Shown here in pieces: positions 1-64,000 of a DNA stretch of 64,000 nt (positions within the stretch are counted from its first letter, which is position 1; each line of letters opens with the position of its first letter). The stretch comes from an uncultured Dehalococcoidia bacterium (GTDB lineage Bacteria > Chloroflexota > Dehalococcoidia > GIF9 > UBA5629). The notes under the pieces are model-generated. The model was given only the letters and a program-made list of their open reading frames with translations. It did no database searches and was not told where the DNA came from. The translations under genes and the position numbers were made by a program. The stretch lies in contig CAIYTC010000202.1 in the NCBI GenBank assembly GCA_903929005.1, positions 3,080-67,079 of the forward strand, read 5' to 3'.

Positions 1-1
1 A

Positions 2-406
2 TCGGTAGTCTTCAATTCGGGATGCTATGGCGGGTGCACAGGCAAATGGTACAACCAGAGTAGTCCGGACATACTGGAGAACTACAAGAGCAGGGCAGTA
101 CCAATTGATAGCAGTAAATCGTTAGCCCTGCGTTTCCTGAAATCAGGTTGCATGGCGTATTTTGGCCACATGCGCATGACGGGCGACAACTCGTGGGTTG
201 CTGAAATGACCAACTCACTGGCAGCGGCTCCCGAGGCAACAGCCGGAGACCTTGCACTTGCCTGGTACAAGAAAGCTGGCCTCTCCAAGCAGTCCAAGGG
301 AGAAAGCTGTCCCAGGGATTTAGATTTAGCTGGCTTTGATTGTAACCTATTTGACTATTCTGCCGTCATATTAGTTGGCGACCCGGCTATTCGAATCCTT
401 CCATAG
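2..406 (+). CDS. C-terminal fragment of a protein whose start lies upstream of the window (open reading frame from base 2, no stop until 406); function unknown
   Basis: Frame 2 is stop-free from position 2 and joins ORF 152..406; coding-like GC3; no recognisable motif. Confidence 0.35.
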   Translation, partial: SVVFNSGCYGGCTGKWYNQSSPDILENYKSRAVPIDSSKSLALRFLKSGCMAYFGHMRMTGDNSWVAEMTNSLAAAPEATAGDLALAWYKKAGLSKQSKGESCPRDLDLAGFDCNLFDYSAVILVGDPAIRILP

Positions 407-716
407 GGAATAACACACCTCTCTGTTAACCTGCTCTCCGAAAATAAGTGCAGTATTAATGTTAGACTAAAAGACAGACCTGCCCCCCTAAAATCAATGC
501 TTGGAAAGAAAGCTATTTGTTTTTATTTATGGATGAACATACATACCGATGTTTGTTCAGTGGCCGGTAATTCTAAAAGAACTGCAATACGGATCTTCAT
601 CTTTTCCGGCGCCGCCACAAATTGAATATGCAGGTATCCAGGGTGACGCAAGTTAAGTTGCATATTTAGCGGCCGTGATGTAATAATGATTTTGCGGCTG
701 CTGCGGCTTTTTTAAG

Positions 717-1604
717 ATGCATAAATCAACCAGGAATATCTTCAAGATGCACGGATGGCGGGTGGACCGTGCCGTGCACAACTATGTTTACTTCGTATTT
801 TACGAGAAATACGTCAGGGCCTTTTTAGCCGCCGGCAGGTTAGTCGCCAAAAATTTCGGCGACAATAAATTAAGCACCCACGCGTTTAAAAGTATATTTG
901 AGAATTATCACGCCAAGGTACTGACTTACAACGATGCCCGGAAAATACTAACGCTTAACAGCGATCTCAGCATCAGCGCAGATAAAGCTAAAAAAATCAT
1001 ACCCTTCAGCGCTGCCAACAAAATAATATTCAGTGAACCTGATTTCATCGCCGTGATGGACTGTCCCTGCCGGCTTTCCAGGAAGCAGCATTGCGAGCCG
1101 GTCAACGTCTGCATGGCGGTGGGCAGGACGACCGCCGAATTCTGGCTGGAGCACTGCACGCAACTTCACGTAAGGAAGGTCTCCCAGGCGCAGGCGCTGG
1201 AGTTGCTGCAGGAATCGGTCAGGTTGAACAGGATTATCACCGCCTGGCTAAAAACTGAAACCGGCGGCCGGACGGGGGTAATATGTTCCTGCTGTTCCTG
1301 CTGCTGCGGCGGCATCGAGGGCATGAGGCTGGCCAGGAGGTTGCCGGGCGCTGAAAAAGTAACCAATATAATCTCGTCCGGCTACTCGGTGGAAATCGAT
1401 TCAAACCTGTGCATTTCCTGCGGCACCTGTATTCAGGTGTGTGCCTTTGACGCCCAGAAGCCAGGCGCTAACGGCAACCCGATTTATGACGTGGATGCGT
1501 GCCTGGGGTGTGGGGTATGCGCGGCCAAATGCCCGTCCGGCGCTCGCAGGCTGGTCCCTGATGAAAGCAAAGGCCTGCCGCTGGATGTGTCTATGCAGGG
1601 CTAA
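717..1604 (+). CDS. Cys-rich 4Fe-4S ferredoxin-domain protein (two CxxCxxCxxxCP clusters; unusual CSCCSCCCGG run)
   Basis: Motifs 'CISCGTCIQVCAF' and 'CLGCGVCAAKCPSG' = two 4Fe-4S dicluster motifs; putative TTGCAT-17-TAATAAT promoter about 35-60 bp upstream. Confidence 0.55.
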   Translation: MHKSTRNIFKMHGWRVDRAVHNYVYFVFYEKYVRAFLAAGRLVAKNFGDNKLSTHAFKSIFENYHAKVLTYNDARKILTLNSDLSISADKAKKIIPFSAANKIIFSEPDFIAVMDCPCRLSRKQHCEPVNVCMAVGRTTAEFWLEHCTQLHVRKVSQAQALELLQESVRLNRIITAWLKTETGGRTGVICSCCSCCCGGIEGMRLARRLPGAEKVTNIISSGYSVEIDSNLCISCGTCIQVCAFDAQKPGANGNPIYDVDACLGCGVCAAKCPSGARRLVPDESKGLPLDVSMQG

Positions 1605-1621
1605 TGGAAGGAGAATTAATT

Positions 1622-3232
1622 ATGAGCGCAGAGACCGATTTTATCTGGTGGAAGCACGGCGTTTTATGTGAGATATGGCCGCGCAGCTATTACGATAGCA
1701 ACGGCGATGGCTCGGGCGATATACAGGGCATAATCCAGAAGCTGGATTACCTGGCGGAGCTGGGCATCGACGGCATCTGGCTGGGGCCGGTCAACAAGTC
1801 GCCCATGGTGGACTCGGGCTACGACGTAGCCGACTACCGCTCCATCGACCCTCTCTACGGGACGATGGCGGATTTTGAACAACTTCTGGCGGAAGCGCAC
1901 AAGCGCAACATACATATCATCATGGATATGGTGGTCAACCATACCTCGGACCAGCATGCCTGGTTTAAGGAGTCCCGCTTGTCGCGAGACAACCCCAAAC
2001 GTGACTGGTACATCTGGCATGACAGGAAGAGAGGGCGGCCACCGTCCAACTGGAAGGCGGCGATGGGCGGGGGCGTCTGGCAATGGGATAACGCTACCAA
2101 ACAATATTACCTGCATTCCTTCTTCAAGGAGCAGCCCGATTTAAACTGGCGCAACCCGGCGGTCAGGCAGGAGATCTACGCTACCATGAGGTTCTGGCTG
2201 GATAAAGGTGTGGACGGCTTCCGCTGCGACGTACTGAATTATTTTCTCAAGGATGACCAATTGCGGGATAACCCCACGTCGCTGTCCGCCGGCATCTTCA
2301 ACGGCTTCCAGAAACATCTGTACAGCCGGAGCCAGCCGGGCATGGAGGAAATACTGAGGCAGATGCGCGCCGTGCTGGACGGGTATAAGGACCGCATGAT
2401 GGTGGGAGAGGTGTTCGTTGCACAGGATGGGCCGGCCATGGCGGCCGCCTTCATGGGCGATGGTGACCTCTGCCACCTGTCCTTCGAGTTCTCCCTGCTC
2501 TTCACGAAATGGGACGCGGCCCGGTTCAAAGAAATGATAAACGGCTGGTTCGCGGTTTTGTCTGCGAAGGGCTGGCCGTGCAACGTGCTCTCCAACCATG
2601 ACCAGCCGCGCGCCGTCACGCGCTGGGCTGCCGGCGCCGACACACAGAAAAGGGCCAAGGTCATGGCGGCCTTACTGCTTACCCTGCGCGGGACGCCTTT
2701 CCTCTACTACGGGGAGGAGATCGGCATGCCGGACAGCCCGATCAAGCGCGGCGACGTGATGGATACCGTCGGCAAGATGTACTGGCCGATAGTGAAGGGA
2801 CGTGACGCCGAGCGCAGCCCCATGCAATGGAACGCCGGGCCGCAGGCGGGGTTCTCCAGCGTAAAGCCCTGGCTGCCGCTCAATGCTGATTATTCTGAGA
2901 TCAACGTCGCGGCACAGGAAAAGGACCCGCTATCAGTGCTGAATTTCTACCGCAGGCTGATCGCCCTCAGGCGGGAAAAGCCGGCGCTGCAGCGTGGGGG
3001 CTACGAGCAGGTTCCCTCGGATAAAAATATCCTGGCCTACCGCAGAACTTATCACAACGAAGAAATCCTGGTCATCCTGAATTTTGCAGGTGAACGGAAG
3101 GTGCAAGCAATTGATTCAAGCAAGCGCTGGAAGGTGCTGCTGGGCACGCAGCGCAGCAGTGAATCGGCTATTGATAAGGACGGCCTGGCGGTGTATCCTT
3201 ATGAAGCCCTGATACTGGAGGAGGATAAATGA
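1622..3232 (+). CDS. GH13 alpha-glucosidase / oligo-1,6-glucosidase-family hydrolase
   Basis: GH13 conserved regions 'DGFRCDV', 'GEEIGM', 'SNHDQPR', 'VVNHTSD'; RBS GGAAGGAGA 8 nt before ATG at 1622 (the longer ORF from 1604 lacks an RBS). Confidence 0.8.
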   Translation: MSAETDFIWWKHGVLCEIWPRSYYDSNGDGSGDIQGIIQKLDYLAELGIDGIWLGPVNKSPMVDSGYDVADYRSIDPLYGTMADFEQLLAEAHKRNIHIIMDMVVNHTSDQHAWFKESRLSRDNPKRDWYIWHDRKRGRPPSNWKAAMGGGVWQWDNATKQYYLHSFFKEQPDLNWRNPAVRQEIYATMRFWLDKGVDGFRCDVLNYFLKDDQLRDNPTSLSAGIFNGFQKHLYSRSQPGMEEILRQMRAVLDGYKDRMMVGEVFVAQDGPAMAAAFMGDGDLCHLSFEFSLLFTKWDAARFKEMINGWFAVLSAKGWPCNVLSNHDQPRAVTRWAAGADTQKRAKVMAALLLTLRGTPFLYYGEEIGMPDSPIKRGDVMDTVGKMYWPIVKGRDAERSPMQWNAGPQAGFSSVKPWLPLNADYSEINVAAQEKDPLSVLNFYRRLIALRREKPALQRGGYEQVPSDKNILAYRRTYHNEEILVILNFAGERKVQAIDSSKRWKVLLGTQRSSESAIDKDGLAVYPYEALILEEDK

Positions 3233-3705
3233 AACAGGTTGTGGCCTTTGGTTCCGACCATGTAGGCTTCGATTTGAAGGGCGAACTGATGAGACGCCTG
3301 CAGGGAGAATACGCGATCCTGGATATGGGCCCGGCGGCTTATGATGCCGCCGACGATTACCCTGATTTTGCCGGGGCCGTAGCCTGCGCCGTGGCTTCAG
3401 GCAAGGCCTGGCGGGGCATCCTTATATGCGGCAGCGGCGTCGGTGTCAGCATCGCTGCCAATAAGATTCCCGGAGTGCGCGCCTGCGTGTGCCACGATAC
3501 TTTTTCGGCCCGCCAGGGAGTGGAACACGTCGAGATGAACGTGCTCTGCCTGGGGGCACGCGTGATAGGGGTTGATCTGGCTATGGAACTGGCTACTGCC
3601 TTCCTCAACGCCAAATTCGGCGGCGAGGCCAAGCATAAGCGCAGGATAGATAAGCTTTTGGCCATCGAAAAACGCTCGCTTGAAGGCAAGAATACCTGCC
3701 AGTAG
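3229..3705 (+). CDS. rpiB: Ribose-5-phosphate isomerase B / LacAB-family sugar-phosphate isomerase
   Basis: N-terminal 'VAFGSDHVGFDLK', 'ICGSGVGVSIAANK', 'RACVCHDTFSA' typical of RpiB; ATGA overlap with the GH13 stop. Confidence 0.8.
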   Translation: MKQVVAFGSDHVGFDLKGELMRRLQGEYAILDMGPAAYDAADDYPDFAGAVACAVASGKAWRGILICGSGVGVSIAANKIPGVRACVCHDTFSARQGVEHVEMNVLCLGARVIGVDLAMELATAFLNAKFGGEAKHKRRIDKLLAIEKRSLEGKNTCQ

Positions 3706-3728
3706 AAATATAACATCTTGAGAGGCTC

Positions 3729-4712
3729 GTGAAAAAAAAGTCCGGCCAATTGCCTGCACTGGGTGTGGACCTGGGCGCGACCAAGGTTGAGACTGCCCTG
3801 GTGGACGGCAGCGGTAGGCTGATGACATCCGTAAGGCATTTTACACATGCCGAAAAAGGACCGGCCGCGGTCGTGGAAGGCATCGCCGAAAGCGTAAAGA
3901 TCTGCCTGGCGACCGCCGGCTGCAGGGCTGCCTGCCTGGGGATAGGTGTTGCGGCTGAGGTGGAAGGTGGCACAGGGAATGTTATAGCGGCAGCCAATAT
4001 GAAGTGGCGGGACGTGCCGCTCAAAAAGATGCTGGAAAAGGCTACAGGCATGCCCGTTTTCGTCACCAATGACGTGCGGGCGGCGGCCTGGGCAGAATGG
4101 AAGTTCGGCGCCGGGCGCGGCGTGGACGACCTGGCCTGCGCCTTTGTGGGCACCGGTCTGGGCGGCGGCATCATCACCCGGGGACGGCTGCTGGAAGGAT
4201 ATGGCAACGCGGCCGCTGAAGTCGGCCATATCACCATAGTGGCAGGCGGGCGCAGATGTACCTGCGGCGGCCGGGGCTGCCTGGAAGCCTATGCCGGGGG
4301 CTGGGCCATTGCGCAGAGGGCACAGGAGGCGGTGAAAGCGCATAAACAGGCGGGACGCCGGCTCACCGCCCTGGCGGGCGGCATACAGAAGATAACGGCG
4401 GCCACCGTCGCGCAGGCTTACCTTGCGGGAGACCCGCTGGCCGGGCGGCTGGTAAAATCTACAGCACGCTACCTGGCAGCAGGCATGACGGGCATCATCC
4501 ATATGCTTAATCCGCAAGTCTTCATCCTGGGAGGCGGCGTCATAGAGGGCCTGCCGCAATATATCGGGATGGTTGAACCCCTGCTACGCTCCCGTGCACT
4601 GGAGGCCAGCCTGAGGGGGCTGCGCATCAGCCGTGCCTCCCTGGGCAACAAAGCAGGCGTTATCGGGGCAGCGGGCATGGCCGGGGAGAGAATGGCCGGG
4701 ACAGGCAACTAA
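3729..4712 (+). CDS. ROK-family sugar kinase (glucokinase-like)
   Basis: 'LGVDLGATKV' ATP-binding N-terminus; ROK zinc motif 'CTCGGRGCLEAYAGG'; GTG start. Confidence 0.75.
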   Translation: MKKKSGQLPALGVDLGATKVETALVDGSGRLMTSVRHFTHAEKGPAAVVEGIAESVKICLATAGCRAACLGIGVAAEVEGGTGNVIAAANMKWRDVPLKKMLEKATGMPVFVTNDVRAAAWAEWKFGAGRGVDDLACAFVGTGLGGGIITRGRLLEGYGNAAAEVGHITIVAGGRRCTCGGRGCLEAYAGGWAIAQRAQEAVKAHKQAGRRLTALAGGIQKITAATVAQAYLAGDPLAGRLVKSTARYLAAGMTGIIHMLNPQVFILGGGVIEGLPQYIGMVEPLLRSRALEASLRGLRISRASLGNKAGVIGAAGMAGERMAGTGN

Positions 4713-4737
4713 TTGAAAGATGTATGCAGGAGGTACG

Positions 4738-6627
4738 ATGGTCAAGATAGACGGTACGAGCTTTAAAGACGAGTATGGCAGGAGGCTGATCCTGCGGGGT
4801 ATCAACCTGGATTCCAAGGTGCCTTACCAGCCGGACGGCGCCACTCATATCAGGGAGGGGTTTTTCGACCACCGCACCGTGTCCTTTGTGGGCAGGCCCT
4901 TCCCGCTGGAGCAGGCCGACCGGCATTTCAGCCGCTTGAAGCGCTGGGGCCTGACCTTTTTCAGGTTCCTGGTGCCGTGGGAAGCTATTGAGCACGGCGG
5001 ACCGGGCCAATACGACGAGGAGTACCTCGATTACCTGTATAAAATAGTCAGCAAGGCCGGGGAATACGGCATGCTGCTGTATATCGATACGCGCCAGGAC
5101 GTCTGGAGCCGCTTCACAGGAGGCTGCGGCGCGCCGGGCTGGACCTTCGACACGACCGGCCTCGATATCACCAAATTCAAGGAGAGCGGGGCCGCTATCA
5201 CGCACCAGGAATACGGCGCAGATTACGTGCCCCAGATCTGGGCCACCAACGGCTTCAAGCTGGCCGCTGCAACCATGTTCACACTCTTCTTCGGAGGCAA
5301 CGATTTCGCGCCTGCTACAAAGTTCGAGGGGCAGCCCGTGCAGGAATACCTGCAGGGGCGCCTGCTGAATGCCTATAAAAAGGTAGCGGAAAGGCTAAAG
5401 GGGCTGCCCGCTGTGCTGGGCTACGATACGATGAATGAACCATTCCGCGGGTATATCGCCTGCCGAGATCTGAATTCCACCGGCTGGTACCATTATAAGA
5501 AGGGGGAATGCCCCACCGCGTTCCAGGGTATGCTGCTGGGTTCGGGCATAGCGCAGGAGGTCGAGGTCTGGCAATCCTTCCTGCCCAAATTGCTGGGCAA
5601 GAAACTGCTCAATACGGGCGGCGTGAAGGCCTGGAAAGAGGGCGCCGACTGCGTATGGAAAGCCAACGGTGTCTGGGACTTCGATAAGGCAGGCAAGCCC
5701 GTGCTGCTGCAGCCGGATTATTTTGCAGTCAGGAACGGAAAAAAAGTGAATTTCACCAATGACTACCAGCGGCTGTATTTCGACCGCTTCGCCGAAGCCA
5801 TACACTCGGTTGATGCCGGGGCGATGATATTCATCACCCCTCCCAACGTGGATTATAATCCCCCACCTATGGGCGGGGACAACGCCAGGCACATCGTTTA
5901 CAAACCGCACTGGTACGACGATGTGCACTGGGTAACCAAGGCCTACCATTTCTTCCCCAATGCGCTGGTGGGCAACGACAAGCTGACCGGCAAGCCGGTG
6001 ATGGGGTTGCCGGGCACGGTGCAGGCCTCATTCATTGACCAGATGCGGCGCATCAAGGAGTTGGGAAACGTACTGTGCGGCGGCGTGCCGACCATTATCG
6101 GCGAGATAGGCATCTGCTACGATATGAATAAGAAAGAGGCCTACCGCACGGGCGATTTCAGCGCGCATGTCAAGGAGTGGGACCGCCTCTTCAAGGCGCT
6201 GGATGCCAACCTGCTCGGCTATACCCTGTGGACCTACGATGCCTTCAATGATAATAAATACGGCGACCACTGGAATTTGGAGGACTTCTCCATTTACGGG
6301 CTGGACCAGCAGAGGAACCCGGGCAATATCGACTCCGGCGGCCGGGCGCTGCAGGCCGTGGTCAGGCCGTATCCGAGAGCGGTGGCAGGGGAGTTGACCA
6401 GCTTTTCTTTCGATATAAAAAGGCGTGTCTTCGAGTTCGAATTCCGCCACGACCCCGCCATTGATAAGCCCAGCGAGATATTTATCCCGGATTTCCAGTA
6501 TCCGCAGGGGTACGATGTAAAGCTGTCGGACGGATCGAGTGTCCGCGATGCGGCCAACCAGTTGCTGATTTACACGCATGGCCGTGGACGGGACGCGCAT
6601 ACCATCAGTGTCACGCCGCGGCGCTGA
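4738..6627 (+). CDS. GH5-family glycoside hydrolase (cellulase / endoglycoceramidase-like)
   Basis: GH5 acid/base motif 'YDTMNEPF' and nucleophile context 'IIGEIGI'; AGGAGG 4 nt before ATG 4738 (alternative ATG at 4720). Confidence 0.6.
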   Translation: MVKIDGTSFKDEYGRRLILRGINLDSKVPYQPDGATHIREGFFDHRTVSFVGRPFPLEQADRHFSRLKRWGLTFFRFLVPWEAIEHGGPGQYDEEYLDYLYKIVSKAGEYGMLLYIDTRQDVWSRFTGGCGAPGWTFDTTGLDITKFKESGAAITHQEYGADYVPQIWATNGFKLAAATMFTLFFGGNDFAPATKFEGQPVQEYLQGRLLNAYKKVAERLKGLPAVLGYDTMNEPFRGYIACRDLNSTGWYHYKKGECPTAFQGMLLGSGIAQEVEVWQSFLPKLLGKKLLNTGGVKAWKEGADCVWKANGVWDFDKAGKPVLLQPDYFAVRNGKKVNFTNDYQRLYFDRFAEAIHSVDAGAMIFITPPNVDYNPPPMGGDNARHIVYKPHWYDDVHWVTKAYHFFPNALVGNDKLTGKPVMGLPGTVQASFIDQMRRIKELGNVLCGGVPTIIGEIGICYDMNKKEAYRTGDFSAHVKEWDRLFKALDANLLGYTLWTYDAFNDNKYGDHWNLEDFSIYGLDQQRNPGNIDSGGRALQAVVRPYPRAVAGELTSFSFDIKRRVFEFEFRHDPAIDKPSEIFIPDFQYPQGYDVKLSDGSSVRDAANQLLIYTHGRGRDAHTISVTPRR

Positions 6628-6654
6628 TAAAATTAAGATTTAAGGCAGATAGCG

Positions 6655-9033
6655 ATGGAAGATAAAGGGCAAAAAATCGAAAATTGGTTTTGGCGTATCT
6701 CTTTCGATATGCAGAGCGGCAGGATCAGCTTAGTCCGCCGCAATAATCCCGCACCATCGGTAGCCAACGCGCTCATTGGTATCAACTATGCCAGCCCCAG
6801 CGGTAAGAAACTCATGGCCAGCCTGGCCGGTGGGACGGTCACAAGCAGGGACGAACCTCTGGAGGACATTCATGGCAAGGGCAGGCAATACCGCTTCACC
6901 GGCGCCGGACGCACGGACGGCCTGGAGCTTGCTTTTCTAATCAACCTGTATGACAGCCGGCCTTTCCTGCTGCTGCGCCTGGAGGTGGCCAACCGCGGGG
7001 GCGGCAACATCTACCTGCAGGATATTAATCTTTTGCAGGCCGAGGCTTCTGGCGGCGCCGCTGTGAATTTCCCGGGCAGCGCCCGCCCGCTGAATTTCCT
7101 CAAGGTGGGCTGGCATGACTGGGTCTATTCCGGGTTGCGCAAGGGAAGTGAACGCGATGTTGATTCCCTGCCCTTCATGCGGCCGTTCATAGACAAGTCG
7201 CAGTATAACCCGGCCCTGCCGATAGGCAAGGGAAGGGGTGAATTCTGGGGCGAAGGCTGGGGATTGCTGACCGACCGGCGTGTAGCGATTCTGGCCGGCT
7301 TCGCCTCAACCGCCGACCAGTTCGGCGTTATACACGTCGCCTGCAAAGCCGGCAATCACGGCTTGACCCTTACAGCACAGGCCGACGGCGTGTCGCTGGC
7401 GCCCGGTGAAAAGTTTTGCTCCGAGTGGGGCTACCTGCAGTTTATCGACCTGCCCGCTGCCGACCCGGCGGCTGATTATGTTGAAGCCGTGGCCCGGCAG
7501 ATGAAGGCGCGCGTGCCCGCCCTGCCGCCACCGGCGCAGTGGACGCACTGGTACCATTTCTTCCAGTCCATCACCGCCGACCTTTTCATAGATAACCTCA
7601 ATGCCATCGATAATATCAGGGAGACCATTCCGTTCAAGATTGTGCAGTTGGACGACGGTTACCAGTCCGCCTGGGGCGACTGGCTCACCTGCAACGGCAA
7701 GTTCCCGCTGGGCCTGGAGCACCTCTCCAAGACTATCACGGGCAAAGGCTACACTCCGGGGCTCTGGCTGGCGCCTTTCGCGGTTGATCCCCGCTCACAA
7801 ACGGCCAGGCAGCACCCCGACTGGCTGGTCAAGGATAAGAAGGGCAAGCCTATCGTCAGCGGCTATTTCTACGACTTCTACGGCCATGCCCTCGACCTCA
7901 CGCAACCGGTGGTGCTTGAGCACGTCCGCACGCTGCTGGCCACTATCGCCCGTGAGTGGGGCTACGGCTTCGTCAAGGCCGATTTCCTTTACGCCGGCGC
8001 CCTGCCGGGCGTGCGGAAGGACCCCAAAATGACCAGGGCGCAGGCCTTCCGCAAAGGCCTGGAAGCCATCCGCGAGGGTATCGGGGAGGATACCTTCCTG
8101 CTCGGCTGCGGGTGCCCCTTCGGTCCGGCGGTGGGCATTGTCGATGCCATGCGCATCGGTCCCGACACCGCCCCCAACTGGACCCCCTACCTGTGGAACG
8201 TCAAGTGGGCCACTCCCATTATCAAGAACGAGAAATCCATCAGTTCGCTGCGCAACAATATCAGGCACACTCTCACTCTGAGCGCGCTGCACCGCCGCTG
8301 GTGGTGGAACGACCCGGATTGCCTGATGGTGCGCAATTACGATACCACGCTGAATGACGAGGAGGTCAAGAGCAACCTCAGCCTGGTGGGCTTGAGCAAC
8401 GGGCTGACGATAAGCAGCGACGACCTGACCCGCCTATCGATTGAAAGGCAGAAGCTGGTCAGCCTGCTCACACCGCTTTTGGGAGTGGGCGGGCGTCCGC
8501 TGGACCTGCTGGAGCGAGAGATGGCCGAACTATACGTCCTGCCCCTTGAAAAGAACGGCATGATATGGCAGGATGTGGCCGTCTTCAACTGGAGTGATGC
8601 CGCAGCCGGACGCAATCTCGACCTTTTGAAGCTCGGTTATAAAGCGGGGGAGAAGCTGCACATCTTCGACTTCTGGCAGAAGAGCCACCGCATGGCCGGG
8701 GCCGGGGAAATTGACCTGGGGGAAATCCCCTCTCACGGCTGCCGGCTGCTGCGCGTCTGCAAAGTTGAGGACAGGCCGCTGCTGGTGGGCGATACGCTGC
8801 ATATCACGCAGGGCTGCGAGATCGAGTCCTGGCAGGTGACCGGCAAGACGCTCGAAGTAAAAACGATAGACCTGGGGCGCAGGGTTGAGGGTTCGCTCTG
8901 GTTGAGCCTGCCGGGCCAGGCTTGCCCGGCTACCTGCGGCGCAGCGCCTATCAGCTATGAAAAAGAAAATGGTCTTTACAGGCTGCCGCTGGATTTCAAG
9001 GGCAGCGCGGAGATAGTAATCAAGTGGGAATAG
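6655..9033 (+). CDS. GH36-like alpha-galactosidase-family hydrolase
   Basis: 'LDDGYQSAWGDW' (DDGW-type motif), 'VKADF', 'GCGCPFGPAVG…RIGPDT' reminiscent of GH36/GH27 catalytic region. Confidence 0.55.
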   Translation: MEDKGQKIENWFWRISFDMQSGRISLVRRNNPAPSVANALIGINYASPSGKKLMASLAGGTVTSRDEPLEDIHGKGRQYRFTGAGRTDGLELAFLINLYDSRPFLLLRLEVANRGGGNIYLQDINLLQAEASGGAAVNFPGSARPLNFLKVGWHDWVYSGLRKGSERDVDSLPFMRPFIDKSQYNPALPIGKGRGEFWGEGWGLLTDRRVAILAGFASTADQFGVIHVACKAGNHGLTLTAQADGVSLAPGEKFCSEWGYLQFIDLPAADPAADYVEAVARQMKARVPALPPPAQWTHWYHFFQSITADLFIDNLNAIDNIRETIPFKIVQLDDGYQSAWGDWLTCNGKFPLGLEHLSKTITGKGYTPGLWLAPFAVDPRSQTARQHPDWLVKDKKGKPIVSGYFYDFYGHALDLTQPVVLEHVRTLLATIAREWGYGFVKADFLYAGALPGVRKDPKMTRAQAFRKGLEAIREGIGEDTFLLGCGCPFGPAVGIVDAMRIGPDTAPNWTPYLWNVKWATPIIKNEKSISSLRNNIRHTLTLSALHRRWWWNDPDCLMVRNYDTTLNDEEVKSNLSLVGLSNGLTISSDDLTRLSIERQKLVSLLTPLLGVGGRPLDLLEREMAELYVLPLEKNGMIWQDVAVFNWSDAAAGRNLDLLKLGYKAGEKLHIFDFWQKSHRMAGAGEIDLGEIPSHGCRLLRVCKVEDRPLLVGDTLHITQGCEIESWQVTGKTLEVKTIDLGRRVEGSLWLSLPGQACPATCGAAPISYEKENGLYRLPLDFKGSAEIVIKWE

Positions 9034-9046
9034 GAGGATCGCTAAA

Positions 9047-10333
9047 GTGACTAAATCGAAATATCCGTGGTTTGTATTCGGCACCTTCTTCGCCTTCATG
9101 CTCTGTCAGCAGGCGGAAAAGCTGGTGATCGGTCCGCTGACCACTCCCATCATGGACGAGTTCAAAATCAACCAAACTCAGATGGGGCTGGTCTTCTCAG
9201 GAGCGCTATTAGTCGCCGCCATACTATACCCTATATGGGGTTACCTTTACGACCGCTTCGCGCGCACCAAACTTCTCACCCTGGCCGCCCTTATTTGGGG
9301 CGCGACCACCTGGCTGAGTGCCGCGGTGCGCACCTTCCCGCTTTTCGTGGTGACCAGGTCATCCACCGGTGTTGCCGACTCCAGCTACCCGGGGCTCTAT
9401 AACATAACCAATGATTACTTTGAACCAAAGGAGCGCGGCAAGATCATGGGGCTGCTGCAGGTCGCGCAGCCGCTGGGCTACCTTGTGGGCATGGTGCTGG
9501 CGCTGATCTTGGGCAGCATGATCGGCTGGCGCGGCGTGTTCTACGTCACCGGCGCCATGGGATTCGTGATGGCCGTGGTCATCTTCTTCGGTGTCAAGGA
9601 GCCGCAGCGCGGCAGCACCGAGCCCGAATTGCAGGGCATCGAGCAGAAAGGGGATTACCGCTTCAACTGGCCGACCGCGTTCGGCCTCTTTAAGAAAAAA
9701 TCCCTGCTCTTCCTCTTCCTCAACTGCTTCACCGGAGTCTTCCCCTGGCAGGTGCTGACCTTCTGGTTCTTCCGCTATCTTGAGACCGAGCGTGGCTATG
9801 ACTCTACCACGGTGCTCATCACTATGGTCGTGGCCGTGCTGATGCTGGCCGCGGGTTACCCTATCGGAGGCATACTGGGGGATTATTTCTTCAAGCGCAA
9901 CCAGCGCGGGCGCCTGTTAGTCAGTGCGGCCGGCGTCCTCATCGCCATGGTGCTGCTGGTATTCGCCACCATGGTGCCGCATAACGAGATGTTCCTTTAC
10001 GGCTTCCTGCTGGCCTTCACCTGCATCTTCATGCCGTTCGCCTCGCCCAACGTGGTGACCACTATTTACGATATGACGCTGCCCGAGGTGCGCAGCATGG
10101 CCAACGCACTGCAGAACTTTTTCGAGCAGGTCGGCTCATCAGTGGCCCCGTTGATAGCCGGCATTATCGCCGACAGCTCATCCCTGCAGAACGCCATACT
10201 GATCATCTGCATATCCGCCTGGACCGCCTGCTTCATCTTCATCTGCATCGCGGCTTACCTGGCGCCCAAAGACCTGCAGGACCTGCGCAACCAGTTAAAG
10301 CAAAGGGCCGAGATAGAGAGGGCGCGGGCATAG
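9047..10333 (+). CDS. MFS transporter
   Basis: 12-TM-like hydrophobic pattern; GTG start 10 nt after AGGAGG; ends the sugar locus. Confidence 0.7.
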   Translation: MTKSKYPWFVFGTFFAFMLCQQAEKLVIGPLTTPIMDEFKINQTQMGLVFSGALLVAAILYPIWGYLYDRFARTKLLTLAALIWGATTWLSAAVRTFPLFVVTRSSTGVADSSYPGLYNITNDYFEPKERGKIMGLLQVAQPLGYLVGMVLALILGSMIGWRGVFYVTGAMGFVMAVVIFFGVKEPQRGSTEPELQGIEQKGDYRFNWPTAFGLFKKKSLLFLFLNCFTGVFPWQVLTFWFFRYLETERGYDSTTVLITMVVAVLMLAAGYPIGGILGDYFFKRNQRGRLLVSAAGVLIAMVLLVFATMVPHNEMFLYGFLLAFTCIFMPFASPNVVTTIYDMTLPEVRSMANALQNFFEQVGSSVAPLIAGIIADSSSLQNAILIICISAWTACFIFICIAAYLAPKDLQDLRNQLKQRAEIERARA

Positions 10334-10349
10334 GCCGGACAGGAGATAT

Positions 10350-10607
10350 ATGAAAAAGGATATCAAGTTCGCCGTGGCGCTGTCAGCGCTGGGCAACCCC
10401 GGCGACCGCTTCATGTCCGGCTACAAGCAGGACAGGTCCACGGAGGAGATGTTCGCCCTGGCCGCTGAGGCCGGCATAGCAGGGCTTGAGTTCGTCTATG
10501 ACAGGGATATCAACAAGGGCAACGTCAACCAGATAAAAGAGTGGACTGAACCCCTGAAAAATAGAAAGGGAAGCCGTAATTGCGGGGAAGACCGGCAAAT
10601 AGATTAG
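10350..10607 (+). pseudogene. N-terminal remnant (85 aa) of a xylose-isomerase-like TIM-barrel sugar-phosphate isomerase/epimerase
   Basis: 'IKFAVALSALGN…STEEMFALAAEAGIAGLEFVYD' matches the typical N-terminus of AP-endonuclease/xylose-isomerase-fold proteins (~280 aa) but terminates after 85 aa; coding-like GC3 decays toward the end. Confidence 0.3.
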
Positions 10608-10625
10608 GGGTGAAAGCTGACCGCT

Positions 10626-11264
10626 TTAAATAAATTTCTCGCAGAGATAGACTGCCGCCATCGCATCTTCTCCATGGCCATCGCAGCCCAGCTCTTTGGC
10701 CAGGCCTGGCGTGGTGCAGGCGCCGCCAATGATGATCCTTACTTGCTGCCGTAGCCCGACCCGGGTTAGCTCCTCTACCGCAGACCGTAAAGAGCCAACC
10801 ATGGGCGTGAGCAGCAACGAGAGCCCCACGATTTTAGCCTGGTGTTTGCGCACTGCTTCAACGATCCGCTGAGAAGATACATCCGACCCCAGGTCGATCA
10901 CCTCAAAACCAGCGGAACTCAGCATCATGCCCACCAGGTTCTTGCCCAGGTCATGGATATCCCCTTTGACAGTTGCCAGCACGACGGCGCCTTTGCCCTG
11001 AATATCAGTCTTGGTCAGCAAAGTCTCCAGCGGAACCAGCCCGGCTTTCAGCACCTCGCCCGCCAGCACTAACTCGGTCAGGAAATATTCGCCTGACTGG
11101 AAGCGCTCGCCCACGATCCTCATGCCGGCGCTCAGTCCCTCGTTCAGCACAGCGCTCGGGTCGGCGCCTGCCTTTAGAGCAGCGCGTACCTGCTCTGCCA
11201 CTCCATCGATATCCACATTGACAACAGCTTCCAGCACCCCTTGTATGGCTTCACGTTCGTTCAT
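10626..11264 (-). CDS. Cobalamin-binding corrinoid protein (methyltransferase cognate, MtbC/MtmC/MttC-like)
   Basis: B12-binding motif 'GDIHDLGKNLV…GFEVIDLG' (DxHxxG…SxL…GG). Confidence 0.75.
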   Translation of the reverse strand: MNEREAIQGVLEAVVNVDIDGVAEQVRAALKAGADPSAVLNEGLSAGMRIVGERFQSGEYFLTELVLAGEVLKAGLVPLETLLTKTDIQGKGAVVLATVKGDIHDLGKNLVGMMLSSAGFEVIDLGSDVSSQRIVEAVRKHQAKIVGLSLLLTPMVGSLRSAVEELTRVGLRQQVRIIIGGACTTPGLAKELGCDGHGEDAMAAVYLCEKFI

Positions 11265-11286
11265 TGCTCACCTCGCTGATTTCAGA

Positions 11287-12450
11287 CTACTTGATAGGAT
11301 AAGTCCCGTAGCGGTGGGTATATTCAATCATCCAACGGGTGTTTTCGACTTTCACCGCATTGTGCGAGTTGGTCATGGCCATGATGAACCCGCCGTCCAG
11401 GGCGGCAGCCTGCAGCATCGATTTGACCGCTGCCTCCACTTCCTCACGTGTGCCCTCACTAAGAACATGGGAAATGTCCATGTTGCCAAAAATGCACATC
11501 TTCTTTCCTACCTGCTTTTTCACCACCGCCAGGTCTATGCCGGCAGTCGGTTCCAGCGAGTGAACGCCGTCGAAGCCCCAATCCGCGAAAAGATCCAGCA
11601 ACAGGTTCACGTTGCCGCAGGAATGTATGATGATCTTGATGCCGCGTTTGTGAGCCTCCCCGGTGATCCTGCGCAGGCTGGGGCCGAAAAATTCATCCAG
11701 CACGCGTGGCGAGGTCTGCGGGCCGGTTTTATGGCCCATGTCGTCGGAATAGACGAAGGCCGGCATGCCGGCATCGGCCGTAGCGTGGATGGTCGCCAGG
11801 TAAATGGTCTCGTAGTACTTCACCATGCGCCGCACAAAGTCGGGGTTGCGCCGCAGGGTCACGGAGAAGGCCGTCAAACCCATCGGCTGGGTGGCCGACT
11901 CCCACAACCCGGAGAACAGGCTGCCCATCAGGTAAATCCGCTGGCCATAGCGTTTCTGCAGGTCGGCAAATACACGGTATATGGTCTTATAAAACTTGTC
12001 GGGGTCGGGGTGAGGCCAGGCTTCCCATAGCTCCGGCGTGGTCAGCAGTCCCTGCCGGTACATGGGCGTGTCCACGTTGCCATCAGGATCGGCTACCAGG
12101 TCGTAGAGCTTACCCCAGATGTCGGTTGCCTGCCGGTTGCCCTTCAAATTGAAAATCGCCGAATACATCAGCCAGGAGCAATCGTAGCCCAGGGCGATGT
12201 CGGACTCGAGCTTTTTGGACATAAATTTCTCGGTCTCCCTGGTTAACCAGCCAATACGGTTCGTCAACGGGGCAGTCAGCTTGAATAGCTTTCCCGTCCA
12301 GCCTCCCTGGATCAGGCTCAGCGGAATGGCCCCGTCTTTCTCGCCCAGGATCTCGTAAATCTGGTTCTGCTCCTCGGTGCAGGAGAAGACAGGCACCCGG
12401 TCCGGCACTCCCAAATTTAATGCGATTGTGGTCCGTTCGTGGCTGTTCAT
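11287..12450 (-). CDS. URO-D / MtaA-family methylcobamide methyltransferase (MT2-type)
   Basis: 387 aa, uroporphyrinogen-decarboxylase-fold family hallmarks; immediately upstream of the corrinoid protein on the same strand. Confidence 0.65.
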   Translation of the reverse strand: MNSHERTTIALNLGVPDRVPVFSCTEEQNQIYEILGEKDGAIPLSLIQGGWTGKLFKLTAPLTNRIGWLTRETEKFMSKKLESDIALGYDCSWLMYSAIFNLKGNRQATDIWGKLYDLVADPDGNVDTPMYRQGLLTTPELWEAWPHPDPDKFYKTIYRVFADLQKRYGQRIYLMGSLFSGLWESATQPMGLTAFSVTLRRNPDFVRRMVKYYETIYLATIHATADAGMPAFVYSDDMGHKTGPQTSPRVLDEFFGPSLRRITGEAHKRGIKIIIHSCGNVNLLLDLFADWGFDGVHSLEPTAGIDLAVVKKQVGKKMCIFGNMDISHVLSEGTREEVEAAVKSMLQAAALDGGFIMAMTNSHNAVKVENTRWMIEYTHRYGTYPIK

Positions 12451-12536
12451 AGGCTACTCCTTTAATGGTTCTACCAACGAGTATATTGCTCTCCCTTACA
12501 CTTGTCAACGATTTGTCAGTGCCATAGCGCTCGCCG

Positions 12537-13904
12537 CTATAATTTTTTAGAGGCGTCTTTCCTGTCCGCCAATTCCTGCACCAGCGCGGCGTGAGACTTG
12601 CGCGTGATGGGATACCAGATCAAGAAAGGCAGGCTGCTCAGGAGGACCACCGCCGGTACTACCGCGAAAAAGAAGCGGATGCCGAACAATGCATGGGCCG
12701 TTTGCACTGCATTCGGCACGTAACCGAACCACTGCAGGGCCCAACCGCAGACTGCCACGCCAAGAGCGCCGGTGAACTTGGACAGAAAGGCCCACAGGCC
12801 ATAATAAATTCCTTCACGCCGCTCGCCGGTCATTTTCTCGTCGTACTCGACCACGTCGGGCAGCATGCTCCACGGGAAAACCCACTGCGCCGAGAAGCCT
12901 ATGCCAACTACCACTGCCACCAAATAGATCAATGGCGAAGGACCGTACGGAAAGAAAAAACCGGGTATGATAGCCGCTGAGGCAATGAACAACCCCAGCG
13001 CATAGGCCGGGCCTTTGTTGATCTTGTCGGAAACCAGCTTGGCCGGGATGAGGAAGATGCCGATCGTCACCAGCATGACCAGGAGTACATAGGAGACCTG
13101 GTCTTGCATATTCAGTTGATATTGTATGAAGTAGGGCACCAGGGCAGTCAGCACGGTGAAGCTGAAGCTGCTCAGTATGAAGGCGATCATCAGGATAATA
13201 AACGGCCGGTTCCTGAAAGCGGTCAAGACCGCCTTGACTGGCGGCAGCCGGGAGGGTTCCCCGGCCAGTTCAGGCCGTTCTTTGATCGACAGGGTGGTAA
13301 CCAGGATGGTGATTATAGCTATGGCACCAAAGACCGCGCCGGTGGCGCTCCAGGCCTGTTGCAGGTTCAAACCGGTGCCCTTGAAGATTCCGGCCAGTAT
13401 GGTGGTTAACGCTGCACCGAGGATATAACCGACGACGCTATACACCATACGGATCGAGGTCAGGCTGGCGCGCTCGCTGTAGTCGCGAGTCAGCTCGGGG
13501 GTTAAGGCATAGTAGGGCGTGCAGGTCATGGTATGGAAGGTATCCACCAGCCAGAAGCTGAGCAGCACGGCGAAAAAGGCCGGTACGCCGGTCAGTCCGG
13601 CGGGCAACGAGAACATGATCCAGGCGGCAATGCCCAGAGGCACTGCGCCGATGATCATATAGATTCTCCGCCGGCCGAAGCGCGTACGTGTGCGATCCGA
13701 CCAATAACCGAAGAGTGGGTCGTTAAAAGCATCCCAGGTGATTTTGCCCACCATCAGGGCCACACCGGCCAGAGCCGGGTTGATGCCCGCCACGTCGGTA
13801 TAGTAGTAGAGCAGGAAGAACTGCATGGCGGATGTGATCAGGGAAAAGCCCAGGTCGGCCAGGCCGTAACGGAATTTGAAGCCGAGTGATAGTTTTTGGT
13901 CCAT
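12537..13904 (-). CDS. GPH-family (MelB-like) cation symporter, MFS superfamily
   Basis: N-terminal 'GLADLGFSL…YYYTDVAG…DAFNDPLFGYWSDRTRTRFGRRR' GPH signature. Confidence 0.7.
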   Translation of the reverse strand: MDQKLSLGFKFRYGLADLGFSLITSAMQFFLLYYYTDVAGINPALAGVALMVGKITWDAFNDPLFGYWSDRTRTRFGRRRIYMIIGAVPLGIAAWIMFSLPAGLTGVPAFFAVLLSFWLVDTFHTMTCTPYYALTPELTRDYSERASLTSIRMVYSVVGYILGAALTTILAGIFKGTGLNLQQAWSATGAVFGAIAIITILVTTLSIKERPELAGEPSRLPPVKAVLTAFRNRPFIILMIAFILSSFSFTVLTALVPYFIQYQLNMQDQVSYVLLVMLVTIGIFLIPAKLVSDKINKGPAYALGLFIASAAIIPGFFFPYGPSPLIYLVAVVVGIGFSAQWVFPWSMLPDVVEYDEKMTGERREGIYYGLWAFLSKFTGALGVAVCGWALQWFGYVPNAVQTAHALFGIRFFFAVVPAVVLLSSLPFLIWYPITRKSHAALVQELADRKDASKKL

Positions 13905-14106
13905 AGCTACACCTCGCTGAGAAATAAATAATCCCTAATGAAAAGGTGGGCGAAAAGGGCCGCCTGTCTCTCTATCAAAGTGCTAAGGCATTGACAGGAA
14001 AAGTCTATGTTAACAGGTTAAGAATGTCAATCAAATGTGCCTGATATGACGTATAATATATGATGTCATATCCCAAGGCCTAACGGATTAGCAGTGGATT
14101 ACCCTG

Positions 14107-15474
14107 ATGGATAACGCGCAGCCGGCTCCTGAGCCGGGGAGATTATGGAATAAAAACTTTCTGCTTTTATGGCAGGGGCAGCTTGTCAGCCAGATAGGCC
14201 AGCGCTATTTCAACGTGGGCATGCTGTTTTACATCAAGCAGGCCACGGAATCGGCCACACTAATGGGCGCCATGATGCTCTTCTCCACGCTGCCGGGTGT
14301 GCTGATGGGACCGTTGGGCGGCACCTTCGCCGACCACTTCCCGCGCAAGAAAATCATCGTTTACAGCGACCTGATACAGGGCATTCTGGTCTTTTCGCTG
14401 GCGGCGCTGATGTTCTTTTTCATCTACGCCAAAGGCGTAATGTCCACAACTTTTCCGCCCGGCCCGTTCGCGCTTTTCACCTTTAACTACCTGGCGCCGC
14501 AGGCCAACGCCGCCACTATCACCTGGATGTTCATCGTGGCCACGCTGGGCGCCATCATCTTTGCTTTTTTCACCCCGGCCATGGGGGCGGCCATTCCCGA
14601 CCTGGTGCCCAAGGGCAAGCTGGATATGGCCAACTCGCTGAACCAGTTTGCTATCTTCCTGGCCATATTCTTAGGGCAGGGGCTGGGCGGCCTCATCTTC
14701 AGCATCACCGGCGCCCCGCTGCTCTTCCTCATTAACAGTGCTACCTATCTGTACGCAGCGGGCACCGAATCTTTTATCAGCATACCGCCACCCAGGCCCA
14801 GGGAGGAAAAGAAGGCCGGCGAGGCCTGGAAATCCTTTGTCCGTGATACCAGGGAAGGGCTCGACTATGTATGGAATGAGAAGGGCATGCGCATCCTCTT
14901 CCTGGCGGCCGCGCTGCTGCACCTGCTTATCGCGCCCATGCTGTTGCTGCTGCCCTTCTACGTGGAGGACTACCTCAAGCAGAACGCTTCGTGGTACGGC
15001 TACCTGCTGGCGGCCGTGGGATTGGGGTCGGTGATCGGCTACCTGATCGCCGGCGCGGTCAACGTGCGAGGCAAAGATCAGAGCCGCATGATCATATTAT
15101 CGCTGCTGGCTGCCTCGCTCGCGCTGGGCATCGTGGGTTTTATCACCCAGCCTTTTATCGTGCTGGGCGTGGTTACCCTGTACGGGCTGACCGCGGGCAT
15201 ATTTATCGTCAAGACCACCACAGTGATACAGCTGGCGGCCAATTCTGAGATACGCGGCAGGGTATTCGGCCTGCTGACCACGTTGACCAGCGGCCTGGCG
15301 CCTATCGGCATGGGCATTGCCGGCGTAATTGCCGATATGGCCAATAAGAATATACCCGTGATCTACGCCACCTGCGGGCTGCTGGTGCTGGTCATGTCCA
15401 TCGGCCTGGCGCTGTCGCGCGAGGCGCGCGAATTCCTCTCGTTGGACGTCACCCACCGGGCCGGCCCTGAATAA
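14107..15474 (+). CDS. MFS transporter
   Basis: Polytopic; divergent from the GPH/methyltransferase operon. Confidence 0.65.
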   Translation: MDNAQPAPEPGRLWNKNFLLLWQGQLVSQIGQRYFNVGMLFYIKQATESATLMGAMMLFSTLPGVLMGPLGGTFADHFPRKKIIVYSDLIQGILVFSLAALMFFFIYAKGVMSTTFPPGPFALFTFNYLAPQANAATITWMFIVATLGAIIFAFFTPAMGAAIPDLVPKGKLDMANSLNQFAIFLAIFLGQGLGGLIFSITGAPLLFLINSATYLYAAGTESFISIPPPRPREEKKAGEAWKSFVRDTREGLDYVWNEKGMRILFLAAALLHLLIAPMLLLLPFYVEDYLKQNASWYGYLLAAVGLGSVIGYLIAGAVNVRGKDQSRMIILSLLAASLALGIVGFITQPFIVLGVVTLYGLTAGIFIVKTTTVIQLAANSEIRGRVFGLLTTLTSGLAPIGMGIAGVIADMANKNIPVIYATCGLLVLVMSIGLALSREAREFLSLDVTHRAGPE

Positions 15475-15529
15475 GCAGCGTGATTTTATGATATACTGCG
15501 TGAAAGTGTATTGGGCTTAGCTATAAACG

Positions 15530-16192
15530 ATGGATATCTCCAGCCTTAGCTGCATACCCATGGCCCTCTTACTGGGCGCCATACCGTCTGCGTACATCGT
15601 GGCAAAACTCAACGGCAAAGTGGATATACGCGATGAGCCGGATGGGAAGATCAGCGCAGCCGCTGTTTACCGGCGCGTAGGGCTGCTGTCCTTCAGTATG
15701 GTGGTGGCCATGGATATCGGCAAGGCCGCCTTGGCCGTTTTAATCGCCCAGTGGCTGAAAGCATCGCCGCAGTGGGTGATGCTGGCCGGCGCGGTTGCCG
15801 TGGCCGGGCACCAGTGGTCCATGTTCCTGCGTTTCCAGGGCGGGCGCGGCGCCACCGTGATAGCAGGCGTGCTGGTAGCAGTGTGCACTATTCCTACTCT
15901 GATAGGCGCCGCTATCGCAGGCGTGCTGGCCTGGAAAACTAAGAATTCAACTTACAGCTTTGCCGTGGGTATGATAATGATAAGCGCTGTGCTCTTCACC
16001 ATGCAATGGTCGGGTGTTACGGCGCCGCCGGTGCTGATCGCCACGCCCTTGCCGCCGCCGCCGCTGACTGCCTACCACCTGTTAATAGCCTACCCGGTGA
16101 TACTGGGTTTGATGATGGCCCTCAAGGCGCTGCAGGTCAAATACAGGCCGGGTGCCACCATATTGACCAAACAGCGCAAGGTGAGTAATTGA
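15530..16192 (+). CDS. PlsY-like glycerol-3-phosphate acyltransferase family membrane protein
   Basis: 'LLGAIPSAYIVAKL…VDIRDEP.GKISAAAVYRRVG' resembles the PlsY N-terminus (G-IDIR-GSGN-GATN); alternative start at M11. Confidence 0.45.
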   Translation: MDISSLSCIPMALLLGAIPSAYIVAKLNGKVDIRDEPDGKISAAAVYRRVGLLSFSMVVAMDIGKAALAVLIAQWLKASPQWVMLAGAVAVAGHQWSMFLRFQGGRGATVIAGVLVAVCTIPTLIGAAIAGVLAWKTKNSTYSFAVGMIMISAVLFTMQWSGVTAPPVLIATPLPPPPLTAYHLLIAYPVILGLMMALKALQVKYRPGATILTKQRKVSN

Positions 16193-16656
16193 ACTTTCTG
16201 ACCGTCAAAGCCATCGAAGGACTGGATGCCTACAAGGCCATCTGGGTGCCGCTGGTGGCCTGGTTCATAGCGCAGTTCCTCAAGGTACTGATTCATTTTG
16301 CCCGCAAGAAGAGGTTCGACCTTTCCTTGATGTGGAGCCCGGGCGGCATGCCCAGTTCGCATTCGGCGCTGATGACGGCGTTAGCTACTACTATCGGACT
16401 GCTGTACGGCTTCGATTCGCCCCTCTTCGCCATCTCGCTGGCCGTGGCCTTCATCGTTATGTATGACGCCGCGGGCGTGCGCCGCACCGTGGGATACCAG
16501 TCCACCATGCTCAACAAGATGCTGGACGAGCTTTTCAAGGAGGATAAGGAATTTAGCCAGCGCCTGGCGGAGATCATCGGACATAGCAAGTGGGAGGTCT
16601 TTGCCGGAGCGCTGCTGGGGATAGCTCTGGGCATGCTCTTCACCTGGCCCTGGTAA
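16189..16656 (+). CDS. Divergent PAP2 / DUF212 (YuiD-like) membrane protein
   Basis: 'MWSPGGMPSSHSALMTAL…MYDAAGVRR' is the DUF212 hallmark; 4-nt overlap with the upstream gene. Confidence 0.6.
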   Translation: MNFLTVKAIEGLDAYKAIWVPLVAWFIAQFLKVLIHFARKKRFDLSLMWSPGGMPSSHSALMTALATTIGLLYGFDSPLFAISLAVAFIVMYDAAGVRRTVGYQSTMLNKMLDELFKEDKEFSQRLAEIIGHSKWEVFAGALLGIALGMLFTWPW

Positions 16657-16682
16657 ACAATTTCATCAGTGAAGGAGGTATT

Positions 16683-18293
16683 ATGCTGAGGAAGCTGGTT
16701 GTCATTATTGCCCTGGTACTATTTGCTTTGCCCGTTCTTAATGCAGGAGCCCGGGGGGAGGAACGGGTGACCACTGACTTCGATATTGCCATAAATAGCG
16801 GCACTGTGATCGACCCCCTGACCGGGTTTGATGGGATGGCCAATGTGGGCATCAGGGATGGTAAGATCGCCGCCGTCGTCCCTCCTGCACAAAAGCTGGT
16901 TGGTGTAAGGGAGATCGACGCCTCAGGCCTGGTAGTGGCGCCGGGATTCATCAATATTCACAGTCACATAACCGACATCGGTAAAGGCGGTTCGCCTCTT
17001 TATATCCAGGACGGCATTACGACGGAGATTAGCGGTAACTGCGGCATCTTAGGACCGGTAAGCTTCTCCAGTTTCGCTGAGCAGTCGGAAAAGGAAGGAC
17101 TATACGCCAACGTCGCAGCCTATATGGGGCACAATTCAATGCGGGAGGCCGTGGGTGTACCCAATTACAGGACGCCGGCCACACCCGGCCAGTTGGCTAA
17201 AATGGCCGGCATGCTAAGGCAGGGCATGCAGGATGGCGCTCTGGGCGTATCCTTTGGGCCCTTCTACGGACCCGGCGCCAGCTACGATGAAATGCTGGCC
17301 CTGGCCAAAGTAGCGGCCGAGTACGGCGGCTGCGCCGCCAGCCACGTGAGGGACGCCTATACTCCGGGCGGCGCCGTGAAGAGTGTCAACGAAGCCATAA
17401 ACACGGCCAGGGAGGCGAAAATACCCTTTCTAATCTCGCACACAGGAGGCGGGCCGACCGTGGTGCCCCGCAGCTCAGGGCCGGTACTGGAGGAAATTTA
17501 TGAGGCGCGCCAGCAGGGGTTGAAGCTGGGCATTGACTGGTTTGGCTATGACGCCTTCCTGACCGAAATGGGCGCCGCCATCTTCGATTATCCCCCCGAG
17601 ATGCTGATGCAGCTCATGGAGTCCAATATATCCGACCTGGAGGTCCCGTCTACGGTAGTCATCGACGGCAAAACCTTCATGCAGGCCGGTGAGCGCTTCT
17701 CCAGCATCGACCAATTCCTGTATGTCAGGAAGAAGGTGAAAAGCAAGGAGATAGCGGACCCCATGCTGGTGGGGCACCTGTATAAGCTGGCCAAGCAAAA
17801 TTTCTGGATGAGCAATCCCTACCTGATGATAGAGAATGACTGCACGATGACAATCGATAAAACGACCGGTAAATACGCAGGGCATCCCAAGGACGCCGGT
17901 GCTTTTGCGCATTTCCTGGGCTATTGGGTGAGGGAGCAGGGGGTGTGTGATTTGCGCACGGCGCTGGCCAGGACATCGGGGATGGCCGCCTACTGGCTGG
18001 GGTTGGATAAAAAGGGCAGGGTGCAGGTAGGTTGCGATGCCGACCTGGTACTCTTTGACGCCGGCCGCATCATAGATAAGTCGACCTATATCGACCCCGG
18101 GCAGCCCTCTGCCGGCATCCCCTACGTAATCGTTAACGGCGTGCTTGCTGTCGATAGCGGGAAGCTCAGCGGGGCCAAGGCGGGCAAGGTCGTCAAGCGT
18201 ACCTGGACAGTGCCCGGAGATTATCCCGGGCTGGGGAATTTGCCGGCCAGCTCACTTGATGCGCTTAACCCGTTGAAGGAGGCCGCCCGATGA
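16683..18293 (+). CDS. Secreted D-aminoacylase-family amidohydrolase (N-acyl-D-amino-acid deacylase-like)
   Basis: Signal peptide 'MLRKLVVIIALVLFALPVLNAG'; 'GFINIHSHITD' metal-binding HxH; RBS GAAGGAGG 5 nt before ATG 16683 (the longer ORF from 16590 was rejected). Confidence 0.7.
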   Translation: MLRKLVVIIALVLFALPVLNAGARGEERVTTDFDIAINSGTVIDPLTGFDGMANVGIRDGKIAAVVPPAQKLVGVREIDASGLVVAPGFINIHSHITDIGKGGSPLYIQDGITTEISGNCGILGPVSFSSFAEQSEKEGLYANVAAYMGHNSMREAVGVPNYRTPATPGQLAKMAGMLRQGMQDGALGVSFGPFYGPGASYDEMLALAKVAAEYGGCAASHVRDAYTPGGAVKSVNEAINTAREAKIPFLISHTGGGPTVVPRSSGPVLEEIYEARQQGLKLGIDWFGYDAFLTEMGAAIFDYPPEMLMQLMESNISDLEVPSTVVIDGKTFMQAGERFSSIDQFLYVRKKVKSKEIADPMLVGHLYKLAKQNFWMSNPYLMIENDCTMTIDKTTGKYAGHPKDAGAFAHFLGYWVREQGVCDLRTALARTSGMAAYWLGLDKKGRVQVGCDADLVLFDAGRIIDKSTYIDPGQPSAGIPYVIVNGVLAVDSGKLSGAKAGKVVKRTWTVPGDYPGLGNLPASSLDALNPLKEAAR

Positions 18294-18619
18294 ATAAGAC
18301 GTGGAAACCTGTAGCTGCCGGGATACTGGAAATAATTGCCGGAGGGGCCGCTCTGATCCTTGCCTGCGGTTTGCTTATGGGCGGAGCAATAGTCGGCTTT
18401 GTTACACAAATGCCGTTGTGGCTGAGCACACTGATCCCCATGGTTGCAATTCCACTGACCGTTTTAGGAATTCTCGACCTGGCCGGGGGAATTTGTGCGC
18501 TAATGCGTAAAGCCCGGGGCATGGCCCTGGCCGGCTCCATTGCGGCGCTGATCAGTTCACCCTTACTGGGCATCATTGCACTGGTGCTGACCGTCATATC
18601 TATAAAAGAATTTAAATAA
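18290..18619 (+). CDS. Small 3-TM membrane protein, translationally coupled (ATGA) to the aminoacylase
   Basis: Hydrophobic 109-aa ORF overlapping the upstream stop by 4 nt. Confidence 0.4.
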   Translation: MNKTWKPVAAGILEIIAGGAALILACGLLMGGAIVGFVTQMPLWLSTLIPMVAIPLTVLGILDLAGGICALMRKARGMALAGSIAALISSPLLGIIALVLTVISIKEFK

Positions 18620-18803
18620 ATTTACAACTCCTATTGTAGCCAAGTAGCTGCTTCGCGTTCGCATATTCTATATTTACACCATCGCCGGTACGGTGCGAAA
18701 TATTCTTTCCAAAAATAAGTTGAATTACCTGTGTTTAAGTCTGAATTCGACAGGTAGGAAGAATTCAGTATAAGATTTAAAATTACTTTATAGGAGATAC
18801 CAT

Positions 18804-19514
18804 ATGGACAAGGTTTACTCTTCGGTGGAAGCGGCGATCGAGGATGTATTCGACGGCGCGATTATAGCTTTCGGCGGCTTCTTTTCTGCCGGAAGGCCGG
18901 CTGCGCTGACCCTGGCGCTGTCCAAACGAGGTGTGAAAAACCTCACCGTAGTAGTGCAGCAGGTCGGTACGGGAAACGAGGAGATGCTGGAACTGGTCGT
19001 CAATGGCCAGATAAAAAGGGCTGTTTGTAACTATCCCTTCCCGCGCTCGGCCAGCAAGGGCGCCCGGCACCCCTTTGAACAGGCAGTGCGGAAGGGTGAA
19101 ATCGGTCTCGAAATCTACCCCATCGGCACATTCGTGGAGAAATTACGCTGCGCAGGCGCCGGGATACCGGCCTTTTACACCGCCGCGGGCGCCGGGACCG
19201 TCGTGGCAGAGGGCAAGGAGGTCAGGGTATTCAACGGCATAGAATACCTGCTGGAATTAGCGCTTCCCGTTGATTTTGCCTTTGTCCATGCCTGGAAAGG
19301 CGACCATGAAGGGAACCTTGTCTACCGCTTCACAGCGCAGAATTACAATAACGCCATGGCCATGGCCGCCAAAGTTACCATTGCCGAGGTAGAGACGCTG
19401 GTTGAAACAGGGGGACTCAACCCCAATTTCATACATACACCCGGCATATTCGTGAAGCGGGTGGTCGAAACAGGCAAGCCGGAGCTCTCAGGCTTCAGTT
19501 TAGGGGGAATATGA
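18804..19514 (+). CDS. 3-oxoacid/glutaconate-type CoA-transferase subunit A
   Basis: Family I CoA-transferase A-subunit similarity; 4-nt overlap with the B subunit. Confidence 0.8.
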   Translation: MDKVYSSVEAAIEDVFDGAIIAFGGFFSAGRPAALTLALSKRGVKNLTVVVQQVGTGNEEMLELVVNGQIKRAVCNYPFPRSASKGARHPFEQAVRKGEIGLEIYPIGTFVEKLRCAGAGIPAFYTAAGAGTVVAEGKEVRVFNGIEYLLELALPVDFAFVHAWKGDHEGNLVYRFTAQNYNNAMAMAAKVTIAEVETLVETGGLNPNFIHTPGIFVKRVVETGKPELSGFSLGGI

Positions 19515-20212
19515 TGAGCAAGATTATGAAAATAACACTGCCCGGGATGCCGCCGCTGGAGCGGGAGATGATCGCCCTGCGCATTGCCAATATGCTGGAG
19601 GACGGCGCCTACGTCAACCTGGGCATCGGCATCCCCACGCTGGTATCCAACTGGATAGAAGGGAGGGACATCATCATACAGTCTGAGATCGGTATGCTCA
19701 AGTGTGGGCCGCTGGCCGAGGAGGGGGAGATCGACCAGGACCGCATCAACGCCAGTTGCCAGTTTGTACGTGATATGCCCGGCACGAGCTACTTCAATGT
19801 GGAAACATCTTTTGCTATGATCAGGGGAGGATGCATGGACGTGGCCGTGCTGGGCGCTCTGCAGGTCTCTGCCAGGGGCGATCTGGCCGGCTGGAACACA
19901 CCTGCCCGCGGGCTGGGCAAGAGGGGCAATATCGGCGGCTCCATGGACTTGGCTGTAGGCGCTAAGAAAGTGATAGTTGCCATGGAGCATTTCACCACCA
20001 ATGGCGAGCCCAAGATATTGACGGAGTGCAGCTACCCGCTGACGGCCAAAGCCTGTGTGGATGTTATCGTCACCAACTATGCTCTCATTGAGGTCACCGC
20101 AAAGGGACTGGTGCTCAGAGAAGCCATTCCCGGCGTTTCTGCAGAAGAAGTGCAGAAGATGACCGCCGCGCCATTGATTGTGGCCGAAGATTTTCACGAG
20201 ATGGAGCTGTAG
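19511..20212 (+). CDS. 3-oxoacid/glutaconate-type CoA-transferase subunit B
   Basis: B-subunit pattern 'IANMLEDGAYVNLGIGIPT'; catalytic Glu region 'SEIGML'. Confidence 0.8.
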   Translation: MMSKIMKITLPGMPPLEREMIALRIANMLEDGAYVNLGIGIPTLVSNWIEGRDIIIQSEIGMLKCGPLAEEGEIDQDRINASCQFVRDMPGTSYFNVETSFAMIRGGCMDVAVLGALQVSARGDLAGWNTPARGLGKRGNIGGSMDLAVGAKKVIVAMEHFTTNGEPKILTECSYPLTAKACVDVIVTNYALIEVTAKGLVLREAIPGVSAEEVQKMTAAPLIVAEDFHEMEL

Positions 20213-20270
20213 TCCGGTTTTGCAAATACCTTGAATTGAGACTAAAATTATTCTCTGGAGGGATTTTACA

Positions 20271-20390
20271 ATGGCAAACCAGATAGGTAAAAAATATATT
20301 TGTGGCAAATGCGGTTCCGAGTTCATCGTTACCAAGGGCGGCAGCGGCCAGATCGTATGCTGTGGCCAGCCGATGGAACAGAAGAAGTAA
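20271..20390 (+). CDS. Desulforedoxin-like small metal-binding protein (39 aa; CxxC…CC)
   Basis: Not in the ORF track (<60 aa). 'MANQIGKKYICGKCGSEF…GQIVCCGQPMEQKK' has Cys11, Cys14, Cys30, Cys31 exactly as in desulforedoxin; RBS GGAGGG 8 nt upstream. Confidence 0.55.
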   Translation: MANQIGKKYICGKCGSEFIVTKGGSGQIVCCGQPMEQKK

Positions 20391-20422
20391 ATAACGAGTG
20401 AACCTTTTACAGGAGAGATAAG

Positions 20423-20566
20423 ATGGCAAACCAGCTTGGCAAGAGATTTAAGTGTGAAACATGCGGCTCCGAGGTGCTCTGCACCAAGGCCGGCGAGGGT
20501 ATAGTAATGTGCGACGGCAAGGAAATGGAGTTGCAGAAACCCAAGGCGCTGCCTTCGTCTGATTAA
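20423..20566 (+). CDS. Desulforedoxin-like paralog with altered Cys spacing (47 aa; CxxCx5C…C, the CC pair replaced by CD)
   Basis: 'MANQLGKRFKCETCGSEVLCTKAGEGIVMCDGKEMELQ'; RBS AGGAGAG 5 nt upstream; tandem with the first copy. Confidence 0.5.
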   Translation: MANQLGKRFKCETCGSEVLCTKAGEGIVMCDGKEMELQKPKALPSSD

Positions 20567-20589
20567 TAACGGCGAATACAAAAATGCCG

Positions 20590-20630
20590 TTGCGAGCCCG
20601 AAGGGCGCGGCAATCCCCGCCGCTTTTGAT
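20590..20630 (+). terminator. Hairpin + T-tract downstream of the desulforedoxin pair; the stem sequence is a short member of the dispersed repeat family
   Basis: 'gcgagcccgaagggcgcggcaatccccgccgcTTTTgatt' (stem gcggc/gccgc then TTTT); core 'cgttgcgagcccgaagggcgcggcaatc' matches the inverted arm of the repeat at 31394-31425. Confidence 0.35.
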
Positions 20631-20687
20631 TAAATTTCTTTTTGTGTGTATTATTAATGTGATATTTTATGTGATGAGGTTATCCCA

Positions 20688-20951
20688 ATGCGTGCGCACA
20701 TTATCCTTGATAACGAAATAGTTAAAGATATCGACAACCTGGTAGGCAAAAGGCGAAGGAGCCGCTTTATCGTGGAGGCGGTGTGCGCTAAATTGAGCCA
20801 GATGAAGCTTCTGATTGCCCTCAAAGAGACAGCCGGCATATTGTCAGGCGAAGATCATCCGGAGTGGAAAACATCCGAAGATGCAGCGAACTGGGTCAGG
20901 GACTCGCGTAAAGGAGACGACCGCCGCCTGAAGGGATTAAAGTTTGGCTAA
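20688..20951 (+). CDS. vapB: VapB-type antitoxin
   Basis: 87-aa ORF overlapping the downstream PIN-toxin gene by 8 nt; GAGGT RBS 7 nt upstream. Confidence 0.5.
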   Translation: MRAHIILDNEIVKDIDNLVGKRRRSRFIVEAVCAKLSQMKLLIALKETAGILSGEDHPEWKTSEDAANWVRDSRKGDDRRLKGLKFG

Positions 20952-21336
20952 ATATCTGCTGGATACAACTATACTGATAGAGCATCTGCGTGGAAAAAAG
21001 CCGGCTGTTAATTTTATCACTGGATTGATGCGGCATGGTCATCGATTGTGTGTCTGCTGTGTTAATATAGCCGAGTTATATTCGGGGCTAAGCCTTGAAC
21101 AGGGTGCTCAAGCAAAATTTCTAATCGATGCGCTGGACTATTGCGATGCAACGCCTGACGCGGCCATGCAGGCGGGTATTTACCGGTATGAATTTGCCCG
21201 CCGGGGCATCAGCCTCTCAGTAACCGATACGCTTGTCGCTGCCATAGCTAAGGCCAACGATGCAATTATCGTGACTGCCAACATCAGGCATTACCCGATG
21301 AAAGATATACAGGCGCAACAATATCCAACCGGCTAA
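20944..21336 (+). CDS. vapC: VapC PIN-domain toxin
   Basis: 'LLDTTILIEHL' N-terminal Asp, 'SVTDTLVAAIA', 'IVTAN.RHY' PIN acidic residues. Confidence 0.7.
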   Translation: MAKYLLDTTILIEHLRGKKPAVNFITGLMRHGHRLCVCCVNIAELYSGLSLEQGAQAKFLIDALDYCDATPDAAMQAGIYRYEFARRGISLSVTDTLVAAIAKANDAIIVTANIRHYPMKDIQAQQYPTG

Positions 21337-21390
21337 GATTGCTTCGCTACGCTCGCAACGACAGTTCAATACCAATATAATTAGGACACT

Positions 21391-23817
21391 ATGTCCCCTT
21401 CCTCAGCATATACCTCGCCGCTGTCCGGCCTGCGCGTCCTCGACCTGACCGATGAGAAGGCTGCTTTTTGTTCGAAGCTACTGGCCGGCCTGGGCGCCGA
21501 AGTGGTCAAAGTTGAACCGCCGGGCGGCTGCCCCTCAAGGCTAACCGGCCCTTTTGTAAATCATCAGCCCGGCGCAGATGGCAGCCTTTCTTTCTGGTAC
21601 GAGAATTCAGGGAAGTCCGGTATCACACTGGACCTGGAAAATAATCAGGACAAGAAAAAACTTTTTGACTTAGTTGCATCCAGCGACGCGTTAGTAGAAT
21701 CTTTCCGGCCCGGCTACCTTGCCGGCATAAATCTCGGCTACAGCGAGCTTTCGGCGGCCAACCCCGGGCTGGTGATGGCATCGGTGACCGGCTTCGGGCA
21801 GTCAGGGCCTTACGCACACTATAAATCCAGCGCGCTCGTCGCCGCGGCCAGCGGCGGGCAGATGTATGTCTGCGGCCACGCTGATAAACCGCCTCTTAAA
21901 CCTTATGGAAGCCAGCCGTATTACCTGGCCTCGCTGTTCGCAGCTACAGGCATCCTGCTGGCTTTGCGCCGGCGCAGCAGTACCGGGAAAGGACAGCATA
22001 TTGACATCTCCTTGCAGGAAGTTACCGCAGCCGCGCTGGAGCACGTGCTGGTGCAGTATTTCTACGGGAATGAGGCGCCCTGCCGGCAGGGTAGCCTGCA
22101 ATGGAACGCTGCGGCAGACCTCTTCCCCTGCCGCGACGGCAACGTGCTGCTGACCTTCGGGCGGGAATGGGACACGCTGGTGGAACTGCTCGGCAGCAGT
22201 GGTATGGCGACCGGCCTGGCGCACCATGCCTGGCGTGGCGCGGATTTCCGCCGGCAGCATATCGGCAAGATACAGGAGATCATAAGCTCCTGGACATGCC
22301 TGCAGGATAGCGGGGAGGTCTTCCGGCTGGGCCAGGATATGCGCTTCCCCTGGGCGGCGGTTAACTCCGTAGAGGACGTATTCAATAATGAGCAACTCAG
22401 GGCGCGAGGATATTTTGTGAAGGCGGAGCACCTGCTGAAGCAGGGAGGGTTCAAAGTCCCGCGGCCCGTCATCAATTTTGCGGACGCGGGCGCACCTGAA
22501 GGTACGCCCCTGCGTTACCAAAAATGTCGTTGCGAGGGTGAGCCGAAGCTGCGAGCCGAAGGCGTGGCAGTCAGCGACGAAGCAATCTGTAGGGGCGGGT
22601 TTTCAAACCCGCCCGAAAACGCGGGATCACATGAAGGTACGCCCCTGCGTGGTGTGCGGGTGTTGGACTTCACCTGGATGCTGGCCGGACCCTATGCCAC
22701 CCGTCTGCTGGCCGACTTCGGGGCGGAGGTCATTAAAGTGCAGTCGAAGCTCACCGCCAGCGGCGCCGAGCAAAATGACACAGGCTATTTTGCCAACTGG
22801 AACCGCAACAAGTTGAGCATCACGCTGGATTTGAGCAGGGCTGAAGCGCGGCAAACCGTGCTGGATCTGGTTGAGAAGTGCGATGTGGTCATGGAGAATT
22901 TCACCCCGCGCGTGATGGAGGGCTGGGGATTGGGTTATAGTGATTTGAAGCGGGTCAAGCCCGATATCGTAATGGTCAGCCTTTCAGGTTTCGGGCGTAC
23001 TGGCCCATGGCGCAACTATGCCGCCCTGGGTCCGACCGTGCAGGCGCTGTCCGGCCTCACGCTGTTGACCTCCTATGATGATGGACGGCCGGTCGGCATC
23101 GGCTTTGCCTATGCCGACCACCTTTCCGGCCTTTACGCGGCGCTGGCAGCCCTTGCAGCCCTGCGGCGCAGGGATAAGACGGGTCAAGGCGCATACGTTG
23201 AGATTTCAGAGCTTGAGGCGGCCTGCAGTACGCTGGGCCCGGCGTTGCTGGACTATTCTGTCAACGGGCGCGAGGCGGGACCCGCGGGCAATAAGGCTGA
23301 ATGGGGGCAGGCTGCCCCCCACGGCTGCTACCGCTGCAAAGGCGATGACCGCTGGTGCGTTATCGCCGTTTTCTCGGAAGACGAGTGGCAATCGCTGTGT
23401 AATGTCATGGGGCAGCCCCAATGGGCGTTGCAGGATAAGTTCTCCTCCGTCCGGTCACGCCTTGAGAATGCGAATGAGCTGGACATATTGATTGAAACAT
23501 GGACGGTAAATTACACACCCCGGGAGGTGATGGGAATGCTGCAGGCAGCCGGCGTCCCGGCCGCGGCGGTCAACGATGCCCGGGACCTGGCAAGTGACCC
23601 TCAGTTGTGTGACAGGGGCCTCTTCGTCGAACAGCAGCACCCGCTGCTGGGTATGATTAAGGCCGACGGCAACCCTATCAGGCTGAGCGCAACCCCGCCT
23701 CAATACAACAAAGCGGCGCCCCTGCTGGGCGAGGATAACCGGCATGTGTTCATCGATATGCTGGGGATGGAAAAAGAAAAGTTCAAAAGGTACGTGGCGG
23801 AGGGGATAATAGCCTAA
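21391..23817 (+). CDS. Tandem-domain family III (CaiB/BaiF) CoA-transferase, 808 aa, with an in-frame repeat-element insertion in the interdomain linker
   Basis: Two CaiB N-terminal signatures: 'LSGLRVLDLTDEKAAFCSKLLAGLGAEVVKVEPPGG' and 'LRGVRVLDFTWMLAGPYATRLLADFGAEVIKVQS'. Confidence 0.75.
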   Translation: MSPSSAYTSPLSGLRVLDLTDEKAAFCSKLLAGLGAEVVKVEPPGGCPSRLTGPFVNHQPGADGSLSFWYENSGKSGITLDLENNQDKKKLFDLVASSDALVESFRPGYLAGINLGYSELSAANPGLVMASVTGFGQSGPYAHYKSSALVAAASGGQMYVCGHADKPPLKPYGSQPYYLASLFAATGILLALRRRSSTGKGQHIDISLQEVTAAALEHVLVQYFYGNEAPCRQGSLQWNAAADLFPCRDGNVLLTFGREWDTLVELLGSSGMATGLAHHAWRGADFRRQHIGKIQEIISSWTCLQDSGEVFRLGQDMRFPWAAVNSVEDVFNNEQLRARGYFVKAEHLLKQGGFKVPRPVINFADAGAPEGTPLRYQKCRCEGEPKLRAEGVAVSDEAICRGGFSNPPENAGSHEGTPLRGVRVLDFTWMLAGPYATRLLADFGAEVIKVQSKLTASGAEQNDTGYFANWNRNKLSITLDLSRAEARQTVLDLVEKCDVVMENFTPRVMEGWGLGYSDLKRVKPDIVMVSLSGFGRTGPWRNYAALGPTVQALSGLTLLTSYDDGRPVGIGFAYADHLSGLYAALAALAALRRRDKTGQGAYVEISELEAACSTLGPALLDYSVNGREAGPAGNKAEWGQAAPHGCYRCKGDDRWCVIAVFSEDEWQSLCNVMGQPQWALQDKFSSVRSRLENANELDILIETWTVNYTPREVMGMLQAAGVPAAAVNDARDLASDPQLCDRGLFVEQQHPLLGMIKADGNPIRLSATPPQYNKAAPLLGEDNRHVFIDMLGMEKEKFKRYVAEGIIA
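22516..22631. mobile_element. MITE-like palindromic repeat copy inserted in-frame inside the CoA-transferase CDS, flanked by a perfect 19-bp direct duplication
   Basis: 'tgaaggtacgcccctgcgt' at 22497-22515 and 22632-22650; interior 'tgtcgttgcgagggtgagccgaagctgcgagccgaaggcgtggcagtcagcgacgaagcaatct' matches the copies at 47924-48019 and 60433-60568; insertion + one duplication = 135 bp (45 codons). Confidence 0.6.
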
Positions 23818-25367
23818 ATGGCTTCGCTGTAGACCACTTCCCCTGCCAGGGTGGTCATCTCGACCTTGAGATGTTTTATCTCTTCGGGATCGACCTGCAG
23901 CGGGTCCCCGTTCAATGCTATCAGATCAGCCCATTTGCCCTTCTGTATGCTGCCGGTTTGCCTCTCGCGGAAGCATGAGTAGGCGGCGTTTATTGTATAG
24001 AGCTTCAGCGCGTCCAATACGGAAATGGCCTCGTCCGGCACGACCGCCTGTCCTGTCCGGGCGCGGCGTGTGACGGCGGCATAAATGCCCTTGAGTGGGT
24101 CCGGGTTGGCCACCGGCGCGTCCGAGCCCGCTGCTACCCTGACGCCAGCCCTCAGCATTGTATTGATAGCATAGAGATGTTTGAGTTGACCCGGCGGGAC
24201 GGTGTCTATGTATCTTTCCCCGCTGTAATAAATGAAGGCCGGGTTGGTGACCACACCCGCTCCCAACCGCGCCAGCCTGCGCGCCATGGCAGGCGCGCAG
24301 GCCGAGCAGTGCTCGATGCGGTGCCGGCTGTCTTTGCGCGGCCGTTGTTTCATTGCCTGTTCTATGGCTGTGATGGCAGCGTCAATAGTAGCCTCCTCCA
24401 CGGCATGGATGGCCACCTGTTGACCACGTCCGTGTATCTCCAGCACCAGGCGGTTAAGCTCCGCCTGCGAAGGGTTGAGGCTGCCCCTGACCTCGTCCAG
24501 CATAATCTTGACCGCCCCGCTGCCTAATCCCGTTTCCTTAGCGTAAAACGGTTGTCTGCCCTGCAGGCTGTCGAGTTCCCCCGCGCCGAACATCATTACC
24601 ACACGCGGCGCGAAAAGCCCCTTCCTCTTCCATGCGATGAAGCGGTTCCAGCGCGCCATATCATTGCCCGGCGAGGCGTCCTGAGCCATGGTTATCCCCA
24701 GGCTCAGCAGGGTCCTGCCTGCCCGGGTAACGGCTGCGGCCATCTCCTCATCGCCAACCGGCGCTATCCTTTGCGCCAGGTAGCCGCCCATGCCGTAGAG
24801 CAGGCCGTTGGGCTCTCCCGTCACCGGATCGCGCTCGATCATGCCTCCCGGGGGTTCCTCGCTCTCGTTGCCGATACCTGCCAGTCGCAGGGCGGGGCTG
24901 TTGAGCACGTGCGCGTGGCCGCTGCGCTGCGTGAGCTTGACCGGGTGCGCCGTGGTTGCCCGGTCCAGGTCATGCCGCGTGGGGTGGCGTTTTTCCTCTA
25001 AGTAGAACTCGTTGTAGCCGGCGCATCTTATCCAGCTACCCGCCGGCAGGGCCGTTGCCGCCTCTTTTATCCTGCGTACGATATCCGCTATGGAGCACAC
25101 CGAAGTTGGGCCGACGTCGATATTGAGCAGGCTTTCGGCGTAGCCCTGCATGTGGCAATGGGCGTCGTGGAAGGCCGGGAGGACGGTTTTGCCCGCGCAA
25201 TCTATGACGCGTGTACCTGGACCGATTGCGGCGGGGTCGATGTCACGGCCGCTGACCTTCAAAATGCGCCCGCCCTGTATATAAATAGTGCGTGCCAGCG
25301 GGTGGCGTGGGTCAAGAGTGATGACGCTGGCGTTGCGCAGCGCCAGGTCGGCTTTAGTGTTGCCCAT
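23814..25367 (-). CDS. Amidohydrolase-3-family metal-dependent hydrolase
   Basis: 'VLPAFHDAHCHM' HxH metal site; 517 aa; stop codons overlap convergently with the CoA-transferase. Confidence 0.7.
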   Translation of the reverse strand: MGNTKADLALRNASVITLDPRHPLARTIYIQGGRILKVSGRDIDPAAIGPGTRVIDCAGKTVLPAFHDAHCHMQGYAESLLNIDVGPTSVCSIADIVRRIKEAATALPAGSWIRCAGYNEFYLEEKRHPTRHDLDRATTAHPVKLTQRSGHAHVLNSPALRLAGIGNESEEPPGGMIERDPVTGEPNGLLYGMGGYLAQRIAPVGDEEMAAAVTRAGRTLLSLGITMAQDASPGNDMARWNRFIAWKRKGLFAPRVVMMFGAGELDSLQGRQPFYAKETGLGSGAVKIMLDEVRGSLNPSQAELNRLVLEIHGRGQQVAIHAVEEATIDAAITAIEQAMKQRPRKDSRHRIEHCSACAPAMARRLARLGAGVVTNPAFIYYSGERYIDTVPPGQLKHLYAINTMLRAGVRVAAGSDAPVANPDPLKGIYAAVTRRARTGQAVVPDEAISVLDALKLYTINAAYSCFRERQTGSIQKGKWADLIALNGDPLQVDPEEIKHLKVEMTTLAGEVVYSEAI

Positions 25368-25947
25368 TCCGTATCCCCTGGAAATAGGCGTTCAGTCCGT
25401 CGTAAAAGGCGCGTGCGTTAGCGTCCAGGTCCGGCGGAGGCATCAGTTCTGCCTCGTCCGGGAAGTAGAGTTCCTCCTCACCGGTGGGCAATACGGGCAG
25501 CGCGGTGTCCGATTCGCCGTCCCAGCTTGCCGTGAAGGGCAGGCCGATGCTCCCTAATGGCGGGTCGATAGTGGCGTCCACCAACACGTAGCGGCCGTTG
25601 AGTTCCACCTTGCAGGCCAGGTGGTTGACCGGCGCCATTTGTTGAGCCAGCTTCCAGAGGTCCGGCGGGTAGATCTCCTCGAATTCCGCCCAGCGGTAGG
25701 GGTAAACAGCGTAGAGCACGTCCAGTCCCAGCCTGCGGTACATCTGGCACATCAGCAGGTGCTTGGGCGTGCATGAGCCCATGTTAACCTCAAGGATGCG
25801 TAAGTATTCGGACGGGCTGTTAAGTTCAGGCAGCACGCCGTAGGGTATATCGCGTATTTTTTCGAAGACCGCTATCATCGCCGCCTTCCCCTTTTTCCCC
25901 GCCGTCCACTTGCGCAGCGTGCGGTCTACGATATCTTCTGCTGGCAT
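25354..25947 (-). CDS. Transglutaminase-like / papain-fold cysteine-peptidase-superfamily protein
   Basis: Ordered Cys ('GSCTPKHLLMCQ'), His ('VNHLAC') and Asp ('VLVDAT') consistent with a Cys-His-Asp triad. Confidence 0.4.
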   Translation of the reverse strand: MPAEDIVDRTLRKWTAGKKGKAAMIAVFEKIRDIPYGVLPELNSPSEYLRILEVNMGSCTPKHLLMCQMYRRLGLDVLYAVYPYRWAEFEEIYPPDLWKLAQQMAPVNHLACKVELNGRYVLVDATIDPPLGSIGLPFTASWDGESDTALPVLPTGEEELYFPDEAELMPPPDLDANARAFYDGLNAYFQGIRNGQH

Positions 25948-25993
25948 GGATGAGACTACTTTATTGTCCGGTCGTTGTGTCCTGCAAGCCCGG

Positions 25994-26353
25994 CTACATG
26001 AACACGTTATTGAAGGTCACGGCCAGCACTACAACCAGGAGCACCAGGGAAATGGCGTAGCCGGCTAATAGCCCCAGGCCGAAGGCCGTCCACAGCCCCT
26101 GTACCCTGGTGAATTGCTCTGCGCTCTGCCATTGCTTATTCTGCCAGGCCCACTGGCTGCCTTTGGCCCCCAGGATAAAGATCATTACCAGGTTTACCAC
26201 GGGGATGAGGCATAATAAGGCAATATAGGTCTTGTTTCCCAGTCCCCAGATCCAGCTCATCAGGAAAGCGCCCCAGTTCCATTGCTTGACTGCCGCCGGT
26301 ACTGCCATATCTGCCGCCGCATTAGCATCTTTGTTCATATCGGTCCCCTTCAT
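25994..26353 (-). CDS. Small membrane protein (DUF2628-like)
   Basis: 'WNWGAFL…WGLG…Y' N-terminal pattern plus two TM segments. Confidence 0.35.
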   Translation of the reverse strand: MKGTDMNKDANAAADMAVPAAVKQWNWGAFLMSWIWGLGNKTYIALLCLIPVVNLVMIFILGAKGSQWAWQNKQWQSAEQFTRVQGLWTAFGLGLLAGYAISLVLLVVVLAVTFNNVFM

Positions 26354-26368
26354 AATTCGTTATGCCGT

Positions 26369-27964
26369 TTACCATTTCTTCCACTGCCAGGAATCTACCG
26401 GGTCAAGCGGGTAAATGGGCCGGGAGATATTATTGTATTTGATGGAAAACACGTCGATATTGGTGGTGCCTGCGCTGACTACGTTGAAGGTCTTGCGGTT
26501 ATACTGCAGGAACCTGATACGGAAGGGAAAGAGGTTTTTGGCTACGACGATGTCGGCCTTCCACAAATCGAGTCCCAGGCTGGTGAAAAAGTCGGGGAAA
26601 TACGTCAGGGGTGGGAAGTCGGTTAAGATCAGGTGCACTCCTTTATGTTTGAGGACCACAACCTTGCCGGAGGACCTGATGGTCCCATCCCGGCCCTCGC
26701 CATTGAATATAACCTGCCCGGTGAATTCAAACGGCTTGTTATATATTTTATCCAGTTTGCCGCCGACCGGTAGTGTGACAGTCTGATTTAACGGCACGTC
26801 CCAGAGTTCGTTGACCGCCTGGCTGTCCCTGACCGGAATATATGAAACGAGGTCGGGACCTTCTTCGACCAGGGCCTTGAGTATCCAGGTATTCTCACCC
26901 GGGCTGCCCGTGCCGACGGTATCCGACAGGTCGCAGAACATGGTTGTCCCGGTTAACCTTTCTAACCAGCTATCGCGGGCGGCCTTCACCGCTTCGGATG
27001 GTGAATATAATTTCTGCGTGAGTTTGAAATCGCGCACCGCCCAGTCAAGGCCGGCGATTTCATCCGCCAGTTTATCGGCCAGCGCCTTATCGTTGTCCGT
27101 CACAGCCACTGTGGCCCAACTGAGTTCAGGTTCGTCCATGAAGATATGCACCATGAAGTTCGACACACTGAGGACGCCCGGCATTTTCCCCATTTCCTGC
27201 ATGCGGTTGAAGACGCTGTCCATGGGGGCGAGGAAATCCAGGTTCGTGCCTCCACCCCGCAAAAGCCGCATTTTATTGACCGTCATGGTAGGGTGAATCT
27301 CACCCAGGACGGTCTTTACCAGGATTTTCCCGGCGGTGTAGCCGGTGGCGAAGAAGTCGCGGTGCGGGTTGGTGCTAAAGCCTACAATAAATGTGGCCAG
27401 TTTGGCTTTTTTCTCCGTAATATTGGCGTGCAGGTCATAGGAAGTGCCTATAGGCAGGCTCTCGCCGTATTCAGCCCTGATGGCCTGGAGCAGGTCTCCT
27501 TCAGGATCATACAGGCCTTCCACTCCCGACGCTCCGTGCAGCGAAAGATAGATGCCATCCAGCTTTTTAAGGCCACGCAGTCCTTCGAGCGACTCTGTTT
27601 TAAAGCGGTTATATACCTCCCTTTCGATGGGACCACCGGGGATCGCCATAGCTTGCATAATCGGGACAGCGGTTATCTTCCCCGCCCCGAAATCTTGGAC
27701 GGCGGCCAGGAAGCCCTCTGCCTGGCCCTGCCCTTTGATGCCGGCAGATAGCATATCCTCGCCGTATCTAACACGAAAATCAGCCAGTGTGGTTTTAACC
27801 GGTGAAAACACATTTTGTTCGTGGAAGATATCTATGACGGCGATGGTCTTTTCGGTCGCAGGGAGAGAAGCGGCGGTTTTTTCCGAAGTAGCCGCGGCCT
27901 GGCCGCAGCCGGCGGGCAAGAGGGAAACCAGTATCAATGCAAATCCAAGAAACTTCCTGAGCAT
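26369..27964 (-). CDS. Lipoprotein, probable M81-family (MlrC-like) metallopeptidase
   Basis: Lipobox 'LLPAGCG'; mature N-terminus 'IAVIDIFHEQNVFSP' resembles the MlrC/DUF1485 'IAIAGFxHETNTFSP' motif. Confidence 0.45.
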   Translation of the reverse strand: MLRKFLGFALILVSLLPAGCGQAAATSEKTAASLPATEKTIAVIDIFHEQNVFSPVKTTLADFRVRYGEDMLSAGIKGQGQAEGFLAAVQDFGAGKITAVPIMQAMAIPGGPIEREVYNRFKTESLEGLRGLKKLDGIYLSLHGASGVEGLYDPEGDLLQAIRAEYGESLPIGTSYDLHANITEKKAKLATFIVGFSTNPHRDFFATGYTAGKILVKTVLGEIHPTMTVNKMRLLRGGGTNLDFLAPMDSVFNRMQEMGKMPGVLSVSNFMVHIFMDEPELSWATVAVTDNDKALADKLADEIAGLDWAVRDFKLTQKLYSPSEAVKAARDSWLERLTGTTMFCDLSDTVGTGSPGENTWILKALVEEGPDLVSYIPVRDSQAVNELWDVPLNQTVTLPVGGKLDKIYNKPFEFTGQVIFNGEGRDGTIRSSGKVVVLKHKGVHLILTDFPPLTYFPDFFTSLGLDLWKADIVVAKNLFPFRIRFLQYNRKTFNVVSAGTTNIDVFSIKYNNISRPIYPLDPVDSWQWKKW

Positions 27965-28242
27965 GGCCGGGACTCCTTTAGGCGAGTTAGTTATTAAAAG
28001 GGGTTTAATCAGTAAGGATAGTATCCTTTTGCCACACGGCTGTCAACGGCCATTCCGAGACACAAAAATCAAAACGGTCATAATTCAAGGTTTAACGGAT
28101 TAAAAAGGTGCAGGCCAGCCGCTTACCGGGCACTATGATGATATGGCGTCGAAATGGCTGAACAGTAGGGTACCGGACCATGTTTGTCCAGAAAGCAGGC
28201 GTTGTTAAACAGAGCAAGGCTTTAGTGAGGCTTGAACCCGCT

Positions 28243-28914
28243 TCACCCCGGCCCTAATTTATATTGCGGAATATCCAGCAGGTAGTACCCCTCGCGCTCA
28301 TAAGCCTGGCTTTCCAATAACTCTATTCTCTGCTTAAACAGCGGTCCGTCCACCACCAGTGTATGGTACTCGCCGTTCTCCCCGCAGGGATCGATGCCTT
28401 TATCTGCCAGGTACTGCATGAACTCACTGTCCACCGTGCGGCCCAGCCATTGCTGCTCGATTAGCTCAGCTTTAGCGCAAATGATGACAGATTTAAAGCC
28501 CAGGCCGATAAATTGCGCCAGCAACTCAGCGGTATCCCTGCCCCACAGCGGTTCCAGCGCCTCAATGCCGATCTCTCCGCAGACCCGTTCTACCCATTCG
28601 CGGTGCGGGTCCAGGTAGATATCACCGAAGACCATGCCCCTGAGTCCATCCGGTTTCAGTTCGCTTACGCCGGCTTTGAAGTCCCTCTCGTATTCCTCCC
28701 AGGAGGTCACCTTCTGAAAGAGGGGGATGCCCAGCGCCTGGCTCTGCAGGTGGATCAACCTGGCGTCGGTACCGTGGAAGCGTACCTTCTGCGGATTGTC
28801 CGAGATAAAATTGACAATATGCGATATCTTCAGCCGCCTGTTCAGCGCCTCATAGAGGGCCATGCAGCTATCTTTGCCGCCGCTCCAGGAAACGGCGTAA
28901 GTCCCATCGTGCAT
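28243..28914 (-). CDS. Dph6-related PP-loop ATP pyrophosphatase (DUF71/MJ0570 family)
   Basis: PP-loop 'AVSWSGGKDSCMAL' at the N-terminus; 223 aa. Confidence 0.65.
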   Translation of the reverse strand: MHDGTYAVSWSGGKDSCMALYEALNRRLKISHIVNFISDNPQKVRFHGTDARLIHLQSQALGIPLFQKVTSWEEYERDFKAGVSELKPDGLRGMVFGDIYLDPHREWVERVCGEIGIEALEPLWGRDTAELLAQFIGLGFKSVIICAKAELIEQQWLGRTVDSEFMQYLADKGIDPCGENGEYHTLVVDGPLFKQRIELLESQAYEREGYYLLDIPQYKLGPG

Positions 28915-29041
28915 GTTTAGCAGTTCAGCCTCCTGATGTTATTCGTAGCCGGCGGCGCTCAGCTTCATTTGTTGCCGGCCGCAACTGCATTGCCATAAGG
29001 CCCTGAACTGAAATGTGATCCTGGTGAAATTGTGTCCAGTC

Positions 29042-29917
29042 TCAGGGGTTCAGTCCAGGCGGGTCCTTTACCTTTTTCGCCACCACCAAACCGATGTATA
29101 GCATCCACAGTATCAGCCCGACGTGGAGCACGTCATTGGCGGAAAACCAGATACCCTGATCCCAAAGTTTCTCTGTGTAACCGAGTCCAAAGTAAAGGAA
29201 GTACGCCCCCATAACGGCGCCTAAGAATAACCAGGTGATCATCAGGGCGAGGTCCATCTTCTCCCTGCGTTTGGCATACCTTATCGTGTTGATGATGAAA
29301 AAGATCACATAGCTTGGCCCGGTAAATAAGACCATAAGCTCAAAAGAAACCATGAACTTAGCGGGAATAAAAGCACCTGCCAAACAAATGATGAAATAAA
29401 GAGCTGTGTTCACCCCCGCGTAAACCGGCAGCACCCTTTTTAGGATCCCTTCGGCTGAAGAATAAGCCACCGCCATCATCATGGCGTTGATGCTGGCCGC
29501 CGTGAACAGGAGATAGTAGATCTCCCACCAACTGGTCCAGCGGCAGGCCTCCTGGCCGGCGCATTTAATTTCGTAGCTGAAAGCTTGGTAACTGGTGCCG
29601 GCCAGAAGGGCCCCGGCGCCCCATAACAGCAGGGCGATGCCCCACCACAGGCGGGACCTTTGATTTTCCCTGGTCCGCAAAAAGTAGAAACCAATAACAA
29701 TAGTTAAAATGCCCAGGAAGTAGATAAGAAAGGATGAAGTAGGTTGCATGAGAATAAATTTTAACGGACCCAGGGATACATCCACATAGGGCTGGATTTT
29801 CAACCAGTTTTGCGGGGTCTGCTCCGGACAGCAGTACGGTATGGTGCTCAAACGATCGCAACCGGATAAAATTAATAAAGATAAAAACGACAGGGGGAAG
29901 ACCTTTTTAATACTCAT
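29042..29917 (-). CDS. Polytopic membrane lipoprotein, unknown function
   Basis: Lipobox 'LLILSGCD' followed by ~7 hydrophobic segments. Confidence 0.4.
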
Positions 29918-30206
29918 TCTAAGCCCTTTTTCTCTTCATTCTATTTTTTGAAAGGGGTACTCCGTTTCAACTTGCAATCAAGAGGTCATCATCCATCCTG
30001 GGACTTCGGCAATGATAATACCACCTTGCCAGGCGTCTATCAACAACCATTCAGGGCTTTTAGCCACTGCTGAACGTAAACAACTTATAACGTTGTGCCG
30101 CAAGGTACGCGATGCTTCGGTTAAAAACAACGGCGGAAACCCCGACATCGTCGGAGCCATATTAATGAAATTCAGCGGGACCGGACTCTAAAAGGCTGAC
30201 ATCAAC

Positions 30207-30533
30207 TTAGCCTTTGCCTTTCTTGAGCCGTGCTATTTCCCTGTCAATCTCTTTTTTCTCCCAGTCGCCGTGGAAGGCAAAAACGCCCAGGCCGTGAAAG
30301 ATCAGGCCTATACCCCAGAATACAGTTGTAAAGACCGGCCAGGGAAAGGCTGTGCCGCGCATCATGCCCCACCCGTATGCCGCGGTAATGCCGCTGGCAG
30401 ACAGTGCCCACATGCACCACAGGAATGCATTCACAACGCAGTAAACCATCAGGTGAATGAAAAACCCCCTCTTGCGCCGTACCCTCCGGGTGGCTAACCT
30501 GCGGATCTCCTCGTCCGACATCTCGGTTGACAT
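30207..30533 (-). CDS. 2TM-domain small membrane protein
   Basis: 'RRKRGFFIHLMVYCVVNAFLW' 2TM-family pattern; start trimmed to the Met preceded by AAGGAGG (9-nt spacer). Confidence 0.45.
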   Translation of the reverse strand: MSTEMSDEEIRRLATRRVRRKRGFFIHLMVYCVVNAFLWCMWALSASGITAAYGWGMMRGTAFPWPVFTTVFWGIGLIFHGLGVFAFHGDWEKKEIDREIARLKKGKG

Positions 30534-30644
30534 ATCTCTGCGCCTCCTTATCGATAGATGTTTATATTGTAGCACCGCAGAAAAATATTGACGCATGGAA
30601 GAGCTGCGGCTATCATTCAGGTCACATAAAAGGGGGGTGTGCTA

Positions 30645-31306
30645 TGGATATAATCGAGGCCATTAATTCACGTTACAGCGTACGCGCTTTCAAACGCGAC
30701 CCCGTGCCGAAGGCTGTCCTTGAGGAGCTGCTGACCGTGTCGCAGCGCGCGCCCTCGTGGGCCAATACCCAGACCTGGGAGTTTGCCGTGGCCGGCGGCA
30801 AAGCGATGCAGGAACTGCGTGAGACCATGGCCGCCAGGGCCTTCGCCCAGGACGAGCGCGGGCCGGATATCCCGCGTCCCGAATGGCCTTCACCTTACAA
30901 GGAAAGACGCAGGTCGAACGGCATCAGGTTATATAAAGCCTTGGGCATCCAGAAAGACGATGTTGAGCGGCAACTCAAGTGGTTCGTGGACATGTACCGC
31001 TTCTTCGATGCCCCCCACGCCATCTTTATTTATACGGAGCGGGATTTAAGCGTGTGGGCTATGATGAACGTGGGACTGGTGGTGCAGTCCATCAGCCTGG
31101 CGGCCTTGAACTATGGTTTAGGTTCGATCATGCTGGCCGCCGGCGCCAGCTACCCCGATGTTGTGCGCCGCCTGTTAACCATCCCCGAATCGAAACAGCT
31201 CGTTATCGCCATCGCCATCGGCTACCCCGACCCGGACGCCGCCGTGAACAAATTCAGGACGGAAAGGGCGCCTTTAAGCGAAGTTTGCACGTGGCACGGT
31301 TTTTGA
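30645..31306 (+). CDS. Nitroreductase-family flavoprotein
   Basis: 'INSRYSVRAFK…PSWANTQTWEF' nitroreductase N-terminus; RBS AAGGGGGG upstream of ATG 30645. Confidence 0.75.
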
Positions 31307-31310
31307 GCGT

Positions 31311-31425
31311 CACGTCATTGCGAACGAAGTGAAGCAATCCCAGACTCAAACCACGTCATTGCGAACGAAGTGAAGCAATCCTTCGATGGGGGTAGATTGC
31401 CGCGCCCTTTGGGCTCGCAATGACG
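31311..31425. repeat. MITE-like repeat copy: two direct 30-bp units plus one inverted arm
   Basis: 'cacgtcattgcgaacgaagtgaagcaatcc' at 31311-31340 and 31352-31381; inverted arm 'agattgccgcgccctttgggctcgcaatgacg' at 31394-31425. Confidence 0.6.
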
Positions 31426-31500
31426 AGTTAAACGGCCCCCTTGCCTGTGGTTGCCTGAGGGGTATATACTTGCGCATAATCCAAAATAAAGGAGGCAGAG

Positions 31501-33189
31501 ATGAGCGGTACAGATAAGTACGACCTTAAAGCGGTGAAATTGCCGAGGTTTGTGGGGGGGCAACTCTCCATGATCGCCGGCGCACTTGACATCGGCATAC
31601 TCAAGGCACTCCTGCTGCCCTCGATGCTGAAAAGCGGCGGGATAGAGGATTTCCGCGAACTTGTTCCTGAAGAGCCGCCCACCTTTTCCCCCATTTCTTT
31701 TGTGAGTAAGAAAGCGGAACCCGAGGACGGGCCGGACCTGAAGGCGCTGAATAAGATAGAAGGGAACGCTACAGGGGCAATGCACTGCCGGACTATCCGT
31801 GATTATTCAAAGGCCTACCACGATGGCAAAACCACGCCCGAGGATGTGGCCAGGCGCGCGCTGGACGCAATCAAAGGGGCCGACGCGGGTGATCTGAAGC
31901 TGAGGCCGTTTATCGCGGTTAATGAGGGTGATGTCATACAGCAGGCCAAGGCCTCGGCCGAGCGCTGGAAAGATAAAAAACCGCTCAGCGTGCTGGATGG
32001 TGTGCCGGTAGCAGTGAAGGACGAGGTGGACATGGTGCCCTATCCCACCACGGTCGGCACAAGCTTCCTGGGGAAGGGTCCGGCCAGGCAGGACTCCACA
32101 GTGGTGGCGCGGCTGCGCGCGGCAGGTGCCCTGCTGCTGGGCAAGGCCAATATGCATGAGATAGGCATCAGTACCAACGGGCTCAACGTCAATTTCGGCT
32201 CGACCCGCAACCCTTACAATCCCAAGCATGACACGGGAGGCAGCTCGACCGGTTCCGCCACGGCTGTGGCAGCGGGCATATGCCCGGTTGCCGTGGGCGC
32301 CGACGGTGGCGGGTCTATCCGCGTGCCGGCCGCCCTGTGCGGCGTGGTCGGCCTCAAGCCCACCTTCGGCCGTGTCAGTGAATTCGGCGCGGCGCCGCTC
32401 TGCTGGAGCGTAGCACACCTCGGCCCGATCGCGGCCACGGTGGAGGATGCTACCATCGGTTATGCCTGCATGGCCGGTACGGATATTAAAGAACCAAACT
32501 CGCTGCATCAGCCTCCCATGACATTGGAAGGCTGGAACAAGGCAGACCTTAAAGGGATTAAGCTGGGTATTTACAAGCCCTGGCTTGAGCATGCTGCGCC
32601 CGAGGTTGTGAAAGCCTGCAACGCGCTGCTGGAGAAACTGGTTGCTGCCGGGGCGCAGGTCAAGGAGATAGTCATTCCCGGGCTGGACACCATGCGCGTC
32701 GCCCACATCATAAGCTTCCTGAGCGAGGTGGCAGCCTCGATGAACAACTATCCTGACAACAGCAAGGATTTTGGCGCCGAGGTGCGCCTCAGCCTCGCCC
32801 TGGGGCGGGAATTCAACGCCGGCGATTATATCAAGGCCCAGCGCATCCGCACGCGCGTCATCGATATGTTCAAGGATATTTACAAAGAGGTAGACGCCAT
32901 CATCACACCTGCAACGGCTATTGTGGCCCCCGAGGTTTCGCTCGAAGATGCCGATGGCGGCTACTCCGACCTCTCAAGTACCACGGAGACCATGCGCTAT
33001 GCCTTCCCCGCCAACCTGGCGGGCCTGCCCGCCATCAGTTTCCCGGCGGGCTATGACTCCATCGGGCTGCCCATCGGCATGCAGGCCATGGGACGGTGGT
33101 GGGAGGAGAACCTGTTGCTGCGTATTGCCTACAACGCCGAAAAGCTTGTGGAGCGCAGAAAACCGGTAGCCTACTTCGACCTGTTGTAA
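31501..33189 (+). CDS. Amidase-signature-family amidase (FAAH-like, with N-terminal extension)
   Basis: AS signature '[14 protein letters not shown]…[28 protein letters not shown]'. Confidence 0.75.
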
Positions 33190-33431
33190 TGCATAGCGGG
33201 GTCTGTCACAGGGGCATAATATAGGATGGGTCTTTAGACCCGTCCGCGTTATCGGGCGGACATGAATGTCCGCCCCCACAGCAAGCCTGTCAGGGACGAA
33301 TGGAGGGGCGTACTTTCAGGTGCGCCCGTTTTCAGGCGGATTGTTAAACCCGCCCCTGCATCGCATTAAATCGGCCCCTCCTCGCAAAGACGCTTCATTA
33401 GTACTATAATGCGGCCAATGATATTTATAGT

Positions 33432-34121
33432 ATGGGCAGGATAACTCGGAGGAGACATAGCATGGGAAGTTTCACGCGGTCAGAGAAGACACTGGTGCTG
33501 GTTTTCTTCGTGCTGTCCCTGCTCTATATCTCCCTCATCCCGGTGTTGAAAGCAATGCCCGGGCTTTACGTCCTCAAGGACCTGCCGGACGTTATACTTG
33601 CCGCGCTTGCTTTAGGTGCGATTGCAGGGTTAAGGGGCAAGCTGCTCTTTGCCGCCTATATGCTCTGCGCCCTGGCGGGTTTGGCCCTGGATTTGCCCAT
33701 GAAGGACTCGTTCGTGCTCGGCCTGCTGCTGTTTCTGCTCGGCCACCTGGGCTATATTACTACCTTCCTGCTTGATTTTAAGTGGAGGCCGCGACGGCTA
33801 TGGATTATCGCACTGATATTGATTTATGCCATCGTTATGGCTGTCCTCTTCACCCCTTTCCTGGGAGACCTGCAGATGCCCGTTTACTGCTATATGGCGG
33901 TGCTCGGCATGATGTGCATCATTTCCACGCAGAGGAAGGCTACTAATAATTTCGTGATTTATGGCGCGCTGCTCTTTTTAGCCTCGGACTCCGCTCTGGC
34001 CAGCAATATGTTTGTCGCCCCGCTGGCGGGACAGGATTACATCGTGATGATCACCTATTTTGCCGCCCAGTTCTTCATCCTCTACGGTTTCCTCAAGGAT
34101 AAATACCACAAAAGCGCCTGA
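33432..34121 (+). CDS. YhhN-like (lysoplasmalogenase-family) membrane protein
   Basis: 229 aa, ~7 TM, 'LLFLASDSALA' FxxSD-type motif. Confidence 0.35.
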   Translation: MGRITRRRHSMGSFTRSEKTLVLVFFVLSLLYISLIPVLKAMPGLYVLKDLPDVILAALALGAIAGLRGKLLFAAYMLCALAGLALDLPMKDSFVLGLLLFLLGHLGYITTFLLDFKWRPRRLWIIALILIYAIVMAVLFTPFLGDLQMPVYCYMAVLGMMCIISTQRKATNNFVIYGALLFLASDSALASNMFVAPLAGQDYIVMITYFAAQFFILYGFLKDKYHKSA

Positions 34122-34211
34122 CCGTACTTTGTTATATAATAGTTAGCATCGGCTCAAAAGACGCCCTCACGCGGGGCGGCCGGCAAATGAAATTTTTCGG
34201 AGGCATCCCCC

Positions 34212-34928
34212 ATGGCATTAGTTGAATGGTCCCTTGATGAGAATATCGCCGTGCTCACCATGAACAGCGGTGAGAACAGGTTCAATCTTAATTTCTGCAA
34301 TGAATTGCTAAAAGCGCTTGACGATATCGAGACTAAGACCAGGGCCAATGCGCTGGTGGTCAAATCAGCAGACGAAAAGATCTGGTGCAATGGAATGGAC
34401 CTGGACTGGCTGGTGCCGGCCATTGCCAGGAAGGATCCGGATGTGGAAAAGTTCTTTGATACGCAGGACCGCGTGTACCGACGGGTGACCTTTTATCCCA
34501 TGCACACCGTGGCAGCGCTGACAGGGCACGCCTTCGCCGGGGGCGCTATCCTAGCCTGCTCCTTCGATTTCCTTTTCATGCGCGCCGACCGCGGCTTCCT
34601 GTGCTTCCCTGAAGTGGATTTGAATATACCCTTCCTGCCCTATATGGATGCCCTGATTAAGAGGGCCATGCCGAGGCATAAGGTGATCGAAGCCGAGCTC
34701 ACAGGCAAGCGCTTTACGGCCGCCGAACTGGAGAAATTCAACGTGATACGCAAGGCCTGCCCTTCCGCTGAAGAAACGGTAAAAGAGGCTGTTGCCTATG
34801 CCAAAAGCCTGAATAAGGGCAGGGGCATAGTGGGCGAGATGAAAAAGGTCATGAATGCAGACATAGCGCAGTTTATGGATAACATCGTGAGGCCGAACCT
34901 GGAAACCGGCAACGTGCCAATAAAATGA
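34212..34928 (+). CDS. Enoyl-CoA hydratase/isomerase (crotonase) family protein
   Basis: 'ALTGHAFAGGAILACSFDFLFM' oxyanion-hole region. Confidence 0.7.
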   Translation: MALVEWSLDENIAVLTMNSGENRFNLNFCNELLKALDDIETKTRANALVVKSADEKIWCNGMDLDWLVPAIARKDPDVEKFFDTQDRVYRRVTFYPMHTVAALTGHAFAGGAILACSFDFLFMRADRGFLCFPEVDLNIPFLPYMDALIKRAMPRHKVIEAELTGKRFTAAELEKFNVIRKACPSAEETVKEAVAYAKSLNKGRGIVGEMKKVMNADIAQFMDNIVRPNLETGNVPIK

Positions 34929-36604
34929 TTCCGTTGCAGAAATATAACCGGGGCTTCATCCGCAACCACAATACCTCCGGGGTTGTCTTTGCCGCAGTAT
35001 TCACGTTTGTCTTACTGCCTCTACTCATGTGCTGGTGCGGCTGCGCCGGGATAACGGACTCCCTTGTACTGGTACATGCGGATAACGTGACCGCTACCGG
35101 TATCATAGTTGATAAGGCTGGCTACGTCGTCACCTGCGCCCACACAGTGAGCGGGGCTAATTCGATAGCTGTTGAACTGACGCCCGGGACGAATTATGAA
35201 GGCCGCGTAGTGTGCACAGATAATGCACGGGATGTCGCCATTATAAAGATGGCGGGAAATTTCCCCGCACTGAAACCGGTTATCATCGGTGATTCCGACC
35301 TGATGCATCAGTGGGATGAAGTGACCTCCGCGGGGTATAAGCCAGGAGATACCAAAGCTTTGACGTCAAAAGGGGCCGTTACAGGGCTGCCTAAGGCAGA
35401 CGGCATAAGTTACCTGCAGACAAATGCTGCTCTCGACCCCGGGCTTACCTCCAGCGCGATACTTAATAAAGCAGGTGAGCTGGTTGGGATGGTAAGCGGG
35501 AATTCCGGTAAGGCCGGGCGCGAGGGTTATGCTCTGTCAGCCAACGAGGTGCGTACCGTTTTATCGCAGGCACAGGAAGCCGAGGCGACACCCCTAACTA
35601 TTGTGCCGCTGGACCCTCCCTCTGTATATGGGGACCATGTAATAGTGGCGTGGAAGACCAGCAGGCCGGCCACAGGGCAGGTGGAATACGGGACTCAGGT
35701 ATCCTACGGCAACAGGAATATCCCGGAGGCCACTTTGATTGAGTCACACAGTTCGGTTATTCAGAATCTGCAACCTAAAACGGCCTACCATTTCAGGGTC
35801 AGATCGGTTGACTGCTGCGGCATTGAAGCTGTGTCAAAGGACTACGTATTCACAACAACGGCGGCCAGTGTCCAGGGGGGCAAATTCGCCGTCTCGAATA
35901 TCGATATATATGACATTGCCAGCACAGCCGCAACAGTACGTTGGATAACCAATAAGCCTGCTACAAGCCTGCTAAGTTACAGCGCGGACAAGCAGGGAGA
36001 AGCCGACTCGGAATCTGATAATACCCTAGTCTACGAACATAAGATCAGGTTGAATGGCTTGCGGCCTGAAACACGCTATAGCCTTAACATAAAATCGGTG
36101 ACTGACTACGACGAGGTAGAGCAGCAAAACCTGAGCCCTTTCACTACACTGCCCAGTTCTCCGGTCTGCTGCAAAATCAACTGCCGGCTATCGGATTTTG
36201 CCTTTAAGACTCTGCAGGGCGGGGATTTTACCAACCGGGATATCCTGGGCAAGAAAGTATTCATGCTCTTCACTAAAACTTCCTGCCCTACGTGCATGCA
36301 GCAGGCCATCTTCCTCAATGATGTTTACGCTAACTGGCCAAAAGGCACAGACATGGTCATGTTCATGGTCGCCAGCAGCGAGAAGAAGGCTGATGTCGAG
36401 GAATGGATAAAGAAATACGGTTTAAGCGTGCCGATTTACATTGACCCCACGGCGAACCTGGTCAGCGGCTGCCAATTCAGGACCATACCCACCTCGCTTT
36501 TCCTGGATACAGGGTCGGTGATACGCGACTATAAGAGCGGCGGGTTCGGCAATAAAAAAGATATGGAAACAACAGTGAAGCGGTTTTACGAAACAGAAAG
36601 GTAG
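34925..36604 (+). CDS. Membrane-anchored multidomain protein: trypsin-like (S1C) domain + 2 FN3-like domains + TlpA-like thioredoxin (CPTC)
   Basis: 'GTGIIVDKAGYVVTCAHTV' (His), 'DVAIIKM' (Asp), 'GLTSSAILNKAGELVGMVSG' (non-canonical Ser region); FN3-like segments; C-terminal 'KKVFMLFTKTSCPTCMQQ' thioredoxin motif. Confidence 0.55.
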   Translation: MIPLQKYNRGFIRNHNTSGVVFAAVFTFVLLPLLMCWCGCAGITDSLVLVHADNVTATGIIVDKAGYVVTCAHTVSGANSIAVELTPGTNYEGRVVCTDNARDVAIIKMAGNFPALKPVIIGDSDLMHQWDEVTSAGYKPGDTKALTSKGAVTGLPKADGISYLQTNAALDPGLTSSAILNKAGELVGMVSGNSGKAGREGYALSANEVRTVLSQAQEAEATPLTIVPLDPPSVYGDHVIVAWKTSRPATGQVEYGTQVSYGNRNIPEATLIESHSSVIQNLQPKTAYHFRVRSVDCCGIEAVSKDYVFTTTAASVQGGKFAVSNIDIYDIASTAATVRWITNKPATSLLSYSADKQGEADSESDNTLVYEHKIRLNGLRPETRYSLNIKSVTDYDEVEQQNLSPFTTLPSSPVCCKINCRLSDFAFKTLQGGDFTNRDILGKKVFMLFTKTSCPTCMQQAIFLNDVYANWPKGTDMVMFMVASSEKKADVEEWIKKYGLSVPIYIDPTANLVSGCQFRTIPTSLFLDTGSVIRDYKSGGFGNKKDMETTVKRFYETER

Positions 36605-36639
36605 ATGATAAATAGGGGTAGCATAAATTTCTGCGGGGC

Positions 36640-36677
36640 AGATTGCTTCGTCGCCTGCGGGCTCCTCGCAAAGACAT
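36640..36677. repeat. Half-copy (single arm) of the MITE-like repeat
   Basis: 'agattgcttcgtcgcctgcgggctcctcgcaaagacat'. Confidence 0.45.
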
Positions 36678-36683
36678 TTTTGG

Positions 36684-36716
36684 GGCCGGCGGCTGGATAG
36701 AGCCGCCGGCCTTTTA
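36684..36716. terminator. Bidirectional intrinsic terminator between convergent genes
   Basis: 'TTTTTggggccggcggct-ggatag-agccgccggccTTTTac': 11-bp GC stem with T-tracts on both sides. Confidence 0.6.
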
Positions 36717-36722
36717 CGTTGA

Positions 36723-38090
36723 TTACGGTTTGTATGTGATTGTAAGGGCGCCGGCAAGGTCGACATTATCGCCCTCTTTGAGGATGTGCTTGCCCTTGCC
36801 GCGGATATCTGTACCATTCAGCCTGGTGCCGTTGGTGCTGCCACGGTCCTCGATATAGTAATCGCCGTTTTCGTAGCTAATGTAAATATGCTGGCGTGAT
36901 ATTAGATCAGCCTTACCCGGCCCGGCCAGTGCATGGAAATCGTTGCGTCCCAGTGACTGGCCTCCGGCCGCAAGGGAAATCTCCTTCCCTCCGCCCGCTG
37001 TGAATTTGGCCGCGGGACCGGTTGCGACGGCGGTAGTGGCATGTGAACCGGCAGCGGGCAGTGTGGCGGCAGGCACCGTGGATGAAGCTATGTAGCCTGC
37101 CCGTGTGCCGAAGTTGCGCCCTGAATAGGCTGGCACCGGTTTCCTCACCAGCAGGAAGATTATTACTGCAGCCGCTACGGCCAGCAGGCCGATCATCAAG
37201 GCGTACAATAGCCAGAGGTTGAGCGCCGGGCTGCCGCCGCTGCTGACCCCGCTGGTTAATATCCCGCCTGTGCCGGCGGTGTAACCACTGCTGCCGGTAG
37301 TTGTGTTAACACCACTGCCTGTACTGTATGTGGAATAGTACTGTGCTACAGTAACGGTAGTGCCGGCGCTCACGCTGCCCCCGCTGCCGCTGGCTGTAAG
37401 CGTATAGGTGGTTGTATAGGCAGGCGTGGTAGTATAGACACCCGTGCCGGGCACCGAGCCCACCGAGGGCGAAATTGTAACGTCGCTGGCGTTATTCACT
37501 GTCCATGACAGGACGGTGGATTGGCCGGGCTGTATATAGCTCGGGTTAGCAGTGAAGGAACTGATCACCGGCTCATAGACCGGCTGAGGTTGGGGTATCT
37601 CAACTACTATCTCAGGGGTATAAGTATTTACGTAGGGAGACCACCTTGCGTAGGGATATGGCCACACATAGGGATCCGAGTAATATGGGTATGAAGGAAC
37701 AGGTGGGCGGGGATGTGATGGGCCCGGGGGAAAAGGATGATGTCTCGTATGATTCTCTGATGAGGACGCCGGCGACAGATCCACCGTGGAAGGCGGTATA
37801 GCAGCAGGCTCTGTTACAGGGTCAGGCGCAGGAGGAACCGGCAGTTCCGGCGCCAGGTCAGCCGTGGAAGGTGGTGTAGCATCAGGCTCTGTTACAGGGT
37901 CAGGCGCAGGAGGGACCGGCGGCTCCAGCGCATCCGGTGGTGGTGAAACAGGCTCATCATCGGCCTGCCAGGCCAGGCCTTTATCGATTGCCGTGTCCGT
38001 TACAGCCCGGGCGGGCGTAACCGACAGCAAAAACGCAGTGCATATTAACAGTGCTGTTGCCAGGATCAGAGTTGTTTTTCTTAGATTCAT
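36723..38090 (-). CDS. Receptor-like FHA protein 1: signal peptide, Pro-rich repeats, conserved extracellular module + Ig-like domain, 1 TM, cytoplasmic FHA
   Basis: Start trimmed to 'MNLRKTTLILATALLICTAFLL' (RBS AAGGAGA); TM 'LWLLYALMIGLLAVAAAVIIFLLV'; FHA 'ISRQHIYISYENGDYYIEDRGSTNGTRLNG'. Confidence 0.7.
   Translation of the reverse strand: MNLRKTTLILATALLICTAFLLSVTPARAVTDTAIDKGLAWQADDEPVSPPPDALEPPVPPAPDPVTEPDATPPSTADLAPELPVPPAPDPVTEPAAIPPSTVDLSPASSSENHTRHHPFPPGPSHPRPPVPSYPYYSDPYVWPYPYARWSPYVNTYTPEIVVEIPQPQPVYEPVISSFTANPSYIQPGQSTVLSWTVNNASDVTISPSVGSVPGTGVYTTTPAYTTTYTLTASGSGGSVSAGTTVTVAQYYSTYSTGSGVNTTTGSSGYTAGTGGILTSGVSSGGSPALNLWLLYALMIGLLAVAAAVIIFLLVRKPVPAYSGRNFGTRAGYIASSTVPAATLPAAGSHATTAVATGPAAKFTAGGGKEISLAAGGQSLGRNDFHALAGPGKADLISRQHIYISYENGDYYIEDRGSTNGTRLNGTDIRGKGKHILKEGDNVDLAGALTITYKP
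37786..37941. repeat. Tandem 78-bp (26-aa) repeat, 2 copies, in the Pro-rich region of FHA protein 1
   Basis: Units start at 37786 and 37864 ('gtggaagg.ggt.tagca.caggctctgttacagggtcaggcgcaggagg.accggc…'); encodes 'PPAPDPVTEP..PPST.DL' twice. Confidence 0.55.
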
Positions 38091-38109
38091 TTGGTTCTCC
38101 TTATACAGA

Positions 38110-39660
38110 TTACATTTTGAATGTGATGTTGAGTTTGCCTGCCAGGTCAATTGCATCGCCGTTCTCCAGGACGTGCCTGCCTGCGTCTTTGATCTCTGTC
38201 CCGTTGACCCTTGTGCCGTTGGTGCTGCTGCGGTCCTCGATATAATATTTATTATCTTCATACCAGATATTGATATGCTGACGGGAAATGAAAGAAACGT
38301 AGTCCGGCGGCACGAATTTTTCAAAATCCTTGCGGCCAAACGGGCGGGCGTTGCCTGCCAGCAGCACTTCGCTGCCGTCGGGCATGGCAAGTTTGGCTGC
38401 GGGGGCCGCTATCACATCCGTAGTTGATGGTGATTCTGCGGCCGCTAATGTGGCGGCGGCCGCGGTGGCAGTGCCTGCCCGCGTGCCGGCCTCATGGCCC
38501 GCCGGGGCGGTTGCCGTCTTCCTGACCAGCAGGGCGACTATTACCGCGGCGGCTATTGCCAGCAACGCTATTAAACCATACAGCAGGTACGGCGGCTGCT
38601 CAACGGTTACGGTAGTAAATGCAGTGAGTGCCGTTCCGTCCATATAGGTGGCGGTTAGCGTATAGACGGTGGTATCTTCCGGCTTCACCTCGGTGGTCCC
38701 GCCGGCGCCAAAAGACCCGGCGCCGCTTATAAATACCTGCACGGCTGCGGGAGCGCTCCAGGATAGTGTCGTGGAATGTCCGCTCTGTATCCTAATCTGG
38801 GCCGCGCTGATGGTGGGCGGTATGCGCGGCAATACCGTTACACTGGCTGACGATGATACGGGGTTGCCCGACCGGCCCGTGGCCGTTAGCGAATAGGAGG
38901 TGGTTGTAGATGGCGTGACCGTGGTAGAGCCGGAGGCGCCGACCGTGCCGATGTCGGGCGAGATGCTTACGCTGCTGGCATTGCTGGTGGTCCAGGTGAG
39001 CGTGACGGTTTGCCCGAGCTCGACCGAGGGTAAATTCGCGCTGAAAGAGTTGATCACGGGGGGATAGACCGGCTGTTGTGTGGGGCCGGGAAGGCCGTAT
39101 GGATTGTAGCCCCTGGTGTAATTAAAGCTGAGGGTGCGCGTCGACCAGTTGCCGACGGTGATGAACCACATCTTCCAGGTATAGCTGCCGTCGGGGTCAA
39201 AGGAGCTGGCAGTGAACGGCCCGATCCTCCAGACACCGGCATAAGGACGGTCCCACCTGTAACACAGCCAGTGCCCGTAAGACGGGGCGCCGTAAGGGTA
39301 ATATTCCCATAAATAAAAATAACCCGGGCTATTGAAAGATATCACCAGGTAGCAGGCTTCGTTGGCATACAGGGTGGATACGAGCTGCCCGTAGCTGTTG
39401 ACAAGGTACGCATTGGTAATTGAACCGGATACTCCGGGTGGAACGGGTGACGGCGCCAGCATCTGCAGGTTGGGCCATGTCTGGCGGTAAGTTTCCACGC
39501 CGACGGATGGCGCCAGGGATTCGCCGCCCTCGTCGGGCGGCTGCCAGGCAGCTTCCGGGCTGGCAGGCGGGGATGGCTGGGCCTGCACCGGTGAGAGCGA
39601 TGTAACAACGGATGAAATGGCCAGCGCCAGGATAAGCAGCGTCAAGCATATATTTTTCAT
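38110..39660 (-). CDS. Receptor-like FHA protein 2 (paralog)
   Basis: Start at 'MKNICLTLLILALAISS' (GGGAGGTGA 8 nt upstream); 'LWEYYPYGAPSYGHWLCYRWDRPYAGVWRIGPF'; Ig-like 'PVINSFSANLPSVELGQTVTLTWTTSNASSVSISPDIGTV'; TM; FHA 'ISRQHINIWYEDNKYYIEDRSSTNGTRVNG'. Confidence 0.7.
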   Translation of the reverse strand: MKNICLTLLILALAISSVVTSLSPVQAQPSPPASPEAAWQPPDEGGESLAPSVGVETYRQTWPNLQMLAPSPVPPGVSGSITNAYLVNSYGQLVSTLYANEACYLVISFNSPGYFYLWEYYPYGAPSYGHWLCYRWDRPYAGVWRIGPFTASSFDPDGSYTWKMWFITVGNWSTRTLSFNYTRGYNPYGLPGPTQQPVYPPVINSFSANLPSVELGQTVTLTWTTSNASSVSISPDIGTVGASGSTTVTPSTTTSYSLTATGRSGNPVSSSASVTVLPRIPPTISAAQIRIQSGHSTTLSWSAPAAVQVFISGAGSFGAGGTTEVKPEDTTVYTLTATYMDGTALTAFTTVTVEQPPYLLYGLIALLAIAAAVIVALLVRKTATAPAGHEAGTRAGTATAAAATLAAAESPSTTDVIAAPAAKLAMPDGSEVLLAGNARPFGRKDFEKFVPPDYVSFISRQHINIWYEDNKYYIEDRSSTNGTRVNGTEIKDAGRHVLENGDAIDLAGKLNITFKM

Positions 39661-39831
39661 GGGGGAAATCACCTCCCGGATGCAATAACTCATATTCTGT
39701 TATCACTATACGCCGGACGGGGAGCGGTTGCTTGACTGCAGGCTGACAGGCCGCTGACAGTTTTCTGACAAAGCCATGGTTAGCGGCGGCAGTAAAGGGC
39801 AGGGTTAATCCGGGGGAAAGCGGCTTTGATT

Positions 39832-41118
39832 TCAGCGTGTGTGAAATCTCAGTTTGACAGTGCCGGCCGGTTCAATCAGGTCGCCGTCGTTAAGGCTGAC
39901 CTCTCCCCGGTCCCGGATGTCTGTGCTGTTGAGACTGGTTCCGCCGCCGCCCGTATCTTCAATGAAGTGTTGCCCATCGGCGCAGGTGATGCGGAAGTGC
40001 TGCCGGGAGATAAAGCATAGTTCATCCAGCCCGAGTGCCCTGGCCAGCTCACCCCTGCCTATGGTCTGGCTGCTGCCGGCAAGCTGAATCTCCAGCCCAT
40101 TGGGCAGGGCTAAATATGCCCTGGGGGCTGCCGGGGCGTCAGGCTGTTCTGACAGGGCTGGGAGCGAAGAAGGCGGGCTCTCTATGGCTGTGGGCCCGGC
40201 ATAGCGCCTGCGCAACGTCAGGCCGAGCAGGACGATAAGTGCTCCTGCTGCGAGGCCCAGGATGATCAGGATCACCGGGTTGCCGAGGAATTTAAGCGCC
40301 TGGCCGGGAAAGGCCACTGGCCTGACTGTGACAGTGGCGGATTGGGATAGCACTTTTCCGCCCGGGTCCCGGGCTGTCAATATATAGGTAGCTGTCGAAG
40401 GAGGTTTAATCAGCCATGTCCCGCCTGGCCCGGCTACCGTGCCTATATCCGATATCTCTATAGCGCTTGAACCCTGGACGTCCCAGGAAAGCAGCGTGTC
40501 CTCCCCGGAATTGATGCAGGGCGGGTTAACCTCGAAAGAAACGATTTTAAGTTCCGGGTAGCTTTTGGAATAAGTCCAGAAAATAGCATAATTCCGCTGT
40601 TCTTTAGGGTCCTCGGCGGCCCACTGACCGTTGCCGTAAAACCAGGTCCTGTAAATATGCTGTCCTTCCGGCTCGGCATTGCCGGGGCTGAAGGGGCCAA
40701 GCTTCCACAGGCCGCTTTCCGTAAGGCGCCATTTATAGGCTATCCATTTTCCTCCGGGATTGCTGCCTTTAGGGTAGTATTCATAAATATAAAGCCAGCC
40801 GGGCGAGTTGACGTCTACATCCAGGTACCATTTGTCATCTGCTGTGACCTTATATTTTGCCTGCGCCGATACAGCGCTGAAACTGGCTATAAAGCTGGGG
40901 GGAGTGCTCTTGTCCTGTAATGTCGGTCCTTGCAAAAGGAAATTGACATGAGGCTTGATTTCATCGTTGGCGGGGTCGTTGGTGGGGATGTCGGGTATAG
41001 TGTAATTTTCTGTTGGCGCACCCACCGCTGAGGTACCCGACGGGAAGCCGGCTATTGCTGCCAGCGCACTAACAAGCAGTAACAGGGCTAAGGCAAGGCA
41101 GAAGCTGTTTAATCTCAT
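39832..41118 (-). CDS. Receptor-like FHA protein 3 (paralog)
   Basis: 'LYIYEYYPKGSNPGGKWIAYKWRLTESGLWKLGPF'; Ig-like 'IVSFEVNPPCINSGEDTLLSWDVQGSSAIEISDIGTV'; TM; FHA 'ISRQHFRITCADGQHFIEDTGGGGTSLNS'; 4-nt overlap with the kinase gene. Confidence 0.7.
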   Translation of the reverse strand: MRLNSFCLALALLLLVSALAAIAGFPSGTSAVGAPTENYTIPDIPTNDPANDEIKPHVNFLLQGPTLQDKSTPPSFIASFSAVSAQAKYKVTADDKWYLDVDVNSPGWLYIYEYYPKGSNPGGKWIAYKWRLTESGLWKLGPFSPGNAEPEGQHIYRTWFYGNGQWAAEDPKEQRNYAIFWTYSKSYPELKIVSFEVNPPCINSGEDTLLSWDVQGSSAIEISDIGTVAGPGGTWLIKPPSTATYILTARDPGGKVLSQSATVTVRPVAFPGQALKFLGNPVILIILGLAAGALIVLLGLTLRRRYAGPTAIESPPSSLPALSEQPDAPAAPRAYLALPNGLEIQLAGSSQTIGRGELARALGLDELCFISRQHFRITCADGQHFIEDTGGGGTSLNSTDIRDRGEVSLNDGDLIEPAGTVKLRFHTR

Positions 41119-42134
41119 TTCGGGGCCTCCGCGTTCCCGGGTGGGGTAAGGCTGGCCGGTGACAGCGCAGCCTGCATGGCGCGTGCCCCGGCGAACCTGC
41201 TGCCCGGGGAGAACATGCTTCCCTGCGACAGACAGCGCGCAGTGCGCTTCGATATACCGGCTGAAATGAGGCAGTTGGCCACGGCTGCGGCTTCGCTGTA
41301 GGAGCGCGGCCAGTTGCTATTAATCAGGCTGTAGCAGAGGTCATTGGGTGGCCGCAGTGTGAGCAGGTAGATGCAGGTCTGCGCTACCCCGCACAGGTCG
41401 CAGCGCTGGTCGCTTTCACCGCCCATGAAGAGCTCGGGTATATCAAAGCCCTTGTTGGCGATCTGCGTGAACGGGTCTTTGCTTTCAGGCTCTCTTTTGG
41501 CCCCGCTGAGGCCTTTAGCCGTGCCGAAATCGATCAGCTTGATCGTACCTTCGCTGGTCAGCATGATATTTTTAGGATTAACGTCACGGTGGACGATACC
41601 GGCGCTGTGTATATAAGAGAGCGCATCCAGCACCTGGCAGGCCCAAGCCACGACCTTTTCTTCCCTGTAGCAAGACCTTGGCGCAGAGGGCATAATGGTC
41701 TCACCATTAATATACTCGATAACCAGGTGGAATTCGCCGTTCAAATAGAAATCGTCCAGGTATTTGACGAGGTTGGGATGGCTCAGTTTCTTGAGGTAGC
41801 CGGCTTCCTGCATGAGCTTGTCCAGGTAGACGTTATCGATGTTGGTGCCCCGGCGCGGCGTCTTGATGATGCATGTCCTATTGGTGCCCCGCTCTTTGGC
41901 CAGCCAGATGGTGGCCATGCCGCCCTGCTTGTAAGGCTGGGATTTTATCTCGTAGCGCCCGTTGACCGGGCCTGCGCTGCCGGTTGCTGAGGGAGGCGGT
42001 TGCAGTGTTTGGCCGGGCGCAGCCGGCGGTCCGTTGCTATCACGTTTCCTTGCGGTCCGGATTATAGTCACGGCCACCGGTATGCTGGAAACGATCAGCG
42101 CAATTAAAACGATAAGAGGAGCAAAATCAGCCAT
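41115..42134 (-). CDS. Hanks-type Ser/Thr protein kinase, N-terminal single TM anchor, no sensor domain
   Basis: 'IVHRDVNPKNIML' catalytic loop, 'IDFGTAKG' DFG, Lys in 'CIIKTP'; TM 'LIVLIALIVSSIPVAVTII'. Confidence 0.8.
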   Translation of the reverse strand: MADFAPLIVLIALIVSSIPVAVTIIRTARKRDSNGPPAAPGQTLQPPPSATGSAGPVNGRYEIKSQPYKQGGMATIWLAKERGTNRTCIIKTPRRGTNIDNVYLDKLMQEAGYLKKLSHPNLVKYLDDFYLNGEFHLVIEYINGETIMPSAPRSCYREEKVVAWACQVLDALSYIHSAGIVHRDVNPKNIMLTSEGTIKLIDFGTAKGLSGAKREPESKDPFTQIANKGFDIPELFMGGESDQRCDLCGVAQTCIYLLTLRPPNDLCYSLINSNWPRSYSEAAAVANCLISAGISKRTARCLSQGSMFSPGSRFAGARAMQAALSPASLTPPGNAEAPK

Positions 42135-42937
42135 CAGGCGACTCCTATGCTAGTCTGCACGCTCATCATTGCCTGCCAGGAGGGCAGGTTTTCCGGCCTG
42201 GCAATAATCACCGATATATTATCAGGGCCTCCTGCCAGGTTGGCCTGTGCCGTCAGTTCGCGGCAGGCCTGGGCTGCGCTGCGGGAGCCGAGCACGACCT
42301 CCGAAATCCTTTCGGCCGGCAGCACACCGCAGAGGCCGTCCGAGCAAAGCAGTATACTGTCCCCGGCGTAGAGCTTCACCTGCAACAGGTCAGGGAGCGT
42401 GTCAGGATAATAGCCGAGTACGCGTGTGATCTCATTTTTGCGTGGGTGGACCATGGCCTCGTCGGGCGTGATCAGGCCGCTATCTATGAGGTGCTGGACG
42501 ACGGAATGGTCTTTAGTTACCTGCAGGGTCTCCCTGCTGTTGATAATGCTGCAGCGGGAATCGCCGACGTGAGCCACGTACATTTCCTGGCCAAGCACCA
42601 GGCTGGCGGTGAGGGTCGTGCCCATGCCTTCCAGCGACCTTTCTTTGGCTGCCGTGAGGACGGTGTCGTTGGCTTTCTTGAAGGCATCAGCCATCAGGCT
42701 GAGGGGACCGGCATCGGCCCGCGCCAGCAGGGCGCTGATGCACTCCGAGCAAAATGTTTTCAGGGCAAGGTCGCTGGCTATTTCACCGGCGTCGTGGCCG
42801 CCCATACCGTCAGCCACCACGAATAATCCGGCGGAGGCGGTCCCCAGGTGGGTCATGATATCGAAGATGCCGCAAAAGATGCTATCCTCGTTGAGCTTCC
42901 TGGTCAGCCCGGTATCCCAGCTATAACCTCTTTCCAA
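42134..42937 (-). CDS. PP2C-family Ser/Thr protein phosphatase
   Basis: 'VVADGMGGHDAGEIAS', 'LLCSDGL' PP2C metal-binding motifs; stop overlaps the kinase start. Confidence 0.8.
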   Translation of the reverse strand: MERGYSWDTGLTRKLNEDSIFCGIFDIMTHLGTASAGLFVVADGMGGHDAGEIASDLALKTFCSECISALLARADAGPLSLMADAFKKANDTVLTAAKERSLEGMGTTLTASLVLGQEMYVAHVGDSRCSIINSRETLQVTKDHSVVQHLIDSGLITPDEAMVHPRKNEITRVLGYYPDTLPDLLQVKLYAGDSILLCSDGLCGVLPAERISEVVLGSRSAAQACRELTAQANLAGGPDNISVIIARPENLPSWQAMMSVQTSIGVA

Positions 42938-42962
42938 TCGATACTCCTGGTTGCAGCTTCAT

Positions 42963-43532
42963 TTATACTAACCTGAAAGTAAGTGTGGCATCCGGCTGGC
43001 GGGACAGTTCGATCTGGTCGCCGTCTTTCAGCGCCTGCCTGCCTTTATGATGTATGTCAGCTTTGTTGAGCTTGGCATGGTTGGTACTGCCCGTGCCGTC
43101 ACGGCCGTAGTCCTGCGCATAATAGGTACCGTTTTCATAAGTTATCAGCAGGTGCTGCCTGGAGATGCTCATCAACATATCCTGGGGCAGCTTGCCGTTA
43201 AAATCGCTGCGTTCGATGAAGGTTGGTGCGCCCATGAGCAGGATTTCAGAACCGCCCGGCATGATCACCTTAGCTTTGGGAACGGGCGGCGGTGGCACGG
43301 CGCCCTGTTCCGTTTTAGCGGCGCCGTTGACGCCGCGGTCTTCATCGCCGGCAGCAAAATATTCCCCGCAGTTGTAGCAAAAGAAGCTGGCTGCGTTGTT
43401 TAAGCTTTGACACTTCGGGCAGTTGATCCCGCTATCTATCCTGTCAGCCTGTTGCGAGGCAAGGGCGCCCCCGCACTTCCAGCAGATTTTCTCCGCGGCA
43501 GCGTTCTCCTGCCCGCATACCTGGCATAGCAT
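42963..43532 (-). CDS. Double zinc-ribbon + FHA domain protein
   Basis: 'CQVCGQ…CWKCGG' and 'CPKCQS…CYNCGE' ribbons; FHA 'ISRQHLLITYENGTYYAQDYG…STNHAKLN'. Confidence 0.7.
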   Translation of the reverse strand: MLCQVCGQENAAAEKICWKCGGALASQQADRIDSGINCPKCQSLNNAASFFCYNCGEYFAAGDEDRGVNGAAKTEQGAVPPPPVPKAKVIMPGGSEILLMGAPTFIERSDFNGKLPQDMLMSISRQHLLITYENGTYYAQDYGRDGTGSTNHAKLNKADIHHKGRQALKDGDQIELSRQPDATLTFRLV

Positions 43533-43586
43533 TTAAATTCGCTCTCCTAAATTTAAAGAACTTTACTTCATTATAGATTAAATTGC

Positions 43587-43615
43587 TTGACAGGTTACTG
43601 ACGAATACCTAATAT
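43587..43615 (+). promoter_or_regulatory. Sigma70-like promoter for the FHA-OmpR regulator
   Basis: TTGACA(43587-43592)-17 nt-TAATAT(43610-43615), ~85 bp upstream of ATG 43701. Confidence 0.35.
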
Positions 43616-43700
43616 AAACCTGACAAATGGTAAACTCTGTGACGATCGTCTTGGCTATATTATACTGCAATGCGGGTTGACCGCCCGGAATGATTATTAA

Positions 43701-44390
43701 ATGAACCAGGCTTTTATCACTGTCAGGAGGGGCCAGGCGGAGGACGCCGGCAAAGTATTTACTATAAATAAAGCCAGCACCGTCATAGGCCGCCGCACGC
43801 CGCAGTACGTGCCAGACATCGAATTGAACGATGAAGCGGTTTCCAGGCGCCACCTTGAAATAATTGCCAGGGGCGATAGATACCTGCTGCAGGATCTGGG
43901 CAGCACCAACGGTACTATGCTGGATGGTGACCGTATCATGCCCGGCAAGTTATATACCCTCAAGCATAACAGCCAGATCGGCCTGGGTGTGGATGGTGAC
44001 GGGGCGCACATCATAATCGTATTCAAAGAATCGGAAAGCACCAACGTATTAACGGGTGATAAGAAACAGGCTGCTAAAAAGGGCAAAGCGGCGCCGGTGG
44101 CCTGGCTGAAGATTGACGAAGGCAAAAAAGAGGCCAGTGTCGATGGACAAGCGGCGAAGCTTTCACGTAAGGAATACGACCTCTTGCTTTTCCTCCGCAG
44201 CAACGCCGGGCAGGTGTGCTCCCGCGACGAGATTATCAAGGCGGTCTGGCCTGAAAGCCAGGATCCCGCCGCGATCTCCGACGCCACGGTCGACCAGCTA
44301 ATCCACAGGCTGCGTGAAAAGGTGGAACCGGAACCCGCCAGGCCCGCACGCATCATAAGCAAGGTGGGGTTCGGGTATATGCTGGGGTGA
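43701..44390 (+). CDS. FHA-domain + OmpR/PhoB-type winged-helix transcriptional regulator
   Basis: N-terminal FHA 'VSRRHLEIIARGDRYLLQDLGSTNGTMLDG'; C-terminal 'LSRKEYDLLLFLRSNAGQVCSRDEIIKAVW…ATVDQLIHRLREKV…VGFGYML' (trans_reg_C). Confidence 0.7.
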   Translation: MNQAFITVRRGQAEDAGKVFTINKASTVIGRRTPQYVPDIELNDEAVSRRHLEIIARGDRYLLQDLGSTNGTMLDGDRIMPGKLYTLKHNSQIGLGVDGDGAHIIIVFKESESTNVLTGDKKQAAKKGKAAPVAWLKIDEGKKEASVDGQAAKLSRKEYDLLLFLRSNAGQVCSRDEIIKAVWPESQDPAAISDATVDQLIHRLREKVEPEPARPARIISKVGFGYMLG

Positions 44391-44395
44391 GGGGG

Positions 44396-45646
44396 CTAAA
44401 TCCCGCTCTCTATGCAGTATTCCCTCAGTGTATTCAGCGAGGCGAAGAACTCTTTCATCATCGTGCCGACCGGGAACATGCCCAGCCTCGTGATTGAGAT
44501 GTGGCCGCCTTTCTCTTTAATAATGCCTGCGGCTTTAAAAAAGAGCAGCTCTGTCCACAGCCGGGCATGTATATCAGAGCCAAAACGTTGCTTGAACTGC
44601 ATCGTGTTTAAACTCATGCCGAAGAAGCGCGTAAGCATATAATAACGGTAATGCTCGAGGTCAGATAGGCGGCGCATACGCACGATAGGCAGCCTGCCAT
44701 CTGAAATGAGGCTGTGATAACCTTCCAGTGAGAATGAGTTGACCAGGAAATCGCCTCCCAGGAAGCTGACTGATCCTGCGCCGATGCCGATATAGTCGTC
44801 ATAGTCTATGATGTACTCGTCTATCATCAGGTCGCCGCGGGAAAAGCACCAGGCGGTGGAAGCCTTGTAGCCGGCATCGAGCAATTCAAGCAGGATGATG
44901 TCGTAGAACTGCTTTTCCGGTGAGGTATCAACCCGGCGGAACTTTTTTGTCAGGGCATCGAGCTTGTGCGGGGACGGCATGAGCGGGTAGAAGGTGGCCT
45001 GGTCTGCGCCCAGTTCCTTGAATATCCTGACGTCCGACTTGAACTGCTCCAATGTCTGGGTGGGGAAGTTGAACATGAGGTCGACGTTGACCGTATCGAA
45101 CCTGCCCTGCGCCAATTTAAGCTTCTCTATGGAATCCTCTGCCTTAAACAGTGTCCTGCCCATGGCCTTGAGCAGCGTGTTGTCGAAGCTCTGCACGCCG
45201 ACAGAGAGCCGGTTGACGCCGATGTCCTGGAGCCGCTTTAGCGTATCCGGTGTCAGTTCACGCGGCGTGGTCTCCAACGAGACGCGCCTGACCTCAAACT
45301 GGGAGCGCAGGTGGCCGACAAAATCAGTCAGTTCATCCATGAGCACGGTGGGCGTGCCTCCGCCGAAGTAAAAGTCCTTGAAGCGGAAGCCCGACTCCGT
45401 GTATATGTCCAGCTCTTTGCGCAGGTCCCTGAAATAGCGGCGCGCCAGGTCCTCCCTGAAAAGGTAGCGGTTAAAACAGCAGAAAGGGCAGAGAGTCCGG
45501 CAGAAAGGGATATGGATATAGAGCGAGACGCCGCTGCCGCGTTCGCGGCCTTCGCGGGCGATATAAGCGGCATCGACATCGCCGGTGAACTTAAGGAAGC
45601 TCCTGCCGGAGTGGCGGACAACGGAACCGGCGAACCAGGGTATCAC
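44396..45646 (-). CDS. HemN/HemW-like radical SAM protein (oxygen-independent coproporphyrinogen-III oxidase family)
   Basis: 'LYIHIPFCRTLCPFCCFN' CxxxCxxC radical SAM motif. Confidence 0.7.
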   Translation of the reverse strand: MIPWFAGSVVRHSGRSFLKFTGDVDAAYIAREGRERGSGVSLYIHIPFCRTLCPFCCFNRYLFREDLARRYFRDLRKELDIYTESGFRFKDFYFGGGTPTVLMDELTDFVGHLRSQFEVRRVSLETTPRELTPDTLKRLQDIGVNRLSVGVQSFDNTLLKAMGRTLFKAEDSIEKLKLAQGRFDTVNVDLMFNFPTQTLEQFKSDVRIFKELGADQATFYPLMPSPHKLDALTKKFRRVDTSPEKQFYDIILLELLDAGYKASTAWCFSRGDLMIDEYIIDYDDYIGIGAGSVSFLGGDFLVNSFSLEGYHSLISDGRLPIVRMRRLSDLEHYRYYMLTRFFGMSLNTMQFKQRFGSDIHARLWTELLFFKAAGIIKEKGGHISITRLGMFPVGTMMKEFFASLNTLREYCIESGI

Positions 45647-45860
45647 GGGGTAAATTATACCGTATCACCCTCTCCCCTGCCCCATCTCCTTGAAAGGAGC
45701 GCCGTGCGTACTATATTGTACACACGGTTTTCTTTGTGCGATATATGCGTGAACCGTGTTGAAAAGGGCGTGACTGATCAGGTAACTGAAGAAAATGGGG
45801 TGCGGATACATCCCCCACTAAAGTACTACATAAAACTACCTGATTAAGTACTAACAGGTC

Positions 45861-46148
45861 ATGTTCAACGGCCTTAATATACAGTGTTACCCTGGGCAAG
45901 GCTACCCATCCCCTGATGGGCATCATAGCCGAAGACATCAAGCCGCCGCTGCTGGGCTGAAGGTGAAAGATATCATACTGCGCATCAATGACCGTGAGGT
46001 GAATACGCTGTCCGATCTAACCAGGATATTATGGCGAATGAACGCCGGTGATGTAATCCGGCTAAGCTGCCAGCGCGGGACAGAGACGGTGTTGCTAACC
46101 GTAAAGCTGGCAACCAGGCCAGACGACAAACCCCTGGCTGAGCTTTAA
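45861..46148 (+). pseudogene. Isolated, frameshifted C-terminal PDZ-domain remnant of an HtrA-like protease
   Basis: ORF frame 'AAAAGLKVKDIILRINDREVNTLSDLTRIL…GDVIRL…TVKLATR' is PDZ-like; the preceding PDZ strand 'LMGIIAEDIKPPLLG*' is in the +1 frame (shift within 'gccgccgctgctgg'); no protease domain upstream. Confidence 0.35.
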
Positions 46149-46338
46149 CGCTGCTTTGAAATCTCCGGCCCGGGGATCTGCCGCCATTTAAGCAAGCGCT
46201 TTTAAATATAGAGGATGCACTTCCGGGTTGTCTCTTAACGGCTCGTGATCACAAGCTTCCAATTCCACCCCAACTTGAAACGTTTATACGTCGAACAGCT
46301 ATAATAACCGTTATGAATACGCTCCGGGGCAGCCGCTA

Positions 46339-46908
46339 ATGTATCTGCTGGCACACGCCGGCATCACCGTGGGGGCAGCCTACACCGCGGAGAAGGCTAT
46401 TAACTGGCGGCGCATGGCAGGCACAGTGCCCCCTGCCAGCGCGCCTCTGCGTGTCGATTACCGCGTCATCCTGCTGGGTGCCCTGCTGCCTGACATTATC
46501 GATAAGCCCCTGGGGTTGATACTGCTGCCCGGCGTCCTGGCCAATGGACGCACCTTCCTGCATACCCTGCTCTTCCTGCTGCTCACCCTGCTGGCCGCCG
46601 TAATGATCTACCGGCAGCAGCGCAAGCTGTGGGGTTTTTACGTCGCCTTCGGCGTGCTCATGCATTTCAGCCTGGATGCCATATGGACCGACCCCGTCAC
46701 CTTTTACTGGCCCTTGCTCGGCGCCTTCCAAACCCAGCCCGGGATTACCTTCTTATGGGTAGTGCAAAGCTGGATACAGAGCTTCCGCGAGGAGCCCCGC
46801 CTCTATATACCCGAAACCGCCGGCTTCATCATCCTGTTATTTTTCACCGCCAGGCTGATAATACAGAAGGAAGTCACAGCCTTCATGCGGCAGGGCAGGC
46901 TGTGCTAA
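46339..46908 (+). CDS. Membrane-bound metal-dependent hydrolase (DUF457/YdjM-like)
   Basis: 'MYLLAHAGITVGAAY…LLGALLPDIIDKPLG' N-terminus typical of the family. Confidence 0.45.
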   Translation: MYLLAHAGITVGAAYTAEKAINWRRMAGTVPPASAPLRVDYRVILLGALLPDIIDKPLGLILLPGVLANGRTFLHTLLFLLLTLLAAVMIYRQQRKLWGFYVAFGVLMHFSLDAIWTDPVTFYWPLLGAFQTQPGITFLWVVQSWIQSFREEPRLYIPETAGFIILLFFTARLIIQKEVTAFMRQGRLC

Positions 46909-47029
46909 TACTGACAATAAGAAAGGATGTAATAAACGTCATGATATAACCTGTTGCGGAATCCCGCTATTTTATGCACAATAAGCAGGCTGTATTTCAG
47001 GACACAAAATTCACCAAAGGAGCTTCATT

Positions 47030-47914
47030 ATGGATAACGTTCTGGTCATCGGCGCAGGCTTCATGGGCGGCGGAATCGCACAGGTGGTGGCCCAGGGTGG
47101 TTACACTGTTTACCTGCAGGATATAAACCCTCAATCGTTGGAAAAAACTATGGCGCAGATTAAATGGTCGACGGAGAAACTGGCCGGCAAGGGAAAGATC
47201 AAGGACAGCGCTAAAACAGTGCAGGACAGGATCAACGTGGTGAAAGACCTTGCCATCGCGCCCCAATGCCAGTGGGTCATCGAGGTGGTCTTTGAAGATG
47301 AGAATATGAAGAGGGAGCTCTTCAAAGAACTCGACGCCGCCTGCCCGGTTGAGACTATCCTGGCTTCCAACACCTCCAGCATACCCATAACCCGCCTGGC
47401 ATCGCTGACCAGGCACCCCGAAAGGGTGGCCGGGCTGCACTTCTTCGGCCCGGTGCCCATGATGAGACTGGTAGAGGTTATCAAGGGAGAGAAAACATCG
47501 GATGCCGTTTTTAAAAAAAGCGTGGATTTCATCAACTCCATCGGCCAGTACCCTGTTAAGGTCATGAAGGACATACCGGGATTTATCATGAACCGCATCA
47601 ATGGCGTGGCCTTCCGCGAGGCGCTCTCCCTGGTGGAAAATGGCATCGCCACGGTCGAGGACGTCGATAAAGGCATGCACTACGGCTTCAACTGGAACAT
47701 CGGCCCCTTCGAGATCGCCGACAACGCCGGCATCGATACCTACGTGCGTGTGGGCAGGTCATTCGCGGCGCTGGGCGCCGGCGATATTGTAGCTGCCTCA
47801 CCACTAATGGAGAAAATGCTCAAGGCCGGGCGATTGGGCCGAAAAGTAGGCAAGGGGTTCTATGATTACACTCCCGACGGGAAGCAGGTACCTTTTGACA
47901 TTAACACGCTGTAG
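47030..47914 (+). CDS. hbd: 3-hydroxyacyl-CoA (3-hydroxybutyryl-CoA) dehydrogenase
   Basis: 'VLVIGAGFMGGGIAQV' Rossmann fold, 'NTSS' catalytic region. Confidence 0.8.
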   Translation: MDNVLVIGAGFMGGGIAQVVAQGGYTVYLQDINPQSLEKTMAQIKWSTEKLAGKGKIKDSAKTVQDRINVVKDLAIAPQCQWVIEVVFEDENMKRELFKELDAACPVETILASNTSSIPITRLASLTRHPERVAGLHFFGPVPMMRLVEVIKGEKTSDAVFKKSVDFINSIGQYPVKVMKDIPGFIMNRINGVAFREALSLVENGIATVEDVDKGMHYGFNWNIGPFEIADNAGIDTYVRVGRSFAALGAGDIVAASPLMEKMLKAGRLGRKVGKGFYDYTPDGKQVPFDINTL

Positions 47915-47923
47915 TTAGGCGAC

Positions 47924-48019
47924 TGTCATTGCGGTGAGCCGAAGCTGCGAGCCGAAGGCGTGGCAATCTGTCCGAGGTGAGTAGATTGCTTCGTCGCTGC
48001 GGCTCCTCGCAAAGACAGT
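47924..48019. repeat. MITE-like palindromic repeat copy (both arms) between convergent hbd and hlyIII
   Basis: 'tgtcattgcggtgagccgaagctgcgagccgaaggcgtggcaatct'…'agattgcttcgtcgctgcggctcctcgcaaagacag'. Confidence 0.6.
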
Positions 48020-48044
48020 ATTAAGATAAGGACCGCCACGACAT

Positions 48045-48692
48045 TTAACTTCTGATAGCAAAATAGATCACCAGGTAATGCAGGACCGCACCCGTGATTA
48101 CCAGCAGGTGGAAGATCTCGTGGAAACCGAAGACTCCCGGGAAGGGGTTGGGTTTCTTGATCGCGTAAAACACCGCCCCCAGCGTATAAGCCAGGCCGCC
48201 GCCCAGGAGCAGCCATAGCGAATTCAAGGGCATGGATACCAGCAACTGGTTCAAAGGGATAATCAGCATCCAGCCCATTGCGACGTAGATTGCCGTGGTC
48301 AGCCAGCGCGGGCCATGTATGTAAACGAGCTTAAAAACCAACCCCAGGATGACCAGCAGCCACTGCGCGCCGATGATGCCCCAGCGCCACCAGCCGTCCA
48401 AGTAGATATAGCATATAGGCGTATATGTTCCCGCTATCATGAAGAAAATGGCTATATGGTCCAGCCTGCGCCAGGGGTTGCGCTCATCTTCACCGGCTTT
48501 CTGCCCGTGGTAAACAGCGCTGCAGGTAAAGATAAAGACGGCACACAGGCTATATATGCTGGATAGAACGGCCCTGGTTATAGAGCCGGAGGAATTGCAC
48601 AGCAGTACGAGATAACCGGCCAGCGACGCTGCCGCTCCCAGCAAATGGGAATAGAAGTTCACCAAATCAGATTTTTGAAACGCCATGTCCAT
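48045..48692 (-). CDS. Hemolysin-III / PAQR-family membrane protein
   Basis: 7-TM; 'FHEIFHLLV' C-terminal His motif; N-terminal 'NFYSHLLGA'. Confidence 0.6.
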   Translation of the reverse strand: MDMAFQKSDLVNFYSHLLGAAASLAGYLVLLCNSSGSITRAVLSSIYSLCAVFIFTCSAVYHGQKAGEDERNPWRRLDHIAIFFMIAGTYTPICYIYLDGWWRWGIIGAQWLLVILGLVFKLVYIHGPRWLTTAIYVAMGWMLIIPLNQLLVSMPLNSLWLLLGGGLAYTLGAVFYAIKKPNPFPGVFGFHEIFHLLVITGAVLHYLVIYFAIRS

Positions 48693-48697
48693 CTCCT

Positions 48698-49207
48698 TCA
48701 GTAAGCCATCCAGGACCTCAGCCGGGGTACCCAGCGCGGCACGTTCTTGGTATAGGTTATATATTCCTCGCCGAACCTTTTCTGCAGCCCGGGCTCCTCG
48801 GAAAATACGAAGTAAATATGGTTAATGCCGAAAAACAGCGCGAACCACATGAAAATGCCCACTGAACCGAAGGCGATCGATTCTCCCAGCAGGGTCAGCA
48901 GGACACTGGATATCATAGGGTTGCGCACATGGCGGTAAGGACCGATGATGACCAGCTTTTTGGCAGGTGACCAGGGCGCCAGCGTACCCTTGCCGATATT
49001 TATGAAAAGCCCGATGGTCATGAACAGGTAGTAAAGCCCGTTCCCCATCAGCACCGAACCCGCCAGCACGATCACGGCATCCCAGGGCATCCCTAACCCC
49101 CAGCCAATCCTGAAGCCAGTTGCCCACAGTATGCCCGCCGGTATGATCAGCAGCACCGTGAACGGCAGGATAAACGACCTCAACTGGCTAATAAATGATT
49201 CTTTCAC
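48698..49207 (-). CDS. ICMT/PEMT-family membrane methyltransferase
   Basis: 'RHVRNPMISSVLL…GESIAFGS' and 'EEPGLQKRFGEEY' SAM-binding tail. Confidence 0.55.
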   Translation of the reverse strand: MKESFISQLRSFILPFTVLLIIPAGILWATGFRIGWGLGMPWDAVIVLAGSVLMGNGLYYLFMTIGLFINIGKGTLAPWSPAKKLVIIGPYRHVRNPMISSVLLTLLGESIAFGSVGIFMWFALFFGINHIYFVFSEEPGLQKRFGEEYITYTKNVPRWVPRLRSWMAY

Positions 49208-49238
49208 TCAAACCTGCCTGTGTGTCTGATTTCATCCT

Positions 49239-50087
49239 ATGATAGCATTAAACGGCGGAAACGACATTTCGCGTGATACAATGACAGACATGAAGTCCGG
49301 CCTCATCCACTGCGGGGATTGCCTTGTCAAGCTGAAGTCTTTCCCTGCTGAGTGCGTCGACCTTATCTATATCGACCCGCCCTTCAATTCCAACCGCAAC
49401 TATAGCGATACCGGAAACGAAAACGATAAAAGGCAGTTCGCAGATAAATTTGAGAACGTCGCCGCCTATATTGCTTATATGAAACCGCGCCTCAAGGAGC
49501 TGCACCGTGTCTTGAAGCCGACCGGGAGCTTCTACTATCACTGCGACTGGCATGCCTCACATTACGTCAAGGTGCTGCTGGATGGCGGGGACTTATTCGG
49601 CTACGGCAACTTCCAGAATGAAATAGCCTGGTGTTACCGATCGGGAGGGGCCAGCCCTAAAAAACGCTTCTCGCGCAAGCACGATGTTATCCTCTTCTAT
49701 TCCAAGACCGCCGGTTATACATTCAACGGCCTACGTGAGAAGTCCTATAACCGCGGCCTTAAGCCGTACCACTTCCGGGGCGTCAGTGAATTCCAGGATG
49801 AGGCCGGTTGGTACACGGATGTTGGGATGAAAGACTACTGGGAGATAAACATGGTAGGCAGGACCAGCCGTGAACGCCTGGACTATCCCACGCAAAAGCC
49901 CGAAGCCCTGCTGGAGCGCATCATCAGGGCCGGCAGCAACGAGGGCGATATTGTGCTGGATGCCTTCTGCGGCAGCGGTACCACCCTGGCCGTGGCCCAA
50001 AGGCTGAAGCGCAGTTGGATCGGCATAGATGTCTCCCCGGCGGCCTGCAATCTGACCAGGCGGCGACTAAACAAGCTTCAGCTATAA
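49239..50087 (+). CDS. Beta-class N6A/N4C DNA methyltransferase, apparently solitary
   Basis: Motif IV 'IDPPFNS' precedes motif I 'LDAFCGSGTT'; no adjacent endonuclease candidate. Confidence 0.7.
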   Translation: MIALNGGNDISRDTMTDMKSGLIHCGDCLVKLKSFPAECVDLIYIDPPFNSNRNYSDTGNENDKRQFADKFENVAAYIAYMKPRLKELHRVLKPTGSFYYHCDWHASHYVKVLLDGGDLFGYGNFQNEIAWCYRSGGASPKKRFSRKHDVILFYSKTAGYTFNGLREKSYNRGLKPYHFRGVSEFQDEAGWYTDVGMKDYWEINMVGRTSRERLDYPTQKPEALLERIIRAGSNEGDIVLDAFCGSGTTLAVAQRLKRSWIGIDVSPAACNLTRRRLNKLQL

Positions 50088-50756
50088 GTCCTTCAGTTCC
50101 CTGATTACAATATCGGGACGGTCGGTCATGATGATGTCGATACCGCAACGCAAAGCCCGCCTCAGGTCATCCTCGCTGCCGCTGTCCCAGGCGAAAACCA
50201 GTTCTCCCCTTGCGTGCGCCGTTTTTACCATTTCAGCGCTCACCTTATCGCCGCGCACCTGCCTGAATACCCCCGTCTTACCGGCTGATAAATTCACGCC
50301 CGCATCTGAAGGCTCACCGATCACGGCACAGGTAAAATCCGGGGCCAGCCCTGACAGACTCCCTATCAGCGCGGCATCGAAGGAAACCAGCACTGTGAAG
50401 GTTGCATCCACCTGCCGGCGCAGCAGTGCCAGTAATTGCTCCAGCGACCTGACCTGTTTGAGTTCAATAAGCAGCACCAGTCCCCTGCCCAGTACTTCCA
50501 GCGTCTGCCTGAGGGTGGGTATCCGGTAGCTGCCGCCAACCCTCAACCGCTCAATATCCTTCAATTTCAGGCTGCTGATACTATTTCCCTCTATACTGTC
50601 ATCGTGTAAGACCACGAACTCCCCGCCGGCCGTCTCCTGCACATCGAATTCCACGCCGTCCACGCCTATTGCAAGAGCGGCACGGAAAGCTTCCAGCGTG
50701 TTGTCAGGGAAGTCCCGCGTAAACCCGCGGTGGGCTATTACCAGGGCCTTCTTCAT
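50082..50756 (-). CDS. Glycerophosphodiester phosphodiesterase
   Basis: 'IAHRGFTRDFPDNTLEAF…GVDGVEFDVQ' GDPD N-terminus. Confidence 0.75.
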   Translation of the reverse strand: MKKALVIAHRGFTRDFPDNTLEAFRAALAIGVDGVEFDVQETAGGEFVVLHDDSIEGNSISSLKLKDIERLRVGGSYRIPTLRQTLEVLGRGLVLLIELKQVRSLEQLLALLRRQVDATFTVLVSFDAALIGSLSGLAPDFTCAVIGEPSDAGVNLSAGKTGVFRQVRGDKVSAEMVKTAHARGELVFAWDSGSEDDLRRALRCGIDIIMTDRPDIVIRELKDL

Positions 50757-50760
50757 GCTG

Positions 50761-51162
50761 TTAATCGAGTATGGCTATGGCGTCCATCTCCACCAGGGCA
50801 TCCCGGCTGAGCAGTTCCTTAACCACGATGCCGGTAGAAGCAGGGAAGCTATTGGCGAAGTACTCCCGCCGCACTGCTACCGTGCCCTTATAGCCCTCCT
50901 TGCTGCGGATATAATCGCAGGTCCAGACCACGTCATCAAAAGTGGCGCCTGCCGTATCCAGGACTACCTTCAGCTTCTCATAAATAGTCCTGTACTGCTG
51001 CACGATGTCGCCCCTGATGACCAGCTTGCCGGTCTCCGCATCGATCTCCGTAGCGTCGTTGCCGGACACAAAAAGCATATTGCCTTTGCGCACCGCCGGG
51101 GCGAAGGTGAGGTGCTCGTAGATTTCCCAGCCTTTGGGTATGATGGCCTGCCGCTTGCTCAT
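50761..51162 (-). CDS. RidA/YjgF-family reactive-intermediate deaminase
   Basis: 133 aa; 'LFVSGN', 'DVVWTCDYI', C-terminal 'VEMDAIAI'. Confidence 0.7.
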   Translation of the reverse strand: MSKRQAIIPKGWEIYEHLTFAPAVRKGNMLFVSGNDATEIDAETGKLVIRGDIVQQYRTIYEKLKVVLDTAGATFDDVVWTCDYIRSKEGYKGTVAVRREYFANSFPASTGIVVKELLSRDALVEMDAIAILD

Positions 51163-51190
51163 GTCTGCCTCCTCTTTATTAATCCTGTAT

Positions 51191-52264
51191 TTACCAACAG
51201 TCGCTTATAACCGCAGCCGTTTTAAAAGGGTCGCTGCTGATCACGTTGGCGCCCCAAAATTCCATAGCCCCTATGTCAGACGATAAATCACCGGCGTCGC
51301 CGCGGTCGAGCAGCCGGGTAACCAGGGGAAAGCCATCCCAGCCGGGCTCATCATCCAGCGGGGGGAAGGTGATGCCCAGGTTAAACGCTTTAACCCCCAG
51401 CCGGTCACGAAAGCAGGCCAGCATGCGGTAAATATTATGTTCCAATTCATCGCTAAGGCGTGGCGCGAGTATCATCACCTCGTTAAGCTTGAGCGGCGAC
51501 AGGCAGATTATTACCTTGGCATAACCTGCCCGGAACCCTAAACCCAGCGCCTCATGCACTTTGAACAGGTCTGCAAAGTAACCGCTGCTATATTTAGCTT
51601 TATACTCAACAGCGGCCTGCCGCAAGTGTTCCACTTTGGCGTAATGGGACCCCCTGCCCAGCACGACCTGCGCGTGTCCGTGCGAGATGCTGGCGCCGGC
51701 ACGGTAATTGCAATTCCACAGGAAAAGGCCGTAGCGGGCAGCGGCGTCATATTCATGGGCCCGCTGCATCCACTTCCAACCGGTATCGATGTAATCTACA
51801 ACCTCGTTGCAACCAAAATCCAGCGGATTTGCATTCTTGAATATGATTACGCAGTGGTATTGCTCATAACTGGCAATATTGCCGGCGGTGATGCAATATT
51901 TGCCCTGCACTCTGCCAAATGGGTTCCCGGTCGTTTTGTGCAACGGCTCTGCAAACGGGCTATCGCTATCCTGTTTTCCCGCTATACCACCGGTACCTGT
52001 GCCCCGAAAGTTATGCGGACGGAGAGAACGCAGGGGATTGAAAATAGACTGTTCAAGTGAAATGCGGTTGGTGACCTTTACCAGCGGCTGTGCCATGACT
52101 TTTTCGACCGGGCCAAACTGCCGTTCAATCCAGGGCAGCATCTGCTCCGGCGAGTGCAAAATACCCGTAACCACATCCACTGAAAAAATACGGTTAAATA
52201 TGCGCTGAGTATCAAGCGGGAGACCCGCAACTGCGCCAGGAAGCTGTTCGATCGAAGCTATCAT
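51191..52264 (-). CDS. GalT-like HIT-superfamily nucleotidyltransferase
   Basis: 'FLWNCNYRAGASISHGHAQVV' resembles the GalT 'FENKG…HPHGQ' active site. Confidence 0.35.
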   Translation of the reverse strand: MIASIEQLPGAVAGLPLDTQRIFNRIFSVDVVTGILHSPEQMLPWIERQFGPVEKVMAQPLVKVTNRISLEQSIFNPLRSLRPHNFRGTGTGGIAGKQDSDSPFAEPLHKTTGNPFGRVQGKYCITAGNIASYEQYHCVIIFKNANPLDFGCNEVVDYIDTGWKWMQRAHEYDAAARYGLFLWNCNYRAGASISHGHAQVVLGRGSHYAKVEHLRQAAVEYKAKYSSGYFADLFKVHEALGLGFRAGYAKVIICLSPLKLNEVMILAPRLSDELEHNIYRMLACFRDRLGVKAFNLGITFPPLDDEPGWDGFPLVTRLLDRGDAGDLSSDIGAMEFWGANVISSDPFKTAAVISDCW

Positions 52265-52282
52265 CCGGGTGCGCCCCAGTAA

Positions 52283-52639
52283 TTAAACCGCGGCCTGCTT
52301 CGGCGATGCGGTCAGCCTCCAAATAAGGTCGGGCGTTTCCTTCTGCCCCATGCCGTAGCCTATTAATAGTGCCAGCCTGTCCAGCATCAGCCTGGCGCCG
52401 TCCAGGTCGCCCTTCTCCAGCAGGGGCAGGGACTTTTCCAGCAACTGGGTTTCCTCGTTAAGCTGGCAGGCGAAACCGCCCAGGTTGCCGCAGCAGGGCG
52501 CGATGGCCTCTGACCGCCACAGGTGGGCCTCTTTTATCTCGAGGATTTTCTTCAGCGCCTCGATGCCTTCCTGCCTGGTAGCCGGGTCGGCGAGCTTGCT
52601 TCTCGCCTCGTTATACGTATCGATGTTGATTATCATCAT
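52283..52639 (-). CDS. Hypothetical small protein
   Basis: 118-aa ORF, coding-like; 'CCGNLGGFAC'. Confidence 0.3.
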   Translation of the reverse strand: MMIINIDTYNEARSKLADPATRQEGIEALKKILEIKEAHLWRSEAIAPCCGNLGGFACQLNEETQLLEKSLPLLEKGDLDGARLMLDRLALLIGYGMGQKETPDLIWRLTASPKQAAV

Positions 52640-52676
52640 AGCTGCACCGCCTGCCTGTTATTTTACTGCCTTTGCC

Positions 52677-54209
52677 TTAATGCTTGAAATGGCGCACCCC
52701 TGTAAACACCATGGCCAGGCCGTATTTATCAGCCGCCTCGATCGACTGCTGATCACGGATGGAGCCGCCGACCTGTATGATGGCCGTTACCCCGCCTTTG
52801 GCCGCCAGTTCCACGGTGTCGGGGAAGGGGATGAAGGCATCCGACCCCAGCACGCTTCCCTTCGATTTATCCCCGGCGCGCTCCAGCGCGATCTGCGCGC
52901 TGACCGAGCGGTTGGGCTGGCCGGCGCCCATGCCCAGCAGGGTACGGTCTTTGGCCAGCGTAATGCCGTTGGACTTGATATGCTTGACCGCCTTCCAGGC
53001 GAAGAAAAGGTCATCCCATTCCTTCTCCGACGGCTGCCGCCTGGTAACTACCTGCGGCTTGAATTCCTCGCCGGTGTAAAAGTCTTTCAGTTGCGCCAGG
53101 AAGCCGCCGCTGATGGGGCGGAACTCCACAGTCTTTCCCTTTGGCACACGGATTTCAGCCGGCATGGAGAGCAGCCGCAGGCTCTTTTTTCGTCCCAGCA
53201 AGGTCAGCGCTTCGTTGCTATACCCCGCCGTGATGATGACGTCAAAGTGCGTCTTATCCACTTCGGTGGCCAGCGCTATATCCATGACCTTGTTGATGGC
53301 CACGATGCCGCCGAAGGCTGCCATGGGGTCGCCGGCCAGCGCCCCGCGGTAGGCTTGCGGCAGGTCGTTGTTGCTGCACAGGCCGCAGGCGTTAGTGTGC
53401 TTAATGATGGCCACAGTGGGCTCCTCAAAGTCGCTGACCAGGTTCCAGGCGGAATCGATATCCAGGAAATTGTTGAAGGAAAGCTCCGCCCCGGAGTGCT
53501 GCTTGACCTGGGTGATGCCCCACGGCTTCTGCCCGGCCACTTTCTCTTCGTACAGGGCCGCATGCTGGTGCGGGTTCTCGCCGTAGCGCAGGTTGTACAT
53601 CTTATGCAGGGCGATGGTCAGGCCGGAGGGGAAGGTTTCACCTTCCAGCCAGTACTGGGAGATAGCAGTGTCGTAGAGCGCCACGTGCTGGAAGGCCTTC
53701 TGTGCCAGCCTCTTGCGGAAGGCCAGGTCCACCTGCCCGCCCTTGAGTTTCTCAATTATCAGGTTATAGTCCGCCGGGTCAACCACCACCAGGACGGCCG
53801 GGAAATTCTTGGCCGCGGCACGTATCATGGTGGGGCCGCCTATATCAATATTCTCCAGCGCTTCCTCCATGGTTACGCCGGGCCTGGCGACAGTTTCAAC
53901 AAAGGGATACAGGTTGACCACCACCATATCGATCGGCTCGATCTTATGCTTGCCTAATTCATCCATATGCCCCGGCCGGTCGCGCCTGGCCAGTATGCCG
54001 CCATGCACCATCGGGTGCAGCGTTTTTACGCGGCCGTCCAGTATCTCGGGAAATCCAGTGATATCCGATATGCCGTGGACCGCCAACCCGGCTTCGACCA
54101 GCGATTTCCTGGTGCCGCCGGTGCTGAAGATATCCACCTTCAAATCCTGCAACTGCCGGGCGAAATCAACCAGGCCGGCCTTATCTGATACGCTCAGGAT
54201 AGCACGCAT
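52677..54209 (-). CDS. purH: Bifunctional AICAR transformylase / IMP cyclohydrolase
   Basis: 'MRAILSVSDKAGLVDFA…STGGT' MGS-like N-terminus + AICARFT domain. Confidence 0.9.
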   Translation of the reverse strand: MRAILSVSDKAGLVDFARQLQDLKVDIFSTGGTRKSLVEAGLAVHGISDITGFPEILDGRVKTLHPMVHGGILARRDRPGHMDELGKHKIEPIDMVVVNLYPFVETVARPGVTMEEALENIDIGGPTMIRAAAKNFPAVLVVVDPADYNLIIEKLKGGQVDLAFRKRLAQKAFQHVALYDTAISQYWLEGETFPSGLTIALHKMYNLRYGENPHQHAALYEEKVAGQKPWGITQVKQHSGAELSFNNFLDIDSAWNLVSDFEEPTVAIIKHTNACGLCSNNDLPQAYRGALAGDPMAAFGGIVAINKVMDIALATEVDKTHFDVIITAGYSNEALTLLGRKKSLRLLSMPAEIRVPKGKTVEFRPISGGFLAQLKDFYTGEEFKPQVVTRRQPSEKEWDDLFFAWKAVKHIKSNGITLAKDRTLLGMGAGQPNRSVSAQIALERAGDKSKGSVLGSDAFIPFPDTVELAAKGGVTAIIQVGGSIRDQQSIEAADKYGLAMVFTGVRHFKH

Positions 54210-54220
54210 AGAACACCCCT

Positions 54221-55256
54221 TTACTGTATTATCACTCTCTCGCTGCCGTTGGCCTTGACTATCTTGCCTATCTGCCGGGCATCCGCCAGGGATGACAACA
54301 TCTTACCCGCCGCTTCCTGACCGCAGATGGCTACCATGCCTATGCCCATATTGAAAACGCGGTACATCTCCTCGTCCTTCAGGCTGCCCCTCTTCTGCAC
54401 AAGCTCGAAAATGGCCGGCACCTGCCATGAGGCCCGGTCTATTTGCGCTGAGCAGCCGGCTGGCAATATGCGAGGTATATTGCCCACCAGGCCGCCCCCT
54501 GTTATATGGGCCAGGCCATGTAGCTCATCCAGGAACGGTTTAAGCTCGTTATGATAGCAGCGGTGCGGTTGCAGCAACGCTTCGCCCAGTGTCCGGCCCA
54601 GTTCGGGATAGATCATTTTAAGGGAGATCGCGTCACGGTCGATGCCGAAAATCTTGCGCACCAGGGAATACCCGTTAGTATGCAGGCCGCTGGAGGGCAA
54701 CCCCAGCACAATATCGCCTTCAACTATATTTTCACCGCTGATGACCTTAGCCTTTTCTACCACCCCCACAATGAAGCCCACCAGGTCGTAGTCGGCAGCC
54801 TTGTACATGCCGGGCATCTCGGCCGTCTCGCCCCCGATAAGGGCACAGTCAACCGCCCGGCAGGCCCGCGCCAGGCCTGAGACGATAGCGGCCACCGTGT
54901 GCGGCTGCAGCTTGCCCAATCCCACGTAATCCAGCATGAAAAGCGGACTGGCGCCGCAGCACAGTATGTCGTTGGTGCAGTGGTTGACCAGGTCCATGCC
55001 CACCGTATCATGCTTTTCCATCAGCACGGCCAGCTTGAGCTTGGTGCCCACACCGTCGGCGCTGGATACCAGCACCGGGTCTGTGTATTGCCTGAGCTTG
55101 AAGAAGGCGCCGAAATGGCCGATATCGGTGAGTACCTCGGGGCCAAAGGTCGGGCGCACCAGGTCCTTGATCAGGTCCTTGGTCTTATCAGCGGCGGATA
55201 TATCCACGCCCGCCTGGGCGTAAGCTCCCTTAGGTTTCGATTTCACTGAGGCTCCT
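54221..55256 (-). CDS. purM: Phosphoribosylformylglycinamidine cyclo-ligase (AIR synthetase)
   Basis: 'YAQAGVDI' N-terminus, 'GLVGFIVGVV'; start set at GTG preceded by AAGGAG. Confidence 0.9.
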
Positions 55257-56660
55257 TGCCGAAGGCAATGGCAGAGTCTCCAGTTGCAGCTTATCCATTT
55301 CAAGCTGCACCGGCATGGGGTATTCGCCGGTAAAGCAGGCTGCGCAGAAATTCTCCCTGGGCAGGCCGACAGCTTCGATCAGGCCGTCCATGCTGATATA
55401 TCCCAGTGTATCGGCGCCGATGGCGTCCCTGATCTCGGGGACGGTCTTCTGGGCTGCGATCAGTTCCCAGCGCGTGGCCATATCAACGCCAAAAAAGCAC
55501 GGGTAGCGTATGGGCGGGGCGCAGATCCTCATATGCACCTCCCTGGCGCCGGCCTTGCGTAACACGTTTATAACGCGCGGTGTGGTTGTGCCGCGCACGA
55601 TGCTGTCATCCACTACCACCAGGCGCTTGCCGGATATCTCCTGCGTGAGCGGGTTGAACTTCAGCCGCACGCCCAGTTCGCGCAGTCTCTGGTCAGGCTC
55701 AATGAAGGTGCGTCCCACGTAGCGGTTCTTGATCAGCCCCTCGTGGTAAGGAATACCCGAAGCCCTGGCGTAGCCTATGCCGGCTGCTGTGGCCGAATCC
55801 GGTATGCCGATCACGATATCGGCATCCACCGGGTGTTCGCGGGACAGGATGGCGCCCATATTTTCACGGGTTGAATAGATCAGCTTGCCGTTAAGCAGGC
55901 TGTCGGGGCGCGCGAAGTAAATATACTCGAAGATACACAGTGCCCGGCGCACGCTTTCGATACGCGTGCTCCTCACACCGTTGGCATCGATAGTTACCAA
56001 CTCGCCCGGCTCGATTTCCCGGACGAACTGGGCGCCGATATGGTCGAGCGCACAGGTTTCCGAAGCCAGCGTCCATCCGCCGTCGATGCTGCCCAGCGAG
56101 AGGGGCCTGACGCCCATGGGGTCGCGCACACCGTAGAGCTTATTATTGGCCAGTATAACCAGGGAGTAGGCGCCCTGCAGGCGGCGCATGGCATATTTTA
56201 TCCTGGCCTCGATATCCTTTCCCGGGGAAGACAGTATCAGGTTGGCAATGACCTCCGAATCGGTGGAGGCGTTGAAGACATAGCCCTTCTCTTCAAGGCT
56301 GGCCCGCAGTGCTGCGGAATTGGTGATATTGCCGTTGTGACCCAGCGCCAGCTTGATATCGGCGGCGCCCACCAGCACCGGCTGGGCATTGCAGGCCATG
56401 CTGGACCCCGTGGTCGAGTAACGGTTGTGCCCGATGGCGGTACTGCCCTTGAGGCGGACCAGCTCTTCCTCAGTAAATACGTGCGAAACCAGTCCCATAT
56501 CCGTGTGGATATAGATCCTGCCATCCTCGGCGGTAGCAATGCCGGCGCTCTCCTGCCCGCGGTGCTGAAGCGCGTAAAGGGCAAAGAAAGTTACGCGGGC
56601 TACATCTACTCCGGGGGCATAGATACCGAAAATGCCGCAGCTTTCGTGCAAATCGTGCAT
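55230..56660 (-). CDS. purF: Amidophosphoribosyltransferase
   Basis: 'SCGIFGIYAP' Ntn Cys; PRT domain; C-terminal Cys cluster. Confidence 0.9.
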   Translation of the reverse strand: MHDLHESCGIFGIYAPGVDVARVTFFALYALQHRGQESAGIATAEDGRIYIHTDMGLVSHVFTEEELVRLKGSTAIGHNRYSTTGSSMACNAQPVLVGAADIKLALGHNGNITNSAALRASLEEKGYVFNASTDSEVIANLILSSPGKDIEARIKYAMRRLQGAYSLVILANNKLYGVRDPMGVRPLSLGSIDGGWTLASETCALDHIGAQFVREIEPGELVTIDANGVRSTRIESVRRALCIFEYIYFARPDSLLNGKLIYSTRENMGAILSREHPVDADIVIGIPDSATAAGIGYARASGIPYHEGLIKNRYVGRTFIEPDQRLRELGVRLKFNPLTQEISGKRLVVVDDSIVRGTTTPRVINVLRKAGAREVHMRICAPPIRYPCFFGVDMATRWELIAAQKTVPEIRDAIGADTLGYISMDGLIEAVGLPRENFCAACFTGEYPMPVQLEMDKLQLETLPLPSARSLSEIET

Positions 56661-56674
56661 CGGTTTACATAGCG

Positions 56675-56704
56675 ATTATACGGCTTTTACAGCGTCACGG
56701 TCAA
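56675..56704 (-). promoter_or_regulatory. Sigma70-like promoter of purF-purM-purH (near-leaderless)
   Basis: Coding-strand 'TTGACC-18 nt-TATAAT', then 14 nt to the purF ATG; no RBS. Confidence 0.4.
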
Positions 56705-56816
56705 TGTATTGAACATACCGCCAAGGACACGGTCAGGCTGCCCCGTAACGGCCGGGCTTACGGCGGGCAGCCCCACACCTCCGTCCGAGAGTTATTGGTC
56801 TCGCCAGATTCACTAA

Positions 56817-58190
56817 TTACTCCGGTCCGACGGGGGGGCACCCCCAGGTTTCCTGGTAAGAGTTGTTAGTCTCATCGGACTCGTTAACTACCCCTTCGCT
56901 ATCGATGACCGCCCTCATCGTGCTATGTGCGCCGACCTCACATAAGTGGTGGTAACTCGGGAAAGTAAGGGTGGTTTGCCCTCCCGCAACTATCCCGCCA
57001 GGGACATTTATTGTACCAACATGGATCCCACCGCGATACAGCTTGATCCAGAACCCCCCCGAATCCAGAGTGCCTATGTTCTTTGCCGTGACTTTGACCG
57101 TGTTAGAGGGCGCAGGACCGTACGCAATATCGGTAATCTTCAGGTCAGGCTTTAAAGCCAGCATTGGCCCCACAGACCCGATGGAAAGACAGGTAAACGT
57201 CTTGGCCATACTGTTGTTGGCCCCGTTAGATTCCACGGCGACATTGGTTGAATCGGCCGTGACCACCACGCTGTCCGACAGCCCGGTGCATAAGTAGGCA
57301 TAGGCGCTGAACGACTGGGTGCTGGCAGCGGCAACGGCCAGCACCGGCACCGAATCGGTGGCTTTCACAGCCCCGTCAATGGTCAACTTTGTTACCGTAA
57401 CGGGCGCTGAGGCCGTCCCCTGGTTCTTGATACGGTAATATATTTTGGCGCCTGATTTCCATACATCTTCGATGACCAGGTCCGGCTTCAACGTTGCCGC
57501 GGCAGCAACCGAGACGGTGACCGTGGCCTGGCCGAAATAGGCCGTATTGGCTGCGGTCAGCGTATAGGTCGTATTGACAGCCGGTGACACGGCCCTGGCG
57601 CCGGTCAGTCCCACGCTGCCCACTCCGTGATCTATGGTTACGGCTACGGCGTTGCCGACATCCCAGCTAAGGGTTGAGGTAGCGCCTGCAGCAATCCCCG
57701 CCGGTGCAGCATTGAACGAGTTGATCACAGGCGGCGTCGGCCCGGGTGCGCCGCTGCCCGGATCGGCGGGCGGAGGTGTGCCCGGATCAGCGGGGGGAGG
57801 CTCGGCTGCGGCCTCGGTTATCACGTTCACCGTACCCTGCGTCTCGAGGGACCAGTTGCCCGAGCTGTCCTGCACAGAGAAAAGAACGATATGATTGCCC
57901 GGTGACAATTGAGTTGTATCAAAGTTTGCCCGGCTGCCCAGGTCGCCATCGATGCTGGAGCGCCAGAGATAGGCCGTGATGCTGCCGCTGGCAGCAGTGC
58001 CATGTCCGCTGAAGTTGACCGACTCACCCCAATTGAGGCTGCTGGGCGATATCCGGTCGATAAAGGCCGCCGGCTTATTTACGCCTGTGGATGCGCTGCC
58101 GGGGGCGGTAGCCCCGGGTTGAACAATAGTGAAACAAGCTGAACTCAGAATAGTGATCAATGCCAGTGCCAGATAAACAGACTTCTGCAT
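56817..58190 (-). CDS. Secreted protein with signal peptide, Pro-rich linker and Ig-like / CARDB-like beta domains
   Basis: 'MQKSVYLALALITILSSA'; 'PVINSFNAAPAGIAAGATSTLSWDVGNAVAVTIDHGVGSV' shares its pattern with the Ig-like domain of the three FHA receptors. Confidence 0.5.
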   Translation of the reverse strand: MQKSVYLALALITILSSACFTIVQPGATAPGSASTGVNKPAAFIDRISPSSLNWGESVNFSGHGTAASGSITAYLWRSSIDGDLGSRANFDTTQLSPGNHIVLFSVQDSSGNWSLETQGTVNVITEAAAEPPPADPGTPPPADPGSGAPGPTPPVINSFNAAPAGIAAGATSTLSWDVGNAVAVTIDHGVGSVGLTGARAVSPAVNTTYTLTAANTAYFGQATVTVSVAAAATLKPDLVIEDVWKSGAKIYYRIKNQGTASAPVTVTKLTIDGAVKATDSVPVLAVAAASTQSFSAYAYLCTGLSDSVVVTADSTNVAVESNGANNSMAKTFTCLSIGSVGPMLALKPDLKITDIAYGPAPSNTVKVTAKNIGTLDSGGFWIKLYRGGIHVGTINVPGGIVAGGQTTLTFPSYHHLCEVGAHSTMRAVIDSEGVVNESDETNNSYQETWGCPPVGPE

Positions 58191-58301
58191 TTCCCTGCCT
58201 CCTGTTATCGAATTTCAATAAGTTGTTGCTACTGTGTCAATAATTTACCATAACAAAACACACCTGTCCAAAACGAATATTAATAGCCGCCTGCCAACCC
58301 G

Positions 58302-59069
58302 TCAGGCTACTGCTTTTATCAGCCACTGCGTGGCCGCGTCGATAGCCCGCTGGTCCTGCCGCAGCCTGTGCCCGGCGCCGGGCAGTATGGCCAGATCTTT
58401 CGGCTGGCCTGCTTTTTCAAACAGCTTCCCGGCGTGCGCGACAGGAACTACGTCATCCTGGTCGCCGTGCACCAGCAGCAGCGGCTTCGGCGTTATTTTA
58501 TCAATATATTCTATGGGCGCGATTGTTTTGAATCCATCCAGCCATTTCTCCACCGAGGGAGGGAAGTCCGCATCTTTGATTATCCCGATATCCCTGAACC
58601 TGCTGATCAGCGAGTCCGCTGTCTGGCCGCCGGCCATGAAGTCAAATCTCGCCGGGCAGGCCAACGTGGCCACGGCATACACGCGCTTGTCTTTAGCGGC
58701 GGCATAAACGCAGACAGCCGCTCCGCCCGATGAACCGAGCAGGCAAATCCTGTTTTTATCCACCTCGGGCAGCATCGCCAGGAAGTCGATAGCGGCTGCC
58801 AGGTCGTGAGTCCAGTCCAGCATGTCGATATTGCCCTGGCTGGGACCGCAGCCGCGGAAATTGAAGGCCAGCGCCACGAAGCCGACCCGGCAGAACCTGG
58901 CAGCGAGTTCGGGATAACCGCCTTGCTCCCCCGGGTTATACGGGACAGCCGGTATGCCGTGGCACAGGCAGACGGCCGGGTAGATCCTGTTGCATTCCTC
59001 CGGCAGGAAAACCTCTCCTGACAGCATCATTTCGTCAGCGCACAGTATAACCGCCGAATGTCTCATCAT
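58302..59069 (-). CDS. Alpha/beta-fold hydrolase (dienelactone hydrolase / S9-like)
   Basis: Nucleophile elbow 'LLGSSGGAAV'; 'LLVHGDQDDVVP', 'GAGHRL'. Confidence 0.65.
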   Translation of the reverse strand: MMRHSAVILCADEMMLSGEVFLPEECNRIYPAVCLCHGIPAVPYNPGEQGGYPELAARFCRVGFVALAFNFRGCGPSQGNIDMLDWTHDLAAAIDFLAMLPEVDKNRICLLGSSGGAAVCVYAAAKDKRVYAVATLACPARFDFMAGGQTADSLISRFRDIGIIKDADFPPSVEKWLDGFKTIAPIEYIDKITPKPLLLVHGDQDDVVPVAHAGKLFEKAGQPKDLAILPGAGHRLRQDQRAIDAATQWLIKAVA

Positions 59070-59692
59070 TTGATAACTCCCAACATTAATAACGCCAGCA
59101 GTCCCCAGGATAGCACGGCCAGCGCCAGCCAGGCAGCCTTGTTCCAGCGCAGTATCTTGACGCCGTCCAGCGGCGGGAAGGGTATCAGGTTGAAAGCCGC
59201 CAGCCAGAGGTTGACCTGGAACCCGAAATTGCCTACCATGCTCCAGATATCAGCATAACCTGTACCAATAGCCAGCAGGTAGAAGAGTCCCGCCAGCGCG
59301 ATATTGGTCAGCGGGCCGGCGGCCGAGATGAGCCCCTCCTCAGTGGGGTCGGGTGTCTTATACGTGGATGTGTAAACCGCGCCGGGGGCAAAGAAGAGGA
59401 ACCGCCCGAAGCTGAGCAGGGCGGAGGCCACGGCTATGGCCAGCCCCATCTTCCACATGCGGAACTCGGCATGGTAGCCGCAGCGCTGCGCCACTCCCTT
59501 GTGCGCCAGTTCATGGCAGACGAAGCCCGTGCCGATGCCTATCAGGGCCACGCCGAAATTAACCGCGAATTTTTCAAAGGATAGCAAATACGGGATGCCG
59601 CGGTTGGGAATCAGGTACTGCAGGGAGAAACAGAAACCCAGCGACATCCAGCAGATGGCCAGGTCGCGCAGCTCAATTTTACTGAAGCTCAT
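59066..59692 (-). CDS. M50-family (site-2-protease-like) membrane metalloprotease
   Basis: 'CHELAHK' HExxH and 'FNLIPFPPLDG' LDG motif. Confidence 0.65.
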   Translation of the reverse strand: MSFSKIELRDLAICWMSLGFCFSLQYLIPNRGIPYLLSFEKFAVNFGVALIGIGTGFVCHELAHKGVAQRCGYHAEFRMWKMGLAIAVASALLSFGRFLFFAPGAVYTSTYKTPDPTEEGLISAAGPLTNIALAGLFYLLAIGTGYADIWSMVGNFGFQVNLWLAAFNLIPFPPLDGVKILRWNKAAWLALAVLSWGLLALLMLGVIK

Positions 59693-60420
59693 AATTCCAG
59701 CGGCCTCAGGTGAATGAGGAACTCCCGGTTGCCCTCGGCGCCCAGTATGGGCGAGGCCGCCAGGTTGAGCAGGCTCAGGGCATGCTCATTCATCCATATT
59801 ACGAAATTGCTGATGGTTTTAGCGTGGATAGCCGGTTCCCTGATCACGCCTCCTTTGCCCACGTCCTGCTTAGCCGCCTCGAACTGCGGTTTGAAAAGTA
59901 TCAACATCCCGCCGCCCGCTTCAAGGTGGGGCAGCACGTTGGGTATAACACTGCTGACCGATATGAAGGAAAGGTCCAGGGTGGCCAGGCTGATCTTTTC
60001 CGGCAGGCCGAAGGGATAATGCGCGTTGACTTTCTCCATGACAGCCACCCGGCTGTCATGCCTCAACCTGTAATCGATTTGCCCGTAGCCGACATCGAGG
60101 GCATAAACCTTCTCAGCGCCGTGTTGCAGCAGGCAGTCGGTGAAGCCTCCCGTGGAAGCCCCCACGTCTATGCAGGCCAGGCCTTTGACCTCAATCCCGA
60201 ATTCCTGCAGTGCGTGAGCCAGCTTCAGCCCGCCGCGGCTTACGTAGGGCATCCTGGCCTTCATACGCACGTCCGCGTCTGCCGGCACCGCGTTGCCGGC
60301 CTTGGTCATCACACTGCCGTTTACGCTCACCTCGCCGGCCATGATGGCCGCCTGGGCTTTGATCTTGTTTTCAGCCAGACCCCTGTCGACCAGCAGACTA
60401 TCTAAACGTTGTTTAGGCAT
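59689..60420 (-). CDS. tlyA: TlyA-family rRNA 2'-O-methyltransferase (S4 + FtsJ domains)
   Basis: 'RLDSLLVDRGLAENKIKAQAAIMAGEVSVNG' S4 domain; 'CIDVGASTGGFTDCLLQHGA' SAM motif. Confidence 0.8.
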   Translation of the reverse strand: MPKQRLDSLLVDRGLAENKIKAQAAIMAGEVSVNGSVMTKAGNAVPADADVRMKARMPYVSRGGLKLAHALQEFGIEVKGLACIDVGASTGGFTDCLLQHGAEKVYALDVGYGQIDYRLRHDSRVAVMEKVNAHYPFGLPEKISLATLDLSFISVSSVIPNVLPHLEAGGGMLILFKPQFEAAKQDVGKGGVIREPAIHAKTISNFVIWMNEHALSLLNLAASPILGAEGNREFLIHLRPLEL

Positions 60421-60432
60421 AATGAAACCAAC

Positions 60433-60568
60433 GTGTCATTAGATTGCTTCGTCGCTGCGCTCCCTTTTACCTGTCATTGCGAGGCCGCCGCAGCGGCCGC
60501 GGCAATCTGACCGTTAGTGGCGTAATGCCTACAGATTGCTTCGTCGCCTTCGGCTCCTCGCAATGACA
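60433..60568. repeat. MITE-like repeat copy (extra half arm + full inverted pair)
   Basis: 'gtgtcattagattgcttcgtcgctgcgctccc'…'ctgtcattgcgaggccgccgcagcggccgcggcaatct'…'agattgcttcgtcgccttcggctcctcgcaatgaca'. Confidence 0.6.
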
Positions 60569-60576
60569 TTTTTGTG

Positions 60577-61497
60577 TTATTTCGGCTGCGGCGCCGGGGG
60601 CAACATGCCCCTGGCAACGCTCTTGGGCATCACGTCGGCCAGCTCCTTAACGGTCCAGACGCCGTCCTTGAAGATGCTCGTTACGATGGTTGGCTCAGAG
60701 TAAAGGCCGATCTCGCCGCCGCCCACGAAGAAGGTCTTGCCGTTGACCCCGGCCGCCGCGTCGGTAGCCAGGTAGACCACCAGCGGGGCGATGTGCTCGG
60801 GGGCCATCTTTTTCAGCTCGGCGCCGATATCCAGTCCCAACCCTCCGCCGCCTTCCCGTGCCTTCTTTTCCATGGCAGCCTGCAGCTCGGGCGTCACGGT
60901 CAGGCGCGTGGCCGCGATGGGCCGTATACAGTTGACGGTCACGCCGTATTTGCCCATGTCCAGCGCCACTGTGCGCGTGAAGCCTACGATGCCTTCCTTG
61001 GCGGCGCTGTAGTTGGCCTGCCCCAGGTTGCCCAGGCCGGCCTGCGAAGAGGTATTGATGATACGTCCGCTCCTCTGCTGGCGGAAGAAGGCGCACGCGT
61101 GGCGGGTACAGTAGAAATGGCCGTAGAGATGCACCTTCTGGATGATGTCCCACTCGTCCTCGGTCATATTGAAGACCATGCGGTCGCGCAGGATGCCGGC
61201 GTTATTGACCAGGACGTCAATTTTCCCGAAAGAATCCACCGCCGTCTTGATGATATTTTCAGCGCCTTTCCAGGTGGATACCGAATCGTAGTTGGCCACG
61301 GCCTGGCCCCCCAGCTTCTTTATCTCGGCCACCACTTCATCGGCCGGCACCGATGCCGCGCCTGCGCCGTCCGAGCCGCCGCCCAGGTCGTTGACCACCA
61401 ATTTGGCGCCCTCGGAGGCGAAGAGCAGCGCCTCGGCCCTGCCCAGTCCGCGCCCGGCGCCCGTTATAACTACAACCTTGCCATCGAGTAAACCCAT
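60577..61497 (-). CDS. MFE-2-type SDR (3-hydroxyacyl-CoA dehydrogenase-like)
   Basis: 'VVVITGAGRGLGRAEALLFASEGAKLVVNDLGG…ADEVVAEIKKLGGQAVANYDSV…FGKIDVLVNNAGILRD' matches the MFE-2/HSD17B4 dehydrogenase domain. Confidence 0.75.
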   Translation of the reverse strand: MGLLDGKVVVITGAGRGLGRAEALLFASEGAKLVVNDLGGGSDGAGAASVPADEVVAEIKKLGGQAVANYDSVSTWKGAENIIKTAVDSFGKIDVLVNNAGILRDRMVFNMTEDEWDIIQKVHLYGHFYCTRHACAFFRQQRSGRIINTSSQAGLGNLGQANYSAAKEGIVGFTRTVALDMGKYGVTVNCIRPIAATRLTVTPELQAAMEKKAREGGGGLGLDIGAELKKMAPEHIAPLVVYLATDAAAGVNGKTFFVGGGEIGLYSEPTIVTSIFKDGVWTVKELADVMPKSVARGMLPPAPQPK

Positions 61498-61589
61498 GCC
61501 TGTACCTCCTATTTAATTTTGCTGCATATCTTAACCCGTAGCGGGTATTCAGCGCAAGGCAATTGATATCTGCTTGTCCTCACAGCCGT

Positions 61590-62123
61590 TCAGCGCCCCC
61601 TGTCCCGCTCCAATTCAAGTAAACGGAGCTTGCGCCACAATCCTCCGCCGTAGCCTCCCGGCCCCCCGACGGCGGCGATAACGCGGTGGCAGGGGATAAT
61701 AATAGCTATGCGGTTGGAACCATTGGCCGCACCCACGGCCCTGGCCGCGCCCGGTTTCCCGACCGCCCGCGCCACTTCCCCGTAGCTCCTGGTGTGGCCG
61801 TAAGGTATATCCCGCAGGGCCTGCCACACTTTACACTGGAAATCAGTGCCCGGGTATGACAGGGGAAGACCGAAAGCAGTGCGCTTTCCGTCAAAATATT
61901 GCGCTAATTGATCCCGCAACACGGCAAAAAGCGCATGCTCGCCAGGCAAAAGGGGCATAAGAAAGAGCTCGCCGATGGTTTGCCTTTCCAACCTGCCGCG
62001 GTCATCAAATTCCAGCAGGCAGATGGCATCGCCGGTTGCACCCGCCAGCATATCGCCCAGCGGCGTATTAATCAAGGTCGTAATTATATGATCAGCGGCA
62101 ACAGCCCTGTCAGCGGGCATCAT
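61590..62123 (-). CDS. ogt: Methylated-DNA--protein-cysteine methyltransferase
   Basis: 'IPCHRVI' active site; 'YGEVA…G.P.AARAVG.A…N' HTH. Confidence 0.8.
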   Translation of the reverse strand: MMPADRAVAADHIITTLINTPLGDMLAGATGDAICLLEFDDRGRLERQTIGELFLMPLLPGEHALFAVLRDQLAQYFDGKRTAFGLPLSYPGTDFQCKVWQALRDIPYGHTRSYGEVARAVGKPGAARAVGAANGSNRIAIIIPCHRVIAAVGGPGGYGGGLWRKLRLLELERDRGR

Positions 62124-62143
62124 TGTCCCCCGTCCTGTATTAG

Positions 62144-63442
62144 TTACGATTCAGCCAGTATCGTCTCCTGCTTGACCTTCGCGGCGTCGGCCGGGTATGT
62201 CCGGGCGGCGATCAGGAAGAATATCCCTCCCAGTAAACTCATTACGGCTGACAGCATCACCGCTACGCCCAGGCCGTCGGCGCCGCCGCCCAGCAGATCG
62301 GAAATCCCGCCTACCACCCAGGTGCCCCAGGCGCCGCCGAACAGGTACTGGGCAAAGATTACCAGTCCCATGGCAAGGCCCTTGTGCGCCACCGGCACCA
62401 GTTCCTGCGATACGGTAGCGAAGGCCGGAATGGCCATTGCGACGGCGATGCCCCATAATGCGAGGAGCGCAAATCCCAGCGGGCTGAACCTGGCAGGGAT
62501 CGCTAAAACGATCAATACGCTGGCTGCCAGGTAGGCTACTGCCGGCACGTACATCCTGCCGCGCGGGCTCTTTTTATGCCAGAAATCGGATAAAAATCCA
62601 CCTAACGGCGCACCTAAAATAGCGGTCAGTCCAACCAAACCCACATATGTGCCGGCGCTGGCCTCCGATATATTCATAACCCGCATCATCAGGCTGGGCA
62701 TCCAGAAGAGCACCGCGGTGGACATGAACACCGATAGGCCCAGTGCCGGGTAAAACCACTTCATGGTCGGCGCCTTAAGCACATTGCCCATGGCCACGAA
62801 GAAGCCCTTGATACCGGCCGAGGCCCCCGTATCCTCCACAGTCTTGTAGTCCTTCATGAAAAAGGCCAGTACGCCCAGTATGATACCGGGAATGGCAAAG
62901 AAGTAGAAGGGGGTGCGCCAGCCGTACCTGGCCGAGAGGACACCGCCCAGCATGACGCCCAACAGTGCGCCCAGCGGTATGGCTATGTGGAAGATGCCCA
63001 CCACGCGTCCGCGCTTCTCCTTAGCGTAGGAGGCGCCCACCATAGCTATGCCACCCGGCACAAAGCCCGCTTCGCCCAGACCTACGAAAGCACGCGGAAT
63101 GAGTACGGTGATGAAATTGTTAGCGAAACCGGTCAGGAAGGTGAAGGCGCTCCACAGCATGGCCATCAGGCCCAGGGATTTCCTGCGGCTCCAGCGGTCC
63201 ACCATGTGCGCGACCGGGAACGAGAAGAGCGCCATGCCCAGCATGAACACGGTGAAAGCCAGTCCGCACTGGGCGTCGGTCAGTCCCAGTTCCATCTTCA
63301 TCGGCTGCAGGGTGACCGAGAACACCTGCCTGTCCATATAGTTTATGGCGTAAAGCAGTGTGCAGATGATGAGGACGTAATGCGCCCGCCATCCGCCTGT
63401 CTTGTACTCCTTCACATCGCCTGGGCCTTTCTCATTTGCCAT
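62144..63442 (-). CDS. MFS transporter
   Basis: 432 aa polytopic; 'MDRQVFSV…' MFS motif A region. Confidence 0.7.
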   Translation of the reverse strand: MANEKGPGDVKEYKTGGWRAHYVLIICTLLYAINYMDRQVFSVTLQPMKMELGLTDAQCGLAFTVFMLGMALFSFPVAHMVDRWSRRKSLGLMAMLWSAFTFLTGFANNFITVLIPRAFVGLGEAGFVPGGIAMVGASYAKEKRGRVVGIFHIAIPLGALLGVMLGGVLSARYGWRTPFYFFAIPGIILGVLAFFMKDYKTVEDTGASAGIKGFFVAMGNVLKAPTMKWFYPALGLSVFMSTAVLFWMPSLMMRVMNISEASAGTYVGLVGLTAILGAPLGGFLSDFWHKKSPRGRMYVPAVAYLAASVLIVLAIPARFSPLGFALLALWGIAVAMAIPAFATVSQELVPVAHKGLAMGLVIFAQYLFGGAWGTWVVGGISDLLGGGADGLGVAVMLSAVMSLLGGIFFLIAARTYPADAAKVKQETILAES

Positions 63443-63574
63443 AGCATTTACCTCCTTATATCCGCCGGGCGCTCTGCGTCGGCGGTTTTATGGCACTATA
63501 CTACAATGCCCGAAAGATGTAAAAGTTTATATTGTGCTACAATTTGCGCGGTATCAACCAAGAGGAGGCGGAAA

Positions 63575-64000
63575 TATGCTCACCTGCATCGCAATCTCAT
63601 CACTGGCAGCGCTGCTGCTCATCCTGATAGCTATCTTAGCTGTAAAAACCGCCGCGTTCAAATCGAAACAGTTAATTGTTGATTTTAAGGCTGAATATCC
63701 CGTCGATATGGATGCGGCGGCAGGGCGCCTCTCGGGCGCGGTACAGTGCCCGACGGTCTCCAACCTCGATGAGTCGCAGGTCGACTTTGAGCAGCTTGCC
63801 CGCTTCCGTGAATACCTGGCCTCATCCTTCCCTCTGGTCCATTCCTCGTTGGATAAGCAGGTCATCAATAAGCACGGACTGCTTTATTGCTGGAAGGGCA
63901 GCGACCCTGCTAAAAAACCCATCCTTCTGCTGGCGCACCAGGACGTGGTACCCGTTACAGAGGAAGGCTGGACCCATGCTCCTTTCTCCGGCGCTATCGC
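63575..64000 (+). CDS. M20-family metallopeptidase (carboxypeptidase/ArgE/DapE-like), N-terminal part; continues past the window end
   Basis: TM/signal 'LTCIAISSLAALLLILIAIL'; 'LLLAHQDVVPVTEEGWTHAPFSG' M20 metal-binding region; RBS GAGGAGG 5 nt upstream of ATG 63575. Confidence 0.55.

Follow-up and report, generated by a model that had tools for sequence, protein, structure and literature searches.

What are the short palindromic repeats scattered through this stretch of Chloroflexota DNA, and what has spread them? In the window, by which we mean all 64,000 nucleotides of the stretch analyzed, an earlier note had recognized six copies of a 100- to 140-bp "MITE/REP-like" element and asked for a cognate transposase. 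The repeats are better read as single-stranded DNA (ssDNA) hairpin motifs that probably belong to the very widespread class of CGTC-tagged REPs, also named Ssn-related motifs (SRMs), with Ssn, a single-domain GIY-YIG endonuclease of about 95 amino acids, as the cognate protein. The ATTGCGAG type is a previously undescribed member of this already known hairpin class, and the copies in the window are gene-less relatives of a unit-ssn-unit arrangement, dispersed in the housekeeping spacers of a Chloroflexota genome.

The unit that is copied is much shorter than first proposed, about 26 to 50 nt, and the longer "elements" consist of several units, paired in inverted orientation or strung together in arrays. 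Read 5' to 3', each unit consists of an unpaired YGTC tag, an ATTGC stem strand, one or two purine-rich internal loops (GA opposite GNR), a variable apical hairpin, GCAAT, and a C-Y tail that closes the unit. The 5-bp basal stem (ATTGC/GCAAT) is invariant in our collections, an invariance partly imposed by the search pattern used. Among 209 units, the base 5' of GTC was C in 100 and T in 96, and GCAATC was followed by Y and then by C or A. The apical hairpin is free in sequence and keeps its pairing: compensatory change altered both sides of the helix in 6 of 7 and 3 of 4 pairs, and 91% and 95% of its cells were paired, values reached by none of 500 shuffles. A unit may stand alone, face another tail to tail in an inverted pair, or form part of a mosaic with other hairpin repeats; 45 of 60 adjacent pairs have their tags outward, with spacers mostly of 15 to 32 bp.

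Thirteen units or part-units were found at eight loci in the window (Table 1), where AGATTGCTTCGTCGC occurs five times exactly and seven times with up to 3 mismatches, versus 1.77 expected (seven was reached in none of 100 shuffles). All six copies first reported are present where they had been placed, but the list lacked the unit at 21336-21363(-) and the half unit at 33378-33392(-), and the supposed half copy at 36640-36677 is one complete single unit. The two 30-bp direct units described at 31311-31381 are indeed identical, and both of the ORFs thought to be spurious products of the repeats, 31315..31785(-) and 47926..48216(-), appear in the ORF list. Convergent genes flank copies at only two loci (36640 and 47924), the latter lying between genes for a 3-hydroxyacyl-CoA dehydrogenase and HlyIII; the remaining copies lie between codirectional genes, as at the 60434..60568 array, whose neighbors, an SDR gene and an FtsJ-like gene, are both on the minus strand. 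The composite of truncated unit, linker, and unit in this array recurs twice in L123. The array folds at -31 kcal/mol (z = -6.5), the pair at 47924..48017 at -24.7 kcal/mol (z = -4.1), and the pair 31354-31381/31394-31425 at -18.3 kcal/mol (z = -3.95). The unit at 20585..20616 is 96% complementary to that at 31394-31425 (repeat pair I7). Single units in the window have mixed orientations (+, -, +, -, -), with no co-orientation, a point against our reading.

Table 1. Hairpin repeats and the toxin-antitoxin cassette in the window
Feature	Position	Strand	Remarks
Single CGTC-type unit, degenerate head (TGCCGTTGCGAG-CCCGAAGGG-CGCGGCAATCC)	20585..20616	+	Tail abuts left end of vapBC cassette
vapBC toxin-antitoxin cassette	20617..21335	+	vapB about 20688-20948, vapC 20944-21336; PIN domain (Pfam)
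Single CGTC-type unit (AGATTGCTTCGCTACGCTCGCAACGACA)	21336..21363	-	Overlaps stop codon of vapC
GTAG-tagged hairpin "A" (GGGCGCACCTGAAGGTACGCCC + CTGCGT), in CoA-transferase linker	22484..22515	-	D18, I5
CGTC-type unit with nested or swapped apical segment, plus tail half AGCGACGAAGCAATCT	22525..22588	+	
GTAG-tagged heterodimer "C-A" (GTAGGGGCGGGTTTTCAAACCCGCCC, spacer, second A copy)	22589..22650	+	I4, D18
Two identical head-to-tail CGTC-type units (CGTCATTGCGAACGAAGTGAAGCAATCC)	31313..31381	+	41-bp period, repeat family D19
CGTC-type unit, inverted partner of unit 31354-31381	31394..31425	-	Repeat pair I7
GTAG-tagged "C-A" heterodimer, reverse orientation	33299..33360	-	I4, I5; second superfamily, outside the family first described
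Head-half remnant of CGTC-type unit (CTCCTCGCAAAGACG)	33378..33392	-	
Complete single CGTC-type unit	36640..36676	-	Between convergent genes
Inverted pair, tags outward	47924..48017		Units 47924-47969 (+), 47983-48017 (-)
Four-piece array	60434..60568		Head fragment 60434-60441; truncated reverse unit 60441-60464; inverted pair 60472-60508 (+) / 60533-60568 (-)

If the 70- to 140-bp palindromes were MITEs, they would be internally deleted derivatives of a DDE-transposase insertion sequence, moved in trans via terminal inverted repeats. The outer ends of inverted pairs are indeed identical (TGTCATTGCGAG...CTCGCAATGACA), the pairs fold as long hairpins, and at L081 a gene-less pair adjoins a gene-bearing pair with common spacer-end sequence, much as an internal-deletion derivative would look. 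However, no target-site duplication was present at the 76 inverted pairs checked, units often stand alone or in head-to-tail arrays, what is copied is one hairpin and no 100- to 140-bp element, no insertion sequence with ends matching the units was found, and no transposase family recurred near units among the 120 bacterial and 120 viral loci listed. The gene that does lie between units in other genomes encodes a GIY-YIG nuclease of about 95 amino acids and no DDE enzyme. A MITE origin is thus largely refuted and very improbable, and of the original label only "REP-like" survives, because the units have the tag, tail, and first stem bases that define the CGTC-tagged REP superfamily, as well as its tendency to form dimers and its location between genes.

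Far from being unique to the window, the family is present in many other genomes. An exact-pattern scan for unit ends recovered at least 120 stretches from species-representative bacterial genomes of more than 15 phyla, and at least 120 from viral contigs. Matches include genera named in the 2013 survey of CGTC-tagged REPs (Bradyrhizobium, Micavibrio, sphingomonads, and Rickettsiales; PMC3733652), and alphaproteobacterial copies have the form CGTC...GCAATCCA, agreeing with the description given there.

The placement of these units raises the possibility that hairpins are kept at gene 3' ends for their RNA, stopping transcription or shielding mRNA from exonucleases. Units lie mainly downstream of genes, divergent (promoter) spacers are depleted of them (12, versus 36, 35, and 25), the folds are stable with conserved pairing, and RNA roles for REPs were proposed in PMC3733652. 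Yet units have no preferred orientation relative to transcription, with ratios of 41:30 in bacteria and 15:24 in viral contigs; they are not followed by a T-run, and terminator-like sites show no overall enrichment. The terminator hairpins that the earlier note had often seen beside copies amount to 20607-20623 and 36684-36711, the latter a separate terminator-like hairpin after the unit at 36640..36676. Rfam held no family matching the repeats even at E <= 10, copies also lie within an ORF and on the antisense strand of phage structural modules, and SsnA does not bind the RNA form of its motif (PMC11893778). The lack of orientation bias to transcription and the strong co-orientation of units within viral (phage) contigs (31:3) favor a role at the DNA rather than the RNA level. 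Selection for an RNA function is a quite improbable explanation, and the hairpins may have a secondary effect on mRNA.

What points to Ssn is the company that the units keep. The association of ssn genes with hairpin repeats is already published (Chenal et al. 2025, Nat Commun 16:2388, PMC11893778): the gene normally lies between two motif units, Ssn from Neisseria and Wolbachia binds the folded motif on just one ssDNA strand, cleaving a few bases to the 5' side of the tag, and hairpin-bearing DNA transforms at reduced frequency. In L081 and L097 we found GIY-YIG genes (Pfam PF01541) with unit tails on either side; the one in L206 is flanked by NTS-type units instead. At 19 viral loci picked by protein alone, nearly all genes were bracketed by inverted (Y/G)GTC hairpins whose type differs from locus to locus. 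In a clade 67 to 74% identical to the L097 protein, which spans several phyla and includes one Chloroflexi and one Anaerolineales MAG, ATTGCGAG/GTTGCGAG units lay no more than 150 bp away at all eight loci and, by reading of the sequence, same-type units stood on both sides of the gene at seven of them. Ssn-family genes bracketed by the ATTGCGAG type are 43 to 49% identical to the L206 gene, which has canonical NTS flanks. The published SRM search pattern matched none of 264 distinct ATTGCGAG-type units; therefore, class membership rests on the common head and tail and on the gene association, not on the published definition. As a point against our reading, tblastn and profile searches of the window and of syntenic contigs L123 to L125 turned up neither an ssn gene nor a pseudogene.

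A classical REP/REPIN system, in which ssDNA hairpins owe their mobility to a RAYT (an HUH Y1 tyrosine transposase) whose gene lies elsewhere in the genome, has the same design of tagged hairpin and inverted doublet without target duplication. In the window, GTAG-tagged doublets, which are the kind associated with RAYTs, occur alongside CGTC-type units and are mixed with them, and the co-orientation in phage contigs recalls the strand bias that IS200/IS605 ssDNA transposons show. Nevertheless, the tag of our units is YGTC rather than GTAG, the gene actually flanked by ATTGCGAG-type units is ssn, and the 2013 survey recorded no RAYT or IS200 gene with CGTC-unit flanks (PMC3733652). Mobilization by a RAYT is unlikely, although some cross-mobilization may occur, and we continue to favor Ssn.

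The two superfamilies meet in a gene for a fused 808-amino-acid CoA-transferase, whose in-frame interdomain linker consists of repeat modules read through without stops. The copy previously reported within a coding sequence (22516-22631) does contain one CGTC-type unit, but as part of a mosaic with three GTAG-tagged hairpins of the second superfamily. The linker thus stacks several modules from both superfamilies, reading ...QKCRCEGEPKLRAEGVAVSDEAIC... across the unit at 22525..22588 and CRGGFSNPPENAGSHEGTPLR across the heterodimer at 22589..22650, and its modules vary among CoA-transferase orthologues. Separately, a vapBC cassette is bounded by the tails of two inverted units; it is missing from syntenic L124 and L125, is found in L123, L126, and L133, and occurs in other contexts too (L127 and L128), with unit tails still bounding it.

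Genomes that are otherwise nearly identical differ in their repeats, a sign of very fast turnover. Plain spacers of the window and L124 are about 98% identical, and the repeats at one shared spacer are wholly different; the site syntenic to 31313..31381 carries at least four such units in L123 and a GTAG dimer instead in L124. Such observations could suggest that the repeats spread without any enzyme, by replication slippage, gene conversion, and homologous recombination alone, as proposed for the NIME arrays of Neisseria (PMC1797815). Head-to-tail arrays have a fixed 41-bp period and copy numbers that differ among relatives, whole repeat sets are replaced, and distant units swap apical segments (22537-22572 is 97% identical to 47933-47968; D14). 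Shuffling of this kind leaves unexplained why tag, basal stem, and tail stay near-identical across more than 15 phyla though the apical hairpin drifts, and why one particular nuclease gene is flanked on both sides by its own type of unit. As the sole explanation it has little probability; it probably adds to turnover rather than competing with an Ssn-based origin.

How copies multiply can be inferred along these lines. The source genome would encode an Ssn that would cut ATTGCGAG-type units. As DNA is replicated or taken up, the resulting ssDNA breaks would be repaired by copying or by recombination between units, and such repair would yield arrays, nested units, swapped apical hairpins, and the capture of cassettes such as vapBC. 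Against this scheme, a nuclease that is not known to join DNA does not alone account for insertion.

Among known systems, REP/REPIN-RAYT elements and the BIMEs of Escherichia coli and Pseudomonas resemble our units in several ways: tagged ssDNA hairpins form inverted doublets and mix with other motifs in mosaics, the cognate gene lies between copies of its own repeat, and targets are not duplicated. Their tag is GTAG and their enzyme an HUH tyrosine transposase, whereas here the tag is YGTC and the enzyme a GIY-YIG nuclease, and REP families are usually genus specific, whereas the unit ends described here are common to many phyla. In Neisseria NIME, dRS3 units separate RS modules (Bentley et al. 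2007, PMC1797815), and there too tagged hairpins divide other short modules in arrays whose length and content vary among close relatives and which may catch genes between units. The stem sequence differs, however, our arrays are short, and the repeats have no known link to surface-protein genes or natural transformation in the window organism. Rickettsia RPE within protein genes are likewise read in frame without stops, as in the CoA-transferase linker, but here several stacked modules of two superfamilies share one linker that varies between orthologues and lies between domains, not on domain surfaces.

The two remaining systems are the CGTC-tagged REPs (CGTC-1 to -4), a superfamily that includes Neisseria dRS3 and Rickettsia RPE-4 and RPE-6 and for which no cognate enzyme was then known (Di Nocera, De Gregorio & Rocco 2013, PMC3733652), and the Ssn/SRM system. 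With the former our units share the CGTC/TGTC tag, a stem beginning A-T then T-A, a short CCA-like tail, predominantly inverted dimers with often complementary spacer ends, sites between ORFs that run the same way or converge, copies read in frame within genes, and coexistence with GTAG repeats. The 2013 dimensions (8- to 9-bp stems, 4- to 5-nt loops) fit the unit poorly and count against our assignment, as the unit has a 5-bp basal stem, internal loops, and a variable apical hairpin, and Chloroflexi is not among the five phyla reported. From the published SRMs the units differ in their ATTGCGAG..GCAAT stem, internal loops, and free apical hairpin, and in a Chloroflexota host, PMC11893778 mentioning neither Chloroflexota nor phage genomes. 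They agree with SRMs in being oriented hairpin repeats of 20 to 50 nt with a 5' HGTCWY head and a C right after the palindrome, in reaching hundreds of copies per genome, and in the unit-ssn-unit architecture.

The repeats in the window are real. All six copies listed in the earlier note were found in place, and repeat searches combined with an intergenic self-BLAST raised the total to 13 units or part-units at 8 loci, of which two are new: 21336-21363 (one unit) and 33378-33392 (half a unit). The recurring arm, AGATTGCTTCGTCGC, occurs exactly five times and, with up to three mismatches, seven times (1.77 expected; 0 of 100 shuffled sequences reached seven), and the two direct units at 31311-31381 are indeed identical 30-bp sequences (family D19). 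The proposed element size of 100 to 140 bp had to be given up: the real unit is about 26 to 50 nt, and what had been taken for longer elements are units in inverted pairs or small arrays. Placement between convergent genes applies to the loci at 36640 and 47924, but five loci lie between codirectional genes and one of the eight lies inside an open reading frame (ORF). Only two units adjoin a terminator-like site, and terminator-like sites overall are not enriched, contrary to the suggestion that such hairpins are frequent neighbors. The window derives from a Chloroflexota metagenome-assembled genome, and the genes bordering the repeat spacers are ordinary metabolic and housekeeping genes. A literature search with the literal repeat sequences matched unrelated primers only.

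Several other features of the window were recorded during this survey. GC skew changes sign near 46 to 48 kb, within a region (about 44000-50000) of mostly minus-strand genes, and cumulative skew peaks there; the switch may mark a replication terminus or origin. The 692-bp spacer at 45647-46338 contains only a small 95-aa ORF. Tandem desulforedoxin-like minigenes (Pfam Desulfoferrod_N) lie at 20271-20390 and 20423-20566; the pair encodes 39 and 47 aa in relatives, with DNA identity of 74% over 72 nt. An FHA-domain gene contains a tandem repeat with a period of 78 bp at 37769-37931 (2.1 copies at 87% match); the gene belongs to a cluster of the order FHA (×3), Ser/Thr kinase, PP2C phosphatase, FHA at 36.7 to 43.5 kb.

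Read 5′ to 3′, a ATTGCGAG-type (CGTC-type) unit comprises a YGTC tag, ATTGC, GA, G, an optional second GA layer, an apical hairpin, (GA), C, GNR, GCAAT, and a C-Y tail. This gives a 5-bp basal stem, one or more GA/GNR internal loops, and an apical helix of 2 to 9 bp, for an overall length of 26 to 63 nt. The shortest unit, at 26 nt, is capped by a GC-GAA-GC mini-hairpin, which longer units exchange for G+C-rich stems of any sequence. In gap-free alignments the apical helix covaries, both sides having changed in six of seven pairs among 38-nt units and in three of four among 32-nt units. Apical cells are paired at 91% and 95% in the two sets, values approached by none of 500 shuffles and by no slid register. 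The basal stem ATTGC/GCAAT is paired in every collected unit and invariant in both sets, which is not independent evidence because the search pattern demanded that stem; within the window it also appears as GTTGC and TTTGC. Folded as long hairpins, inverted pairs are far more stable than their shuffled controls (z = -4 to -6.5), and single short units fold no better than shuffles in a nearest-neighbor model (z about 0). Across 209 units, GTC is preceded by C 100 times and by T 96 times, and GCAAT is followed by C, Y, and then C or A. Window tags are TGTC or CGTC apart from a single degenerate head, TGCC; window tails are CT or CC, and every complete window unit keeps YGTC(A/G/T)T...GCA(A/G)TC. 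Subfamilies have 8 to 14 nt of 5′ flank in common, such as CCAAAAAT preceding GTC.

To map distribution, the exact pattern GTCATTGCGAG-N(8-38)-GCAATC was run against contigs representing one genome per species and then against viral contigs, and each set returned at least 120 stretches. More than 15 phyla are represented among the bacterial matches listed: Alpha-, Beta-, Gamma-, and Deltaproteobacteria, Campylobacterota, Chloroflexota, Bacteroidota, Cyanobacteria, Melainabacteria, Firmicutes, Negativicutes, Planctomycetota, Nitrospirota, Patescibacteria, Zixibacteria, Armatimonadota, Ignavibacteria, and others. Units are also present in the complete Dehalococcoidia chromosomes OZ253540.1 and OZ253486.1. 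Adjacent units form inverted pairs with tags outward in 45 of 60 cases, mostly across spacers of 15 to 32 bp whose ends are often complementary, and divergent intergenic spacers are depleted in units.

The earlier label of "MITE/REP-like" divides. The repeats are REP-like, sharing features of the CGTC-tagged REP class, but they are not MITEs: we found no target-site duplication in 76 inverted pairs, flank matches of k = 2 to 8 occurring at chance level, and no transposase family recurs near the units that would point to an autonomous insertion sequence with the same ends. Clustering of ORFs around 120 bacterial and 120 viral loci yielded instead generic ABC ATPases, SDRs, and response regulators at bacterial loci and phage structural proteins at viral loci. 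Pfam likewise revealed no transposase among window proteins, either in a direct scan of 43.7 to 63.4 kb or in precomputed calls for 21.4 to 43.5 kb. Other candidates were considered and dropped: integron attC sites, as the ends have no RYYYAAC/GTTRRRY boxes; K-turn RNA, whose strand arithmetic is unsuitable; Correia, ERIC, and BOX elements; and a primase priming signal, which was speculation only.

A second hairpin family shares the window (see the table below). The copy within a coding sequence is a mosaic that runs from hairpin A (GGGCGCACCTGAAGGTACGCCC, with a CTAC-like foot) through a CGTC-type unit and hairpin C (GTAGGGGCGGGTTTTCAAACCCGCCC) to A again. Together, C and A make up a GTAG-tagged heterodimer consisting of GTAGGGGCGGGTTTTCAAACCCGCCC, a spacer, and GGGCGCACCTGAAGGTACGCCCCTAC. 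This heterodimer recurs at 33299-33360 and in related contigs, intermixed with CGTC-type units; the genome thus contains at least two hairpin-repeat superfamilies, the CGTC-type family being one. Two more short G+C-rich palindromes, GGATGGGTCTTTAGACCCGTCC (33224-33246) and GGGCGGACATGAATGTCCGCCC (33254-33275), occupy the same spacer as the second heterodimer.

The mosaic forms the interdomain linker, in frame and free of stops, of an 808-aa ORF (21391-23817) with two fused CoA-transferase family III domains, an architecture common among Chloroflexota. Across 30 orthologues the linker varies module by module and may consist of A alone (as in protein P0006), C-A alone, or A, a short unit, C, and A; more distant orthologues have an unrelated linker. 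The apical part of the window's linker unit has been swapped for a 36-nt segment that matches, at 97% identity, a stretch of the unit at 47933-47968 (family D14), which points to exchange between distant units.

Locations of the GTAG-tagged modules and of the toxin-antitoxin cassette enclosed by CGTC-type units
Feature	Location	Remarks
GTAG-tagged modules A and C	window 22484-22515, 22589-22650, 33299-33360	GTAG or GCAG tag
GTAG-tagged C-A repeats in a close relative	L124 9773-9850, 19345-19420	
vapBC (PIN) toxin-antitoxin cassette	window 20617-21335; vapB ~20688-20948, vapC 20944-21336	bounded exactly by the tails of two inverted units

Comparison with syntenic relatives (L123 to L125) revealed rapid turnover. 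Plain spacers are about 98% identical between the window and L124, and repeat-bearing spacers are wholly different. The nitroreductase-amidase spacer holds three CGTC-type units in the window, a GTAG dimer in L124, and a head-to-tail row of at least four CGTC-type units (period 41 bp) in L123, and the four related contigs all differ in the spacer 5′ of the CoA-transferase gene. Turnover of repeats thus far outpaces point substitution. The close relatives offered no clean empty site, as the same spacer carries other repeats instead, so that insertion boundaries are not definable; two contigs of the same species carry repeats identical to those of the window and are hence uninformative on presence or absence.

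Do the repeats act as RNA or as DNA? Nothing in the window matched a known structured RNA family, the Rfam covariance models giving no match at gathering score across its whole length and none at E <= 10 across a unit-rich 1.26-kb stretch. Units have no preferred orientation relative to transcription at either bacterial loci (41 sense, 30 antisense) or viral loci (15 sense, 24 antisense). Within any given viral contig, neighboring unit clusters tend to be co-oriented (31 cases against 3), some contigs being all sense and others all antisense; the window's own single units show no such co-orientation. Viral co-orientation without transcriptional preference fits a strand-specific DNA process rather than an RNA role, and its source could be insertion bias or counterselection. 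In these phage-like contigs (viral loci L204 to L323, for example L232, L235, L211, and L276), units are mostly single and often lie in structural-gene modules.

A candidate cognate enzyme emerged from a search of the content between two facing unit tails 250 to 2,500 bp apart. In contigs from an Oscillospiraceae genome (L081) and a Planctomycetota genome (L097), this interval encodes a GIY-YIG protein of about 95 aa (Pfam PF01541), an association that was invisible to ORF clustering and surfaced only by this route. In the viral contig L206, a homologue lies between CGTCATTCCCGCGCAGGCGGGAATCCAG units. A protein search returned about 8000 relatives, and in nearly all of 19 viral loci picked by protein similarity alone inverted (Y/G)GTC hairpins enclose the gene, their stem type differing from locus to locus. 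In the clade that shares 67 to 74% identity with the Planctomycetota protein, all eight loci (L081, L097, L343, L348, L349, L351, L352, and L353) have ATTGCGAG/GTTGCGAG units no farther than 150 bp from the gene, and seven have them on both sides. This clade includes an Anaerolineales metagenome-assembled genome (MAG) and a Chloroflexi MAG in which a dense array of units surrounds the gene; Chloroflexota other than the source of the window do encode the nuclease. Searches by tblastn and profile found no such gene or pseudogene in the window or in L123 to L125. No NCBIfam model matches the protein, and its sole sequence relative in the PDB is the uncharacterized UPF0213 protein BH0048 (1zg2, E = 3.6e-4).

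The association of a GIY-YIG gene with flanking units is already published. Chenal et al. (2025, PMC11893778) named the family Ssn and reported that the SsnA protein of Neisseria meningitidis binds NTS, a 28-nt hairpin containing dRS3, only as single-stranded DNA (ssDNA) and on one strand only, cutting a few bases upstream of it; RNA and double-stranded DNA are not substrates. The three bases before the palindrome matter for cutting and the C after it for binding, and strand-specific binding and cutting were reported for the Neisseria and Wolbachia types only. Most Ssn homologues are flanked by the Ssn-related motif (SRM), loss of ssnA raises transformation by NTS-bearing DNA about fivefold, and the authors remark that NTS-ssnA-NTS resembles an insertion sequence. 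Their paper neither cites the 2013 survey of CGTC-tagged REPs (Di Nocera et al., PMC3733652) nor mentions Chloroflexi or phage genomes. The viral co-orientation described here is in line with the activity of Ssn on one strand of ssDNA, and the proposed role of the window repeats as recognition hairpins for a nuclease of this clade is well supported by association.

Two further observations concern the surroundings of ssn. In the Chloroflexi MAG (L343 870-2080), several long-form units of about 110 nt with a large apical insertion surround the gene. At L348 1501-1797, L353 501-794, L352 501-788, and L351 501-791, ssn lies between restriction-modification genes (hsdR/hsdM or methylase/ResIII), between uvrB and uvrA, or just 3′ of a NurA gene, neighborhoods that may hint at a link with defense or repair loci.

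Facing unit tails can also enclose other genes. The vapBC cassette of the window lies between facing tails in L123, L126, and L127 as well; L124 and L125 lack it. In L127 and L128 the cassette occupies at least one different genomic context, where homologous unit tails again form its borders. In L081, a gene-less inverted pair (6943-7057) adjoins the ssn-bearing pair (6444-6913) and has spacer-end sequence in common with it (..AACA..GTACCGGGAGATTGCC), which is what an internal-deletion derivative of the ssn-bearing pair would look like. Multiplication of units might begin with ssDNA breaks made by Ssn and proceed by copying of units or recombination between them. A bolder proposal, which we consider improbable at present, is that the ATTGCGAG pair with ssn constitutes an undescribed, active, cross-phylum mobile element whose ssDNA movement depends on a GIY-YIG nuclease rather than a transposase. 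Gene-less pairs would then be nonautonomous derivatives, vapBC would be cargo, and colonization of phages would be strand specific, with phages aiding carriage between lineages. The shared spacer ends in L081, the contexts of vapBC, the fast turnover, and the 31:3 co-orientation in viral contigs are compatible with this proposal.

For annotation, these hairpins are a nuisance that yields spurious ORFs, breaks metagenome assemblies, and passes for small RNAs or MITEs; naming them as Ssn-type motifs avoids such errors. Present in phage contigs as well as in more than 15 phyla, the ATTGCGAG type is among the most widespread unit types, and with its Ssn clade it could supply another enzyme/site pair for ssDNA tools. 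Phage co-orientation, vapBC between units, and replacement of whole repeat sets at about 98% identity provide leads on how such repeats multiply.

Among known repeats, REP/REPIN-RAYT systems carry a GTAG foot tag in place of the YGTC of CGTC-type units, and the GTAG/GCAG tag in this genome belongs to the coresident modules A and C, a different family. The closer match is the CGTC-tagged REP superfamily, which includes Neisseria dRS3 (CGTC-1) and Rickettsia RPE-4 and RPE-6. According to the 2013 survey, its members have a CGTC or TGTC tag (CCTC being allowed), a stem opening with A-T and then T-A, and a mostly CCA tail. They occur mostly as inverted dimers in spacers between unidirectional or convergent ORFs, with in-frame intragenic copies and co-occurring GTAG repeats; no dedicated transposase was found, and no RAYT was flanked by CGTC units (PMC3733652). 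Our units share the tag (as YGTC), the stem opening (ATTGC/GCAAT, partly imposed by the search), the short 3′ tail (CCA in Bradyrhizobium, Micavibrio, sphingomonad, and Rickettsiales copies), the inverted dimers, the placement in spacers, and the lack of a flanked transposase. They depart from the 8- to 9-bp stem and 4- to 5-nt loop of that class in having a 5-bp stem with internal loops; atypical loops were noted for Bradyrhizobium CGTC-1 (PMC3733652). Genera listed in the 2013 paper are among our exact-pattern matches, and the copies there are CGTCATTGCGAGCGAAGCGAAGCAATCCA.

The likeness to NTS and SRM is also in the ends and in the gene. An upstream HGTCWY and a C directly after the palindrome correspond to the YGTC head and C tail of our units, and units flank the gene for a small single-domain GIY-YIG protein, which is cd10448 for the published Ssn family and PF01541 for the proteins found here in other genomes. 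The published SRM search sequence, HGTCWYN(0-2)YYVSBRHN(0-5)WNVSBRGN(0-2)RNCYNB, matches the canonical NTS used as a control but has no match on either strand of the window, and none of 264 distinct ATTGCGAG-type units fits it. The window family is therefore an Ssn-type motif on grounds of head, tail, and gene association and not by the published search definition, and published counts of Ssn-motif association are probably underestimates. Since dRS3 belongs to CGTC-1 in the 2013 survey and NTS contains dRS3 in the 2025 study, the "orphan" CGTC REPs become tied to Ssn nucleases, and the ATTGCGAG type of this Chloroflexota genome is a new member of the CGTC-tagged REP/Ssn-related kind of hairpin, one that the published pattern misses.

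Follow-up and report, generated by a model that had tools for sequence, protein, structure and literature searches.

A probably old, in-frame mosaic of REP-like palindromic repeats in the inter-domain linker of a fused CoA-transferase from uncultured Dehalococcoidia

The linker between the two domains of a fused CoA-transferase, encoded in a 64-kb stretch of DNA from an uncultured Dehalococcoidia bacterium (the window), is most probably a mosaic of small palindromic units that is old and has been inherited vertically, its hairpins being translated in frame; a probability of roughly three in four is assigned to this reading. The alpha and beta units of the mosaic would be GTAG-headed, REP-like hairpins that normally occur between genes as inverted, REPIN-like dimers, and module A would represent a second hairpin family (Table 1). 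Such units would have reached the linker after the fusion of the two subunit genes, perhaps by single-strand transposition of the REP/RAYT type, which leaves no target-site duplication, and would have been tolerated in a disordered connector provided that the reading frame was kept. Conversion with dispersed copies may also have occurred, as is suggested by the patchy distribution of long and short A cores in the gene tree.

The same DNA had earlier been interpreted from its letters alone (the sequence-only reading) as a 116-bp copy of a dispersed palindromic repeat between the arms of a perfect 19-bp direct duplication, and hence as either a tolerated MITE insertion or the seam of a recent gene fusion. 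Its primary observations hold. There are exactly two copies of the 19-mer TGAAGGTACGCCCCTGCGT in the window, 22497-22515 and 22632-22650 (0 of 100 shuffles matched). They start 135 nt or 45 codons apart within the same open reading frame, and the extra segment, YQKCRC...EGTPLR, is stop-free and had been translated correctly. The similarity in fact goes beyond 19 nt, covering 32 nt at 91% identity (22484-22515 versus 22619-22650). The 116-bp interval was rightly recognized as repeat-family DNA, but not as a single dispersed element, since what the rest of the window repeats is limited to parts of it, namely a 36-nt core, the alpha/beta hairpins and the module-A arms, the last at about ten sites. 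No full-length 116- or 135-bp block was found outside the orthologous linkers, either in the window or in related loci. The interval is instead a mosaic composed of the nested A hairpin, the alpha hairpin and a portion of another beta, lying in a linker whose units are ordered beta(-) / A / alpha(+) / beta(-). The 19-bp repeat itself is the head end common to two beta units of the same orientation. It belongs to the beta consensus GTAGGGGCGTACCTTCAGGTGCGCCC, a sequence shared by many genomes and also seen at intergenic sites unrelated to this one, and is thus not a duplicated host target sequence. The 26-nt beta consensus is present exactly in eight other Dehalococcoidia genomes, with CoA-transferases 60-86% identical, and the window has a further, intergenic copy at 33302-33327.

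Table 1. Positions of the fused gene, of the repeat units in its linker and of related units elsewhere in the window
Feature	Position	Strand	Basis or remark
ORF, fused family III CoA-transferase, 808 aa	21391-23817	+	BbsE-like half, then BbsF-like half
Repeat-encoded peptide, aa 366-420	22486-22650	+	AF2: predicted disordered connector
beta-1, REP-like GTAG/GCAG-headed hairpin	22488-22513	-	1 mismatch to consensus; holds first 19-mer; encodes GAPEGTPL
Module A, arms CCAAAAATGTCGTTGCGAG ... GCGACGAAGCAATCTG, with nested second A-like core	22518-22589	+	Regex census and arm alignment; encodes QKCRCEGEPKLRAEGVAVSDEAI
Nested long core of module A	22537-22572	+	97% identical to intergenic copy 47933-47968
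alpha, GTAG-GGGCGGGTTTTCAAACCCGCCC	22589-22614	+	0 mismatches to consensus, 9-bp stem; encodes (C)RGGFSNPP
alpha-beta spacer GAAAACGC	22615-22622	+	Alignment
beta-2, partly decayed beta hairpin	22623-22648	-	4 mismatches, broken stem; holds second 19-mer
alpha-beta tail-to-tail dimer, intergenic	33302-33359	-	Gap between ORFs 31501-33189 and 33432-34121
Further related hairpin beside the dimer	33254-33279		Intergenic
Module-A copy	20579-20615	+	Intergenic
Module-A copy	21337-21362	-	Intergenic
Module-A copy	31314-31339		Intergenic
Module-A copy	31355-31380		Intergenic
Module-A copy	31395-31424	-	Intergenic
Module-A copy	36641-36675	-	Intergenic
Module-A copy	47925-47968		Intergenic
Module-A copy	47984-48016	-	Intergenic
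Module-A copy	60473-60507		Intergenic
Module-A copy	60534-60567	-	Intergenic

The 808-aa protein contains two PF02515 (CoA_transf_3) domains (Pfam, E 6.6e-195), and among solved structures it is closest to benzylsuccinate CoA-transferase (9fn0), with domain 1 matching chain A and domain 2 matching chain B (E 2e-73). Each half of the protein therefore matches one subunit of BbsEF (PDB 9fn0), but here both are in one chain. Judged by its sequence, the protein is of the fused-heterodimer type of family III CoA-transferase, with unfused counterparts in L012 and L013. An AF2 model built with 117 sequences has a pLDDT of 91.2 and a pTM of 0.92, an earlier run with 25 sequences having been too weak (pLDDT 57.5). 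Within the model, low confidence is confined to residues 367-414 (pLDDT 30-35, no secondary structure), and all remaining internal residues are confident. The mosaic is accordingly predicted by the model to be translated as a disordered connector of about 55 residues joining two well-folded domains. The window shares an unbroken reading frame with more than 40 orthologs, where indels are frame-preserving only, and the earlier view that in-frame repeat-family DNA is tolerated in this inter-domain linker is borne out. Terminator, promoter and composition scans gave no signal at the linker.

Beyond the linker, the alpha, beta and A families are dispersed and intergenic across the DNA examined (64 kb from this genome, about 1 Mb from its relatives), and within that ~1 Mb of related DNA this linker is the only place where copies lie inside a real gene. 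Two further candidates for intragenic copies were rejected, L004 215-1276 being a shadow ORF with no Pfam match and the repeat in L045 lying upstream of the PfkB start. All of the dispersed module-A copies in Table 1 are in gaps between real genes, with the last of them overlapping a shadow ORF only, and a regex census gave strict-copy counts of 9 for the window and 33 for all DNA examined. Units of A and alpha-beta are also common immediately upstream of the CoA-transferase gene. The alpha and beta units are short imperfect palindromes (20-40 nt) with GTAG at one end and inverted pairing, as is typical of REP elements. Their heads read GTAG in 33 and GCAG in 14 of 74 census matches (47 together), and most of the remaining matches are reverse-strand echoes of the palindromic alpha. 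Tail-to-tail alpha-beta dimers occur in the window, L001, L003, L004, L023 and L084, the last of which also has a head-to-head dimer (19359-19416). The beta stem is of 5+3 bp; the beta-1 unit folds at -10.1 kcal/mol (z -2.4) and the dimers at -16 to -18 kcal/mol (z -2.7 to -3.1), with 94.7% paired cells across 19 dimers. Covariation in support of the hairpins is weak (2 double changes; observed values reached by 22-33 of 500 shuffles), and the module-A consensus fold recovers only the invariant outer 4-bp stem because core lengths differ. No RAYT (Y1 transposase, PF01797) was detected by Pfam among ORFs adjoining repeat clusters, a tblastn search over ~1 Mb with an E. coli RAYT sequence gave no match, and the window and ~1 Mb of related loci yielded neither a RAYT nor any other transposase; a REP/RAYT type of mobilization is suggested by analogy only. 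Rfam returned no family at the gathering threshold, with chance-level matches only at E up to 10, and a phmmer search over 1.84 billion representatives, with the 56-aa linker as query, returned a single, uninformative match of 63 aa.

The distribution of the mosaic among orthologs is informative as to its age. The beta-A-alpha-beta layout is common to orthologs at 61-86% identity, and P0023/L085, at 62% identity, has the same architecture. The window and L085 have one and the same beta/A junction (CGT TAC CAA AAA TGT CGT TGC GAG); that of L084 is almost identical to it, and those of L003 and L001 are clearly related. These observations make it very improbable that a single 116-bp MITE was recently inserted, with a 19-bp target-site duplication and in frame by chance. 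The exact 19-mer on both sides of the segment would be expected of such an event, and P0006/L002, with one copy of the duplicated stretch and exactly 45 aa fewer, does look like the empty site that the sequence-only reading had envisaged. However, the 19-mer belongs to the beta consensus, the interval is composed of three families, and P0006, which still has one beta unit, is sister to the occupied P0015 within an all-occupied clade of the NJ tree. Its nested position indicates a secondary deletion between two beta copies, and repeat occupancy of the linker is, on the evidence of the tree, ancestral; the tree is a simple one, and the patchy domain-1 tail and long A core hint at recombination that possibly blurs polarity. 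The usual transposase duplications are also far shorter than 19-32 bp, and IS200/IS605-type elements generate no target-site duplication. There is likewise only a very slight chance that the repeats originally lay between adjacent subunit genes and became the seam of a recent fusion through loss of a stop codon. REP-type elements are normally located downstream of genes, A and alpha-beta units are frequent just 5' of this gene, and L012 and L013 have two separate genes with a stop codon at the linker position, all of which would suit such an origin. Yet only ~10 nt without repeats separate the genes in these unfused relatives, and many fused orthologs (P0025, P0034, P0053 and most of P0059-P0120) have repeat-free linkers in which the domain-1 tail is complete and the spacer, of ~25 aa, is variable. 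Because both the unfused and the fused repeat-free relatives branch deeper, the fusion is an old one and would have preceded the repeats. An assembly artefact, in which a chimeric join was made at a repeat, has a negligible probability. Assemblers can be misled by repeats, but two 808-aa variants one residue apart have the same linker on 7 contigs from at least 2 samples (the window protein appears identical to P0122, on 5 contigs, and P0001, with one residue changed, is recorded on 2 contigs of different samples), L083 and the window are distinguished by 6 of 8427 nt, and orthologs from unrelated projects have the same layout.

Sequence comparison of the orthologs shows that the linker has been altered by deletion and duplication in frame and by gene conversion within the locus. 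Its length between INFAD and PLxG ranges from 15 to 85 residues. The repeat cluster has been wholly or partly deleted in P0006, P0016 and P0014 and persists as decayed remnants in L007 and L010. In-frame deletions at direct repeats or microhomologies are found between the betas in P0006 and between ..GAAGG motifs in P0015, and L006/P0040 has two alpha-beta dimers. As signs of conversion, the betas of L084 share a private A-to-T change (31-nt perfect repeat), and those of L001 share four derived changes that are also carried by beta-2 of L004 and L014. The long A core is present in P0001, P0003 and P0004, with a remnant in P0016, and is missing from P0002, P0005, P0009 and P0011. In several lineages, including that of the window, the 25-aa domain-1 tail and the original spacer have been lost and the mosaic stands in their place.

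The repeat DNA of the linker is far nearer to its family consensus than the silent sites of the flanking gene are conserved. Divergence from the family consensus is 6.3% for linker units (~10% for third codon positions alone), compared to differences from the window of 21% (39% at third positions) in flanking coding DNA, and units in distant orthologs have only 0-2 mismatches in 26. Substitutions in the linker repeats (12/8/24) are somewhat enriched at third codon positions, and spacer indels, in line with a frame constraint, are of 0 or 3 nt in 13 of 13 linker dimers and of 2 nt in 3 of 6 intergenic copies. Conversion with dispersed copies would explain the near-consensus DNA, which could instead reflect selection on DNA or RNA or repeated re-insertion. 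A further reading makes the linker a hot spot that was colonized independently and repeatedly in different lineages, for example by targeting of native CCCCT(N)C Pro-Leu codons resembling the REP head. The seemingly young units in distant orthologs and a module content that differs by lineage are in line with this, as is the placement of the beta head exactly over native Pro-Leu codons, the conserved pair that opens domain 2 lying under the beta-2 head and L084 keeping both. It is nevertheless unlikely, because the common beta/A junction and a derived beta-2 variant common to the L001/L004/L014 clade argue for descent from one composite, and the remnants in L007 and L010 are as expected of old copies. 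It is unlikely, too, that the mosaic was co-opted and kept by selection as a nucleic-acid element or as a flexible or Cys-containing linker peptide. The strong conservation of the DNA, the third-position enrichment and the replacement of the lost tail and spacer are consistent with co-option, but the variable length, deletion and decay of the linker speak against it, as do the predicted disorder of the peptide, the lack of a terminator-like signal and the weak covariation; conversion from a conserved repeat population explains the conservation equally well. A co-opted nucleic acid could take the form of an mRNA or DNA hairpin for translation pausing, mRNA stability or protein binding. Somewhat speculatively, the hairpin cassette between the two domains might pause translation for a co-translational interlocked fold, or bind a host or RAYT protein; alternatively, the mosaic might be a substitute linker following loss of the domain-1 tail.

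Classical bacterial MITEs, such as Correia/NEMIS and RUP, have terminal inverted repeats and target-site duplications. The present repeats are similarly small, non-coding, dispersed, foldable and sometimes in frame in genes, but they possess neither long IS-like terminal inverted repeats nor a host-derived duplication, the flanking repeat being element sequence. The BIMEs of enterobacteria are clusters of REPs in alternating orientation together with other short motifs, and change size by recombination or slippage. Clusters of alternating units interleaved with short conserved motifs are found here as well; however, BIMEs are outside genes, whereas this mosaic is translated. There is a likeness, too, to GTAG-tagged REP elements and REPINs, among which dimers and clusters of REPs inside genes are included (Di Nocera et al. 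2013, PMC3733652; Bertels & Rainey 2011, PMC3116915). The likeness consists in ~22-nt GTAG-headed hairpins, in tail-to-tail and head-to-head dimers that are mostly intergenic, in a family kept across related genomes and in occasional in-frame copies encoding tens of residues, in-frame GTAG-REP dimers or clusters elsewhere encoding 20-82 aa (PMC3733652). GTAG REPs have already been reported in Chloroflexi, and alpha/beta are absent from the families named in the main text of PMC3733652, which has no GTAGGGGC string. Unlike GTAG REPs and REPINs, which are RAYT-linked, alpha and beta have no RAYT in the ~1 Mb searched, and a further difference is that units of three families here form a mosaic at a single linker site, where it is fixed throughout a clade, to ~61% protein identity. 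Rickettsia palindromic elements (RPEs; Ogata et al., as cited in PMC3733652) are described there as being in frame in protein genes. They too are palindromic repeats translated as extra segments of probably functional proteins, although the resemblance is functional only. RPEs are longer single elements from an unrelated lineage, in contrast to the several short units that here occupy the connector between the domains of a fused enzyme. Precedents for in-frame segments thus exist among both REPs and RPEs, and the present mosaic is a further example.

A perfect flanking repeat together with an "empty" allele can mimic a fresh transposon insertion, yet is not one here. The locus also documents two or three uncharacterized hairpin-repeat families in uncultured Dehalococcoidia and offers a natural series for the linker of a fused enzyme, from unfused to fused, to repeat-colonized, and to deleted, duplicated or converted. 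Within this series, "extragenic" repeats appear as lasting coding sequence in disordered connectors. If co-option were true, the flanking direct repeats would make linker length evolvable in frame. In the annotation of metagenomes, these repeats will give rise to spurious ORFs and to unusual linker peptides. A metagenome scan with a 42-nt exact alpha-beta pattern, which was too strict, recovered two loci only, both of them orthologous CoA-transferases.

The 19-mer TGAAGGTACGCCCCTGCGT occurs exactly twice in the window (22497-22515 and 22632-22650), a duplication that none of 100 dinucleotide-preserving shuffles matched. Both copies lie within the ORF of the 808-aa fused CoA-transferase (21391-23817, forward strand), their start-to-start spacing of 135 nt equals 45 codons and the segment is stop-free, all of which the sequence-only reading had described correctly. 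The similarity around them is longer, however (32 nt at 91% identity, 22484-22515 versus 22619-22650), and the 19-mers simply are the head ends of two copies of a hairpin unit, beta. A repeat census over about 1 Mb (the window plus 85 related loci) yields two such GTAG-headed units, alpha (GTAG-GGGCGGGTTTnnAAACCCGCCC) and beta (GTAG-GGGCGTACCTTCAGGTGCGCCC), in which the 2-3 nt past the head (..CG[TC]) also follow the family consensus. The 116 bp between the 19-mers, previously taken for one dispersed element, is more than one: it holds a copy of a second hairpin family, module A, followed by alpha, an 8-nt spacer and part of beta-2.

Heads of GTAG or GCAG are found in 47 of the 74 census matches, the others being mostly the palindromic alpha unit echoed on the reverse strand. 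Eight different genomes (L002, L003, L004, L006, L023, L081, L082 and L084), with CoA-transferases only 60-86% identical to that of the window, carry the 26-nt beta consensus without a mismatch. Alpha and beta also form dimers, which fold better than shuffled sequence (-16 to -18 kcal/mol, z -2.7 to -3.1), with 94.7% of cells paired across 19 dimers; covariation support for the hairpins is weak because their sequence is itself so conserved. CGGGCGCACCTGAAGGTACGCCCCT recurs, reverse-complemented, in an intergenic gap at 33299-33328, directly adjoining a GGGGCGGGTTT..AAACCCGCC hairpin. Four of the six frames of an alpha-beta dimer translate without a stop, so that stop-free reading is in itself unremarkable.

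Repeat units of the CoA-transferase linker and alpha-beta dimers in the window and related loci
Feature	Locus	Coordinates	Strand	Remarks
beta-1	window gene	22488-22513	reverse	1 mismatch to consensus
module A	window gene	22518-22589
alpha	window gene	22589-22614	forward	0 mismatches to consensus
beta-2	window gene	22623-22648	reverse	4 mismatches, stem degraded
alpha-beta dimer	window	33302-33359		tail-to-tail, intergenic
alpha-beta dimer	L001	1705-1761		tail-to-tail, intergenic
alpha-beta dimer	L003	5810-5867		tail-to-tail, intergenic
alpha-beta dimer	L004	301-357		tail-to-tail, intergenic
alpha-beta dimer	L023	5893-5952		tail-to-tail, intergenic
alpha-beta dimer	L084	9786-9843		tail-to-tail, intergenic
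alpha-beta dimer	L084	19359-19416		head-to-head

In module A, conserved arms (CAAAAATGTCRTTGCGAG ... GCGACGAAGCAATCTG) enclose a variable GC-rich core that usually forms a hairpin; strict copies number 9 in the window and 33 across all DNA examined, frequently as inverted pairs. The linker copy has a nested longer core (22537-22572) that is 97% identical to an intergenic copy at 47933-47968. The family seems broader than alpha and beta, and no characterisation of it was found. In the window, every other copy of the three units is located between real genes, and copies in related loci that seemed intragenic were discounted as falling in shadow ORFs or upstream of the true start codon; the linker is thus the one place in about 1 Mb where truly intragenic copies were found.

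The repeat had been ascribed to a MITE insertion with a direct duplication or, alternatively, to the seam of a recent gene fusion. The protein is indeed a fusion, carrying two Pfam CoA_transf_3 (PF02515) domains (the second at aa 419-783) and matching with its halves both benzylsuccinate CoA-transferase subunits (PDB 9fn0, chains A and B), and in two relatives (L012 and L013) the halves are separate genes with a stop codon between them. The two-domain form is widespread, with more than 100 homologs of 745-842 aa and 46-86% identity in Chloroflexota and Dehalococcoidia MAGs, and deeper-branching fused orthologs are free of repeats (P0025, P0034, P0053 and most of P0059-P0120), their linker running from the domain-1 tail (AP..GEHN..) through about 25 variable residues to (L)PL(E)G. 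Repeat-derived peptides are confined to a subclade at 60% identity or above, some 40 of the 117 sequences. Close relatives of the window gene have the full beta-A-alpha-beta layout, as do P0023, P0032 and P0036 at only 61-62% identity to it, and the beta/A junction of L085, which encodes P0023, is identical to that of the window (CGT TAC CAA AAA TGT CGT TGC GAG). Thus the fusion is older than the repeats, and the mosaic older than a deep split; both the fusion-seam and the recent-insertion readings are rejected. The 19-mer is beta sequence.

An apparent empty site does exist in P0006 (L002), which is exactly 45 aa shorter (FAD-AGAPEGTPLR-GIRILDFT) and retains one exact beta unit. However, in a tree from which the linker columns were left out, P0006 is sister to P0015 within a clade whose every other member is occupied. 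At the DNA level, P0015 (L086) has lost 60 nt between CCTGAAGG of beta-1 and CCGAAGG of the long A core, endpoints which indicate that the linker in the common ancestor of the two resembled that of the window, long core included. The short allele most likely arose secondarily, by deletion between the beta direct repeats.

The linker is a mosaic of alpha, beta and A units whose occupancy is ancestral in the clade, and it is remodelled at repeats and microhomologies by deletions and duplications that keep the frame. L006 (P0040) carries two alpha-beta dimers in a 56-nt perfect repeat, the linker of P0016 is truncated to CHCEGQPKL-PLEG, L007 and L010 hold decayed repeat remnants, and the 25-aa domain-1 tail is patchily lost, the window lineage included. 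L084 (11092-11140) has 21 nt extra after beta-2 (..CCC CTA CGT TCC GGC GAT TTG CCC CTA CGC..), representing either a native Leu-Pro-Leu junction that was kept or a duplication that arose locally; the addition encodes TPLR-SGDL-PLRG, CCCCTACG thus occurring twice, 12 nt apart. The tail (APGYxWKPAPVAGEHNGxLxELM, alignments over window aa 361-420) is kept in P0003 and P0010 and absent from P0001, P0002, P0009 and P0008; every case shows an identical junction, FAD|AGAPEG, which points to repeated deletion or to recombination between lineages.

Within individual loci the two beta copies have become homogenised. Those of L084 share a private A-to-T change on the consensus strand (GGAACG versus family GGTACG), giving a 31-nt perfect repeat, and those of L001 have four derived changes in common. 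These four are also found in beta-2 of L004 and of L014, the latter with one further change, a pattern indicating that the linker copy was inherited vertically and beta-1 then converted by beta-2 within the locus. The long and short A cores are patchy among sister pairs and both forms are also dispersed; conversion from dispersed copies would be the most likely cause. Twelve linker alpha-beta dimers diverge from the family consensus by 6.3% overall and about 10% at third codon positions, and the adjacent 150 codons diverge from the window by 21% and 39%, respectively. Third-position identity to the window in the right flank is only 53-76% across orthologs; the repeat clusters of the window and L085 are about 91% identical. 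Spacer lengths differ by 0 or 3 nt in 13 of 13 linker dimers and by 2 nt in three of six intergenic dimers; reading frame is thus constrained only where the units are translated.

The units may originally have entered by REP/RAYT-type single-strand transposition, which, as established for the IS200/IS605 superfamily, produces no target-site duplication. Gene conversion with the dispersed population, not selection for a function, would be what keeps them near consensus. No RAYT was found in the window and about 1 Mb of related DNA (Pfam on ORFs beside repeat clusters; tblastn), so that REPIN membership is incomplete. GTAG-tagged REP superfamilies, including in Chloroflexi, were described by Di Nocera et al. 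2013 (PMC3733652) as head-to-head and tail-to-tail dimers of mainly intergenic location; as that study also reports REP dimers or clusters within genes, encoding 20-82 residues, and cites the in-frame Rickettsia RPEs, the in-frame repeat phenomenon was already known. The terms 'Dehalococcoidia' and 'repetitive extragenic palindromic' were found together in no paper. The novelty lies in the specific alpha, beta and A families of uncultured Dehalococcoidia and in a three-family mosaic that has lasted at one inter-domain linker through deep divergence and has clearly evolved in concert.

AlphaFold2 with a 117-sequence alignment gives a mean pLDDT of 91.2 and a pTM of 0.92, and the only internal low-confidence stretch (aa 367-414, pLDDT 30-35, no secondary structure) essentially coincides with the repeat-encoded peptide (aa 366-420), a linker thus predicted to be disordered. 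Domain 2 opens with conserved Pro-Leu codons, on which the beta-2 head is superimposed; repeat-free relatives have (L/M)PL(E/D)GVRVLD there. Scans of the linker found no terminator-like site or compositional anomaly. Misassembly is excluded: the window protein appears identical to P0122, recorded on five contigs, its one-residue variant P0001 (807/808) is on two contigs from different samples, and L083 shows 6 differences from the window in 8427 nt. These records show no length polymorphism of the linker within the window population. Residue 348 (22433-22435) is Leu in the window and Pro in P0001.

In the unfused relatives (L012 6955-7281, L013 6925-7251; 53-55% identity) a stop codon and about 10 nt separate the halves, and L011 is fused at this point, a natural before-and-after pair for the fusion. 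Between nitroreductase and amidase genes lies a local A cluster (31311-31424): two 100% identical 30-nt copies 41 nt apart (31311-31340 and 31352-31381), then an inverted copy (31395-31424). Module A (GTCATTGCGAG...GCAATC) also occurs in more distant Dehalococcoidia contigs (L031 3236-3385, L075 1922-5208, L081 3575-10777), usually as inverted pairs with GC-rich, very different cores. A VapBC-like cassette (87-aa antitoxin 20688-20951, PIN toxin 20944-21336; also L086 2186-2972) is flanked by an inverted A pair (20579-20615 forward, 21337-21362 reverse). Syntenic L084 (9780-10000) and L085 (520-635) are without it, the gap holding an alpha-beta dimer and, in L084, also the right A arm, which suggests that the cassette was gained or lost at A elements. 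Two tandem small genes (20271-20390, 39 aa; 20423-20566, 47 aa) encode Desulfoferrodoxin_N-like domains (PF06397, Pfam), their first 72 nt being 74% identical to each other. A 78-nt tandem repeat (37769-37924, two copies, 87% identical) in an FHA-domain ORF (36726-38390, reverse strand, 555 aa) would read as an in-frame 26-aa repeat.

Follow-up and report, generated by a model that had tools for sequence, protein, structure and literature searches.

Signalling by bacterial Hanks-type Ser/Thr kinases is known mostly from kinases with a built-in sensor, such as the PASTA domains of PknB and StkP. In Mycobacterium tuberculosis, EmbR, a regulator made of a winged helix and an FHA domain, acts under the Hanks kinase PknH. 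The plant protein KAPP is anchored in the membrane and docks through its FHA domain on a phosphorylated membrane kinase; its FHA domain is fused to a PP2C phosphatase and it has no ectodomain. The FHA protein FhaB is a kinase substrate or partner in an actinobacterial growth/division cluster (PMC3989709). The primary paper on FipA and FtsZ has been marked as retracted.

In the window analysed here, a 64,000-nucleotide stretch of DNA from an uncultured Dehalococcoidia bacterium, three tandem genes (A, B and C) belong to a seven-gene cluster with the order FHA-winged helix (FHA-wHTH), then divergently zinc ribbon-FHA (ZnR-FHA), PP2C, Ser/Thr kinase, A, B and C (Table 1). A, B and C each encode a signal peptide, an ectodomain of 270-365 aa, one transmembrane (TM) helix and a C-terminal FHA domain. 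The start of gene C was set at the ATG at 38090, preceded by the ribosome-binding site AAGGAG; the listed open reading frame 36723-38390, which opens at an upstream TTG, overlaps gene B and was rejected as spurious. Gene B probably starts at Met12 (39660), which matches the start of the B orthologs.

Table 1. Positions of the cluster genes, their parts and one unlinked protein in the window
Feature	Position	Strand	Description
Gene A	39832..41118	-	428 aa; signal peptide, conserved N-terminal segment (APTENYTIPD...), WY head, one Ig-like, TM, linker, FHA
WY head of A	40549..40887	-	residues about 78-190; family HMM E=2.6e-41; aligned with B and 46 relatives
Ig-like of A	40315..40557	-	residues 188-268
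TM helix of A	40213..40278	-	residues 281-302
FHA of A	about 39835..40113	-	
Gene B	38110..39693	-	527 aa as ORF; signal peptide, 'AWQPPDEGG' N-terminal segment, WY head, two Ig-like, TM, linker, FHA
WY head of B	39094..39432	-	residues 88-200, modelled segment; family HMM E=1.3e-39
Two tandem Ig-like of B	38596..39066	-	residues 210-292 and 293-366
TM helix of B	38524..38589	-	residues 369-390
FHA of B	about 38113..38385	-	
Gene C	36723..38090	-	455 aa; signal peptide, B-like 'AWQADDEP' motif, Pro-rich 26-aa repeats, Tyr/Pro/Trp-rich low-complexity stretch, Ig-like, TM, linker, FHA; no WY domain
Tandem repeat in C	37769..37931	-	78 bp x 2.1 copies; encodes the Pro-rich repeat
Ig-like of C	37335..37580	-	
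TM helix of C	37146..37217	-	residues 292-315
FHA of C	about 36726..36998	-	
Hanks-type Ser/Thr kinase	41115..42134	-	339 aa; one N-terminal TM anchor, no ectodomain
PP2C Ser/Thr phosphatase	42134..42937	-	267 aa, cytoplasmic; PF00481/PF13672 57.3 and 43.6 bits, above threshold
Double zinc ribbon + FHA protein	42963..43532	-	189 aa, soluble
FHA + OmpR/PhoB-type winged-helix protein	43701..44390	+	divergent; 229 aa; FHA 61.7 bits, Trans_reg_C 72 bits
Secreted or lipid-anchored protein	56817..58190	-	unlinked to the cluster; PKD-like, Ig-like (57495..57737), two CARDB; no C-terminal TM, no FHA

The kinase of the cluster matched Pkinase (PF00069) with 111.4 bits against a cutoff of 31.7. Its catalytic motifs IIK, HRDVNPKN and DFG were conserved to at least 90%, and the activation-loop motif DPFTQ was conserved. 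All 40 kinase orthologs had an N-terminal TM helix only, with about 5 extracytoplasmic residues. The kinase thus does not fit the receptor type of PknB and StkP, in which kinase, TM helix and a sensor such as PASTA are joined in one chain. Both the cluster context and the kinase without an ectodomain had been missed by the first-pass annotation. The FHA-wHTH protein, whose gene position was conserved across loci, is presumed to be the transcriptional output of the cluster. Like EmbR it combines an OmpR/PhoB-type winged helix with FHA, but here the FHA domain is N-terminal, which reverses the order, and there is no BTAD. The intergenic region between the divergent FHA-wHTH and ZnR-FHA genes spans 43533-43700.

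FHA (PF00498) was detected in A, B and C with 32.5, 51.7 and 49 bits, above the Pfam gathering cutoff of 20.7. The phospho-Thr-binding residues G-R, S-R-Q-H and S-T-N-G-T were kept in B, C and their orthologs. The FHA domain of A keeps GR and SRQH, and at the S-x-N-G-T position Asn is replaced by Gly (GGGGT) in this window and in loci L002-L006. In 123 orthologs, Lys and Arg together numbered 3.89 on average in the 15 residues that follow the TM helix, versus 0.55 ahead of it. Together with the N-terminal signal sequence, this positive-inside bias places the FHA domain in the cytoplasm. The arrangement read at first pass, an ectodomain, one TM helix and a cytoplasmic FHA domain in each of three tandem genes, was thus confirmed. 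In the linkers between TM helix and FHA, Thr415 and Thr425 of B and Thr343 and Thr352 of C stood in equivalent places and were 87-100% conserved, whereas the rest of the linkers was about 39% identical. No conserved Thr was found in ortholog alignments of the kinase juxtamembrane region or of the A linker.

FhaB/FipA (Rv0019c) is like A, B and C in its single TM helix, cytoplasmic linker and C-terminal FHA domain, and in having PP2C and Hanks kinase genes alongside. However, FhaB is about 155 aa long with essentially no ectodomain, whereas the three proteins here are 428-527 aa long with large ectodomains. Unlike the FhaB locus, this cluster has no rodA/pbpA neighbours, and its kinase lacks PASTA or any other ectodomain. 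A, B and C scored 19.3, 34.6 and 26.7 bits against the FhaB/FipA equivalog NF049868 (cutoff 125 bits), with a partial alignment that spans TM to FHA, and so lie outside this family. Proteins of secretion systems (T3SS YscD/PrgH/EscD and T6SS TagH/Fha) also have an FHA domain connected by a single TM helix with beta-rich domains outside the cytoplasm, but the orientation of YscD is opposite, with an N-terminal FHA domain. Yop-YscD_cpl (PF16697) gave 20.6 and 19.9 bits against a cutoff of 33.2, TIGR03354 (T6SS TagH) gave 27.6-40 bits against 120 and for the FHA part only, and no secretion-system genes, T3SS genes among them, were found near the cluster. A secretion-system reading was rejected on these sub-threshold scores and the genomic context. 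KAPP and, loosely, pairs of receptor and non-receptor kinase resemble the arrangement proposed for A, B and C, in which sensing and catalysis would lie on separate polypeptides; KAPP is eukaryotic, and no homology is implied beyond the FHA domain.

The cluster order was unchanged in some 45 Dehalococcoidia genomes at species level, flanked by conserved housekeeping genes. On the distant contigs L059 and L061 the same gene set was present in a different order, which argues for a functional, not merely inherited, linkage. No description of this system was found in the literature on FHA with Dehalococcoidia or Chloroflexi, on membrane FHA receptors or on FHA/ZnR/PP2C neighbourhoods. A core, syntenic cluster with housekeeping flanks would also be expected if A, B and C formed an envelope or cell-division scaffold (S-layer or envelope), with its assembly controlled by the kinase and phosphatase and its ectodomains binding envelope components. 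By analogy, the actinobacterial fhaA-fhaB-pstP-pknA-pknB growth/division cluster (PMC3989709) would serve as precedent, and most of the FhaB/FipA model is covered, at a score below threshold, by the stretch of B from TM helix through linker to FHA. However, scores of 19-35 bits are far below the cutoff of that model, no division or envelope-synthesis genes were found in or adjoining the cluster, and the DNA-binding output protein fits signalling to transcription better. We consider such a scaffold rather unlikely.

The presence of a Ser/Thr kinase could also suggest an anti-phage or conflict system built on it. PD-T4-6 kinase models of PADLOC recognised the kinase at E=1e-40, and at one distant locus a vWA protein is present in addition. 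However, this match reflects generic Hanks similarity and the PP2C match was weak (PADLOC 2.0), the composition of the vWA systems in PMC7159879 is different, and none of the five FHA proteins (A, B, C and the two soluble ones) matched PADLOC 2.0. In addition, a locus fixed in about 45 species is unlike a defence island, and no variable, island-like distribution was seen. The defence reading was rejected as extremely improbable, again on sub-threshold scores and genomic context.

A Tyr/Trp/Pro-rich block (hereafter WY) had been described in all three proteins. Analysis with a family HMM and BLASTP upheld this for A and B and not for C. The blocks of A and B are homologous (BLASTP E=9e-25, 34% identity over 143 aa), and a six-frame scan of the window with the family HMM located WY in these two genes only. 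By ortholog group, WY was present in 44 of 44 A and 45 of 45 genuine B proteins and in 0 of 30 C proteins; five more third-position genes that BLAST labelled as B lack the block and were not counted among the 45. In C the block is replaced by Pro-rich low-complexity sequence, and the Pro-rich repeats reported for this gene correspond to its 78-bp tandem repeat. This low-complexity N-terminus of C (316-619 aa) is the only hypervariable part among the three. Within ortholog groups, WY identity was close to FHA identity (70% vs 71% for B; 58% vs 55% for A), indicating that the paralogs are old and each under purifying selection. The suggestion that N-terminal divergence reflects diversified ligand specificity is therefore doubtful.

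An AlphaFold2 model of B residues 88-200, built from a 48-sequence alignment, showed WY as a folded domain of about 105 aa with an eight-strand beta-sandwich (pLDDT 94.1, pTM 0.85). Its conserved loops read EYYPxG and GPFxPExxEPEG, and an N-terminal segment carries 'PPxDPxxWxPP'. The view that it is not a described family held against Pfam, NCBIfam and PDB sequences. The WY modules of A and B had no match in Pfam-A (2025 copy) at E<=10, no Pfam family was common to the 48 WY modules (E<=10) or to 55 full-length members, NCBIfam 20.0 returned nothing besides FHA, and PDB sequences gave no match at E<=10; carriers are named 'hypothetical protein' in their sources. The best Foldseek match of the model in the PDB had E=2.4e-3, with TM<=0.64, and the matches were generic Ig-like sandwiches. 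The eight-strand sandwich is shared with Ig-like/E-set folds (macroglobulin MG, RhoGDI, CARDB/DUF7507 and I-set; TM 0.55-0.64), but neither sequence nor profile comparison gave a significant relation to them (hhalign probability 0.2-12%). An origin as a diverged copy of the adjoining Ig-like domain was rejected (hhalign probability 0.2%). Single repeats of DUF7507 and I-set repeat proteins matched the WY profile weakly; assignment to the DUF7507/CARDB or I-set repeats was also rejected (1% and 12%), the likeness being at motif level only. DUF4384, considered because of a likeness in motifs and a single viral Foldseek match (rmsd 16), was unsupported, with no Pfam match at E<=10.

The WY family comprised 81 representatives in an exhaustive HMMER search, where word-indexed homolog searches had returned only N-terminal fragments (4 and 8 matches). 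WY was always the membrane-distal N-terminal head of a type-I membrane protein, followed at the other end by a tail of FHA, zinc ribbon or a short stub. The carriers belong to Dehalococcoidia and to archaea such as Thermofilum; the genome scan, set up from 9 sequences, used the pattern Gx[LF][YS][LI][YW]EY[YF]P, which favours B-type proteins, so that this taxonomic range is a lower bound. Archaeal members have CARDB stalks and short tails; a HAP2-GCS1 Pfam match in one of them (P0066) overlaps CARDB-type Ig regions and was taken as a cross-hit. These archaeal proteins resemble surface-layer-associated proteins, and one Foldseek match was a Haloferax S-layer domain (TM 0.60), both of which would favour the envelope scaffold considered above. 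An N-terminal head on Ig-like stalks might also indicate cell-cell or surface adhesion receptors, in which WY would bind homophilically or to glycans and the FHA tail would report or regulate attachment. An aromatic-rich surface, a sandwich like those of carbohydrate-binding modules and Wzt-C, and a Pro/Thr-rich mucin-like region in C are consistent with adhesion. However, the fold matches are weak and unspecific (E>=2e-3, TM<=0.64) and no glycan-binding family signature was found in Pfam, so that we regard adhesion as quite improbable.

The Ig-like domain reported in all three proteins and in the protein at 56817-58190 was recovered in each by profile and alignment. A and C have one copy, and B has two, the second of which had gone unreported. 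Among A orthologs the domain was kept in only 7 of 44. The copy at 56817-58190 aligned over 97 aa with 40% identity (E=1e-12). I-set (PF07679) matched 5 of 14 'PVINSF...' copies, with a best E of 5e-5, below the gathering threshold, and the 'PVINSF...' profile matched titin Ig across the final 30 columns with E=4.8e-7; the label Ig-like is thus suggested by weak sequence similarity.

We tentatively interpret A, B and C as extracellular-facing type-I subunits of a split receptor-kinase system, at slightly less than even confidence. This interpretation was chosen because the FHA domains score above threshold, the positive-inside bias is present, the anchor-only kinase is intact, the gene set is kept, the linker threonines are conserved and WY is under purifying selection. 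In such a system the kinase would be held at the membrane by its N-terminal helix, with no sensor domain in its own chain. Outside the cell, A and B would present a WY head on an Ig-like stalk and C an extended Pro-rich region on an Ig-like stalk, while on the cytoplasmic face each would set a phospho-Thr-binding FHA domain beside the kinase, its putative partner. Phospho-Thr made by the kinase may recruit FHA, the candidate sites being the two linker threonines of B and of C and the DPFTQ motif of the kinase. Recruitment would couple receptor clustering or surface state to kinase activity. PP2C would reset the system, and the soluble ZnR-FHA protein and the FHA-wHTH regulator would pass the signal on to transcription, presumably in this direction.

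Several observations count against a split receptor. The WY fold resembles generic sandwiches only, giving no clue to a ligand. The FHA Asn is lost in A, here and in its nearest relatives, and neither the kinase juxtamembrane region nor the A linker offers a conserved Thr. Non-FHA members of the WY family, with short tails and archaeal CARDB stalks, lie away from kinase genes (one case examined), so the WY head could be structural or adhesive, not sensory. A more specific version of the split receptor, in which WY is a new ligand-binding domain of Dehalococcoidia and Thermoproteota and an A/B/C hetero-oligomer controls the anchor-only kinase through docking of FHA on phosphothreonine, seems unlikely to us; it would be a bacterial counterpart of signalling by a receptor and a non-receptor kinase, with sensing and catalysis in different polypeptides.

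The cluster is best read as a variation on known FHA/Hanks-kinase signalling, and the WY family as previously uncatalogued. Whatever the mechanism, WY can be defined for domain databases as a new family of about 105 aa, a sandwich that forms the N-terminal head of type-I membrane proteins in Chloroflexota and archaea. If A, B and C are plain envelope scaffolds, the interest is local only. The locus combines a kinase without a sensor with up to three separate proteins that each carry an ectodomain and a phospho-Thr reader; if these are receptors in trans, Ser/Thr signalling would here be wired in a distinct way. Peat, sediments and aquifers harbour abundant uncultured Dehalococcoidia, and such a mechanism, if true, would offer a first way into the function of a core module conserved in these bacteria.

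The span 36723-41118 of the window holds three consecutive minus-strand genes, A, B and C (see table). The encoded proteins all begin with a hydrophobic signal sequence and end in an FHA domain that scores over the Pfam threshold; between the two, about 130-160 residues ahead of the C-terminus, lies a single strongly hydrophobic helix. This agrees with the first-pass annotation of one transmembrane (TM) helix followed by FHA in all three. Topology was assessed from hydropathy and the positive-inside rule. In 123 A, B and C orthologs, the 15 residues flanking the TM helix held on average 3.89 Lys+Arg on the C-terminal side versus 0.55 on the N-terminal side; this bias and the signal sequence place the FHA domain in the cytoplasm, as had been proposed. 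The likely partners (the kinase catalytic domain, a PP2C phosphatase and two soluble FHA proteins) are all cytoplasmic. B orthologs start at the equivalent of Met12 (MKNICL/MKKIL). A mechanical ORF list started C at a TTG at 38390, overlapping B; the ATG at 38090, 20 nt past the B stop, is preceded by an AAGGAG Shine-Dalgarno site, and we take this ATG as the real start. The (D/E)-N-x-T sequon found a few residues past the predicted signal-peptide cleavage site of A-type proteins (APTENYTIPD, APSDNTTVPN and the like) is conserved and might be an N-glycosylation or processing site.

Coordinates of the genes, motifs and repeats analyzed in the window
Feature	Position	Strand	Remarks
Protease-redoxin fusion	34925-36604	+	convergent with gene C, adjoining
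Gene C	36723-38090	-	455 aa
C Thr343, Thr352	37035-37065
78-bp tandem repeat	37769-37931		2.1 copies; encodes 26-aa Pro-rich repeat of C
Gene B	38110-39693	-	527 aa as listed
B Thr415, Thr425	38380-38450
Gene A	39832-41118	-	428 aa
FHA domain of A	39835-40113
(D/E)-N-x-T sequon	~41000-41030		A residues ~33-40; also A-type relatives P0008-P0029
Hanks-type Ser/Thr kinase	41115-42134	-	upstream of A
PP2C phosphatase	42134-42937	-	upstream of A
Double-zinc-ribbon-FHA protein	42963-43532	-	upstream of A
FHA + OmpR-type winged-helix protein (FHA-wHTH)	43701-44390		divergently transcribed
Ig-like-domain protein D	56817-58190

The Tyr/Trp/Pro-rich block of about 105 aa (the WY module) had been assigned to all three proteins; this held for A and B, which matched each other over the block by BLASTP (E=9e-25, 34% identity, 143 aa), but not for C. 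In a three-way alignment C showed gaps or low-complexity sequence at this position, its BLASTP matches to B were limited to the Ig-like domain and the TM-linker-FHA part, and a WY family HMM run against the six-frame translation of the entire window matched A and B only. The space is filled in C by a 26-aa Pro-rich repeat, the one noted earlier in the first copy, and then by a Tyr/Pro/Trp-rich low-complexity stretch. C retains a B-like 'AWQ(A/P)(D/P)DE' motif directly past the signal peptide and therefore looks like a B-type paralog with the head domain replaced.

The view that the ectodomain block is uncatalogued was borne out within the libraries searched. The A and B modules had no Pfam match even at E<=10, no Pfam family was common to 48 singly scanned modules or to 55 full-length relatives, NCBIfam gave FHA-type partial matches only, and a 48-sequence profile found nothing among PDB sequences at E<=10. 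An AlphaFold2 model from the 48-sequence alignment (mean pLDDT 94.1, pTM 0.85) had eight beta strands and no helices. Foldseek against the PDB (best E=2.4e-3, query TM-scores <=0.64) returned generic sandwiches, including the Wzt C-terminal domain, RhoGDI, a porphyran CBM, FN3, macroglobulin domains of C5 and alpha2-macroglobulin and a Haloferax S-layer domain, and a viral structure library again gave generic sandwiches. Profile-profile comparison gave a probability of 0.2% for the neighbouring Ig-like domain, and of 1% and 12% for the DUF7507 and I-set-like repeats seen as multi-stretch matches. We conclude that the module is predicted to adopt an Ig-like beta-sandwich fold, with no demonstrable membership of a described family. 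Its conserved residues cluster in the strand4-strand5 loop (E-Y-Y-P-x-G) and in the end of strand 6 with the next loop (G-P-F-x-P-E-x-x-E-P-E-G); both loops would lie at the same sandwich end as the N- and C-termini if the strands simply alternate in direction.

Searched exhaustively with HMMER, 1.84 billion cluster representatives yielded 81 proteins at E<=1e-3 (52 at E<=1e-10), about 16 of the 81 being multi-repeat proteins regarded as motif-level matches. In true members the module always occupies approximately residues 60-170. The signal peptide and a Pro/Trp segment, conserved as 'PPxDPxxWxPP' in the B type and as 'APTENYTIPD' in the A type, come directly before it, and behind it lie a variable stalk (Ig-like domain, Big_3_5, Filamin, CARDB or thrombospondin-type-3 repeats), one TM helix and a tail. 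The tails are FHA (30/55 scanned), double zinc ribbons and short basic stubs. Named sources were 'hypothetical protein' entries of Dehalococcoidia/Chloroflexi MAGs and one Thermofilum archaeon. The closest A and B matches in two protein database searches had 66-82% identity, and the nearest genome found was MAG CAIMUM010000033 (uncultured Dehalococcoidia A14_bin-2372). In the archaeal proteins P0058 (Thermofilum sp. MCC6050697.1) and P0066 (L058:58-2217) the head is carried by a CARDB-type stalk, and the cytoplasmic tail is short. The surroundings of P0066 are archaeal housekeeping genes (proteasome, NOG1, SAMP2), without a kinase in the vicinity; the Pfam HAP2-GCS1 match of P0066 (E=1.6e-11) has no significant single stretch, overlaps the CARDB regions and seems to be a cross-match of Ig-like type.

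The Ig-like domain ahead of the TM helix was found as described in A (one copy), B (two, the second missed in the first-pass annotation) and C (one). Its reported recurrence in the unlinked protein D was also confirmed (one copy, 40% identity over 97 aa, E=1e-12). None of the 14 copies reached threshold with curated models. 'Ig-like' nevertheless appears a fair label, given weak matches over the F-G strand region to Pfam I-set, where 5/14 copies matched with a best E of 5e-5, and, for the 14-copy profile, to PDB titin Ig domains (E=4.8e-7). D combines a PKD-like region, the Ig-like domain and two CARDB domains. It has no C-terminal TM helix, its signal sequence ends in what may be a lipoprotein-type Cys (...ILSSAC), and it is probably a surface protein without relation to the kinase cluster.

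When one genome per GTDB species was scanned, 56 loci were found; every one was in a Dehalococcoidia/Chloroflexota MAG, from peat, soil, lake or sediment, and the highest identity across the WY module was 82%. Labelling by tblastn showed the order FHA-wHTH / double-zinc-ribbon-FHA, PP2C, kinase, A, B, C in virtually all loci whose flanks were long enough, about 45, so A, B and C are, judged by gene order, three old orthologous groups and not recent duplicates. A orthologs are usually ~365 aa without an Ig domain, which occurs in 7/44 only, the subclade of the window; B orthologs are uniformly ~515-535 aa with two Ig domains; C orthologs range from 316 to 619 aa with a variable Pro/Thr-rich region and never contain the WY module. 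Within groups, the WY module was conserved to the same degree as FHA (70 vs 71% in B and 58 vs 55% in A). Two distant contigs carry the cluster genes in another order: L061 (Logan SRR23086390) has FHA-wHTH, vWA, double-zinc-ribbon-FHA, PP2C and three receptors, with the kinase on the other strand, and L059 (SRR29054613) has FHA-wHTH, three receptors, double-zinc-ribbon-FHA, kinase and PP2C. All three FHA receptors of both contain the WY module, so three WY-Ig-TM-FHA proteins were probably the ancestral state, and linkage that outlasts rearrangement argues for a functional unit. L061 also encodes a 229-aa Tyr/Gly-rich membrane protein.

In the window the cluster is flanked by unrelated housekeeping and metabolic genes (radical SAM, enoyl-CoA hydratase, YhhN, amidase and others). 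The adjoining gene beyond C encodes an unusual fusion protein with a TM helix at its N-terminus, an HtrA-type (trypsin-like) protease, a pair of FN3/purple-acid-phosphatase-N-like domains and a Redoxin/AhpC-TSA domain of thioredoxin fold; in the nearer relatives L002, L004-L006, L019, L028, L037 and L048 it is likewise found beside C in convergent orientation. One related MAG (L001:6695-8720, = L052) has extra genes between A and B, for a CARDB protein with a TM helix and a Gly/Asn-rich repeat protein, perhaps a beta-helix from its appearance; in this long-read assembly frameshifts split A and B.

In all 40 kinase orthologs the sole hydrophobic segment is an N-terminal TM helix, with basic residues after it, so the kinase is predicted to be membrane-tethered, with about five residues outside and no sensor domain. 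It is probably active: the catalytic Lys (IIK), HRDVNPKN, DFG and the activation-loop DPFTQ are each at least 90% conserved. The Gly-rich loop (KQGGMATIW) is unusual yet conserved. Sequence identity in the TM-to-FHA linkers of A, B and C is low (21-39%). Those of B and C have two threonines at equivalent positions, Thr415 ('AATL', 96%) and Thr425 ('STTDV', 98%) in 45 B sequences and Thr343 (87%) and Thr352 (100%) in 31 C sequences, which are candidate phospho-acceptor or FHA-docking sites; the A linker has no equivalent conserved Thr. In the FHA S-x-N-G-T motif of A, Asn is replaced by Gly (GGGGT/SAGGT) in the window and its five closest relatives (L002-L006), so A may bind differently or more weakly; about 38 other A orthologs keep the Asn. 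The Gly subclade is also the only one with an Ig-like domain in A.

The best-supported reading, which we hold tentatively, is a split receptor-kinase module. A, B and C would provide the ectodomains, the anchor-only kinase would generate phospho-threonines as docking sites for their FHA domains, PP2C would undo the phosphorylation, and the FHA-wHTH and double-zinc-ribbon-FHA proteins would be the soluble outputs; all that concerns partners, sites and the sensed signal is inferred from conservation and domain logic. The main rival, somewhat unlikely in our judgment, sees the trio as a scaffold for envelope or division that is controlled from within the cell; such a role has been proposed for the actinobacterial fhaA/fhaB-pstP-pknA/B cluster (PMC3989709). 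A role in adhesion seems improbable, and one in defence very improbable, since the PADLOC PD-T4-6 match of the kinase is generic and 0/5 FHA proteins match any defence model.

Known counterparts are FhaB/FipA, a membrane-anchored FHA protein adjoining PP2C and Hanks kinases (the primary FipA paper is flagged retracted), YscD of type III secretion, an FHA-TM-periplasmic-domain protein, and the TagH/Fha proteins of type VI secretion. A, B and C scored below the family cutoffs of FhaB/FipA, YscD and TagH, and the YscD orientation was also wrong. The literature searched, with incomplete coverage, held no account of such a gene set. Four features are new here: an ectodomain that is large and carries an uncatalogued head domain; paralogs that come as a fixed trio; the combination of this trio with a kinase lacking a sensor and with an FHA-wHTH regulator; and the presence of the head domain also in archaea.
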